DNA of 63,581 nucleotides, counting the filler, from Collodictyon triciliatum (taxonomy: Eukaryota), in the NCBI GenBank assembly GCA_043381765.1. It is 9 parts of 9 records of this genome, joined end to end, with 100 filler letters (N's around TTAATTAATTAA, not from the genome) between each part and the next. Parts side by side here need not be neighbours in the genome. Positions count along the whole stretch, not along the records: positions 7,365 to 14,626 come from JBHJMP010003984.1; positions 14,727 to 21,985 come from JBHJMP010003985.1; positions 22,086 to 29,344 come from JBHJMP010003986.1; positions 29,445 to 36,700 come from JBHJMP010003987.1; positions 36,801 to 44,055 come from JBHJMP010003988.1; positions 44,156 to 51,410 come from JBHJMP010003990.1; positions 51,511 to 58,762 come from JBHJMP010003991.1; positions 58,863 to 63,581 come from JBHJMP010004049.1; 1 more part is not named here. One strand, 5' to 3'. The first letter of the stretch is position 1; every line of letters starts with the position of its first letter. Positions 1 to 63,581 of this stretch are shown piece after piece. The position numbers and the translations under genes are program-made. The notes beneath the pieces are model-generated. The model had not been told where the DNA came from and did not search any database. It saw nothing but the letters and a program-made list of their open reading frames with translations.

Positions 1-966
1 GAAAATAATAATTAAAACTTGCCATTCAACTGATTATTGCCAAGATAAATTCTTTCAATATTTGGAATTCCACTGAAGTTAGGAACGGTTCCTGTAATGT
101 AAAGTTAGTTTTCATCAATATTACATGAAATAATAATTAAAACTTACCAGTCAATTGGTTATTGCCAAGATAAATTCTTTCAATATTTGGAATTCCACTG
201 AAGTTTGGAACAGTTCCTGTTGTATAAAGTTAGCTTCGCATCAATAATACATATAATAATAATGAACATACCATTCAATTGATTGTTGTAAAGATAAATT
301 CCTAAAACATTTGGCATTCCACTGAAGTTTGGAACGGTTCCTGTAGTTTAAAGTTAGTTTTTCATCAATAATATATGAAATAATAATTAAAACTTACCAG
401 TCAATTGATTGCTGAAAATATATATCTCTAAAACGATTGGAATCCCACTAAAGTTTGGAACGGTTCCTGTAATGTAAAGTTAGTTTTTATTAATATTACA
501 TGAAATTAATAATATAACTTACCATCCAATTGATTGCTGGAAAGATTAATTATTTCAACATTTGGAATTCCACTGAAGTTTGGAACCTTTCCTGTAATGT
601 AAAGTTAGCTTCTTTTTTTACATTATACATGAAATAATAATTAACTTACCAGTCAACTGATTGCTGTAAAGAGAGATTCTTCTAACACTGGGAATACCAC
701 TGAAGTTTGGAACGGTTCCTGTAGTATAAAGTTAGTTTTCTCAATAATACATGAAATAATAATTAAAATTTACCGGTCAACTGGTTGCTGGAAAGATAAA
801 TTCTTTCAAGATTTGGAATTCCACTGAAGTTTGGAACTGTTCCTGTAATATAAAGTTAGTTTTCTCAATAATACATGAAATAATAGTTAAAACTTACCAT
901 TCAATTGGTTGTTGTCAAGATAAATTACTAAAATATTCGGAATTCCACTGAAGTTTGGAACGGTTC
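1..966 (-). repeat. Tandem array of ~125-bp exon+intron units (8 copies)
   Basis: Both the 69-nt exons and the 55-58-nt introns are near-identical between units (intron GTAAGTTTTAATTATTATTTCATGTA...CTAACTTTA..TACAG on the minus strand). Confidence 0.95.
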
Positions 967-2155
967 CTGGAATTAATATAAAAAAATTAGTAATTCTATG
1001 CCATCACTTTGAATAAAAAAATGAAAAACATACCATGAACTTTGCAGCTATATATCCAAAGAATCTGAACATTTGGCAACGCTGAGAAGTCAGGCAGAGT
1101 TCCTGAAATGGAAAAATCATTAGAATTCAGAATAAACCTTATAGGAAATCACTCCAAACCTGTGATTTTTTCACTATTGCCAATGTATAATATCTTCAGC
1201 GACTGAATTCCAGAAAAATCCGGTATTGTTCCTTCCAATTCCTTCCCATCAATCTCAAGGTGTTCAATATTCGGCATTCCTTGAAAGTCTGGAATCGTTC
1301 CAGTAATTCGATTCACAAAGAGATTCAAATACGTAATACTAGGGAGATTAAAGTCTGGAAGATTTCCGTAAATGAAGTTGTAGCTCATGTCCAAGGAATC
1401 CAATAATTGGAGCTTCTCAAAAATCGCAGAGGCAGCTTCAATGTCACCGTTAAGGTTGTTTCCAGACATGCTGATTCTGAATATGGGACATGTGTTGTTC
1501 TAGAAATATAAAGGAAATATGTTAAAAATGAAATCAAAAGAGATTATTATCATACAAGAAATTACCTTATACTCTTCATATGAACAGCTCTGATGACACG
1601 ATATTCCATACCAATCACAAATCAGAATACTTTCATTCTTCCATCCAGTGTTCCGAAACCAATTATCGCCGCCAAGTGAATCGTAAAGTTGGACAAGCAA
1701 TTCGTATTGGGTCCCAGTATTTCCATCGGCCACACTTCGGTTCTCTTCGTTCTCTAACCCCCGCTCTCTGTTTCCACTTCGTTTGGGCGAATGGATTTCT
1801 TTGTAGAAATCGACCTTACTAGATGTTAATTTTCTTCCGTAATTCCATTCAGCACCATGTCCATTTTCTAGCGAGTATTCTCCATCTTTGCAGCCATTCA
1901 TCAACCCTGGAAAGTTATCCTCACTCTCTTTTAACAAAGGACATGTCTCATCGTAGTGGCTCAACAGAATTTGGAATGCATCTTCGACTTTCATGGAAAG
2001 CAGCTCATCTCTTGAATACTGGCATCTGTTTTCCTTATTTGAGTCGAAAGTGTATTCTATTAATATTCATAAATCAACACATACCTTTGACGTGGATGAA
2101 TTGAGGATGCCGATGAAACAATGAAAACGGTGGCGATGAAGGTAGTCAGAAGCAT
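23..2155 (-). CDS. Secreted/cell-surface leucine-rich repeat protein, 3'-truncated by the window edge
   Basis: Spliced exons 2155-2085 (signal peptide MLLTTFIATVFIVSSASS), 2025-1566 (LRRNT-type cap WFRNTGW..ICDWYGISC) and 1499-1160 (several LRRs). Then nine 69-nt phase 1-1 exons of one 23-aa LRR each (1102-1034, 966-898, 842-774, 718-650, 591-523, 466-398, 340-272, 216-148, 91-23), consensus GTVPNFSGIPNxxxIxLxxNQL. Frame is kept throughout. Confidence 0.92.
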
Positions 2156-4735
2156 CGTATTTCTGGTTATATATTTAAAATTAAGACTAATTAATCAAAT
2201 GTATTTATCACAGATTGAATTATGAAACGCACGTTGCAGGAATTTTGAGTGATATTATTCTCGATTCGAAGAAATTATCGCGGCGGGAATCAGTTCTTTT
2301 TTCGTCTGGTGAGTGCATTTCTATCCTATTGCAACCGATTTCTCAGTATAAGTTGAATATTATCAGTTCTGCTGATATTTTATTCACCAAACATAGGTAT
2401 ATTCAGCAAATTTGATTTCAAGAATATTCAATATTAAGTAAGGGAATTCTCAAATCGAAGCTTAATTATGTGTCAAATATTATCAAATATTATCGATTTT
2501 TCATGTGATATAAAGTTGATACGATTAAAATAGTGCATTATTTACAAAAATAAATCAACACAAACATATTGCGTAGGAAAAATGGAATGAATTTTTTTAG
2601 TGTATAAATTTATTATAATTATTTGATTTTATAATTTTTTTACATTAACTGTCTTATCTTTATTTTTAACTTTACTTGTAATAAATCAATATCATCTCCG
2701 TAAACCACTTGCCTTTTCGTACACTCATATATCATGATTCACTATTTATAATCATCTCTCATGTTTCAACTTCATATAAACCAGATAAATAATCTATTAT
2801 TCAGCATCTTTGGATATTCACCGATAAGCTAAGACGTATGATTGCAAATACAAATGAATTTTGATAGATAAGAGTACCATGTGTTAGTGCTTCATATGAG
2901 TTGATTAACGACTAAAATAATTAAAAGAGAATGGAACTATTTGCATATAATCATTGTGACGGCTAGAACTTTGGTCATTCCTAAAATTATAAATGTCAGT
3001 TCCAAATTATACAAAAAAATGTTCTTGGTTGTTGCATTCGTATAAATTGTTTTTCATCATGATAATGAAAAATGTTAGGATAAGAAGAACCATTTATTTG
3101 AATCATCTTAGTGTTAACCATATAGTTACACAGTAATTAATCAAACAATCAGAGGTTAAAACAGCCATATTATTAGATAATTTACATTGAATCAAATATT
3201 AAAGAAACCCTGTTTGCTTGACTATATCGAATAATTATTATATGAGAAAATTGATATCGCCCTGGAACATGGCTTCCGATAAAATTTGTTCTGGATTTAA
3301 AAGTCTAAAATTGAGTATATGAAATCTTCCTTCAGTTAGCTGGATTACTAATTGTTTTACATATGCTTACTCATGAAGTACAACCATATGTGTATGGAAA
3401 TGGCGGCCAAGCGGTGGGTCACATCCTAATATTCGGTAAACTTACATTAACAACTGATTGAAATTCCAAAATATGATGTTTTGTGAGAGCTGGGTATCAT
3501 CTCTAAGAGGTTCAGTGATTAGCAATAAGTTTCACTATAGATTTGCATGTATCTGTTTCATCGTGATTATTTCATTCTCTATAAGGTGGCACTTAGTTGT
3601 GGATTCAAATCAACCAACTATCTTAAAAATCCAATCGTATGTCAGTTTCCATATTCATATTATTAATTAAATCAAAACCAAAGCTTTCATAAGTTATATC
3701 GATAAAAATTTGACTATATTCTTTTGACTATTAATAGCGATATGTTTTATGTCAATCTTATATTTCATTGAGCTCTAAACATGAGATTTTTTAGTTCCTT
3801 TGGAACCCAAGATAAAATCAGTGTTTATAAAAAGCTAAAACTAATTATGATACAAAAAAAAAGGTATTGATATTATTCAATTTACAATCACAATCATTTT
3901 AAGAGATATTTTAGGACTGAAAATTTAGCTATTCAATTAGTTTAAATATCTATCAATGCAGACAAATTGAATCCTTGCATTTGAATATTTGATAAAAAAT
4001 GAATAATATAGATTATCAATAAAATTGTGTATGCATTAATACTTGTACTCGGCCATATTTTGACCAAATAGGAATAAATCGAACAATATCAAGTATTTAT
4101 TAAAATGATAGAATCACCGATATGAACAATCATAGAAGTCATACTGTATGTGTTGAATAAATAAATGAATCATCATATAAACCAACACAAATATACGAAA
4201 ATATAATGTATGCATAAAAAGAATTTTTTAATATATTTGAACGATGGTAATCGTAAAACAAAAAAAGGGCGTGAACCGTCTACCATATCCTTGGTTAGTC
4301 GGGGGAACGTAATACATATAACAAATACCTTTTCATTATCTCTGATTGATTTGGAATTGGAAGGGAGGGTGGGTTTGTTGGATTTGATAAATCGACATCT
4401 AAATATTTAAGGGAGAAAATTAAACTAATTTAGATGATTTAACATCGATTAACTAATATATAGATTTCTTCATTGAGTGGTAAACCTACAAATCATTTCA
4501 CTTGGAGAAACGAACAAGGTCTAGTAAGGTGAGGGATATGGGCGTGAAGCTGTGGACAAAAGATTGCAGGTCGGTCAAGGGGAGGGGTGGTGTATCATTC
4601 AGCGGCAAACTGGTTTTTAGCGGGGATATGGTATGTGTTTTTCGATTTGGATATAATAATGGTTCATATGTTGGTTAGTTGTTTTTTAAATTCACATTTG
4701 ATGCAAAAGTGTATCTATTAAATTAACAAAACCTG

Positions 4736-4763
4736 TTTTTTCCTTTATTCTATTCAAAGTGTA
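4736..4763 (-). mobile_element. Degenerate copy of the micro-retroposon tail
   Basis: Minus strand reads TACACTTTGAATAGAATAAAGGAAAAAA, one mismatch to the family consensus. Only a weak TSD candidate (TAACAAAA at ~4724 and ~4804). Confidence 0.55.
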
Positions 4764-7264
4764 TTTAGACGGAATGTAAAATACGATACCAAGATTATGC
4801 AGATAACAAAAACTTTCTAGTAGATACGTAATTTAAAGATTTTTTTGTAGATTTAATATTCATAAGCCGATACGTAATAAAATTACTATAAATACCAACG
4901 ACATAGCAATGCAGATGCTTTAGACAGACAATTCATCTCGATTAAAATTTATTTGCGAATATATACCTGATATTATTGTATTAATTATAAGTATTACAAT
5001 ATTGATTCCATGTATTTTATGTTAGGATTAAATCTATCAACTGAATAATAAAATAACTAGCATGGCCAGACTCCGATGATATTTCTTAATTTTATAGATT
5101 TTTGTTCTATCATTAGTAATAGTTTTACAACTGAAATATTTTAATTAAACTATTCGACTTAATGCATGCTGTATTTTATGTGTTAAATAGGCAATGTTTT
5201 CAAATTAAATAAAGCCTCCTTACCGCAAAAAAAGGATACATGACTTTTGATTACAAAAATTTACAACGAATATTATTATTTTATTTATTTTTTGGTCATG
5301 AATGACTAGACAAAGACATACTTACTTCCACACACAACACAACCAACACCCCCACCGTACGTTCTTAGACCTTTACTTCAGACCATCGGGAAAACTAGGA
5401 GCCGCCGATCCACCACCCCTCCCCCCTCCTCTAAGTAGTAGGTCGAAACAGTTCCCTTTCCCACGGATTCTGTCTATTGTCCCTTCCAATTGCAACTATA
5501 TCTGCGTTTTGTCCATGACTTTAGTTCGAACATTCTCCGATTCAAGATTAATAATTAGCGCTTAATAGGGTAGATTGAATAAAATAATGTGCTTTTTCAG
5601 CATGTCCATGAAGTTGTCAGATTGAACCATTTACCAAAACGAGACCTAAATTGAGAATGAAGTTTGATTGATAATCTGCTAAAAATTAAGCTTTACACAC
5701 ATGTACTTAAAATGTGCATATTTGGTTTTTCTACCGTTGAATATCAAACATGTGACGAATTTTCTGTCGTATAAATTTAAAATTTTTCGCGCTTTTCAAT
5801 TATGACGAGGAATAGAAGGTAAAATTAGACGAGAATCATACTTTTTTAGTATCAGAATCTTGGTCAATCTGTCCCAAATATTGCACTATTCTTTGTAATG
5901 CCCTCAAAGTTTTGATTATAAGTTTTTTTTATTATTATAAAATTAAATTAATGGTACTTGAAACCTTGAAATAAATTTCCTTTCGATACTATGAATTGGC
6001 TTGGTCAACTTACTGTATGGCTTATTTATTACCAAAAAATGAAAGCTCCGGAGTTCTTTGTACGAAGAAATGGAATGACAGATGACCCTTTCTGAAAGTT
6101 CATGCAGTGCTATTATAAATGGGTTTTTTGAGTTTATCCTGAGAAATAATCAAAATATTTAAGTAGTTGAAACTTTTGTCCTGGTCTCTATCATGCAAGC
6201 ACAAGATCCAGACTACAGGCCAAAATGAAGGATGCAATTCCTGAATACCGATTACTTCTATGCCACTCGGCAACCAAGTAGTGTCCATGCAAACGATGGC
6301 TAGCAAACCAAAGCCAGCATTTCCACCGTCCTGCACAAAATGGAATGGAAGAATAAAAAAAAAAAAGGTCGAAAATATTGTATTGATTGTATATATTTTT
6401 TTGTATCAATGAAACCCCCTTTAATATCGTTGAAATTAACTCATGATTGATTTTTTCCAACTTGGCTATTTTTAGTTCATACATTATTCAATATCATATA
6501 TGCCTTGTGAAAAGTAAAAGTAAAAATTAACAAAGATAGCAAAGAATCAAAATTTACCGTTTATTTGGAATCATAAAAAAACATTTAGAGAAATTCCCAA
6601 AAGTGTATCATACCTGAATCTGGTTGATTAAAGTATGATTTCGAGTTTCAAGGAGTCAAGTTGAGCGGGTGAATATCTTCGGACTATTCGAATAGATAAT
6701 TCATTATTTATGTTTCCAAAATTTTGAGTAATACTGTAGTTGCTAATAAAAAATAAAGGAATATTTCTCCAGAGTCTGCAAAAATAATTAACAATATTCT
6801 TGCCGGTTCCGCTAATTCCTATGCTGAAGAAGCTATGCTGGTTTGCCGACTGTTGTATGTTATTTGTTGAATACTAGATATACATAAGTCAAGGATATTG
6901 AATTTGGAGTCGAATAGAATGAACGAATATAAGGAATCTGATAGTAAAGAAGAGCAGGGTAGTCGCGTGCACTTTCGCCCCAGGGAGAATTTGGCCTCCG
7001 ATCAAATTGAAGTCAGAGTCCTTTGCAATCGCACCTCTTAAAGGTTGCAACTATTCTCGACCCTATCGGTTACATATCGATGAGCCACAAATCCAGATTC
7101 CATACGCTGCTGGCCTGAACCCCTTAATCAACTCAAGTCACTGCTTTCAACCAACATGCAACAACTACGGTGTCCTGTAAAAATTTTAAAAGCCACTTCA
7201 TTCACTTGTATCGAATAAAGGAAAATATGTATAAACGAGGGCTTTATTTTTTTCCACCAGTAGG

Positions 7265-7364
7265 NNNNNNNNNNNNNNNNNNNNNNNNNNNNNNNNNNNN
7301 NNNNNNNNTTAATTAATTAANNNNNNNNNNNNNNNNNNNNNNNNNNNNNNNNNNNNNNNNNNNN
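7265..7364. other. Artificial scaffold linker
   Basis: N44-TTAATTAATTAA-N44; stop codons in all six frames. Confidence 0.99.
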
Positions 7365-7392
7365 GTTTTTTTGTTTTTTTGTTTTTTATATG

Positions 7393-7573
7393 GTCTGATT
7401 ATTGTCTGATTATTGTCTGATTATTGTCTGATTATTGTCTGATTATTGTCTGATTATTGTCTGATTATTGTCTGATTATTGTCTGATTATTGTCTGTGAT
7501 TATTGTCTGATTATTGTCTGTGATTATTGTCTGATTATTGTCTGTGATTATTGCTGTGATTATTGCTGTGATT
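7393..7573 (+). repeat. 11-mer tandem repeat (GTCTGATTATT)n with variants, in the SHMT intron
   Basis: Directly visible; degenerates to 12-13-mer variants at the right end. Confidence 0.95.
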
Positions 7574-7625
7574 AGAGGGAAAGAAGCGGCTCCCTCTGCG
7601 AACAGACCAGGAGTTGTTTCCTTAC

Positions 7626-8072
7626 CGGCGTCCAGGGTATCCCTCAGAGTATTTATTCGTGAGGCATGAGCCGTTAGCTTCCATCACTGCGCGCGACGTG
7701 AAGTTCTTTTGTTTTGTTAATATATTTTCATTTTTGTTAGAGAAGTACTTTCATAGCTATTTTCATAATTCGATGAGAAAGAAATGTAGGGATATACTCC
7801 AAACGTGGAGCCCAGTTTCCCGGTAGTGGAAAGAACCATTGAAAATGTATTTTGTCAAAGGAAACGGTAGAGGTTTGAGTCGAACCCTATGCCATAGGAG
7901 TGGGAAAGAGAATAATACAAAAAAAAAGTGGACAAACCTCTGAAGCAATCAACTCCAAACCGCAGAACTGGCGATACTTTTCCTTCTCGATCAAGTCATA
8001 CAGGTCCGGGTCATTTTCAGCAAGGCTTTGGTTCTGGAAGGCTTCAGCCTGAGGCCAAGTTAAAGTGTTCAT
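7626..8072 (-). CDS. SHMT: Serine hydroxymethyltransferase, 5' portion (likely cytosolic; truncated by scaffold end)
   Basis: Exons 8072-7938 and 7705-7626 give ...[52 protein letters not shown], the SHMT signature LIASENF...NKYSEGYPG. Confidence 0.96.
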
Positions 8073-9054
8073 AAATCTATGAGGTCTTTAAGTGTGGCGT
8101 GGGCTTCTTGGTGTTGCTTGACGAGCTTTGCGGGGAATAATAGTGATTTCCGTGCGGAAACACTGGGCACTTACCATTGATGTCGAGTAGTGCTGGTCGG
8201 GCTGTCTCGCTGTGTCCTGCGCAGTTCATTTTGTTCAGGCTTTTTTCTCTTTTTTTCTCTTTTTTTCTCTTTTTTTCTCTTTTTTTCTCTTTTTTTCTCT
8301 TTTTTTCTCTTTTTTTCTCTTTTTTCTCTTTTTTCTTTCTCTTGCAGTCCTCCTCTGTGATTGGTTTCCAGAAGCCCAGCGCAATGGATTCTCCCATTGA
8401 TTGAATTCATCTGTTTTCTTGACTTAGTGTGGTTGTTGCTGTGTGCGAAATTCTGTGGCGTAGTGCAGTGAGGCCATAATACCACATAAGGAATTATTTT
8501 GTGCGAAGGAAACCCCATAAATGTAAAATTTCTGTTAAATTCCTGATGGAAATGCGTGATTGGGAAGATTAGTAGCTGATAACAGGCTTTCTGATGGGTG
8601 GGTAACGTGTTAGCCAGTATTACTATTCAATTATACATATGTACTGCGATTATTATATTCATGAGATAAAAACATACTTATAGAAGGTGGTCTATTTATT
8701 TATATATATTGTCCGCATTTGCATAGATGGGTACCGTATTTTCAGCCTCCCTTTGTCCACAGCCTAACTACGATCGGCAACTTCCAGCTGTCAGGTCGGA
8801 GTATATCGCATTGCTTGGGTGGCTTGATGCAGAAAGGACTCCGAGAAGCCGAATAGTTGATTGGCTCAGCACCCTGAAGCAACAAGAACAGTTTCCTATA
8901 ATAATATTACATTATATATATTTTATCATATTTCTCCTTTCAGTTTGTGGAGACAGATCCTGTGGTGATCGATATTCAACAACAGCAGCTTTTAGCGAAC
9001 GTCATCATTTTTCCTTTTTTTTTTAATTGCACATAGAAGGAATAGAAGAAAAGA

Positions 9055-10312
9055 ATGCCAGCTATGAAACCGACGTCTGGAATGATTGCACTTATGTATT
9101 TGTTTGCCTTGGTTAGCCTCTTCCAAGGTACAAAGGCGCATCTCCAAAGGAACGTCATGGCAGAAGAGAAAGTCGAACAACTCGTCTGGGATCAAGTAAG
9201 CGTCGACAGTCTAAAACACTTGAACTTTTATTTTGTGACAAATGTATAACAAAAGTTGAAGAAGTTGAAAAGTTGAAAGAAAATAAGGAAAATATACCGG
9301 ATAATACGGAAGGAACATAAGCTCTTGAAGTCCAGAATAAACTCAACTGCAGAGTTAAATCAGTCCCTTGCGAGGGCATTAGACTCATTTAATGGGTCTT
9401 TCTTCTGATATTATACATTCCCAACACCCTTAGTTGAAAGGTGGTGTCCCTGTCCCCATCTTTGTCAAATTCCCTGGAACCACCGAGGTCGACATGTCTG
9501 GTAAGTTTGAGGGGGATTGATTGTTGTATTACCTCACGTCTCCTTCATTTTCTCGCCCTGGCCCTGCGGTTTTCTCTGTTATTTTACCATATCCCTATAA
9601 AACTACTCTCCCACTCGAACCACAAATTTAGTTTGTAAACATCTAACAACACCAACTGCGATGTTTCTTCTCAGAATCAATTTTTTTCTATTCATCTAAT
9701 TCTATATTCTTGTTAGGTTTCACTGGACCAGAGTCTCAGCGTGGACAATATGTCTATGAGTGGAGAAACAAACAGGTATGTGGATATCTGATTGAAAAAT
9801 CGTAAACTGTCGTTTTTTTTTTTTTTTTTGTATGGCCATTTGAGTGTTTCTGCTTTATCAATTAAGAGAGCGAGATGATGTTGATTACTTTGTGTATAAT
9901 TGTGTATTTATGTAACTAGTTGCAAGAGCTATCCAAAGAGGTCACCGCTTTTCTAGATGCGAAAGGGGTTCAGTACCGCACCATGTACATCGAACCTCAG
10001 GTTTTTATTCTACTGCTTATATTCCAAATAGAACCGTTCTCAAGTACGAGTCGACACTACCAATACATTTATCGCCTTCTCATGTCTTTTGCCAGTATGT
10101 TTGCATCAGAATAACACTGGGTCGAATATTCCTCGCTACACTTTGAATCGAATAAAGGGAAAAAAAAAAAAACACTGGGTCGAATATTAATGCTTGGATT
10201 TTATCTTTTACAAAAGGTTTACATCTTTGAAGCCTCCGAGGAGCTTGTTCGTGAATTAGCAGCCCGCAGCGACGTGTATCGCATTATGGGGGAGAGGTCT
10301 TTCAGAATCTAG
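9055..10312 (+). CDS. 147-aa secreted protein resembling an isolated S8 subtilase propeptide (I9-like)
   Basis: Five GT-AG exons (9055-9195, 9434-9500, 9717-9775, 9920-10000, 10217-10312) are in frame. A signal peptide is followed by KVEQLVWDQL..VPIFVKF..RGQYVYE..EVTAFLDAKGVQYRTMYI..SEELVRELAARSDVYRI, recalled as the prodomain pattern of bacillopeptidase-F-like bacterial S8 proteases. TAG follows directly. Confidence 0.75.
10113..10188 (+). mobile_element. Micro-retroposon insertion with perfect 18-bp TSD
   Basis: AACACTGGGTCGAATATT (10113-10130 and 10171-10188) flanks CCTCGCTACACTTTGAATCGAATAAAGGG+A11; intronic. Confidence 0.88.
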
Positions 10313-10494
10313 GGCAACTCTGAAGAAACAAGACGCATCACACTTCAGAAGATTAAAAAAGAACCTCTTGCAACACTGGCTGTTTTGTTTCCGGAACTTT
10401 TTTTGGCTTTTTTTTTTTTGTAAAAAAATAATTGCAGGTGGAAGATAAGCTACAGCCAAGGAGAGTTTTTGGAACGTGGGTGTTACATAAAAGA

Positions 10495-11199
10495 NNNNNN
10501 NNNNNNNNNNNNNNNNNNNNNNNNNNNNNNNNNNNNNNNNNNNNNNNNNNNNNNNNNNNNNNNNNNNNNNNNNNNNNNNNNNNNNNNNNNNNNNNNNNNN
10601 NNNNNNNNNNNNNNNNNNNNNNNNNNNNNNNNNNNNNNNNNNNNNNNNNNNNNNNNNNNNNNNNNNNNNNNNNNNNNNNNNNNNNNNNNNNNNNNNNNNN
10701 NNNNNNNNNNNNNNNNNNNNNNNNNNNNNNNNNNNNNNNNNNNNNNNNNNNNNNNNNNNNNNNNNNNNNNNNNNNNNNNNNNNNNNNNNNNNNNNNNNNN
10801 NNNNNNNNNNNNNNNNNNNNNNNNNNNNNNNNNNNNNNNNNNNNNNNNNNNNNNNNNNNNNNNNNNNNNNNNNNNNNNNNNNNNNNNNNNNNNNNNNNNN
10901 NNNNNNNNNNNNNNNNNNNNNNNNNNNNNNNNNNNNNNNNNNNNNNNNNNNNNNNNNNNNNNNNNNNNNNNNNNNNNNNNNNNNNNNNNNNNNNNNNNNN
11001 NNNNNNNNNNNNNNNNNNNNNNNNNNNNNNNNNNNNNNNNNNNNNNNNNNNNNNNNNNNNNNNNNNNNNNNNNNNNNNNNNNNNNNNNNNNNNNNNNNNN
11101 NNNNNNNNNNNNNNNNNNNNNNNNNNNNNNNNNNNNNNNNNNNNNNNNNNNNNNNNNNNNNNNNNNNNNNNNNNNNNNNNNNNNNNNNNNNNNNNNNNN
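10495..11199. other. Intra-scaffold assembly gap (705 N)
   Basis: Run of N without the linker motif. Confidence 0.99.
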
Positions 11200-11423
11200 G
11201 ACCGTTCCAATCAGATGGAAAATGTGGCACCGCAAGGCGAATCAAAATGAGAGCAGATTGAAAGAGAAAGAAAAGGAGGAAAAAGTGAAAAAGAAGGCAA
11301 GAAAAAAGAATCCACCAGCATGAGGACATGAGAGACAACGAAAGACACGCAAGCCTCCTTTGCAGAGCAGCAGTAAATGGGCAGCTCGTCTTCTATCCGA
11401 GTCTCTCGCACATGCTCCACGCC

Positions 11424-12221
11424 CTAGGCATTGGTGTGGGCATCCGGGGCATCGGTCATGTACTTGTCCAGCTGGCCCTCAAGCGTCCTCTCGCTCACAT
11501 GCTTCCGTCCGTATCCGCCGCGCCCACGCCCGCCTCGTCCTCGACCTCGTCCACGGCCTCTGCCGCGTCCACGCGAGCCGCGTTCATTGCTCGCCTCGCC
11601 CTCGACCGGTGCCATTTGCCGTTTGTCTTGAAGGTTGCCCGTTCGTCGCTGCGATGTGTTTGTCGCCTTCTGCGCGCGCCGGGCTTCGGTTCTCGGATTG
11701 CCCTGTGGTGGGGAAGCCGGAGGGAAGTTTAGTCGTCATTCTCGTCTCTCCCTTTCTGTTTGTTTGTTTGTTTGTTTGTTTTTGTTTCTCATAGTCCACT
11801 TGTTGAGAGGTATCATGCTGGATCAACGAGGCAAAACCGCGTTGGTTCAAACACACGCTTCTTTGGACTCGTTGAGGCGGCGGCTCACCTTTGCGTTTCC
11901 TTGTGGCGCCGAAGTTGAAGCAGCCTTGAGTTGGGTGAAGCGCTCGTTGAGGGTCAAGCCGGTTGCCTTCACAGTTGGGCGCGAGTCGGCAAACTTTGCT
12001 GTTCGGACGGTTTGGCCTCGGCCTCTGCCCCTGCGGCGGCCGCGTTGCGTTTCGGAAGGGTTGGCAGCAAAAGGCTGTGTGTGGGTGTGTGTTTTTTTTT
12101 TTTATTTAGTTTTTTTTTGGTTTTGTAAAGAGGCATTCTCTGCGTTTTTGATTGAGCTGCCACAGGCAGATTGTCAGTCGAATCATAAGCGGATGAGCCT
12201 TACTGTATTTGGGTCGCTCAT
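11424..12221 (-). CDS. CHTOP: Chromatin target of PRMT1 / Friend of PRMT1 homolog, 160 aa
   Basis: Exons 12221-12204, 12074-11889 and 11702-11424. Contains TLNERFTQL (CHTOP N-terminal motif), an RG/RGG-rich tract and the C-terminal FoP-type motif SERTLEGQLDKYM. Confidence 0.8.
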
Positions 12222-26472: not shown

Positions 26473-27104
26473 CACCGACTCATCAAACAAATGGAGGTCT
26501 TCAGAAGAATAAAGTAAGATTCTATACCCATAATTATGCAAAACGACCAAGAACATAACGCCCCAGATTCGAAAAGGGACATGCCATATATTCGGCTTGT
26601 ATGAGGAAACAAGAGAATAAAAAAAAAACAGAGAAATAGAGAGAACAGAAATAAAAATCAAGTACCCACTGGTGATTCGCCTTATGAAAAAGCAAAAGGA
26701 ACACTTGAGCTTTTTTTTGTATGAATAAGTAGTAAAATAGAGAAAATAGATAGATAGACAGACAGATGAAGAAAAAAATAAACACACAGGTAAAGACAGA
26801 AACATATAAATAAATAAATAAATACAACATGTGGAATGGTCCGTTCTTATTCTAAATCCACAGCACAAGTCTTGCTGCCAACTGATCAAGCAGTCAATCT
26901 CTCTTACTGAGGATTCTTGCTGCCCAAGTGGGACGATTCTCACTGGTGGCTTTCGATTGATCGGGCTGTCGTGTGAAATAGGAAAAAGTACATGTTCGAA
27001 AAAGGAAATAGACCATCTATATCCATTTATGGAAAGGGCGGAAGAGATATAGGCTTCTCTGTTTGCGAGCAGATTTACACAAGTGCCATCGTGGGTGCAC
27101 AATA

Positions 27105-27263
<159 letters not shown>

Positions 27264-27328
27264 GTTGCATTTTCCCTTGCAATTGAGTATCAATTAAGAA
27301 GGTGATTTATAAATTCCATTATTGCCAT

Positions 27329-29084
27329 TTAATCAGAATCAGATGACTCTGATGGACTGGAAGAGCTAGAATCGGAGCTGGATGAATGTTTTCTTTTCTT
27401 TTCTGGGTGCTTGCTGCTTTTCTTCTCCGCTTTCTTGGCCTCTTTCTCCAGCCTTCTCTTTCTCTTCTTTTCTTTCTTCTTTTCTTTCTGTATCAGATAT
27501 TCCAGAATAAATTGAACACAAATTTTAAATTCTCTTATTTCCAAATGATTGCAAACTTTCAAAATAATTCAAAGCGCCCTTCAAATCAAATATTTAAGCA
27601 ACATACTTTTTCTTTCTTTTCCTCTTTTCTTCTTGTCTTTGCTTCTTTCTTCTCCAATTTCTTCTTCAACTTAAGCCTGATTTTTCGAACAAAGATGAGC
27701 ATATATTTAGTTTAAATTCATAAAATAGGGGAGATATACAAAATTGGATCTTATTCGTTAGGTACATAACCATAGCTGTATATGCTTTCGAAGCATAGAT
27801 ATTGCACAAAGACAAAAAAAAGAAGAAAATATTGGAGTAAATTAGCGACGAATCAGGTGGATAGTGATGTTAACAACTTTGCATTCTCTTCAAGGATTCT
27901 TTCCGCTTCTTTTTCCACTTGGTCATCGGTGTCCTCTAAAATGTCGTACTTAACTCCCCGGCTATGGCAGTCGCGAGTTGCATGACCCTTGATGATGATT
28001 GATTCACACATGAATTCATGGATGTGCCATTTGTTTATGTAGCCGTACCACGCCTTGGCATTTGTCGCAAACGATGTGAGAATATATTTGCTCTTCTGTC
28101 ATTGGTGGCGGTTGGTCCTGGTACCTTTTGGAGCGGGTCAATACCATAGATAACTGAACTACATGGCGTTGAATGGAGAAGTTAAACAGGGAATATTATT
28201 AATGATATATATTTAACCCCAGTTTACTCTGGAGAAAATATCCCATGACAGGTCATCATTTGGGCTTTCATGATTCATTTGCAGTAGGTTTTAAGGATAG
28301 ATTGTTAAAATGAAACCATTGTTTTCATCCAAGTCGTTTCCGTCGGACTGACTTGCATACTTCATAGATAAACTAATTTTGTTTGTTCCATCCTGTTGAA
28401 AATAAAAAAAGAGATGAAAATACAAGGATTTTAATTGTTTTTTTTTTGTTTTCGCTATCGTTATTGATACCGTTTTTATATGAATCATTGAAGTGATTAA
28501 CTCAAGGCAAAAAGAAAAAAAGAGAAGAAAACAGTTGGGGTTTTATTCACCTCGATTCCAATCACTTTAACGAAAACCTGAGCGTTCATTTCTATGAATT
28601 CTTCAATCTTCTCCACGCGATAAGACGAAAGTTGTGACTTATGAACAAGGCCTACCTCATCGTGACATATATTCAGGATTATATAACAGGAGGCTATGTC
28701 ACAAAAACTTTTCCGTGTATCAAATAAACAAAAGTCAATATAAACTTATTGAGTGAATATCCAAGTCAAAGTCTAGGTATGATTATCATTAACAGAGGTT
28801 CAAGTAAAACCCACTCCAAAAATAAAGAAAAATAATACATATATTAAAAAGAAAAGAAAAGAGAAAAGCAAAGAACCGTATGTGAAGAGATAGTTGGAGT
28901 AACCTTGTCTTTGGAAGCCTTCCATCCTCACAAAGATGCCAAAGTCCCGGATACTCACAACATGGCCTTTGTGAATGCTATACAGCTTTGGAGGTGCCTC
29001 GTCACTGTTGCGATCTCTGCGTCGCGGCCCGTCAGTCTGCCTAGTCCGACCTCCGCGAAACTCATCCTCGTCCTCAAAATCCAT
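27329..29084 (-). CDS. ZCCHC17: S1 RNA-binding + CCHC zinc knuckle + Lys/Ser-rich nucleolar protein (pNO40-like)
   Basis: S1 domain LYSIHKGHVVSIRDFGIFVRMEGFQRQ|GLVHKSQLS...KISLSMKYASQSDGNDLD, knuckle CDKCQGV|GHATRDC and KKEKKKEKK..SSSSDS tail. Confidence 0.88.
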
Positions 29085-29196
29085 CAATCACAGGGCAGAG
29101 CGGTTGCCCTGGGAAAAGTTTCATTTTTTCTCTGCCCTTTTTCGAGCCTCAAGCGGCAAAACTCTAGAATACAAAGGCCGAGTGCTTTCTTTGGAC

Positions 29197-29235
<39 letters not shown>

Positions 29236-29269
29236 ACACTATATATTTTCTCTCTCTCTGTGAGAGGTT

Positions 29270-29344
<75 letters not shown>

Positions 29345-29444
29345 NNNNNNNNNNNNNNNNNNNNNNNNNNNNNNNNNNNNNNNNNNNNTTAATTAATTAA
29401 NNNNNNNNNNNNNNNNNNNNNNNNNNNNNNNNNNNNNNNNNNNN
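29345..29444. other. Artificial scaffold linker
   Basis: N44-TTAATTAATTAA-N44. Confidence 0.99.
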
Positions 29445-29698
29445 AAAAAAAAAAAAAAAAAACAAAAAAACAAAAAAACAAAAAAAAACAAAAAAACAAA
29501 AAAACAAAAAAAAAACAAAAACACAAAAACAAAAACACAAAACACAGGAACAACCAGACATATGAAATGGATTGATAGCGCTTTGTGCCAAATGAGCAAA
29601 TAACATATCATACACACATACACATATATACATCAAATAAATCATTTCCTTATCTTGTCACTTACTGTAACATATTTACATAATCCATTGTTTTGCAG

Positions 29699-30790
29699 GT
29701 GATTGTCTCTACTTATCAAGGACATGAGTTGGCTTTATATGTGATGCCGGAGGAAACGATATTAGAACTAAAGGAGCGCATAGAAGAGGAGACAAAGTTA
29801 GAATCTGCGAGACAAAGACTAGTCCTGCGAGACACAGAAATACCAGTAATATATTGATTCATTATCATCATCACGGGAAGGACTTTGATGTTTTTAAGCA
29901 TTTGGCCTCGCAGCGCCGTCAATTAATCTGATTCTGAATTACAGAACAACTCGAACGGGCAGCCAAACACTATACAGAGCTCTGGGATTACAGACGGGGC
30001 ATCCCTTCACATAGGCAGGCAAGTCTACACGGAGCACGCAGGACGCAATCGAATCGACACACACAAAGATAGACACGGCAATGCGATAGGAAGTGAGTAC
30101 GATCTGGGGTATGACGGTGCCTTTTCCGGATGCACTGTGGGGGTGCTCCATTTTTACATCGACCCTGGGTTTGACTTCAAAAAGCCCACAGAGACACTCC
30201 AACAGAAAGGGTTCAACGTTGTCCGTTGGGAAAACAAGCCACCGTCTGTTCCTGAGTTCGAGGCCAGCTTACAGAAATGCAGCCAGCTATGGATTATATC
30301 AAACTCCACAGCACTCTTACGAGATGGACACTTGGAGGCCATCGAGCGATTCTTTCGCTCGGGCAAAGGGGTCTATGTCTGGGGTGATAACGAGCCATAC
30401 TATGCAGATGCAAATGCTGTTTGCCAAAGACTCTTCCACTGTTCGATGAGCGGCAATGCGATTGGCTCCAAACACGTGGGGGTTACGAATGATGCGGCCC
30501 GAGCAGGGATTATGCCGCACATGATTAGCACCGGGATTGAGCGCATCTTCGAGGGAGTCACGGTGGCCACTGTCAAACCGAGCGAAGGGATGCGCCCTCT
30601 CATCATCGGCTCTGCAAACAATCTGATTACATCGGTCTATGAGCGTGATGGGAGGCGAGCCATCATCGACGGTGCCTTCACGCGGCTCTACATCAATTGG
30701 GACGATGCAGGGACTGCGCGGTATGTGATCAATGCTGCCTGCTGGCTGGCAAACCACGAGCGCTTTGGGGAGGCCATTTTCCAGGCGTAG
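29699..30790 (+). CDS. Ubiquitin-like domain fused to a ~250-aa alpha/beta (GATase1-like) domain of unknown function, 5'-partial
   Basis: Exon 29699-29845 (VIVSTYQGHELALYVMPEETILELKERIEEETKLESARQRLVL) and the start of exon 29945-30790 (TIQSSGITDGASLHI) follow the ubiquitin pattern. The rest is one uninterrupted exon with GNAIGSEYDLGYDGAF, QLWIIS, GKGVYVWGDNEPYYADAN and DGAFTRLY..WDDAGTARYVINAACWL. Confidence 0.82.
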
Positions 30791-31289
30791 CGCTTCTGCC
30801 CGCCCGGTGTGGATAATGTCCCTTTCCCTTTTTCCCTTTCTTTTCTTTTCCTTCTTTCTTTCTATCTGTCCTTTCCCTGTTCTTTTTCCTTTTTGTTTTG
30901 TTCTCCCTTTTCGCAGGTAGTGTCTGAATCCAGATTGCCCGACATGCGCAATGCTGCTTCACTCTCTCATTCTCTCACTCACTCACTCACTCACTCACTC
31001 ACTCACTCACTCATTCTCTCACTCTCTCACTCTCTCACTCTCTCACTCTCTCACTCTCTCACTCACTCACCCACTCCCAATCTATTGTTTGCTCTTATTC
31101 AAACCAAAGATTTGCACTTCTCGTCCCACTTTGGCGTATGGATTGATTGCTTTTCTTCTAGAGAGAAAACACAAAATAAATAAATCCAAAAAAATCCAAA
31201 AAAAATCCAAAAAAATCCAAAAAAAAATCCAAAAAAAAATCCAAAATAAAATCCAAAATAAAATAAAAGAAAACCAAAGCCGACTGCAG

Positions 31290-32124
31290 ATGGACCCCGC
31301 CAATCCGAGCCGCAAGTCCGATCCGCCCCGGCCCAACCGCAACACGCAAACAACGGCTTCGAGCGGCGATCAAAGTCCACGTTCGGCTTTCGGCGGGTCA
31401 CAAACCACACCGCGATCGGCTGCGCATTCGCTGCGAAGCACCCCGCAAGAAAAAAGCAGCTTCTTTTCGTTTTCCTTTCCGGCCCGAAACTCACCCGGCC
31501 CAAAGAAGCAGAGCGGGTTGATGCTGAGTTCGCCGCAGACTCCGTCCCAAACCACACCGCCGATTCCGCCGCCTGCTTTGACCGGGACACAGACGGAGTC
31601 GGACAGCCGAGCAAACAGGGATTCTGTGCGGCGAACACCGTCGTCGTCTTTGTCCTCGTCGCTCATGAGGCGATTCCAGCGTTCGAACCGGGTTGCGTTG
31701 CAGGACTCAAATGGTGCGCAGCAGCCAGAGAGCCCGAGAGGATTTGGCATTCGGTTCGGGACTGCAAAGCCTAAGGAAGGCATCCAAAGGTGTTGCAATA
31801 TATGTATCTGTTGCTACTTTACTTTACTTTACTTTACTTTACTTTACTTTACTTTACTTTACTTTACTTTACTTTACTTTACTTTACTTTCTTTGTTTTA
31901 ATTTACTTTGTTTAATTTTACGTATACCGCACATTCAATTTAATGCACCGTGGTTTATTTTATTTTAATTATTACATATTTAATAATTACATTATTTTTT
32001 TTTAGGCGTGCAACCGTCTCTGAAAAGCCGGATATCAGTGTCTGGATGGTAGATTGGACTCACATTCAGCACCTCTAATATTTCTAGGCTTTTGAATTCC
32101 CACCCACCCAATTTTCTTAAGTTT

Positions 32125-32221
<97 letters not shown>

Positions 32222-33693
32222 AATAATAGTAAGAATATCTCATTATCCATAGCCTAGTGAACCTCTCGATTCCACTCAAATGGAGTTTGAAAAATCAAAG
32301 CTATTCAAGTTCAAGAGGATATTAGAATGTTCAAACGTTGATATTGGTATTTTACTGTAATTTTTTCCAGGAATATTATTTACAGAACAATTATAAATTG
32401 TTTCACTATTTTCTATCCTTTTTTATTTTATGTATACTTATTTTCTATAAAAATATAAATATATCGATACATCCAGAGGAACTGAGAAAGCTTAGTTGGT
32501 CAGGGGTACCAGAAGAGGTCCGGCCGATGGTTTGGCAGTTGCTAATGGTGGGACAACTAGTGCTCGATAACCTAACTTTATATGTTTTCTTATGCTACAT
32601 GAATACTTTTCCCTTCCCAATTGAGTTTATTTCTTCCACCTTCCTTTTAATCACTATGCAAATACGAAACTAATTTAAAAATCAAACTAGGATTATCTGC
32701 CTTCAAATGCGGACAGAAGAACCGCTACGCTGGCCAGAAAGAGAAATGAATACGTGGAATGTCTTCATCGATATTTTGGAAAATCATCCACCGAGAAAAC
32801 AGAATATGAAGAAGTGATCTTTCGACAAGTAATTCATTCTTTCTATTAACCTGCATCTGTAGATGAGATAACAACGAACAAATGTATCATTCACCCGAAG
32901 TGCAGTGGATTTATCTCCAAAGTTGCAAATTCATGCTGTGTTATTTCCTTTCAAAATAAGAGATGATATGATAATACAATTCAATTTTGAAACGAAAGGA
33001 AATACATGTACAAACGATTCTGTCTTATTTATGTACTTTCATATGATTATTCCAAGTTGAGAACCTATTTTTTTCTTCTCCATTTCATTCATATTGTGTT
33101 TCAAAAAGATCATGTTTACAATTTTGCACTTCAGATTCACATAGATATGCCCCGAACACAGCCCACTGTACCGCTTTTCCAACAAACCGTAGTCCAAGAA
33201 GTAAATTATCGTAAAAATATATCCAAAAATGATAGGACATCTTACATACATACACATTTTGCGAAAGAATTCAATTTTTCACATTTTCTTCGACCATTAT
33301 CAGTTCTTTCAATTGACATTTTCCTCTTCATCTCAAAACCATGTAAATTGCAGTCGCTGGAAAGGATTTTGTACGTTTGGTCCATAAGACACCCTGCCAG
33401 CGGGTATGTCCAAGGAATTAACGATGTAGTCACACCTTTTTTTGTAGTCTTCTTGTCGCAGTACGTTGGTAAGATACTTCTTACATATTGAAACATTCAT
33501 GACGCATTAACATCGCAATACCGTCATTCAACTTTTTATTTCTCTCACCTATCGACGCACATTTATTAGAAGGAGATGTGATGCAATACGATGTCAGTGA
33601 GCTCCCTAAAGAAACCCTTTCTATTGTGGAGGCTGATAGCTACTGGTGCTTGACAAAACTACTGGATAACATCCACGTATGAAGTGCTTCTAT

Positions 33694-33775
<82 letters not shown>

Positions 33776-34597
33776 CTTTCTATCCCCTTTTTTTCGATGG
33801 AGTTCTTGAAAAATGCCATTTTTATAAATGTTTTTTTTTTTTGAATGTGCTCTTTTACTTCCTTCTTTATGCTTCATCGGTGTTGATAAATTCATTTTTT
33901 TTTAAAGGACAACTACACCTTTGCCCAGCCTGGCATCCAAAGGCAGGTACATCGCCTTAAAGAATTAATGAACAGGATAGATGGTAAATTTTCTGATTCA
34001 GAACAAAAGTTGGCATCATATTTTAGGGTACTCTGAAATAAAACAACAAAATTTCATAATTTTTCTACTCACTGTAAAGTTTGCAGTTTTTCTTTTAAAA
34101 AAATAATAAAAATTAATCCGATGACCCTTATAATATACCATTAGCTCCTTTATCGGAACATCTGGAGTTACATAGCATTGAATTTCTGCAATTTGCTTTC
34201 CGTTGGATGAATTGCCTGCTCATCAGGGAACTCTCGTTGAAATTTATCATCAGAATGTGGGATACATACATCGTGGAGGAAAATGGCTTTGTTGATTACC
34301 ATCTGTATGTCTGTGCCTCTTTTCTTCGGAGCTGGTCCGCGAAAATAAGAGAGCAAGACTTTCAGGGGACTATTATGTTCCTTCAGCACATCCCCACGCA
34401 AAACTGGGTGTTGAATGACATCGAGCTGCTTCTGTCTGATGCGTAGGTGTTCGTAATGTATTGATATCGACTCAAGGAAGATAAAGATGAATCACTAACC
34501 TCTTCCTTATACAATTTGTACTCTTTTTCCTCTGTCGTTTTCATATCTTTTTAATAGATTTATGCTTATGAGCAAGTTCCACAAACCCCCAGGATAA
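31290..34597 (+). CDS. TBC1D22: Rab GTPase-activating protein, TBC1D22/Gyp1 family
   Basis: ELRKLSWSGVP, QIHIDMPRT (IxxDxxR finger), LERILYVWSIRHPASGYVQGIND (YxQ finger), EADSYWC, DNYTFAQPGIQ, QFAFRWMNCLLIRE; stop at 34595-34597. Confidence 0.95.
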
Positions 34598-35520
34598 GGC
34601 ACAAAACACGCACTCGGATTTCATCACAAAACTGATTCGGTCTCCATCACCTCCCTTTTTGAATCTGAGATACTTCAAAATGAGACACACATATAATGCT
34701 TTGGTAATACTTATTATTTTCCCCCTTCCCTCATCTATTTTTTTTATGTTTTTTATTGTTGTTACTTTCCTCCTGTTCCTCATGCCCTTAACTCGGTGTC
34801 TCATCAGTAAGAGTGAATGATTTCCTGATAAAGCGAACAAAACCAATCCATAGTTTACCCACATGTATACCATATCCCAAGAAGAAAATGTTCCTAATAA
34901 ATAAATATTGAAAAATAGAATGTAAAAAATAAAATAAAAGTATTAAGAGGACCAAGTTTGCCAATCGATAGATTGGTATACCCCTTCTTGTTTAAACTAT
35001 AACATGAATGATATGAACGCAAACGCTCCTTTCTCTTCCACAAAAAGCCTGAATCCAAAGAACCCACAACCAGCCATCGCCTTGCTCCCTTCACTACCGA
35101 AATCCTTCCATAATCCAGAAACGCATTTAACTTGCACCTCAAAAATTACAAACGTTTGATTTTTTGAAAATTTGAAATTCGCACCTATTCCCAGCACAAG
35201 TCCGCGCGCTACCAAACCTGACTGACTCCAGGCTATAAAGCTTGTGATTCTTGACTGTTTGTCTTGCTTTTGAACAATTAAACTGAATCTCCTGAGACAA
35301 TCCCAAGGCGGCACCCACAAGGAAGAAAATCGTGCCACACAGCAAAAATCCACACAATGTCAGAGTTTGAAGACCAGTAGCGCCTGTCGCTTGAACCAGA
35401 CAAGTCGCACGCGAGACCACGATAACTCACGCACATACACAGACCACCTGAAGTTTGACTCTCACTCCTCTTTTCCACAGACCCAAGCCCACAAAGCAAA
35501 GCGCACACAGCAAACCCGTC

Positions 35521-36542
35521 ATGTCTTGTAAGTCCTCCTCCTGCTCCAAACAAACACTTAACACCCATTGAGAAAATAGCGCCACGAAGCTTTCCGGCCA
35601 ACTCGAGCAAACGGACTCAATCGCGCTCTCTATTCATACGGGAGAGACCCACATTGATAAAATAACACACGTCTGTTTGTCTTTACCTTTTCCCGCAGCT
35701 CATCTTGAAGGAGCACAAGGTTCTTCTCGCGCCGGCCACCTGCAAGCAGACTCTCTCAAGCAGGACAGCAAAGCACCAGAGCGCCAGTCGTCTCCCAACT
35801 CAGAACGCAAAGTCGTCAACTCTGCCGTGGTTGTCGCACTTGCCTCAGTCGCCCTTATGGTGGCCTTCTACGCCTTCACAGGCTCACGCTACACTGCACC
35901 GCCCAGGCCGCCCACTGCCGCCGAGAAGGCTGGCCAGTCGATGAAGCTGGAGATGGATCAGCTTAAGACTGCAATCTCTTCCGAGGTTCGTTTACTTTCC
36001 CCATTTTTTTTTATTACATTTCCCACTTTGTATTATCTTGATTGTTATCTTCCCTTTTCATGCGTGGCTTTACATTATTCCACCTTGTGACATCCTCGTT
36101 ATTTAAAAAAAGAACAATTCTACACAATTCTTTATCTATTTCCCGTGTTTTTGTTCTTTCAAGTCGCCTTCTATCCTAACAAAAGCATTAACTAACTTGT
36201 GTAAAAAAATTATATCGGACCATATAGCTCTACGAGATGGAGAAAGACATCAGCAAACACTTTGGCACTTTTGAGACACTCAAATACGAGCTCAGCCAAC
36301 TTCGCAAGTCGCTCGCTACCAAGGAAGACTATGCCAAGCTGCAAAGATTCGACACTTACTCTGCCCGCGTTGCTTCCCGAGTGGACTCCATGTCCAACGA
36401 GGCCCTGCAGAAGACCCGCTCGTTCATCCGTCAGCTCTTTTCGCAAGCAAAGACTGAGTTCAAGGCCAGCGCAAAATTCACCACTGCTGAAGAGGTTCTC
36501 AGCGAGCAGCTGCTCCAGTTCGAGACTGAGTTCCAGCGCCAA
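35521..36542 (+). CDS. Type II single-pass membrane protein with coiled-coil region, unknown function (3'-truncated)
   Basis: Exons 35521-35527, 35698-35985 and ~36228-36542 in frame with GT-AG; one hydrophobic segment AVVVALASVALMVAFYAF followed by heptad-rich sequence. Confidence 0.7.
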
Positions 36543-36700
36543 GTAAGTATCTTCATCATTCACACAATTCTTGAGCATGGCTCTATTATTCTCTGATTTC
36601 TAGCAAGAGCCACTTCCCAATTAAAGTCCATTATGCGCTAGATAATACATTAGCAAGTAACCACAATATAGGCTCATGATAACCCAGTCAAAATACGATT

Positions 36701-36800
36701 NNNNNNNNNNNNNNNNNNNNNNNNNNNNNNNNNNNNNNNNNNNNTTAATTAATTAANNNNNNNNNNNNNNNNNNNNNNNNNNNNNNNNNNNNNNNNNNNN
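36701..36800. other. Artificial scaffold linker
   Basis: N44-TTAATTAATTAA-N44. Confidence 0.99.
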
Positions 36801-36839
36801 TGTGAGCCGTATTTGATTGGTTGGTGTGAAGATGGACAT
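36801..36839 (-). CDS. SBDS: Ribosome maturation factor SBDS/Sdo1, first 13 codons only
   Basis: ATG TCC ATC TTC ACA CCA ACC AAT CAA ATA CGG CTC ACA = MSIFTPTNQIRLT, the SBDS N-terminus; cut by the scaffold end and missed by the ORF track. Confidence 0.88.
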
Positions 36840-37459
36840 ATGGGTTGCTACAACTTAGTGCGCGTGAGTGCTCGGGTGGAAGGTTGCCCTTGCCGCTTGT
36901 TAGTCAACTTCTTGTTCGCGGGAGTCGATGCCCTTGTGCGACCAGAAGCCAAAAGCTATGACCCAAGAACACGATCAGATCGAAAGAGCGGGCGATCTGA
37001 GAACGTTCGTTTAGGGCGTATGTGGAAAATATTTTGATTGATGCAAATCATGATTGCAAAATCAATGGACTTTCTAAAAGCATATACGACTGTGCTGAAA
37101 AAAAGAATTAATGCACCAGAAGTTAGCGTAAAATGTTTGGTGGGCTGCCGCAGGAAACTCTGCGTTAGGGTATATACCCCCTGGCTAAGAGGGCCTTGCA
37201 GATTACAGCCCCATGAATATTCCGCGGGGCACTATCAAGCAAAATTCAAAGCACAATCTGAATATGCAAGACGTAAAAGTGAAAAACGACGCACACAGAT
37301 ACAAGCGAAATAAATACCATGATAGAGTAATGATAATTCATATATACCACACATGTACATTTTTTTTTTTAGCAAAAATGGTATGAGAGAATCATACAAA
37401 ACATCTAAATTGACGCATAATTGCATCGTTGGGGTTGGATATGATTATTCTATTCGCAC

Positions 37460-37558
<99 letters not shown>

Positions 37559-37700
37559 CTAAAGAGCTTCTAATATAGACGTTCACGAAAATTTCATCCT
37601 CATGAACATTCAATACAAATTCATAGCCGAGTCAAATTTATTTTTATTGAGATAATCTTATTGAGTTTTCTTATCAGCCCGGGGTTGATATAGTTTTGAC

Positions 37701-40700
37701 CTATAATCTTCTAAAATATTTTCTGGTGCCATTATCCTCTTCATCTTCTCCCAAAAAATCATCAAACCCCCCGTCAAGTACTTGAATCGAAGTATACTTT
37801 CGCTTGGACTATCGAAAAATATTAGTTTAGTGGTGAGATATCTCACTTTATTTCTCTCTCTGAAAATTAATGATTCACCTCATACCTCCACCACCTCGTG
37901 CGAGTTGAGAGGGAGAATAAAAATAAAAATAACTCACCTCACACGAACCGTCAAAGGTCTCGATAGAGGCAGTTTCTTATCCCAATACGGGGGGTAAGAA
38001 GATATATTAGTAGATATATTTTGAACACACACGAATATTCAAACGAACTAGCAGTAGAAAAATCTTTGGGCCTATCAATATCTCATCTACCTGATTCATC
38101 ATCTCCAGTGCTTTGGACTAAAAGTTCTTGTAATTCAAACGTTCCCATCAAGAGATTCTCATGAAGAAACCCACAGAATATATCCAAACCACAGGGGCAA
38201 CTGATTTCATATTTGGGTACCTCAAAATCTGTATCTGATGATATGAACAAAGCGCCGATGAGCGCACTCGTTATGCTTTTGTGCGAGTGAAGCTCATCAG
38301 AGTCTTTCATGCTTGAGAGAAACCTTTTCATTTTTTGTCTCTTGCTATCTCCTGAAATAGTGGATTTTGGTCCCTTCTCAGATTTAGAATGGCATTCATC
38401 GGCTACAAGCTCAGAAAAATTTGATTTTTCCAACATTTTTCTAAAAGATCTCTTATGAATCGACAGAATTCTTGATTTGTGAAGCATAGACTCGTCAAAG
38501 TCAGGAAATATGCAATACAAATGATTACTAACAACCAGTTTTGTTACTGAATCACCAAGAATAATCATTTGTTCATAAGAAAACTGTATGGGAGGACTAT
38601 CAGGGAATGAAATACTCCTCCATGTTAGGTAATCAGAATACTGCAGTGCCTAGTGGAAATTATCAGTTAATATCGTAATCATCACGGTTTAAAAGGAATG
38701 AGTAAGGAAGTGCATTTTTTTTTTTAAAAAAAGTTCTATTCTCAGTTGTTCTAGTCCAAGTAATTCTTACACATAGGATGAGTCCAATGGAAGGTAAATC
38801 GAAGGGGAAAATTGAGGAGATGAAGTCTATTACTTCGGGAAATTTTGATCCTGGCATTGAGTTGATCATATCAAATGCAAGGAGTTAAAGAAATACTTAC
38901 AATATGGATATGTTATCCATTTATCAAAGCAAGAAGTTTATTTAAAATCATGACCCACTGCATTCATCTTCTTCATGAAGGAAGTGTGAAAATGTTTGAC
39001 AGCTCAATAAATTATATGGGTTACAGGTACGCTGGTTCAATATATATTCGCTGCAAAAGTCGTGAGATTTTAAAAACCCCTGATCAAGAAATATACACCC
39101 TGAATAATTTAGATGATTAAGCTCTGAATTGAGATATGTGTGACATGCATAAACTTGAAGCGAATCCATGATCTGATTCGGTTAACTCAACTCATCATGA
39201 GTAATTGAAGGCTACATGAGCAATTATAGCCCATGAAGTATCATACATATTATGATTGTCTTACCTATGAAGCTTTCTAAAGCATCTCCGCTTAATTTTT
39301 TGATACCTGTTTTATCCTTTTCGTTACTAAGAATAACTTTATCCAAGTTCAGTTGTTGGGACACTTGTTGAAGATTCTGTATTTTTCAGATAAAGAGGAG
39401 GTATATATCTTAATAATTGTATAAACATGGGGTGATTCTCATCAAATTGTGATGATAAAAAATACTTTGAATAAATTGATGGTTATCGCAAAAATCATTT
39501 GGTTGAAGGATGAATAAATACCTTGTTGTTTACAACCAACGACCTTTTTTGAAACAATTTTGAGAGATTATAATTCCGATTTGAATGTAATAATGATACG
39601 ATTACAGATAAATCTAAAACGCCATCCCCTAGAAACTCAAGGCGTTGATTACTATAATCTGAAGACTTAAATATTCGATCATGCGTTATATCGCTGAAAG
39701 CTGAGGCATAATTCGACGTAGTTAATGCCTTATGAAAGAGCAAACTGTTAATAGCTGTTAATAACTGATAAAGTGGTTTCAAGACTTTTCAAAATGTAAT
39801 ATGAAGATTATCATTAGTCATTCTTCTTTTTTCTTTTGCAAGATATGGAGAAAGTATATGGCGATGGAGCTATTGAGTTTTACCTGCCTTAGCAATAGCC
39901 TATTTCGTATTTTAATTTCGACAAAGTCTTCCAATTTAGTTACATTTTCGAAAAAATAACATTCATCTTTCAATATAGCACATAGCTTTGAAAGTAAAAA
40001 CGAATAGTGTGACACCTCCGTTGAAAAATTAGTCAATACCAAAAATTCGATGGGAGTTGAACATATTCCATCGTAGGCCAAATTTTCTGGGTTATCTTTA
40101 AATGAACAGAGCTAATAATGAAAAGCAACATGTCAATAACCTTTTATTGGATGATTTACTTCAAAATATCAGATAGAAAGGGTGATGGTGACGGTGGCGA
40201 AGGTGATGGGGGTATGAAACAAAATAAACCTTTTCATCCCAACTTCGAAGAAAAGAACAATTAGGCAAGGGAATGAGAGTAGAAATGGGTTGGTGTTCAT
40301 CTACAATCAGAGGACAGTATGAATCCTGGCCGTCTTGGTTTTCGATATAGTCAACCAAGTAACTTATTCTATCGAGAGGCCTCCAAAGATTGTGGACATT
40401 GAAAATTGAGTATGCATTTGATTTCTTTAAAACACTGACAATTCTGCCAGTATCCAATTCAGAAATATTCCACCCAAAGTTTGGTTCAGGAAAGCCTCGA
40501 TTGCTACAAGAAATTTTTTGAGAAGGATTGAACGTATTAAACCCTTTCTCTTCCATTTCCAGTAGCCTCATGATTCTCTGCTCTATCAAAAGAGGTGAAG
40601 CAAGAGGAAAATTTTCTCTGACTATTTTTTGGTGAAGAAGCTCGATGAATGATTTCTTGACATCTTCAAAGCCAACGATATCTCCTATGTAATCTTCTAA

Positions 40701-42966
40701 ATCTATGGGATCTGCAAATTTCTTTTCATAAGGAATGGGAATGCGAATTTGGAGGTTCATCAATACATCACTAAATGTATAGTTTTGATTCATCATGCCG
40801 TATTTTGGAAGAATAAAACAAAACATAGATTCGTATTGGTCGACTAAATTCAAGTAAGAAGGAAGGGCGAAATGAAGAAAAAAATGAAAAGAAAGTCTCA
40901 ACTTTCGCCTCATGTATTCATCGAAAGTAATTTCACCACTCCTTTTCAAGGAGACCATTATGTTTTTTTCATTATGATTAATCTCAAAGACCGGAATATT
41001 CAGCGGGATTGGAGAGAGTATCACAAATCCCTGAAATCTGCTCCCCATTTTTGAATGCAAGGAGCATGGCTTGTATGGTGGATCTAGCTGTATATGATGA
41101 ATATACATAGTTATGGACACATCCGGGGAAAGCGTTTCAACCTGATTTAATCTTCTAGTATCTTTAATCGATACGGTCGATTCCAATAAATCAGAGATGT
41201 ACGTATCTTTCTCAAATGGTATTGCGTCAAAGTGTAATTTCGGAAGATCTCTTATAACATGACCTCGATCCAAAGTAAGGAATGGATATCGAGTGAGCAG
41301 GTACTGACACGCCGCCAGAGCGACTGCTTTCTGAGAGGTTTTTTTTCTTTGATAGGACTCAGGGATGCATATACGAATAGAACCCTCGGTAAGAGGGATC
41401 AATATCGAGGGACAGAATCGTGGTGCATTACCGGATGAAACTTGCTTAATATCGTATATTGGATGCAATGAATTGTTTACTTTACCAATTCTTCTTACTG
41501 GAGTATCTTGAAGCAATTTGTGCGATGATAGCTGACTGTAAATTTTTATTAAAATCATGGGTATCATATTTAGTACATTCGTGTTGATTCCCACAGTACC
41601 GATGCTGATGATGTCCTCATTTTCTGAGTCATGAATTTGCATATCATGTATATCTGGATTCTCATCAGCAGAATCAGAAACACGATGCCTTCGCGGGTCA
41701 TTGTCGAATTCATAGTTGAGCTTACCACCTTGATCATCGTACCCGCGCAAAGATGAATGTATCTTAACGTCGCACGGGATTTCATCCCATTCGAGAGGGT
41801 TAAAATCATGCGAAGAAGGCAGTGTTCCATCTGACATTTTGAAGAAATGCTGACAAAGAGCAAGATACATATAACCTTTGGCACTTTCTTTGTCAGGGGA
41901 CTGAAGAGTGGTCTCCAAACTAATGGAGCGGTCTGAGAAATATATTTCACAGAAGCATGTGAATCGTAGACCCTCGCTAGTCATACATTTCTTTATGTGG
42001 ATTGGAAAAGGCAGTTGTTGCTGGGAATCTGGTGAATTTGAATAGGAACGCAGTAGAATACCCTCCTCAGCGAGTGTGTTAGCCCATCGGCGTAGAGTGC
42101 CCTCAGCCAACGTGTGTAAGTAATATTCTTCGTTGGTGGATCTAGTAGCGAGTTTGCAGTTTAACGCCGAAGGCTGACCTTGCCATTCGTTTGGAGAGCC
42201 ACTCCTTCCCTCGCTTCCACTCGAAACCTTTCCTGCGTCAACCACTTTAAAACTCGGCGAAGAGCTTAACACAGACTTATCCAAAAGACACTGACGGGCA
42301 TCTGGGTAATGATCGTATATGTGCTTGCATGCTATGCGGAAGGCCTGGAAAAAAGCGTGCTGAAGCGTCGGACTGTTTTTGCGCAGTGATAATATGATAG
42401 GCGCCCCACGCAGAGGCAGGGTCACAGAGACCTGAAAAGTTGCTGCGCCTGTGGTTTCCCGTATTTCAATCAGTCGAAGGGGACCTGAGAGGTCATGTTG
42501 CGGCACTCGCTCCAGAAGGTTCAGCGAGTTCAGCATCCTGATCATCTGGTAGAATCCTTCGGCCAGCACAGCAAACTCCTTGTTGTGGGACACTTGATCA
42601 TAGACCCAGGCCTCCGACACCTCCACCAGCCCGCAATATCCTGACTGGGCAGCGCGCTGCGTCAGCTTTTTCGAGGGCACCATAATTTTGATAATGTAGG
42701 CTTTGCCTAGTTCACTTGGGATAAGCTTCCAGAAGAGCGTCTGGAAAAGATAGCTCCTCTCGCTCGCCCCTACGTTTCCAAGCCCCTGTTGCCAGCACGA
42801 AAAAAAATTATAATTTCCAGATTTATTCTAGAGATGGTGGAACGCGTTTTAAGGTTTTATAAAGACGCGGCGGTTCGCATGTTCGACAGGGTTGTTTTAC
42901 AAATGCAGAAGCGGCGCATTAAACCGCTATGTGTGGTGGCGCTGGCGACGCTGCAAAGAAGGTCAT
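37701..42966 (-). CDS. Helicase-less Dicer-like protein: dsRBD/DUF283-like repeats, degenerate PAZ, RNase IIIa, degenerate RNase IIIb (start uncertain)
   Basis: RNase IIIa LLLRQ|ALT..NQRLEFLGDG..VNNK|NL..KLSGDALESFI|GCIFLDQG; RNase IIIb LILC|ALQ..YEQMIILGDS..KSITSALIGALF; PAZ-like DEHQP and connector PIEF..LLSKL. Last exon ends RKYFRRL*. The frame extends upstream of 42683 to an acceptor near 42787; first exon tentative (ATG 42966). Confidence 0.85.
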
Positions 42967-43870
42967 CAAACGACACACGCGGACATGGTTACACACACTT
43001 TATTTTGTGCTGGGCATACGCTGCATTCTGTTGATGAAGCAGCGTCCCAAGCGCGTTTGGTGTTGGGTGTGACAAGAGGACGAGAAAGAAGATTTTATTG
43101 ATTTTTTTTTTAAAATATATATTCACGAAAGGTCTGTTAAAGAAAAGATTCGAAAATAATTCTAAAAAATCGAATGCCAAATACAGATCCAAATTCAATC
43201 CCAAGGGGGGCACTTATATAAATCAGACGGAAGACATAAATAAGCTGCGCCGCTTCGTTTTCACGCCCTAAGGTGAGATGTTTGAAACACATGAACGTTT
43301 GTGTGTTAGTGCGTGTCATTTCGTGTCTTATTGTACAAAAGTAAGTTTTTCACACGGCAGGAATGAGGTTGAAAAAGACCACATATTTTTATTTTGTACT
43401 GGGTCTCTTTATATAAACAGATGTTTGTATTGGCTGTATATATTGAAGGCAAGGCCAGACAGAGCCAACTATGTGACCTTTCGTGTTCTGCTTCATGAGT
43501 AAATATAACACAATCAAGTATAGACGAACCGCTTGGACCACCTTATAGATGATTCTGTGGCACTTTTCAAAACTAAACTACCCTCAATATAATCACAGCA
43601 GCAAAAGATTCTTCCTTTCTGGATCCCAAAAGCAACCCTTGAAGCAATTTAAGCGTGAGTATCCAAGTCCTTATGAGTTTGGTGTAATTATGCTTTTAAA
43701 AAACGACACAAATGCAATAACTATAAACATGGGATCAACGAGGAACATTTTCATATTTCATCGATTACCATAGGATCCCAATTTAGTCTATACACCATTA
43801 CCACCAACTCCTCTCTTAACTGCAGTTGAAAGACCAAGGAAAAGGTCTCCGTCAGCATATACAATATATA

Positions 43871-44025
43871 ATGTCATCAGCCTCTCCTACCCCGCATACA
43901 TCGCCTCCCTCAAAAAACCATGGTTCAGACGCCACATTGCCCGGGACACCATCTGAAAGTCCCCTGATTCAACCTCTGGGCATCGCCGACCCTTCGTTCT
44001 TCGAAGGCGATCTTTCTCACGGCTC
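43871..44025 (+). CDS. Probable first exon of a truncated gene (Ser/Pro-rich N-terminus)
   Basis: ATG-initiated, GC-richer frame MSSASPTPHTSPP... ending at donor GTAAGC just before the scaffold end. Confidence 0.4.
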
Positions 44026-44055
44026 GTAAGCTTCTCGCCCTGCAACCACACACCC

Positions 44056-44155
44056 NNNNNNNNNNNNNNNNNNNNNNNNNNNNNNNNNNNNNNNNNNNNT
44101 TAATTAATTAANNNNNNNNNNNNNNNNNNNNNNNNNNNNNNNNNNNNNNNNNNNN
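44056..44155. other. Artificial scaffold linker
   Basis: N44-TTAATTAATTAA-N44. Confidence 0.99.
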
Positions 44156-44336
44156 ATAAATAATAATAATAAATAATAATAATAAATAATAATAATAAAT
44201 AATAATAATAAATAATAATAATAAATAATAATAAATAATAATAAATAATAATAATAAATTAATAAATAAATTAATAAATAAAAGACTCACTTTACAAAAT
44301 TGAAAGGAAGAATAAAAAAAAAAATAAAAGACTCAC

Positions 44337-46874
44337 TTTCCATCGCAAACGTCTAAATGCTCGTGAATTAAAAAGCTTACATACGAGTACCTGGAAATTT
44401 AGCGTTTATATTTTCAATGCGAAATAATATGGCATTACATAATTTATTATTATTTTAATGAATTCTACACTCTTTCCAGAACTCTATATTTTTTTCCTTT
44501 ATTCGATTCAAAGTTTTCAGAACTCTATATAAAAATATTACATCATCTTGCGAGACTCTTCGTCGGTGTAAAATAAATCTGTGAACATGTCAATATCATC
44601 CATACTTAAACCGTGCCGAGTCAAGGAAAATGCATATGAAATAGCGGATATCGATTCTGTTTTTTGGACAAATTATGTAATTAGTTACTTTGGATATAAT
44701 GAAAATGAGGACATAATTTACTATGTTAAATGAATATTAGTAAAGTAATATCCACGATATATACTTTTTTTTATTTATTTTCTTACCGACACAAAGGTGC
44801 AAACAAACATAATGGTTTATTTTTATATGAGTTATTTCCAAAAAAAAAAAACGTACTGGAGAAATTTGTCCAATAAGAATGTGTAAAATTAATTAAAGAT
44901 TCCATCGTAGCAAGAGACCCCATCGATTCTATTCTTTTTACAAAATTACCACTTCCGACATAACAAGATAAGTCTGCCAAGATTAGTCTCAGGCTTGATG
45001 GGTGCTCTATTTCCATTTATTTATTTTAGTGATTAGGTAAGTAAAATCTCGCGCATGAACAGTAAAAATTTGGATCGAATTAAAAAGAATAGTAAATATA
45101 AAATTATGCTTAAATTTTATACTTGATAGTGGGATATTTGCTATTTTATCAACAACTTCGAGAGGGACGTCTCTCGAGTGGTTCTGAAGATAAATTCGAG
45201 ATATATCGAATATTTCATCCTTTTGAAGTTCAGGAATCTTGGCGTACTCAAACTAGAACGTAAATTTGTGCTTGATAGAACCATACGAGAATAGCTTGTG
45301 AATTTCATAAGTTTGACAACCTTTATCATATATATTAGCAATACAAACCAAGTCACTGTATTCTAGCGATGATGCAATTAAATGTACATTGGGAGGAAGT
45401 TTTTCCGGTACCCATTCGTACTTTTGAGTTGGTTGAATGGTTCGTGGTTCAATCTTGATCATATCGATATCATCGATGACGAAAAAGAATGACAGCCAAC
45501 TGCGAATTAATAAAAAATATTTCGTTACTTCCAATTAACAATTATTTTTTTTTTGCTTACAGGTATCCATGGTGATTATTTTGTTTTCTGGATTGCTAAC
45601 CTATATTTTGTACCCATGGTATCGATTATAAAGCGAATGCTCTTTTCTGAGATACCCTTATCTATGATGTTCAATATTTTGACACAAAGAATGAACGAAT
45701 TTTCCATCTTCAAGGGAGAACCAATAATCATAATACATGAAAGTAAACTGAATACATAGAGGAAAATTATACATATCTACTCAATACGAGTAAAGCGTTC
45801 TATGTAAAAAATAGGAGAAACAAAATCAAAACGAGTTCTATATTTACATAATATTACCAAAATCACTTAATTCATAAACACTATGATATGAAAGGTGTAG
45901 GCGCAGGCTTTCAATGACTTTTTCAAAAAAGAAACTAATAGACACTCCTGTTAGGCCAGCTTACGTTTTTTTTTTTTTCATTTATCGATTATTTTTTTAA
46001 AAGATTTCCTTCTCACCTGAAAGACGATATTTTCGGCGTGACATTACATGTAAAAAATGGCAGAAATATATTCCTAGAGTTTTGATCTATTCCCAGAGTC
46101 TCATTCAACCGTGATAAGAGTGTCGACTTTCCAGAGCCTATATTAACATTTTCATAGAATTATTATATCTCCGTGATTAGATCTTCTCCGTATTAATTCT
46201 TATATGATAAAGTACAGCCAAACCTTTAATTCCATATAAAAGAACAGGTTTATGAAACGGGTATGACGATGATGCCTATTTTTTTTTTTGATAAATTTCT
46301 TAAATTTCCAATATGTACTGAATACTGCACAGCATAACGCCATGTAAAAATAATATATGACGTCAATATATACAAAAAGAAATACTCTGATTTTCATTTT
46401 TAGAAAATCGATAATTGTGCTCATTCCCGCAATTGGGGCACTGCCCTTTAGGGTGTTCATCTATGTGACATATTATTTGATTATTTTGAGGTAAATTTTA
46501 TTTCTTTTAATATCTCTTTCATTTTCTGATATGCAAATAGCAGAATGAAGAATAAAGAATAAAGAATAAAGAATGAGAGTTAAGCAATAATAATGCTATG
46601 GTATTAGTTCTTCCCAAAAAATAGCAAAGATATGATTAGATATAAAGAAATACCGCCCGGTAGTCTTCATGATCTAACTTTATAGCAGCAAGAATTGTCT
46701 CTGTAATCGTGTCTCCAAAGTTGACGTCACCAGAGTATTTTCCGAATCCAGATACCATTGAAAAGAATCGGCCCAAGTGAGTCTGATTTTTTTTTGATTT
46801 CAGAAAACATAAAAGAAAAGAAGGTGGATGCCAACATCTCCACCATCTTGCACAAAATTGAAAGGAGGAATAAA

Positions 46875-46930
<56 letters not shown>

Positions 46931-49900
46931 AAAGAAAAGAAGATAGATAATGGGTGACCCAAATACCTCTTCAATTTTAATTTTCTCGTCCAGCAAGAAG
47001 AAATATCGAGAAACGCCACATCCTTTGTCAACGCAGCAACCTTGTACCTTATTTGTGAATGTGTAATTCGATTAAATGCTTTTTTTTTTATTAATGAAAA
47101 TGAAAAGCGTTATAGAAAGGTCAATTAGGTTCCAAACACAACATATACTATTTACATACTTACCAATGATTCATCAAGGGATGTTATATCTGTTTGAGAT
47201 GTTTCAAAAGCCCGCATATGCGTCGTGGTATTTCGTACTCTCTTAGAATCATGGTTAAGATGGCTGGCATCGCTAATATGAACAGTTCATGGGAACTCTT
47301 GTAAACAGTGATATGTTTTTTTTATTGAAGATTTTTATTTATTTATTTAATCTAGAAAATAAAAATACTGTTTGTCTAAAATGCAGACAAAGTAGTCAGC
47401 TTTCTTGGCCTTGGATATTATTTTTGATGGAATCTAGTGAACTGATATTAGCATATATACATAATTTATGGTGTAGTATTTTTTTTTAACTACGACTATC
47501 CTTACAATTATAGGGTCTAATTCTCGACCTCCCATAATTGTCCAGTTTGTGTCTATCATTACAATCTTAACTCCAATACCAGCAGCGTATTTTGACAATC
47601 TATACAAAGAAAGTATTTGAAGTTATGAATGATTATATACATATATACAAAATATACTGATTTTGTCATTACCTTGAAAATATTTTCTCTTTGAAGTGAT
47701 CAATTCGGTTAGAGTCCATGCTTCTGGGAAAGCGAATGTAGACACTCAAAGGCGAACCATAATTATCAACTTTTCGAGTAAATCGATGTTTCAGGGTTCC
47801 ATAATACAGAGGTAATGATTTGAAAAGATAGGGTGTTTTATCACCTACTGCGATTGTGTGCCCTTTGTCACAAATTCCATTATTTGTAAGTACGAATCTC
47901 TCAATAACTTCACAGGGACTGCAGAAAGACTCTCGGTCGCAATCAGGACAGACAAATCCATGGTTGGAGGGTGCAAATGGAGAATTTATACATTTGAAGA
48001 TAATATCGACTATACCAACACATGCTTTAATCGAGTCACAAAGGGGTTGGCGGATATAGAATGAAATGAAAGCAGTAAAATTAAAATTCCCTCTCCCAGG
48101 TGCCTATAATCAGGTTTGTTTGTGATTTAAGAAGACATGTTTTATTTGAGTATTTTTTTTTATAGACCACGAAAATATATACAGCATCATTTACTATATG
48201 AAGATGGAAGAAAAAAAACCCACTAATGTTGCCATTTTGGTTGAAAAATATATTCGTATTTGCTCCCCAAAATGAAACGTGTTATTTGAGCTATCATAAG
48301 ATACGTTTAGACTAAATGAATTATTAGCAATAAATTTGCACAAATCAAAGAAGTATTGAGGGCTTCCCTGGTAGAATTTTGTAAAGTATGATAAAACAGA
48401 AAAAATCGCTATCTGTGGAATATGATTTGTAAACACAATTTGGTAATCCAGCCTTGAGCTATGTGATTTTTCCATTACGTTGCTCTTGTCGGGATAATGA
48501 AAATGAGTTTTGCAAGATGAGAATGTTAGAATGTCTCCTAGACCAGGAACACTTAAAGAGAGGCCATTCTTTCTCATGAATAAGGTAACATCCCTAGATA
48601 ATCCACCGAGGAATCTTGTATGAACAGAGCTATTTTGATACTCGTGTTGCATTTTCAAGACATCAGTTATTCTATCTGACATTTTACCCTCCTCGATGAG
48701 GCATGATATTTTCCCTTTTGTCTGAAAATTTAAGCCTAGCAACACGTGTATCAGAATTCTCGGTTGGATACATACCAACTCACTGAAATAGCTTCCCTCT
48801 GCATTCCAATATATTAATCCAGCGTGATTTAAACAGGATACTACAGCGCGAGTATGTTCTGGTTTCATCCCATGATCGATTAAACAGTAATTGTATATTT
48901 GCTCAATAGGTATAAAGTATCCACATTCTGACTGAGCTCTTTGACACAGAGACTGCTTGATTCGCATATATTTTGACGATATTTCATTTTCGACCTGTTG
49001 GGTTTTGTCAAAGAACTTCTGTATGAATCTTACAACGACACTCACTTCATTATACGTCGATGTTGATAAAGTCACATATTCCACAAAATCAATCTGTTCT
49101 GAGTATATTTTAACAGTTTCTTTCATAGATTCAATAGATGGGTTCAGCATTTCAGAATTTATCATTCCAGAATGTAATCCAACTAAAACAATATTACTCT
49201 TATACCGCGTAAATGCAATGGCGCTCAGCCAGAAATGGAGCTCAGAGACCAGCTCACCCTTTTCTATATCTATTATAATAACAAATATTTTTGGAGAACT
49301 ATTGAAAATTCTAATACAGGCTTCAAAAGAGCTCAAGTCCTGAAATTCCCAGCCGGTGACTATTATAGACCTTTGGTTGGAGCCTGACAATATATAATCA
49401 CCTCTACAGGCATATTCATCAGGTGGGAATATAAACGGATTATCACCATTTTTGTATGCTTTAGACTGAATTTTTTGAATGATGTTGGATTTCGGCGCTG
49501 ATGAGGGACCTGCGTAAATGACATGCCCTCCAAATGAATTCAATGCATTTCCAGTGATATCATCTTTTAAAAATGCCTTCAAAAATACTAGCCCGCGTTC
49601 AACAATATATGTTGGGGGGTATGAAATATTCTCGTAATCGAGTTGAAGAACAGTAAGCCCATCCATTCCTGATACAAATTCAGGTATACTGGTAATCTTG
49701 GAAGGTTATTAGAAAGCTGCATGAGACGATGTCGGACGAAGGTGAAAATATCAACTTTATTAAATTAAGCCATGAATAAGAAAAAAATGCAAATAAATTA
49801 ATTTATATAACTCACAGGATTTTGCTGCATATATACTTCACTTATGCTCTGCAGCTGAATGAGAATACGCGGAACTTGTGATAGCTACCATATTATTAGC

Positions 49901-51188
49901 TTAAATAAGATAACATAAAAAGAACCATCTTGCTATGTATTTTTCAATTAAAAATCACCCCTAATCCATTGCAAGATAGTATTTTAAGGGAGGTCAATGT
50001 CGATATAACACTTGGAAAGGAAGAAAACTGGAAAATAAAAATTAATTTTGGTATAATTTACTTATCACATAGCTCATCTATTTGCATAAGTCATCACTGA
50101 AAATACCCGATTGTGTGAAATATCTAATCTTGTCAAGAACTTAAGACGGGCAAACGTGGAGGGAAGTTCGGTTATCTAATAATCAAAGTAGAATTTACAC
50201 CACACATATTCAGGGCATGCTTTTGATATTATGACTCATGTATTAAAATTTTGAGGATAATAAATACAATTACAATATTGTGTTGAATTTGCAAGTCCTT
50301 TAGCAGTGTCAATGAATAAAGGCTTCCATGAACACTTGAAAACTATGCATACAAAGAAACGATAGGCAAAATAAACATAAAATAAACATAAAATAAACAT
50401 AAAATAAACATAAAATAAACATAAAATAAACATAAAATAAACATAAAATAAACATAAAATAAACATAAAATAAACATAATTATATGGTGATGGTTAAGAT
50501 ATCTATTGAGTTTATAAAAATGATAAACCAAATTAATAGGCCATTACTATGTTGTGGTGTAGTTGTAGTTGTGTTAGTCCCGTTAAAATAGAGAAGGACT
50601 TTGGTAGAAAACTCATCTATTGAAATCGTGATCATGAACTAAGAGCATATCCCTCTTGCTTTATTCATAAATATGAATTGCCATATTTCGAAAAAGAATG
50701 AACTTTTATTTGTGCTCAACTGTATACGAAACAAACAAGAGTACGAATGTTTATTTGGAAAATAATAATGACAGGCATATACATAATTTAACAATAATGG
50801 AATCGGAATGGATCTCAAAAATCAGATAATTTATTTGATGAATATATAAGGAACCTCATTTCTAAATAAATGCATCTCTTTCAATCCAGTAATATATGTA
50901 ATGCTTTCCGGAATTCTCCCTCGGTTCGTTTTCCAAAACCGAATCCATGTTGCTTGTGTGACTGGGGCGCCTTGTGGGGCCCAATACGGCTGCAAAGCTT
51001 CGATATCAACCAGAGTACTCTATACCATCAAATGAATCTTGAGAATGAGATAAAACGATTTTAAGAAAGTAACATATGGATGAGACCTGAGATTCATGTA
51101 GCTCTGTCATTCTCACGGCGATGGATAACTTTTCAAAGACGTTCTGTGCAACTTATTCTTATCGATGATCTGGTTTAAAGCCAGTAAC
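44337..51188 (-). CDS. LRR-ROC-COR protein fused to a DUF4062-like domain and NACHT NTPase (partial at both ends)
   Basis: 69-nt phase-0 LRR exons (e.g. ITELPSTFARLKFLTRLDISHNR), then the linker ISYPPTYIVERG..LKAFL, a degenerate ROC, and COR (LNHAGLIYW, LVCIQPRIL, CPDC..CDKGH). Then LSVYIRFP..KIFSR|L..GVKIVMIDTNW..YFVCIL, Walker A LLYGIKG|SGKST and Walker B FVIDDID..WVPEKLPPNVHLIAS. Confidence 0.8.
44473..44530 (-). mobile_element. Micro-retroposon insertion with 17-bp TSD (1 mismatch)
   Basis: TTT(C/T)CAGAACTCTATAT (44473-44489 and 44514-44530) flanks the reverse complement of CTTTGAATCGAATAAAGGAAAAAA; intronic. Confidence 0.85.
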
Positions 51189-51410
51189 CTTGCGAACAAA
51201 AATGAGCGAGTAAATCGAATAAGGATATTAAAATTTAAGGGGATATATAACTAAAAGGTAATAATAAGAGTACATGGCACAACAGTTAAATACCACTATT
51301 ACAGCATAATAAAAGAATAAAAAAGAATAAAAAGAATAAAAAAGAATAAAAAAGAATAAAAAAGAATAAAAAAGAATAAAAAAGAATAAAAAAGAATAAA
51401 AAAGAATAAA

Positions 51411-51510
51411 NNNNNNNNNNNNNNNNNNNNNNNNNNNNNNNNNNNNNNNNNNNNTTAATTAATTAANNNNNNNNNNNNNNNNNNNNNNNNNNNNNNNNNN
51501 NNNNNNNNNN
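51411..51510. other. Artificial scaffold linker
   Basis: N44-TTAATTAATTAA-N44. Confidence 0.99.
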
Positions 51511-51675
51511 TCCATAAAATCCATAAAATCCATAAAATCCATAAAATCCATAAAATCCATAAAATCCATAAAATCCATAAAATCCATAAAATCCATAAAA
51601 TCCATAAAATCCATAAAATCCATAAAATCCATAAAATCCATAAAATCCATAAAATCCATAAAATCCATAAAATCC
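51511..51675 (+). repeat. (TCCATAAAA)n 9-mer tandem repeat at scaffold end
   Basis: Directly visible. Confidence 0.96.
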
Positions 51676-52418
51676 AATAAAGGAGAAGTAGAACACACGA
51701 ACATAGAATCTTTTCAATCCAAAGAAGGATATCTGAAAGGATTTTTTCGGTGAATTCGCTCAGAAGGGAAACGGATAATTTACTAATAAAATTCCATCAT
51801 ACCAAATAAGACATTTCCAGAACTGCTTACTAACCAAGTCTATTACGAAGTGTATTCGGCATTCCAGATATGTACACTGCTCTTTTTTTTTTTTGATCAC
51901 AACCACAAATCAGAGGTCGAGGAAATCATGGTGAAGATCGCATCAGCCAGCAAGAAAACTGTGTCTCGTCGAAGTTTTCCAGACTGCCGTAGATATCCCG
52001 AGTGCACAGAAACCCAACAAACTTGCGCCCGTCAGATGAGCCCGCACTGGTTTCCTCAAATCCACACATAAGCGCCACGACCTTTGCCTTCGCACTTTGA
52101 AGAAACACAGGAATCAGCTGAGGATGTGCCTTCCGCTCCAAAACGACACTCAGGCTGAGTCCAGAGTTTTCGAAAGCCTCTAGGTGCCGAGGACGTTGGC
52201 TGGGTTGCATAATCAAAGGAGCCCACCCGCAAATCAATTTGTTTGGGCCGAGACTTCTGGGCAGACTCTCGCGAATCATATAAAAACGAAAGACTATTTC
52301 TGCACTGACGCAACAGTAGACCACCGGAATACAACGAAAGGCGGCTGTTTCTGTGATATTTTGTTTTACTCTGAGGCTTCTCATTGACTCTCCTGATACT
52401 TTCACCACAGCAGGGCGG

Positions 52419-55400
52419 ATGGATCTCGATGCGCTCCAGCAAGCTATCCTGTGTCTCTTTGACCCGTCTACGCCTCCACAAACCAAACAAAGTGCCGAGG
52501 CCTACTGCAGCCAGGTTTTTTCTCCCTTGATTTCCACTATCCTTGCTCATGGAAAGACCCAAAAAATCAGTCTATTCCTAGTTGTTTTTCTTTTGCTACT
52601 ATCGACACAAAGTATTTTATCCAGTTCCACTACCACGCTAACTTTCCTCTCCTGGTAGGTGCGACAGAGTGCTCAACTATGGAGTGTTTCGTGGGCGCTT
52701 TACACAGACGCATCCAAGCAAAGCGAGATTAGATTTTGGGCCTTGAATGAACTGACGCAGTTTGTTCGGGATACATCAAAGTAGTTTTTTTTTTTTGATT
52801 TGCAGACATATTTTTTCTGACAATATTTTGATTCCATGTGGTTGATTACGTCATTTACGATACGATTAAGTCTTAGTCCATCTTGTTGTGGAGTTTAACC
52901 TGAACTTACCCGTAACGTATAAACCAGATACGCGACCCTTCCCGAGGAGTCTCGTGTCATAATTCGAGAGAATCTGATATTACAGTTGCGAAACCTGCCC
53001 CCTCAAGAACAAATATGTAAAACATTTACTCTACCGAATGCTTCACATCCTCTGCTACTTGCCCATATAAATAACTTCTTCCTTCTCTGTGAGAATAACT
53101 ATTGGACTTACGCGCCCATCCCTTTAGATATAAAAAACAAATTTGCAGCCTTAATCGTGTTAGTGTTGAAAGTAGACTACCCAGAGGTTGCAATTCCTAT
53201 CTCATTGCATATATTATCTTATGAGACATCCTTCCAACTATTCTTGCTAATTTGATCATAAAATATACATTCATTCGCATGATTGGGTGTTCAAGGTACA
53301 AAAGCTAAACAGTTCGCTACTTCTAATACCTCTAGAGATGGGAGGGCGCCTTTCGTGAAATATTCGAGACTCTGCACCACGGGCCTCTAATGATTGACAT
53401 GTTTCTTCGGATTCTCAACATAATCGATGAAGAAATAGTTCAGTTCCACATAAGCAGGACACTCTCCGAAGTTACCCACAACACGCTAATAGTCTGTTCT
53501 CACTTTGATACCGTTACCCCCAATACCTCCACAACTTTTTGCATGTTTGTCAATCCAATTATTTCATTTTAACTCTGTTTATCGTGATATCATCAATCCT
53601 TGATTAAATTCATCTAGAAAGACACGATGCGGGCCGGCGTCCTGGAAAACATTTCAAATGCGGTCTATGAGATAGTTGTAACATATCAGGGATGCCTTCC
53701 CGACATCGCTGTGTCGTGCTTGAACTCGTTTGAAAAGTACATCGGTAATATTTTATTTCAAAGCACTTGGACCCAAAAATACCAAGAGACAATATTCTCA
53801 TTATTTATTTAACTATTTCATTGACGCTGTCATGGGCTTAAATAGGGTGGATTGAGCTACCCCTCACTGCAAACGGTAGGATGGTTCCCCTTCTCTTTGG
53901 TTTACTCCAGAACCCAGCATTGAGAGAGGCTGCCTGCAATTGTATTCGAGAGGTAGCAAGCTTAGTTTTTGTTCAATTTTGTCAACTACTAACTCTTTCT
54001 GATCTATTTTCCTCTGCATCAAAAAATTCACTTTTCCTTACTCTGGCATTTCACCAGTTGGTGGTCAAAGGAATGGACAGTCAAACCCGAGTGGCTCTTT
54101 ACCAGGGGCTCCAACTGCAGTCAAACTTGAATCAATATATTCAGGTGAGCTATTTTTTTTTTTTTGCATGTGAAAATTAACAGATACGTTTTTTAGTTTT
54201 GTATGTATGTATGTATGTATGTATGTATGTATGTATGTATGTATGTATGTATGTATGTATGTATGTATGTATGTATGTATGTATGTATGTATGTATGTAT
54301 GTATGTTTTTTTCACCTTCTGTAAAAGAGAATATATAACCTATTTTTTGAATACAATCATTACATAAGCCTTCCGTCTAAAAAAAGCTTCAAGGTATTGT
54401 TTCAGATGGTATTGATCAAGAAGAAAAGGGTTACCAATCATTCTTTTTTCACTTTAAAGGGGGACGACTATGATTTTCATGAAAAGATAGCCGAGATTAT
54501 AACCTCGGCCTCGCAGGAGCTATTACAAATTTGTATTGAGGTAAGCACCCATCTAAACTACATTACAAGAAGCCAAGACTTAAGCAGGAGCAATATGCTA
54601 ATCGTTTATGATGTGCCTGTAGGTGAACAGAGATGACCCGAGTTCAGTTTCTGGTGAGTATTCTATAACTTAAGCATGTACTCCTCCTTCTTTCCGCTGT
54701 CGGGTTTTAAAATGATTATCGAAAGTGTTTATGTGAACCTGCAACTAGAAAATATTATTGAATTATCCAACAAAATACTTACTTTTCGTCCCTTTCGCAA
54801 TTCTTCTCATCTTTAGGAAATATTTTTATATCCCTTCCTTTTTTCTAACCAAAACCTTTCAGCTGCCGCCAGGGCTTACGATTTAGTCTTTGAGTATCTT
54901 CCCAGTTTGTATGCATTATTCGGCTCAGATTCTGATGACGTTTGTGAAATGTGTCAGCCATTTGTGGAAGATTTGCTGCAATACGTAACGAACTCCATAT
55001 ATCCATTATGCTCCGTCATACACTCGTGATTATGTTGGTTGAACGCACCTGAAGATAATGTTGAATTCAAGATAGCAAACACGTCATACGAATCGTTTGT
55101 CTAGCTGAAGAAATTCGCACGAGGTGCCAAGGAGATCGATGTGATTCAAAAGCTCCTCATAATTATATCAAACAAAATTCGATTTGATGAAGACTACAAC
55201 TTTGACGAACCAGAAGATTCGGAAGAACAATTTGATGAGTTTAGAAGTGTAATACACTTTTTTTCCTTCTACTAATATTTATTTTCTATTTCTATTTTCT
55301 TAAAATTTGCAAATGACAAATGATGTATCTTTTGGTTGCTTTTCCCAGAGTATCAGTTCGATTTTCAAGAATCTCTCAAAGCTCGCTCCGGAATACACTA

Positions 55401-58400
55401 TCCACATGATTGGCCAAGTGCACTTTATAACCTATGCATAATTATGGAATCGGCATCTGCCTAACCTGTTTTCTTGTGGTTCCCTTCCGAAACACAAAAC
55501 ATTTCTCTATGTATATATTCCTCCTAAATTTCGTCATTTGTTAAAAGATAATTTCCAGTTCGCTCAACCAGCCCACAGACAATGGGTTTCAAACTGTCGA
55601 ATCTGGATTGTTTCTCCTTTATCAATTCGGAGAGGGGTTGTCTGGTAATTTTTTTATTTACCATTTCTATTTTAATTAAAAAAAAAGGAGCCCGCTTACA
55701 TATAAAAAATGTTGAAAGCTGTACTACTATCCATCGTCATATTGGATGATGAAAAGTGATGCAATTGAAATGATGGTCTGTTATCATGAAAAAAAATCAC
55801 TCCTTAAATTGTATTCTATTAATTCATGTGTGTAGAGGACCTGGTAAAGCCTAATGGAGGCTTGGTTCCAATTATGACCATGTTGTCGACATCAGGTTAG
55901 ATTTTCAAGTAATTATAATATGGCATTCCAAACGCGTCCTTATTTTTTTTTATCTATATACCTCAATCCTTTATACCATAAACCAGAGCTCGCATCGCAC
56001 CCACATTCAGCAGTATTAGACATGTTTTACGAAAATGTCACGCGCTACAACCGATTTTTCATCCACCATCCCCAATACATCCCTGCCGTATTATCCTGCT
56101 TCTTAGGCACTAGGTAATCGCCTTAAATGAAGCTGACCGTTGCTGATGTTTTCCTCTATACTTCTCAATATTCTGCGCTGAATCTAAACCTCTAAATATG
56201 CATATTTTCACATAGCGGCATAAGACACCCTTCAGAAAAAATTCGGAGCCGAGTCTGTATCTTATTTGCGAGATTCTTGAAGAGCATTAAAGGATCCGTC
56301 CATCCGTATCTCGAGAATATGTTGACAAATTTGAGAGTACACTTTCATTACCATTGAACATAACAATATGCGTTTGCAGTCTGGCACCCATTTCCCTTCA
56401 ATAGAGTTTGTAATTTTTATTACTTGACCTTTACCTTGATAAAAATTCTATCTTTGTGGGTTTAAATACAGGAATGTTTGATTATATCTCTTCAACCCGT
56501 CCCCAACTTTATGTCTCATGAGGAACAAGTAATGTAGCATAGAATTTTTGGATATTGTCATATCATTTTCTTTCTCTTACATTTACTTATTCTCTGAAAT
56601 CCTCTTTCTTACAGAAACTCTAGATGCTTTATAATCTGCCTCTTTTATGGCCTTCTTTCTTACCACCATTTTGGGCAGGCTCAAGTTTTTCAGGCTGTCG
56701 GGTCATTGATTGGTACTGAATTGATTCCACCGCAAATGCAAGAGCACTATTTAGAAGTAAGACTCAATACTGTGCACTCACTATTTTCCTCTAGCACATC
56801 ACATATTAAACTACCATAAAATAATGATACGATAAATGGAGTTTACTATTTAGCAATTCTGAGCTCTGTTATGAAGCTATATTTCTGTAAAAGCTCAAGG
56901 TATACCACGCATAAAATTAGGCTATTATTACACCCATTCTGGCCCAGATCGAGCCATTAGCAAATAAGGAGCCATTTGCCAAAAACATTCCGCAAACAAT
57001 TATTCTATCACAACAGATATGCCACATAATAAACTCTGTAGGGCTGTTCAGCAAAGGTGCTTCTTAAGCGTCCTATCTTTTTCTCCTCTTATCTGTATGT
57101 TTCTTTAACCCCTCTGATTGGACTTGCCCGTTTTTTGTGCAGGATTCCCGAGAGTCGTTGCCAACAGCCGTCCATCAGTTATATCCTGCTTCAAGAAATC
57201 GTTAGCAGTCATCGTGTCTCTCATGAACCCATTCAGCAACGTCTCGGAAGTGCAGGAGAAGGTATATTAAACCATTCTGCAACTTTTGAGCATGCTTTCT
57301 TTTCCTTTTCTCACCAAGCATGCATTCAATTGCGGCCTATTCATGAACGCATGTATCACTAAACAAATTAGATTATATCTTTCATGCACCGGATGGTCGA
57401 TACTATCGGTGAATGTGTGACTGAGTTTGTTCCAAATGCCTTGACAATTCTGTTCTCATCTGAAACGCCCGTGTTTGTGGAGCTTATTCGACTGATTAAC
57501 CAGTTCCTCGGAAAATTTCCTGTAACTTTTTTTAATGAGAAATATGTGACTTTCAATCTTCCTATCCTCATGAATGTACTCAACATTTTTGATCAAAAAT
57601 TGACACTTTTTTTTTTTTTGTTAATTATACTCTCGTTATTTACATACTTTGTACTTCCAAGACACGGATTCACGGAATTGTGGAAGAGCTTTTTCTTTCT
57701 ATTCTGGGTCGGATAACTAGTTTGCAGCAGCCGCAAATATCCCAACTACGGAATACGTATGATTCACAATAATTCATTTCACATACAATACTTTATCGGT
57801 GGAGATGTCATTCTGAATTAACCCCTCAGCACCAATTTGAATAAACAGAATCATAATAAACCGTTTTGCCTATTTGCTCAAACCATTTGTATCTGAATGA
57901 TATGTATCCAATACGAACAGAGAGACTGAACGAGAGCGTCTAGAGCTTAAAAGGCTCATGTTCCAGTATATCCAAGCTGTCACATCCAACAGTCCTGACA
58001 TTCTCCTGACAGAGCGTAGGATTTCGCAAATGCCTGAAAAATATTTCCGCATATTAGTTACTGTCGCTCCTTTCTACATCCCATTTCTGATTAAATAACG
58101 ACATGGTATACAATACACATCTTATGCATAGGAAACTCGGCGCAGCTCATGCCTATTATCAGCATGGTTGTACAGAATCTTGTGGAAGAGCGAGAGATGG
58201 CTATTCGCAAGATATGCTGCTTTATGCTGAACAAGATGGTTCAGGAGTGGACAGGCCCTGGCGCCAACAAGTTTCCGGCGTTCTCTCAATATGTCTTTGA
58301 GACCATCGTCCCGGCTCTGTTTGGAAGCCCCGCACATCCAAACTTCGACACTTCGGATGCGATGTGTATTGGGGTGAGGCCTTCGCACTTTGACCGTTCA

Positions 58401-58619
58401 TATATATGTCTCTTTAGTTGACAAATACTTTCTCGCTTTGTCGAAGAGTCAAAGTCTCTACCGTCGCACAGTAGAGCATGGTGATAATCAGAGTCCATCA
58501 CACTCTTTACCTCTGCGCAGGTCTGGAATGAGCTATCTAATCTGCAGGTGCTGCTGTTTTCAAAGTTTGGTGAAACGTATCTCATTTACTTGCGGGACAA
58601 CCTCTTCCCTAGAATCGAG
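52419..58619 (+). CDS. XPOT: Exportin-T (tRNA exportin; Los1/PAUSED), 3'-truncated
   Basis: About 25 GT-AG exons. MDLDALQQAILCLFDPS..KQSAEAYCSQ, IKNKFAALIV..DYPE|RW, IDMFLRILNIIDEEIV, NTLI|KDTMR, YI|GWIEL, LVVKGMD, FYENVTRYNRFF, GIRHPSEKIRSR, SFMHRMVDTIG. Confidence 0.92.
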
Positions 58620-58762
58620 GTGGGTTGCTACATCAAAAATCAAATCAAAACAAATCAAAACAAATCAAAAATCAAAAATCAAAAATCAAAAATCAAAAAT
58701 CAAAAATCAAAAATCAAAAATCAAAAATCAAAAATCAAAAATCAAAAATCAAAAATCAAAAA

Positions 58763-58862
58763 NNNNNNNNNNNNNNNNNNNNNNNNNNNNNNNNNNNNNN
58801 NNNNNNTTAATTAATTAANNNNNNNNNNNNNNNNNNNNNNNNNNNNNNNNNNNNNNNNNNNN
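58763..58862. other. Artificial scaffold linker
   Basis: N44-TTAATTAATTAA-N44. Confidence 0.99.
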
Positions 58863-59073
58863 ACAAATACCGCGAAAAATGGGAAGCGAGATACTTGCGA
58901 GACTTTGAGCAGATGGAGAAATGGTTCTTTGGACTAGGAAAGGAAAAAGAAAAGACCATGTATCCTTCCTGTGCAAACCTGCACACTTTCAAACAAGGCA
59001 AAAAAAAAAAAAATTACAGGTTCACGAAGCCTTTTCAGAATTTATCTATTTCAGAACAAGGACTGGGGGATAG
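58863..59073 (+). CDS. 3' end of an unidentified gene
   Basis: Open frame from the scaffold start KYREKWEARYLRDFEQMEKWFFGLGKEKEKT, putative intron 58960-59054, terminal exon ITRTGG*; convergent with CCDC81. Confidence 0.45.
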
Positions 59074-59142
59074 GAGGCCAGAACACTTTCATTTTTTTTT
59101 TGTGCAATGGCGTGGTGGCGCATGTCAGAAGAGCCCGTTCGA

Positions 59143-62100
59143 CTACAACACATAGGCGGTTATCTCCCCTTTCTTTCGTCCGCGATGCGTTTGGGAATGA
59201 GCGAGCGCAGAAATGTTTCGTCCACACTCAATACATTGACTGTCGCAGCACTTCTTGGGTTCTATTTCTCCATGACCTGCATGTGTATGTGCCATTACAA
59301 AGATATCTTTTATCGGTGAATTGGGAAGTGTCAGTCATTACTTGGTTCAATTAACAAAGAAAATAAAGTCAATCTGCTTATGTTTAAATTGGAATCGAAA
59401 GGAATATTGTGCCTGTAAAAATTGTTTCTACGGGGATATGAGACTCCCAAGCCGGACGAGATGAAGCGAGCTTGTGAGACATCTGGTCTCTCCATGAATT
59501 CAACATACTGTCCCGGTGTGTAAGCTTTTGTTGCTTCTTCCGTGCCTCCTCCTGAGCTTGTTCCCTTCGATAAAGAAAAGAATTATCCGGGTTAATAATG
59601 GCATGAATTTGTTGTATCTCTCACGAAGGGAGGTAGCTTCGATCAATAGAAAAGATTCGGGTAAGTTTACCAGAAACATCATGCTTAATACAATCATTTT
59701 TTTTCCTTTATTCGATCCAAAGTGTAGCGAGGTTATGCATGCTTAATACAATCATAATGTGTGGTGTTTTTGTATAAATCCCTCTCAGAATTCAGACGTG
59801 GGTATATGTGGGCGAAATCATGACAAATTAATTGGCACAAACTTTCGCATTCTTTCAATTTCGCGTGCTTCGTTTTGAATAGTATTGGAGAGTAACTGTT
59901 GCTTTGTATTTTGCTTCATGCGAGCTTGCTCCATTTGCTTGTTTACATTATTGTAAGAATAGTATGATTACATTTGTAAAAATAAGTAGACAAAGTGAAA
60001 TAACGTTGAATTCATAATAAAAAAAATTATGCCCTCGAAAGGCTTACATGTTCCATTAATATCCGGGCATTCCTTCTGTCTTCTACCGAATCTTCTTCCC
60101 TTGCGAATAAGTTCCTTTCTTCAGGTATATCCGTGGTATTTCGTGTGGTTTTCCGGGAGGATATCTAGATATATTAGTTCAATGAAATTATTAGTAAAGT
60201 ATAGATGCAAAGAGTGTACTCGTAAATCGAAATGTTGCGGTACCTGTTCTCTCAAGACTTCTCTGTAAATCTCTTTCCTTCTGGCAACCTCTTCTTTTTC
60301 ACGGGCTTCGAGTTCACGAGCTCTACGGTTCTCACGGGGGTTAATTGATATACTCACTTCGCATTCAATACATACATACATACATACATACATACATACA
60401 TACATACATACATACATACATACATACATACATACATACATACATACATACATACATACATACATACATACACAAGACGAATGATTACCTCATCAAATCT
60501 ATGTTGATATCATCCCGCTCTCCTCGTAAATGCTCTTCTAGCTTTCTTCTGGCTTCGTTCTGCTCTATGATCTAATTTGTCATAGTCTCATGTGAGTATG
60601 ATGGTCAGAAAATTCTGATCAACCTTGCCTTCGATGAAAAATGCTTTCCGCACTTGGGCCTCTAATTCTCGAGCATACGCCTTTCTGGATTCTTTACGCG
60701 CAATTTCAGAGGCGATATGGTGTGGAACCTAGATTTCATGTCGCTTATGGTCAGTGCATAGGTTTAGCAAGTAGCTAAAATTGCAATTTACCTCTTCCAC
60801 AGGCAATCCTTCTCCACAGACTGGACCGGAGAGTTCCTAAACCCCAGGCATATGAGAAATAACTCACCCATTTATGATAGAAAGTGTTTAAAATGGAATG
60901 CAAGTTCTTTGAATCGAATAAACGAAAAAAATGGAATGAAAGTTCGCAGTAAAAGATCATAATGAGTAAGCAATACAAATTTGGATCGGTGAAGTTCTTT
61001 GTTGTATTCGTCGATTTCTCTTCTTAAATTTTGCTGGTGTATTTTCTCTTCCTTAATATTAAGATAGTATACCAATCCAAACATTAGTCATTTATTTGGA
61101 TCGATTTCTCCAGTGGATATTTTATCAAAAGGTTTCTTATTTTAATCCATTCAAAGTCCAAGAGGGCTAAGCCATACAGAGGGCTGTAAAAATTTCTATC
61201 GTTCATAAAATTAAATCTAGTTCGCTAGACTGTCGATTGTAGAAGAGAAAAGGTGTAGAACCTGTTCCCTTTGTTTGCTCAATTTATCCATCTCAATGAT
61301 TTGTCTCCCATATTGATAATCGTCGGCTGCTTTTCTGGATTCCTTATCATGTTGCTCCCAGTTTCGGTGCTTCCGAAAAGTGCAAAGGTCGCACACATTC
61401 TCTGCTTCTAAATATTTTAAATTAGTATGCTATCATACGTATTATTGTCGAATAAACTACTCAAGTAGATAGATAATCGTTTCATATGCGTATAAGATTG
61501 GATGTAATTTTAACTTGTTTTACTGATATAATCATGGCTTGCGTTAGGCGGTGTGTCTTGCGATGGCATGTGACTATAAATCGATGTACCAGCATAAACA
61601 ATATGTAAATTAAAGAGATATGCATATTGAACCTTCGAGATATTTATGCGATATGAAGTGTACTTTTCAACCGCAGAAATTACTTCGTTGTGAATCATCC
61701 TCGTCGTGTCAGATATCTCCGGTCCAACTTTTGCTTTGTCATCCTGACCCCCGGACTCCAATCTCACTGGCATCTCAGATTTTCTATTCCCGATATCCAA
61801 GGACTCTGTTTCAGCTACAGCCCCGCGTTTGGTGAGGTTATTTGCCTGTGCTTTGCAGGTCTCCTTTGGTTCCTTCCTTTGCAGGCTGGGTACTTTCGAA
61901 GCTGAAGAAGGTCTCTTGGATAACTTTGCGATATCTTGATTATCAGATCTTTGAGATTTAGAACACAGCGATACATCCCGGTGTCTTGGTATGGGGCTAT
62001 TCTGCCGTTGTAAAGTTCTGGCTATTGTCTCTGTATGTTGAGTTTGGTGGTTTTAGCGACGAGTATGAGTTTCTCTACGCGATATCAACTGAAAGGTAGG

Positions 62101-63451
62101 CCCAAAAATCAAATTACGGTGATGATTGAACCTAGATAACGTAAATACCTCTACTCAATTTTGAGGCTGCGGCAGGATATTGTGAATGTACATATGAATT
62201 ATCTCTAGCATTTCTCCGCATTGGGTCGGCACTTCTTGGTCGAGCTGGTTTCGAATCTGCTTTTCTGATTTTTGGTGTGGTAATTTCGTTCAGTCCATAG
62301 AAATGAAATAAAAGTTACCATGAAGTTAAAGGAATGAAATGGGCATGAGATTCAATTAACACAATTTTACTTTGGTGATGTCTTTGCCAAATCTAGGGGA
62401 CTTTTCACGGTGTGTGGATATGATGGATGCACACGTTGTAAGAAGGAAGGTTTGAATTTGGCTGTATATGCTCCATCCCAAATATTTAGGAAGCAAACTC
62501 CGAAGTCAATCTAAGTAAAAAAAAAAAACTTTAAGTATACCTTCCAGATTATTCTTCAAAATTTTGAAAGGTGCGCTCTTGGGCATGCATTAACTAATTA
62601 TGTTGAAAGTATTGATTTACAGGCTATATGTGCCTATATCTTCCTTTCTTGTGATGAATGTGACATTGGTATTAGAAAAAATCGAGATAATATGTGTCCC
62701 TGAGTGTTTTTTTTCCCTTCATTCGATTCAAAGTATGTGTCCCTGAGTGTAATGTTTTATCTGACCTGGACGCTCTGTCCTGAATTGGACGCTTTCCCCA
62801 TCGTCTGAATGAGAGAGTAGTAGCAAGCCTCGGTTACATCGCGTGGGAGCAAACATTGAATGGCAAACTTCCCCAGGTCGAGGTGACATGTAGGGATGTT
62901 GACTTAAGATTGAAAGGGTGGAAAATGAAATACAAATAATGATGATTAATCTTGTTCGAATTCATACGTAAGAAAGTATAGTTTTGATGTTTCCCCTCTT
63001 CGAATGAGATCCCGTAGTCTAAATATGGCAAACCTTCGTGTACTAGGGAGGCTTTTCTGATTCTGTGCAATGTTACAAAACTATCAGCGAGGAGAAGAAA
63101 AGGTGAGTGAGAACTTCTTGAAGGCTGTCGCGCAAGTTTCCAGCTGAATTTTCCGAACCGCGGTAATTCTACAGTCTGTAAGGATGATGAAATACGTGTT
63201 AGGCATCCAATATTTGTATTGTAACAGCTTCATTCGTGATAAGATAGCTATTTTAGTAACTAAATTGAGCAAGACTATGATACTTGTTGTAAATTACTTA
63301 TTGATGCACAAGGTAATGTATTAGGGTCATGACAATTATATCTGCATAATAACCAAAGTTTGATGTAAGACTGAGATCATTTGATGAATAAATAGACCTG
63401 TCCTTTGGACAGCTCAGCCTCGATGAAACGAAGAAGGTTATTCCAAACGAT
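59143..63451 (-). CDS. CCDC81: Centrosomal/ciliary protein CCDC81 homolog (HU-like N-terminal domains + coiled coil), 5'-partial
   Basis: IVWNNLLRFIEAELSKGQ|TVELPRFGKFSW..PFLLADSFVTLH, RDVTEACY..SVQ|IDFGVCFL..AKFKPSFL, central CDLCTFRKHRN, repeats YARELEAQ and YREVLREQ, terminal CCDSQCIECGR. Confidence 0.82.
59680..59755 (-). mobile_element. Micro-retroposon insertion with perfect 18-bp TSD
   Basis: CATGCTTAATACAATCAT (59680-59697 and 59738-59755) flanks the reverse complement of CATAACCTCGCTACACTTTGGATCGAATAAAGG+A7; intronic. Confidence 0.9.
60890..60945 (+). mobile_element. Micro-retroposon insertion with 18-bp TSD (1 mismatch)
   Basis: AAAATGGAATG(C/A)AAGTTC (60890-60907 and 60928-60945) flanks TTTGAATCGAATAAACGAAA; intronic. 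Confidence 0.82.
62691..62750 (-). mobile_element. Micro-retroposon insertion with perfect 17-bp TSD
   Basis: TATGTGTCCCTGAGTGT (62691-62707 and 62734-62750) flanks the reverse complement of CTTTGAATCGAATGAAGGG+A7; intronic. Confidence 0.9.
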
Positions 63452-63477
63452 CTAATCAACATGAAAAAAAAGTGAAG

Positions 63478-63581
63478 TTTTTGTTTTGTTTTGTTTTGTT
63501 TTGTTTTGTTTTGTTTTGTTTTGTTTTGTTTTGTTTTGTTTTGTTTTGTTTTGTTTTGTTTTGTTTTGTTTTGTTTTGTTT
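63478..63581 (+). repeat. (TTTTG)n microsatellite in a CCDC81 intron
   Basis: Directly visible to the window end. Confidence 0.97.

What the first reader, a model, noticed from the sequence alone, without database searches (positions are those of the whole stretch)
10113..62750. Family of ultra-short (20-40 nt) poly(A)-tailed insertions with 17-18 bp target-site duplications
Seen: five intronic insertions on three independent scaffolds (10113-10188 +, 44473-44530 -, 59680-59755 -, 60890-60945 +, 62691-62750 -). They share the 3'-anchored consensus CATAACCTCGCTACACTTTGAATCGAATAAAGG(G)An, differ in 5' extent, and each has its own 17-18 bp TSD. In element orientation every TSD starts at T|A (mostly TT|A). 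Weaker copies lie at 4736-4763, 7203-7225, 17709-17729 and 45070-45086. Established: an A-tail, AATAAA, 5' truncation, long variable TSDs and a TT/A target are hallmarks of target-primed reverse transcription by APE-type non-LTR retrotransposons. Inference: these are extreme 3' stubs of a LINE/SINE or of a tiny parasitic RNA, at roughly one per 10 kb and too short for repeat finders. Three copies stop at the same point, the 5' base of a possible CTTTG..TAAAG hairpin, which suggests systematic abortion of reverse transcription or a host restriction.
Basis: partly seen in the sequence, partly recalled or inferred. Interest (0 to 1): 0.8.

Follow-up and report, generated by a model that had tools for sequence, protein, structure and literature searches.

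The report
Tiny truncated LINE-tail insertions
The short A-tailed inserts are real: they are the last 18-33 bases of an L1-like jumping gene, pasted into new sites with 17-18-base target duplications. This is an ordinary process caught at an unusually early, and often identical, stopping point.

Summary
All five insertions are at the stated coordinates. Each has its own 17-18 bp target-site duplication (TSD), perfect in three and with one mismatch in two, an A-tail, and a T|A target. Three begin at the same base, CTTTG.

The source is now identified. A metagenome contig (L001) carries the same 34-nt tail, about 60 nt further of 3'UTR, and the C-terminal end of a LINE ORF2 with a zf-RVT zinc knuckle. 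Its full-length relatives have APE + RT and match human L1 ORF2p best. The inserts are therefore 5'-truncated LINE copies made by target-primed reverse transcription, not a separate tiny RNA.

The proposed hairpin is negligible (-0.3 kcal/mol, no better than shuffles). The window holds about 10 family-A stubs, all 33 nt or shorter, and no LINE body. A second LINE tail family also gives stubs. Two inserts lie in introns confirmed by spliced contigs. One is also present in a separate freshwater metagenome run.

The cause of the fixed stop at 18 nt is not resolved.

This scan already reported the same thing on at least eight other pieces of this genome, with the same reading. The kind is ordinary and the degree unusual, so interest is moderate to low.

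The parts
10113..10188 (+). A1: TSD 10113-10130 / 10171-10188 (18/18), LINE tail body 10131-10159 (29 nt), A-tail 10160-10170
   Evidence: aligns to L001 96-139 at 93%
44473..44530 (-). A2: TSD 44530-44514 / 44489-44473 (16/17), body 44513-44496 (18 nt, starts CTTTG), A-tail 44495-44490
   Evidence: 26/26 identical to L001 105-130
59680..59755 (-). A3: TSD 59755-59738 / 59697-59680 (18/18), body 59737-59705 (33 nt, longest copy in the window), A-tail 59704-59698
   Evidence: 41/42 identical to L001 104-145
60890..60944 (+). A4: TSD 60890-60906 / 60928-60944 (16/17), body 60907-60924 (18 nt, starts CTTTG), A-tail 60925-60927 (up to 7 A if the TSD's leading A's are counted). Lies in intron 60836-60975 of a minus-strand gene, antisense to it.
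   Evidence: intron from a spliced contig of run X1 (table 5)
62691..62750 (-). A5: TSD 62750-62734 / 62707-62691 (17/17), body 62733-62715 (19 nt, starts CTTTG, AATAAA changed to AATGAA), A-tail 62714-62708. Lies in intron 62511-62765, sense to the gene.
   Evidence: intron and the filled site in run X2 (tables 4, 5, 8)
21688..21747 (+).
4736..4763 (-). Copy of at least 22 nt (TACACTTTGAATAGAATAAAGG + A6), no TSD found
17706..17733 (-). Copy of about 14-15 nt (GAATCGAATAAAGGG + A6) in low-complexity DNA; TSD seed 12/14
7203..7225 (+). Diverged copy (CACTTGTATCGAATAAAGG + A4), no TSD found
45070..45086 (+). Possible old copy (TTGGATCGAATTAAAAA) with flanks about 12/15 alike
   Evidence: by eye; weakest of the set
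44276..44339 (+). Stub of a second LINE tail family (B): TSD 18/18, body 20 nt, A8. Shows that ultra-short stubs are not peculiar to family A.

Best explanation
The inserts are dead-on-arrival, extremely 5'-truncated copies of one L1-like, APE-type, poly(A)-ended LINE.

Proposed sequence of events:
1. The element's endonuclease nicks the target at T|A.
2. The freed 3' end primes on the RNA's A-tail.
3. Only the last 18-33 nt of the 3'UTR are copied.
4. A second nick 17-18 bp away and end-joining fix the stub between target duplications.

Shown here: the identity of the tail with a LINE 3'UTR, the TSDs, the target, the shortness, and the recurrent start at CTTTG.

Inferred, with my own odds of about 0.3: the stop at 18 nt marks the 5' edge of the terminal RNA segment held by the ORF2 protein. 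Copying that segment frees the protein and licenses second-strand nicking, which often outruns further cDNA synthesis. This is by analogy with R2, where bound 3'UTR RNA blocks second-strand nicking until it is copied. The short tails (A3-13) even in copies with perfect TSDs fit priming close to the 3'UTR/tail junction.
For: Identity of the source:
- L001 (minus strand) reads: ORF2 end with a CX2CX8HX4C knuckle, stop, about 95 nt of 3'UTR ending ...GGCATAACCTCGCTACACTTTGAATCGAATAAAGG, then A10.
- The ORF2 piece matches zf-RVT at E 1.5e-7, 32.4 bits against a cut-off of 27.5.
- A3 matches L001 at 41/42 positions and A2 at 26/26.
- In a library-wide HMMER search, 14 proteins scored E<=1e-3. The 4 that are 1226-1275 aa long all carry Exo_endo_phos + RVT_1 (4 of 4).
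- One of these, P0009, matches human L1 ORF2p at 3e-57 against 9e-24 for R2.

Insertion signature:
- TSDs are 17-18 bp in 5 of 5 inserts, and T is at -1 in 6 of 6.
- Microhomology at the 5' junction is 0-1 nt (read).

Length distribution:
- No shorter stub and no A-only insert with a clean TSD was found (0 of 22 rows).
- 3 of 5 copies start at one base (P about 0.006).
- Three further records in metagenome runs X3 and X4 carry the 18-nt tail + A-run in unrelated flanks without upstream LINE sequence (tables 7, 8).
- Family B also gives a 20-nt stub with an 18/18 TSD.

Reality of the inserts: the filled A5 site is seen in run X2 at >=99% identity.

R2 analogy: PMC13486585 (abstract and passages read).
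Against: - L001 comes from a metagenome, not from this assembly, and holds no RT or EN core. APE and RT are shown only in relatives that are about 30% identical over the C-terminal region.
- The excess of short over long copies may be inflated. This assembly is fragmented into contigs of about 7 kb, many ending in A-rich repeats, and long repeats would break or drop out of it.
- Nothing here tests the 'held segment' model. The hairpin that might define such a segment is not stable.
- With tails of 6-8 A, a fixed total cDNA length of about 25 nt cannot be told apart from a fixed sequence position. The sample is only 3-4 copies in this window.
Confidence: 0.85

Rival explanations
1. Same LINE and same TPRT, but the 18-nt class are complete copies of a shortened template. 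In this reading the LINE RNA is cut at, or trimmed 5'-to-3' down to, the CTTTG position, for example by small-RNA-guided slicing or by an exonuclease stopped by bound ORF2p. The RT then simply runs off the end.
For: - The exact shared 5' end, with full-length 17-18 bp TSDs and only 0-1 nt of microhomology. This resembles what Kojima 2010 reports for full-length rather than truncated human L1 (PMC2912911, passages read).
- Baldwin et al. argue that host cleavage of RNA or intermediates is a likelier cause of 5' truncation than poor processivity (PMC10830420, Discussion passage).
- The organism has a Dicer-like gene (RNase III domains at 38086-39788).
Against: - No RNA data on the LINE were available.
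- 4 of 5 junctions have 1 nt of possible microhomology, which does not separate the two models.
- Copies of 29 and 33 nt, and older ones of about 14-17 nt, show that the end is not always there.
Confidence: 0.3
2. A separate, tiny SINE-like retroposon or 'parasitic RNA' that only borrows the LINE's tail and has its own source genes.
For: The recurring length class of 18 nt + A-tail. SINEs typically share their partner LINE's 3' end (established knowledge).
Against: - 18 nt cannot hold a promoter.
- No Rfam family or tRNA-like part was found.
- The stubs carry no shared diagnostic change relative to the longer copies or to L001; differences are private.
- Copies of 29 and 33 nt continue into the LINE 3'UTR.
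Confidence: 0.04
3. Endonuclease-independent capture of LINE cDNA or RNA fragments during double-strand-break repair.
For: Very short retro-derived fillers are known at repaired breaks (PMC4516963, search listing and start of abstract only).
Against: Regular 17-18 bp TSDs in 5 of 5 inserts, T|A at the nick in 6 of 6, and A-tails in all. Break-repair capture typically gives deletions, no TSD and no tail (established knowledge; PMC1920257 seen in the listing only).
Confidence: 0.03
4. Artefact of amplification or assembly, such as chimeric junctions.
For: The assembly is fragmented.
Against: - The same A5 insertion is present in a contig of a different run (X2, >=99% identity).
- Other copies occur in runs X3 and X4 and on L001.
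- An artefact would not produce site-specific 17-18 bp duplications around one LINE tail.
Confidence: 0.01

Closest known systems
5'-truncated ('dead-on-arrival') L1 insertions of mammals
   Same: - Poly(A) tail and a TT|A-type target.
- TSD of similar length: the human full-length L1 peak is 14-16 bp (PMC2912911, passages).
- Truncation from the 5' end.
- A parent with an APE-RT-CCHC ORF2; relatives match human ORF2p best.
   Different: - Size. De novo human L1 insertions had a median of 712 bp (PMC11702581, passages) and are described as 'often a few hundred base pairs' (PMC10830420). Here all of about 10 family-A copies in the window are 33 nt or shorter.
- Three of the five clear copies end at one base.
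- Tails are very short (A3-13) even where the TSDs are perfect.
R2 retrotransposon: second-strand nicking licensed by copying of the bound 3'UTR RNA
   Same: Offers a mechanism in which the protein-held 3' RNA element sets when the second nick can occur (PMC13486585, abstract and passages). This would explain a truncation point at the edge of such an element.
   Different: - R2 has a restriction-like endonuclease, is site-specific for rDNA, and holds a structured pseudoknot.
- Here the enzyme is L1-like and the target is loose.
- No stable RNA structure is predicted here.
- This is an analogy only and was not tested.
Very small SINEs, for example Platy-1 (about 100 bp)
   Same: Short, A-tailed, TSD-flanked and mobilised by L1 machinery (PMC4864456, listing and start of abstract only).
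   Different: SINEs are copies of their own small RNA with a source gene. These stubs are 18-33 nt, have no promoter, and run continuously into the LINE's own 3'UTR.

Membership tests
APE-type, poly(A)-ended (L1-like) LINE, 5'-truncated copy | The insert is colinear with the 3' end of an element that encodes a non-LTR reverse transcriptase | tested here: met
   L001 reads zf-RVT-bearing ORF2 end + 3'UTR + the same tail. Caveat: the RT core itself lies off the 1157-nt contig, and L001 comes from a metagenome.
APE-type, poly(A)-ended (L1-like) LINE, 5'-truncated copy | A-tail at the 3' end, followed directly by the TSD | tested here: met
   5 of 5 inserts
APE-type, poly(A)-ended (L1-like) LINE, 5'-truncated copy | Site-specific target-site duplications of about 7-20 bp | tested here: met
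   17-18 bp in 5 of 5; perfect in 3, one mismatch in 2. The control scan gave 3 rows against 15.
APE-type, poly(A)-ended (L1-like) LINE, 5'-truncated copy | Nick site of TT|A type | tested here: met
   T at -1 in 6 of 6 and T at -2 in 4 of 6. Small sample in an AT-rich genome, and the A at +1 is partly forced by how the TSD is delimited.
APE-type, poly(A)-ended (L1-like) LINE, 5'-truncated copy | The parent encodes an APE endonuclease and an RT of the L1 clade | tested here: inconclusive
   Seen only in relatives about 30% identical over the C-terminal region: 4 of 4 long hits have Exo_endo_phos + RVT_1, and P0009 matches human L1 ORF2p best. No tree was built. The parent's own EN and RT were not recovered.
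APE-type, poly(A)-ended (L1-like) LINE, 5'-truncated copy | ORF1 present | not tested
   No sequence upstream of the ORF2 end was available.
SINE / autonomous small-RNA retroposon | Own promoter-bearing body (tRNA-, 7SL- or 5S-like) and its own source lineage | tested here: not met
   No Rfam or tRNA match in the window. The body is 18-33 nt and colinear with the LINE 3'UTR.
Stringent-type LINE tail with a 3' stem-loop that stalls or recruits the RT | A stable terminal hairpin | tested here: not met
   -0.3 kcal/mol for the 26-mer, with 79 of 200 shuffles at least as good. The full 3'UTR has z = 0.03. Conservation and covariation were not testable with one family.

The most novel reading that the evidence does not exclude
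In this protist, TPRT by L1-like LINEs is aborted systematically after about 25 nt of cDNA (18 nt of 3'UTR plus a short tail) at a fixed template position. The cause would be either that copying the protein-held terminal RNA segment triggers immediate second-strand nicking, or that a host activity cuts the template there. The genome would then carry thousands of invisible micro-insertions, and would offer a natural system in which the long-unexplained cause of LINE 5' truncation has a sharp, mappable end point.
Probability: 0.25. Interest if true: 0.6.

Novelty: new member of a known kind. Interest (0 to 1): 0.35.

Why it matters
Why LINE insertions are 5'-truncated is still unsettled. [quoted passage not shown] A family whose copies stop again and again at one base, 18 nt from the tail, would let that question be tested directly, with RNA-end mapping or an in vitro TPRT assay.

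There is also a practical point. Stubs of 25-45 bp at about one per 6-12 kb escape repeat masking. They sit in introns in both orientations, carry an AATAAA, and can mislead annotation or be mistaken for new motifs.

The kind of event itself is textbook, and this scan has already reported it repeatedly for this genome.

Tried and rejected
Searches that gave nothing or too little:
- No whole genome is held for this window, so no genome-wide census was possible.
- Exact scans for the 18-nt tail + A5 found 0 loci in genome contigs and 0 in viral contigs.
- The word-index protein search for longer relatives of the L001 ORF2 piece found none.
- The same search with P0003 gave one protein of 345 aa carrying zf-RVT only. 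The parent's RT and EN were therefore not recovered.
- No RT/APE Pfam match in any of 109 window ORFs of 90 aa or more.
- No tblastn hit better than E 0.25 for 14 LINE relatives against the window.
- blastn and tblastx of L001 against the window matched only its tail.

Sequencing runs:
- No RNA holder is listed. Run X1 is 'RNA?' only by the tool's guess.
I asked for the part beside it, as the tool proposed.
- No contig bridged an empty A4 or A5 site. Cover there was too thin to say anything about presence/absence polymorphism.

Ideas dropped:
- The hairpin idea is rejected on energy.
- Microhomology as the cause of the shared end is rejected: 0-1 nt, with different flanks.
- The TSD of the family-B copy at 6335 was not found.

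Literature. Searches turned up no description of fixed-point, tail-only LINE stubs. One search returned 0 papers, one search returned 1 irrelevant paper, and one search found no paper that joins the presumed organism group with retrotransposons. This covers only the held library.

Earlier notes. Look-ups by sequence and by words gave nothing.
Full report
**What the window is.** The 63,581 bases are nine contigs of about 7.26 kb (the last one cut at 4.7 kb), joined by N44-TTAATTAATTAA-N44 spacers, plus one internal gap at 10495-11199. The DNA is AT-rich and carries intron-bearing host genes: LRR, RNR small chain, RabGAP-TBC, RNase III, exportin. No whole genome is held for it. Earlier notes of this scan call the organism a freshwater protist.

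**Checking the observation.** In element orientation each reads TSD, LINE-tail body, A-run, TSD.

| Copy | Coordinates | TSD | Body | Tail |
|---|---|---|---|---|
| A1 | 10113-10188 (+) | 18/18 | 29 nt | A11-13 |
| A2 | 44473-44530 (-) | 16/17 | 18 nt | A6-7 |
| A3 | 59680-59755 (-) | 18/18 | 33 nt | A7-8 |
| A4 | 60890-60944 (+) | 16/17 | 18 nt | A3-7 |
| A5 | 62691-62750 (-) | 17/17 | 19 nt (GGG end) | A7-8 |

These values come, with the A2 boundary corrected. A2, A4 and A5 begin at the same C of CTTTG. In A2 and A5 the preceding A could belong to either the target or the element.

The pattern is far beyond chance:
- The 18-mer with up to 3 mismatches occurs 9 times against 0.15 expected.
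- A family-blind scan for A-runs flanked by near-identical 14-mers gave 15 rows against 3 in the reversed-sequence control. Seven rows are this family, two are a second LINE tail, four are tandem or low-complexity arrays, and two are LRR exon repeats.
- If five ends were spread evenly over 40 positions, three would coincide with P of about 0.006.

The weak copies are real matches to the tail, but only some show a TSD. It has 17-18 nt, a 16/18 TSD, and a 5' end at or one base from the shared start.

**What it is.** One scan of metagenome contigs for the 28-nt upstream part of the consensus found a single 1157-nt contig, L001. On its minus strand it has these features:
- An open frame with one frameshift that contains a CX2CX8HX4C knuckle.
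- An end of ...QLAITDFFPVLASPR, then a stop.
- About 95 nt of 3'UTR ending ...GGCATAACCTCGCTACACTTTGAATCGAATAAAGG, then A10.
- AT-rich flank after that.

The frame matches Pfam zf-RVT, 'zinc-binding in reverse transcriptase', at E 1.5e-7, above the curated cut-off. A3 matches L001 at 41 of 42 positions and A2 at 26 of 26.

A library-wide HMMER search with the 202-aa piece found 14 proteins at E<=1e-3. The four long ones (1226-1275 aa) all have Exo_endo_phos + RVT_1, and three of the four have a sub-threshold zf-RVT. One of them matches human L1 ORF2p at 3e-57, against 9e-24 for R2.

So the inserts are the extreme 3' end of an L1-like LINE's 3'UTR. The caveats are that L001 is not from this assembly, that its RT and EN core lies off the contig, and that no tree was built.

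**Length distribution in the window.**
- No window ORF of 90 aa or more has an RT or APE domain (0 of 109).
- No LINE relative hits the window by tblastn (best E 0.25).
- L001 matches the window only through its last 34 or so nt plus the tail.
- All of about 10 family-A copies therefore keep 33 nt or less.
- A scan that allowed bodies of 0-60 nt found no A-only insert and no stub under 18 nt with a clean TSD (0 of 22 rows, 14 of which were tandem arrays). The distribution is not a simple decay from zero.
- For scale, de novo human L1 insertions had a median of 712 bp (PMC11702581, passages).
- Caveat: in an assembly this fragmented, long repeat copies would break contigs or drop out, so the short-to-long ratio is biased.

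**A second family.** The window also holds tails of another LINE family, B:
- A 20-nt stub with A8 and an 18/18 TSD at 44276-44339.
- A 52-nt copy with a tail of about 50 A at 46811-46936.
- A variant at 37869-37941.
- A longer copy ending at 6366.

Ultra-short stubs are thus a habit of LINE insertion in this genome and not of one sequence.

**Independent reads.** Contigs of run X1 were laid on 60480-63470. They show ten joints, all with CT..AC ends, which is what spliced transcripts of a minus-strand gene would give. The tool's label 'RNA' for X1 is a guess, and the pieces are 90-99% alike.
- A4 lies in intron 60836-60975, antisense to the gene.
- A5 lies in intron 62511-62765, sense to the gene.
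- A 151-nt contig of a different run, X2 (>=99% alike), runs from unique flank through A5's 3' TSD and tail into the body, with one extra A in the tail. That insertion therefore exists outside this assembly.
- Two records of X3 and one of X4 carry the 18-nt tail + A-run in unrelated flanks that do not continue into LINE 3'UTR sequence. In the X4 record the flanks shown hold a duplication of about 16-17 nt that places the 5' end at the same C.
- No contig bridged an empty site.

**Mechanism.**

Shown:
- A T|A nick site (T at -1 in 6 of 6).
- A-tail priming.
- TSDs of 17-18 bp.
- 0-1 nt of microhomology at the 5' junction.

This is target-primed reverse transcription that ended very early.

CUUUG..UAAAG folds at -0.3 kcal/mol, no better than shuffles, and the whole 3'UTR has z = 0.03.

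Two explanations remain for the fixed stop:
- (a) The terminal segment of about 18 nt is the part of the RNA held by ORF2p. Copying it frees the protein and licenses second-strand nicking, which often outruns further synthesis. In R2, bound 3'UTR RNA blocks second-strand nicking until TPRT copies it (PMC13486585, abstract and passages). The short tails fit priming next to the junction.
- (b) The template itself ends there, after cleavage or trimming, and the RT runs off. Baldwin et al. favour host cleavage as the general cause of truncation (PMC10830420, passage).

I put each at about 0.3. This window cannot separate them. It also cannot separate a sequence-fixed stop from a ruler of about 25 nt, since the tails differ by only a base or two.

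**Comparison and novelty.** The closest known thing is the 5'-truncated L1 copy of mammals. The tail, target, TSD length and parent architecture are the same. The size differs by more than an order of magnitude, and the recurrent single-base end is not a described L1 feature in the papers I could search.

The LINE family itself appears undescribed, so this is a new member of a known kind. The fixed early stop is the only part that might prove to be more.

This scan has already reported the same phenomenon on at least eight other pieces of this genome, with the same reading. Two further notes describe the PIP-box-like ORF2 end that I also see on L001 and its relatives.

**Verdict.**
- Observation: confirmed.
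- Interpretation: right about TPRT and the LINE origin. Wrong or unsupported on the hairpin and the 'tiny RNA'.
- Interest: moderate to low (0.35).

Noticed in passing
window 44276-44339 (+), 46811-46936 (+), 37869-37941 (+), about 6200-6366 (+): Tails of a second LINE family (...ACAAAATTGAAAGGAAGAATAAA). There is a 20-nt stub with an 18/18 TSD, a 52-nt copy with a tail of about 50 A, a variant subfamily copy, and a longer copy with no TSD found.
   Followed up: partly
window 51311-51410, 58632-58762, 24294-24421, 29454-29514, 8241-8334, 14534-14626 / 14727-14803: A-rich microsatellites such as (AAAAAAGAAT)n, (AAAAATC)n, (AAAAACC)n and (AAAAAAAC)n, plus long poly(A). Several lie exactly at contig ends. 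They may be expanded retroposon tails, and they seem to be where the assembly breaks.
   Followed up: no
L001 205-260 (-); proteins P0002, P0007: The LINE ORF2 ends in a PIP-box-like motif: QLAITDFF on L001, QTAITDFF and QSVITNFF in relatives about 60% identical. Earlier notes of this scan reported the same motif.
   Followed up: partly
window 62715-62733 (-): The sense-oriented intronic copy A5 has AATGAA where the family has AATAAA. The antisense copy A4 keeps AATAAA. Loss of a premature poly(A) signal is one possible reading, but this is a single case.
   Followed up: no
window 38086-38649 and 39498-39788 (-), next to ORF 40164-42827 (-): Two RNase III domain exons (Dicer-like) lie beside an 888-aa open frame with no Pfam match.
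   Followed up: no
window 346-608 (-): Tandem repeats of about 125 nt, each comprising an LRR exon plus its intron, mimic TSD-flanked inserts in repeat scans.
   Followed up: no
window 13061-13999 (-): The ribonucleotide reductase small-chain gene is one long GC-rich open frame (GC 0.53 in 12001-14000) within a genome of about 33% GC.
   Followed up: no

What the first reader, a model, noticed from the sequence alone, without database searches (positions are those of the whole stretch)
38230..39730. Dicer-like enzyme with an intact RNase IIIa and a catalytically dead RNase IIIb: a natural nickase?
Seen: RIIIa keeps all four acidic metal ligands (NQRLEFLGDG ~39620-39650; KLSGDALESFIG ~39265-39300). 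RIIIb reads YEQMIILGDS (~38547-38577) and HKSITSALIGA (~38250-38285), so E>I, D>S and E>S remove three of four ligands while the structural residues and reading frame are kept. Established: the two RNase III domains of Dicer/Drosha form an intramolecular dimer and each cuts one strand; RIIIb ligand mutants of human DICER1 cut only one arm. Inference: the protein would nick dsRNA or hairpins on one strand, or need a partner, implying non-canonical small-RNA biogenesis.
Basis: partly seen in the sequence, partly recalled or inferred. Interest (0 to 1): 0.75.

Follow-up and report, generated by a model that had tools for sequence, protein, structure and literature searches.

The report
Dicer-like gene with dead second nuclease
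A protist gene encodes a Dicer-like RNA-cutting enzyme whose first nuclease domain is intact and whose second has lost its metal-binding residues, a design already known from a giant virus and several other protists, so it probably cuts only one RNA strand.

Summary
A seven-exon minus-strand gene (CDS 42683-38083, about 1250 aa) carries two RNase III domains. RIIIa (exons 3-5) keeps E/D/D/E. RIIIb (one exon, 38649-38083; Pfam PF00636, E 1.1e-11) reads I/D/S/S at the same four columns, whereas 17 of 17 comparison RNase III domains read E/D/D/E. No other RNase III-like piece exists in any frame of the window, so alternative splicing within the window cannot restore the site. The only close relative found, a Diphylleia rotans transcript (41% identity, E 4.5e-33), is degenerate at the same columns (L/E/N/Q), so the loss is old and the domain has been kept. 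Contigs of two public runs carry a GT..AG joint, a poly-T end and the in-frame stop, which points to a spliced, polyadenylated transcript. "Dicer-like" is only partly met: tandem RNase III, a weak platform and a weak DUF283 signal, but no detectable PAZ, helicase or C-terminal dsRBD. A single-strand "nickase" is the likeliest mechanism but is inferred. The idea is not new: Mimivirus R343 (assayed), Paramecium Dcl1, Naegleria and diatom Dicers and editosome pseudo-RNase III partners are precedents. Verdict: real, ordinary-to-moderately interesting, a new member of a known kind.

The parts
37624..42683 (-). Whole transcription unit as modelled: start codon at 42683, poly(A) site near 37624
   Evidence: Gene model. 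3' end from the poly-T loose end at 37624 in a contig of run X2. AATAAA lies 15-25 nt upstream. An upstream exon beyond 42827 cannot be excluded, because the block ends at 44055.
40230..42683 (-). Exon 1 (818 codons): N-terminal region of unknown family, DUF283-like piece, platform-like piece
   Evidence: Open frame 42827-40161. ATG at 42683 and GT donor after 40230. Contigs of run X1 lie on 40851-42474 in pieces without joints.
41295..41468 (-). Weak Dicer dimerisation (DUF283, dsRBD-like) match
   Evidence: PF03368 E 0.034 on the whole exon and E 0.0031, 17.9 bits against a cut-off of 23.7, on the piece 41253-41522. Atlas look-alikes carry Dicer_dimer at scores of 0.79, which is a lead only.
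40917..41111 (-). Platform-like stretch
   Evidence: BLASTP to residues 4-68 of P0003 (Thecamoeba Dicer-like protein with a Pfam PAZ), E 2e-4 for that single comparison. A collinear second piece (query residues 257-283) falls in P0003's PAZ but only at E 2.1. A small home-made profile hits the same stretch at E 0.0083.
39884..40111 (-). Exon 2 (76 codons), linker before RIIIa
   Evidence: AG/GT sites and frame only. No contig covers it.
39522..39764 (-). Exon 3: RIIIa first half, signature NQRLEFLGDG (E 39638-39636, D 39626-39624)
   Evidence: PF00636 E 3.3e-6, 28.2 bits against a cut-off of 27. Own HMM E 6.6e-12. Codons checked.
39265..39376 (-). Exon 4: RIIIa second motif GDALES (D 39286-39284, E 39277-39275)
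   Evidence: Joined exons 3-4-5 align without a break to canonical domains. Codons checked.
39031..39099 (-). Exon 5: end of RIIIa (CIFLDQG... last helix)
   Evidence: The phase-1 junction gives ...ESFIG|CIFLDQG, matching the canonical ...GAIYLD block.
38771..38850 (-). Exon 6: short linker between the two domains
   Evidence: The exon 6/7 junction (…GLILC|ALQY…) matches the continuous …GIVLCALQY… of transcript-derived P0001.
38083..38649 (-). Exon 7: RIIIb pseudo-nuclease domain and stop (TGA 38085-38083). I 38565-38563, D 38553-38551, S 38277-38275, S 38268-38266
   Evidence: PF00636 E 1.1e-11. PDB alignments. AF2 model with 18-row alignment, pLDDT 69, pTM 0.66. 50 of 50 listed VIA rows are RNase III-fold chains, best Z 9.7 to Giardia Dicer. 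Contigs with no differing letters cover 38080-38466.
37809..37937 (-). Intron in the 3' UTR (129 nt, GT..AG on the minus strand), 146 nt after the stop
   Evidence: Joint 37808/37938 'skips 129, CT..AC' in one contig each of X1 (side 28) and X2 (side 185).

Best explanation
This is a real, transcribed gene for a helicase-less Dicer/Drosha-type (tandem) RNase III protein of about 1250 residues.

Its first nuclease domain (RIIIa) has a complete metal-binding site. Its second (RIIIb) is a conserved pseudo-nuclease. It keeps the RNase III fold, the interface glycine of the signature motif and basic residues of the RNA-binding helix. It has lost three of the four acidic ligands, including the glutamate equivalent to E. 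coli E117.

The most likely mechanism is as follows. As in every solved tandem RNase III, the two domains pair within one polypeptide to form one dsRNA-binding cleft. Only the RIIIa half of that cleft can hydrolyse, so the enzyme cuts one strand of a duplex or hairpin. By analogy with Dicer, that is the strand carrying the 3' end. The other strand is left intact, or is left to another factor.

Shown: the domains, the substitutions, their presence in one ortholog, the intact frame, and contigs with a joint and a poly-T end.

Inferred: loss of RIIIb catalysis (near-certain from family knowledge), intramolecular pairing, single-strand cleavage, and any link to small RNAs.
For: - Motifs and ligand columns. 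17 of 17 comparison domains read EDDE; RIIIa reads EDDE; RIIIb reads IDSS.
- RIIIb is a true RNase III domain: PF00636 E 1.1e-11, and a model whose 50 of 50 listed structural matches are RNase III-fold chains, best Z 9.7, rmsd 3.1 over 104 residues.
- Ortholog: of 13 proteins with E<=0.001 among 1.84 billion representatives, only P0001 is close (E 4.5e-33, 41% identity). It is a Diphylleia rotans transcript. It reads L,E,N,Q at the four columns and keeps the glycine and much of the core, with 78 invariant columns. The site was therefore lost before the two lineages split, and the domain has been maintained since.
- No substitute exon: 3 of 1974 six-frame pieces of the window match an RNase III profile, and all three are in the model.
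- Intact gene: seven exons, all with GT..AG, 1250 codons, one stop.
- Transcript-like contigs from 2 runs of 1 study: a GT..AG joint on the minus strand, a poly-T loose end at 37624, adapter-like loose ends, and no differing letters over the stop.
- Family knowledge, from passages read: each RNase III domain cuts one strand, RIIIa the 3' arm and RIIIb the 5' arm (PMC7827160). DICER1 RIIIb mutations disrupt 5'-arm cleavage (PMC6695490, abstract). Mimivirus R343, with an intact first and a ligand-less second domain, was proposed to nick the hairpin and cleaved it in vitro (PMC4402537). [quoted passage not shown]
Against: - No biochemical or small-RNA data exist for this protein.
- Only one ortholog was found. 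It lacks the RIIIa part, so it is unknown whether the 'one live, one dead' arrangement is conserved as a pair.
- Exons 2-6, which include all of RIIIa, are supported by splice signals, frame and homology only. No contig was laid on 38485-40785.
- D33, the E. coli D45 equivalent, is retained in RIIIb, so residual metal binding is conceivable.
- Intramolecular pairing could not be modelled, because the spliced RIIIa sequence is not accepted by the folding tools.
- RIIIa could instead pair with RIIIa of a second molecule and cut both strands, as budding-yeast Dcr1 does.
- The runs are only guessed to be RNA.
- The ortholog carries a C-terminal dsRBD that this protein lacks, so the two may not work identically.
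Confidence: 0.55

Rival explanations
1. The protein dimerises through RIIIa-RIIIa contacts between two molecules, as bacterial RNase III and budding-yeast Dcr1 do. It then has two live sites and makes ordinary double-strand cuts. RIIIb is an accessory RNA-binding or spacing module.
For: Single-domain 'non-canonical Dicers' act as homodimers (PMC7827160, passage). RIIIa here has all four ligands. The protein lacks a C-terminal dsRBD, so RIIIb might have taken over a binding role.
Against: In all solved tandem enzymes that matched (Giardia Dicer, Drosha, DCL3, animal Dicers) the two domains pair intramolecularly (PMC7827160, passage). RIIIb and its ortholog keep the signature-motif glycine that the KREPB4 work ties to dimerisation (PMC5648035). 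The inter-domain linker is short, about 25 residues.
Confidence: 0.2
2. RIIIb, or the whole protein, pairs with a separate RNase III protein encoded elsewhere. The working enzyme is then a hetero-oligomer whose second cut is supplied in trans.
For: Enzyme-pseudoenzyme RNase III pairs are the proposed rule in trypanosome editosomes (PMC5648035, passages).
Against: No other RNase III-like sequence is present in the window. However, the window is a string of unlinked ~7.3-kb blocks and the genome is not held, so this says little either way.
Confidence: 0.1
3. The protein is mainly a non-catalytic RNA-binding or scaffolding factor, and the intact RIIIa ligands are a leftover.
For: Degenerate RNase III domains serve structural roles in mitoribosomal mL44 and editosome proteins, which appear among the structural matches (9hcg_c, 7o9m_c, 9dei_D).
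Against: All four RIIIa ligands and the whole signature are canonical, while the RIIIb ligands drifted. This asymmetry is what selection on RIIIa catalysis predicts.
Confidence: 0.1
4. The locus is a decaying pseudogene or an assembly or annotation artefact.
For: The window is a draft built from short blocks. One homopolymer difference from the contigs lies at 37989 in the 3' UTR. A 3'-UTR intron 146 nt after the stop is the kind of feature that can trigger nonsense-mediated decay (recalled knowledge).
Against: There are 1250 codons over seven exons without a stop, all with GT..AG. Contigs with a joint and a poly-T end agree with the window across RIIIb and the stop. A 41%-identical expressed ortholog has the same degenerate columns.
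Confidence: 0.05

Closest known systems
Mimivirus R343 / Megavirus Mg559 tandem RNase III-like protein (PMC4402537, passages read)
   Same: [quoted passage not shown] Catalytic and metal-binding residues are conserved in the first domain and metal ligands are lost in the second. It was proposed to act as a monomer that nicks rather than excises, and it cleaved a hairpin in vitro.
   Different: It is viral and each RNase III domain is followed by a dsRBD. It has no long N-terminal region and works in mRNA 3'-end formation. No sequence kinship to the window protein was found (not among the 13 hits).
Paramecium tetraurelia Dcl1 (PMC5871716, passage citing Lepere et al. 2009)
   Same: [quoted passage not shown]
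   Different: It is a recent paralog of an active Dcl2, with no known role. Here the degenerate state is shared by two distant protists, so it is old. Homology to the window protein was not tested.
Naegleria gruberi DCR3, diatom DCRs, Trichoplax DCL2b, Albugo DCL2 (PMC4791657, passage)
   Same: Dicer homologs in which the ExxGD and/or DxxE motifs of one RNase III domain vary naturally. This was noted at sequence level only.
   Different: They belong to other lineages and carry other substitutions. None appeared among the close hits. Their supplementary alignments could not be seen.
Trypanosoma brucei editosome KREN1-3 with KREPB4/5 (PMC5648035, passages)
   Same: A live RNase III domain is proposed to pair with a pseudo-RNase III domain that keeps the interface glycine, so that one strand (mRNA) is cut and the other (guide RNA) is spared.
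   Different: The two halves are separate proteins in a 20S complex, and the setting is mitochondrial RNA editing. Here the halves are fused.
Human DICER1 RIIIb hotspot mutants (PMC6695490, abstract)
   Same: Loss of RIIIb metal ligands leaves RIIIa working, so only one hairpin arm is cut.
   Different: These are somatic disease mutations in a full Dicer with helicase, PAZ and dsRBD, not an evolved state.
Giardia intestinalis Dicer (PDB 2ffl), the 'minimal Dicer'
   Same: It is helicase-less with tandem RNase III domains and no C-terminal dsRBD. It is the best structural match of the RIIIb model (Z 9.7).
   Different: Both Giardia domains are catalytic and it has a clear platform-PAZ. Here PAZ is not detectable and RIIIb is dead.

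Membership tests
RNase III domain (Pfam PF00636) | Profile match above the curated cut-off | tested here: met
   RIIIb ORF scores 45.8 bits against 27, E 1.1e-11. RIIIa exon 3 alone scores 28.2 bits against 27, E 3.3e-6.
RNase III domain (Pfam PF00636) | All-helical RNase III fold | tested here: met
   RIIIb model has pLDDT 69 and pTM 0.66. 50 of 50 listed VIA rows are RNase III-fold chains, with Z 9.7 to 7.4. Foldseek E-values were weak, best 0.043. RIIIa was not folded.
Catalytically competent RNase III domain | Four acidic metal ligands (E. coli E41, D45, D114, E117 equivalents; numbering recalled) | tested here: met
   RIIIa: E, D, D, E.
Catalytically competent RNase III domain | The same four ligands in the second domain | tested here: not met
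   RIIIb: I, D, S, S. Ortholog P0001: L, E, N, Q. 17 of 17 comparison domains: E, D, D, E.
Dicer (tandem RNase III with PAZ) | Two RNase III domains in one polypeptide | tested here: met
   Gene model. Junctions inside and between the domains are supported by homology.
Dicer (tandem RNase III with PAZ) | PAZ domain | tested here: inconclusive
   No Pfam PAZ match at E<=5 on the last 301 residues of exon 1. Only a collinear BLASTP piece at E 2.1 falls in the PAZ of P0003. No PDB sequence hit for exon 1 at E<=10.
Dicer (tandem RNase III with PAZ) | Platform domain | tested here: inconclusive
   BLASTP E 2e-4 to the N-terminus of P0003, a single comparison. Own profile E 0.0083. No Pfam Dicer_platform match.
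Dicer (tandem RNase III with PAZ) | DUF283 / Dicer dimerisation domain | tested here: inconclusive
   PF03368 E 0.034 and 0.0031, at 17.9 bits below the 23.7-bit cut-off. Atlas leads at 0.79.
Dicer (tandem RNase III with PAZ) | N-terminal helicase (present in most, absent in Giardia and others) | tested here: not met
   No helicase family at E<=1 in exon 1. An upstream exon beyond 42827, or beyond the block end at 44055, is not excluded.
Dicer (tandem RNase III with PAZ) | C-terminal dsRBD | tested here: not met
   The stop at 38085-38083 is confirmed in contigs. tblastn with the dsRBD part of P0001 finds nothing at E<1 in the window. The ortholog P0001 does have one (PF00035).
Tandem RNase III 'nickase' (R343 type) | Live first domain, ligand-less second domain | tested here: met
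   Definition taken from PMC4402537 passages.
Tandem RNase III 'nickase' (R343 type) | Single-strand cleavage of a duplex or hairpin | not testable with these tools
   Needs an enzyme assay.

The most novel reading that the evidence does not exclude
A lineage of free-living protists, comprising this organism and the collodictyonid Diphylleia, has kept for a very long time a Dicer-type enzyme built as a one-sided cutter. This enzyme is their route to small RNAs. It releases only the 3'-end strand from hairpins or RdRP products, giving intrinsically strand-specific small RNAs without a passenger strand. The pseudo-domain may have gained a new metal (zinc) site from the conserved H/C...CxCG...H residues, which would stabilise it in place of the lost catalytic metals.
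Probability: 0.25. Interest if true: 0.65.

Novelty: new member of a known kind. Interest (0 to 1): 0.4.

Why it matters
If the enzyme really cuts one strand, it would be a cellular counterpart of the viral R343 design and of the disease-mutant form of human DICER1, kept by evolution. It would show that a Dicer-type enzyme with a single active centre can be a stable, selected solution. It would also give a tractable protein for asking how one-sided cleavage feeds a small-RNA or RNA-processing pathway. As it stands it adds one more lineage, with evidence of age and of transcription, to a list of degenerate second domains that have been noticed repeatedly but, for cellular proteins, never assayed in the papers I searched and read.

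Tried and rejected
- Whole genome: not held, so other RNase III, Argonaute or RdRP genes could not be sought.
- Word-indexed protein searches: RIIIb ORF against longer proteins and exon-1 residues 400-888 found nothing. P0001 as query found only itself.
- Metagenome scan with the RIIIb/P0001 alignment: 218 pattern matches, none confirmed.
- Earlier findings by place and by sequence: nothing.
- Sequencing runs: no RNA holder is listed; 3 runs of one study are guessed to be RNA. X3 laid nothing. No contig was laid on 38485-40785 or 42475-42900, so exons 2-6 have no read support.
- First fold of RIIIb with a 2-row alignment was useless (pLDDT 36.7).
- Foldseek on the better model gave no match at E<=0.001, although every listed row was an RNase III-fold chain.
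- Exon 1 against PDB sequences: 0 hits at E<=10.
- A home-made platform-PAZ profile from 7-8 fetched Dicers gave only E 0.0083 on the platform-like stretch.
- Two N-terminal stretches that look dsRBD-like by eye gave no Pfam dsrm match at E<=10. Atlas look-alikes for residues 1-400 are dsRBD-type clusters at 0.82-0.88, which is a lead only.
- No dsRBD remnant lies downstream of the stop.
- Rfam: 0 families in the window.
- A complex prediction of RIIIa with RIIIb was not run, because RIIIa is split over three exons and spliced sequences are not accepted by that tool. Sending fragments would not have been a fair test.
- dN/dS could not be computed, because the only ortholog is available as protein only.
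- I considered and rejected an intron at 38221 (GT after ...DTDFE) and a donor at about 38090. A contig runs through both.
- Literature. 'Diphylleia' plus 'Dicer' returned two unrelated papers. I found no paper on this protein, but supplements were closed and subscription journals are not searched.
Full report
**What is in the sequence**

The finding lies on the minus strand of an AT-rich eukaryotic stretch with GT..AG introns. A stop-to-stop frame of 888 codons (42827-40161) is followed by short open pieces that carry RNase III motifs. I built a seven-exon model in a script:

| Exon | Coordinates |
|---|---|
| 1 | 42683-40230 |
| 2 | 40111-39884 |
| 3 | 39764-39522 |
| 4 | 39376-39265 |
| 5 | 39099-39031 |
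| 6 | 38850-38771 |
| 7 | 38649-38083 |

- All introns are GT..AG. The joined frame is 1250 codons with a single terminal stop.
- The junctions within RIIIa (exons 3/4/5) give a domain that aligns without breaks to canonical RNase III domains.
- The exon 6/7 junction (…GLILC|ALQY…) matches the continuous …GIVLCALQY… of a transcript-derived homolog.
- Junctions 1/2 and 2/3 rest on splice signals and frame only.

**Check of the observation**

I verified the eight ligand codons individually.

| Domain | Position 1 | Position 2 | Position 3 | Position 4 |
|---|---|---|---|---|
| RIIIa | E 39638-39636 | D 39626-39624 | D 39286-39284 | E 39277-39275 |
| RIIIb | I 38565-38563 | D 38553-38551 | S 38277-38275 | S 38266-38268 |

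- Pfam scores the RIIIb ORF as Ribonuclease_3 at E 1.1e-11 (45.8 bits, cut-off 27). RIIIa exon 3 alone scores E 3.3e-6.
- HMMER alignments to solved structures put YEQMIILGDS against MERLELLGDS of DCL3 and against NERLEFLGDA / QRMEFLGDS of Drosha. They put KSITSALIGA against Drosha's ANCFEALIGA.
- In a MAFFT alignment of 20 RNase III domains, 17 of 17 domains from 11 other proteins read E,D,D,E at the four columns. The window's RIIIa reads E,D,D,E and its RIIIb reads I,D,S,S.

One correction applies: the RIIIb exon continues to the stop at 38083.

**Could something restore the site?**

- I translated all six frames of the whole window into 1974 stop-to-stop pieces of at least 20 residues. I searched them with a profile built from the 17 canonical domains.
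- Only three pieces matched at E<=1: the RIIIb exon (3.4e-18), RIIIa exon 3 (6.6e-12) and RIIIa exon 4 (0.5).
- There is no spare RNase III exon in the window, so alternative splicing within it cannot supply an intact second site.

**Transcript evidence**

- No run on record as RNA holds the stretch. Three coded runs of one study are guessed to be RNA.
- A 760-nt contig of X2 lies on 37938-38466 without interruption, then skips 129 nt (37809-37937; CT..AC on the plus strand, which is GT..AG on the minus strand). It continues over 37808-37624 and ends in a poly-T loose end. A contig of X1 shows the same joint.
- Loose ends at 38064, 38466 and 41940 look like the reverse complement of a template-switching adapter. 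This is my recollection, not a tool result.
- Together these features point to a spliced, polyadenylated minus-strand transcript. An AATAAA lies 15-25 nt before the end.
- The contigs carry no differing letters over 38080-38466. So the stop codon is real, there is no intron at 38221, and the protein ends 46 residues after the last conserved RNase III block.
- The joint lies in the 3' UTR, 146 nt after the stop.
- These are contigs from two runs of one study. They show presence and structure, not level. Exons 2-6 are uncovered.

**Relatives**

- HMMER against 1.84 billion representative proteins found 13 with E<=0.001, and only one close: P0001 (E 4.5e-33, 41% identity over 167 residues; the next best is E 2.1e-7).
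- P0001 is a transcriptome-derived protein of Diphylleia rotans from EukProt.
- It has the linker, the second RNase III domain (PF00636) and a C-terminal dsRBD (PF00035).
- At the four ligand columns it reads L,E,N,Q. It is degenerate at the same three positions with different residues, and D>E at the fourth.
- It shares 78 invariant columns with the window domain. These include the signature-motif glycine and a CPCG(L/F)DIF block.
- The catalytic site was therefore lost before these two lineages diverged, and the domain has been kept. This argues against recent decay.
- P0001 does not include the first domain, so the pairing 'live a / dead b' is documented only in the window.
- Three word-indexed searches and a metagenome scan added nothing.

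**Fold**

- With an 18-row alignment the RIIIb ORF folds at pLDDT 69 and pTM 0.66 as a helical domain.
- Foldseek E-values are weak, best 0.043.
- Every row of the re-alignment is an RNase III-fold chain: 50 of 50 shown, with 38 of 205 chains at Z>=8.
- The best match is Giardia Dicer (Z 9.7, rmsd 3.1, 104 residues).
- The matches include known non-catalytic relatives such as mitoribosomal mL44, an editosome chain and R3B2.

**Is it a Dicer?**

- It is a tandem RNase III protein.
- Upstream of RIIIa there is a sub-threshold Dicer_dimer (DUF283) match: E 0.034 on the exon, and E 0.0031 on a 90-residue piece at 17.9 bits against 23.7.
- A stretch (40917-41111) aligns to the N-terminal platform region of an amoebozoan Dicer-like protein, P0003, at E 2e-4 in a single comparison. 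P0003 itself has a Pfam PAZ domain. A collinear piece falls in that PAZ only at E 2.1.
- Language-model look-alikes point the same way but below the trust level (0.79; 0.82-0.88 for residues 1-400, all dsRBD-type).
- No helicase, no PAZ model and no C-terminal dsRBD is detectable.
- 'Dicer-like' is therefore a fair working label, a minimal helicase-less form, but membership is only partly shown.
- An upstream exon cannot be excluded, because the assembly block ends 1.4 kb above the start codon.

**Mechanism**

Established knowledge, from passages read:
- Tandem RNase III enzymes pair their two domains intramolecularly.
- Each domain cuts one strand: RIIIa the 3' arm and RIIIb the 5' arm (PMC7827160).
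- Cancer mutations of DICER1 RIIIb ligands disrupt 5'-arm cleavage (PMC6695490, abstract).

With E>I, D>S and above all E>S at the position equivalent to E. coli E117 (essentiality recalled), RIIIb cannot be expected to hydrolyse RNA.

Its retained fold, interface glycine and basic residues in the RNA-binding helix fit a role as the structural half of the cleft. The importance of that glycine for pseudo-domain function is shown for KREPB4 (PMC5648035).

I therefore think the protein most likely cuts a single strand (confidence about 0.55). The rivals are:
- RIIIa-RIIIa pairing between molecules, giving double cuts (0.2).
- A partner nuclease acting in trans (0.1).
- A mainly non-catalytic role (0.1).
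- Pseudogene or artefact (0.05).

**Novelty**

The idea of a natural one-sided RNase III is in print.
- Mimivirus R343 has an intact first and a ligand-less second domain. It was proposed to nick the terminal hairpin of viral mRNAs, and the purified protein cleaved within the hairpin (PMC4402537, passages).
- A 2016 survey lists natural variation of these motifs in Naegleria DCR3, diatom DCRs, Trichoplax and Albugo (PMC4791657, passage).
- Editosome endonucleases are proposed to work as enzyme-pseudoenzyme heterodimers (PMC5648035).
- Two earlier findings of this scan describe the same design in Naegleria and in Bodo saltans virus. I checked the papers behind them but not their sequence claims.

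This locus is thus a new member of a known kind. What it adds is a new lineage, evidence that the dead site is ancient and maintained, and transcript-like evidence. I score interest at 0.4.

**Caveat on context**

The window is a chain of about 7.26-kb blocks joined by 100-nt spacers, and the spacing falls monotonically. This looks like size-sorted contigs. The neighbouring genes (ribonucleotide reductase small chain, RabGAP-TBC, exportin-like) therefore say nothing about this gene's genomic surroundings.

Noticed in passing
window 7265-7364, 14627-14726, 21986-22085, 29345-29444, 36701-36800, 44056-44155, 51411-51510, 58763-58862: Eight 100-nt spacers (44 N, TTAATTAATTAA, 44 N) have spacing that falls monotonically: 7362, 7359, 7359, 7356, 7355, 7355, 7352. 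The window looks like size-sorted contigs strung together, so genes in different blocks need not be neighbours. There is also a 705-N gap at 10495-11199.
   Followed up: partly
window 37809-37937 (-): A 129-nt GT..AG intron lies in the 3' UTR, 146 nt downstream of the stop codon. It is seen as a joint in contigs of two runs. Such introns can mark a transcript for nonsense-mediated decay in many eukaryotes (recalled).
   Followed up: no
window 38083-38649 (-), ORF residues H43, C46, C151, C153, H163: His and Cys residues, including a CPCG block, are invariant between the window's RIIIb and the Diphylleia homolog. A CxCG...H block also occurs in P0009, an unnamed 165-aa RNase III with intact ligands. 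This may be a structural metal site; it is untested.
   Followed up: no
window 38083-38130 (-) and P0001 C-terminus: The window protein ends ...DDESGR and the homolog ends ...DESGEK. The homolog has about 150 extra residues, including a dsRBD, before that tail. No dsRBD remnant is found in the window. This could be an internal deletion or chance.
   Followed up: partly
window 41483-42683 (-), first 400 residues of the protein: No Pfam family matches, but language-model look-alikes are all dsRBD-type clusters (dsrm, Dicer_dimer, DSRM_DHX29, LIX1) at 0.82-0.88, below the trust level. Two stretches look dsRBD-like by eye but gave no Pfam match.
   Followed up: partly
window 13058-13999 (-): Ribonucleotide reductase small chain in one open frame (PF00268, E 8e-108). 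It sits in a block with much higher G+C (0.53) than the rest of the window, which is about 0.33.
   Followed up: no
window 32991-33491, 34117-34446 (+); 53842-54180, 58095-58421 (+): Exon pieces of a RabGAP-TBC gene (E about 1e-11 to 1e-10) and of an exportin-like gene (Xpo1 E 2.7e-4, Exportin-T E 3e-5, both below the cut-offs).
   Followed up: no
window 37460-37560 and many other places: Long simple repeats occur throughout the window: (ATT)n just past the poly(A) site, (AGC)n giving poly-Ser at about 27100, tetranucleotide repeats, and poly-A/T at block ends.
   Followed up: no
window 37989: There is a one-base difference in a C run between the window and the contigs of both runs, in the 3' UTR. 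It is probably a homopolymer error or a polymorphism.
   Followed up: no
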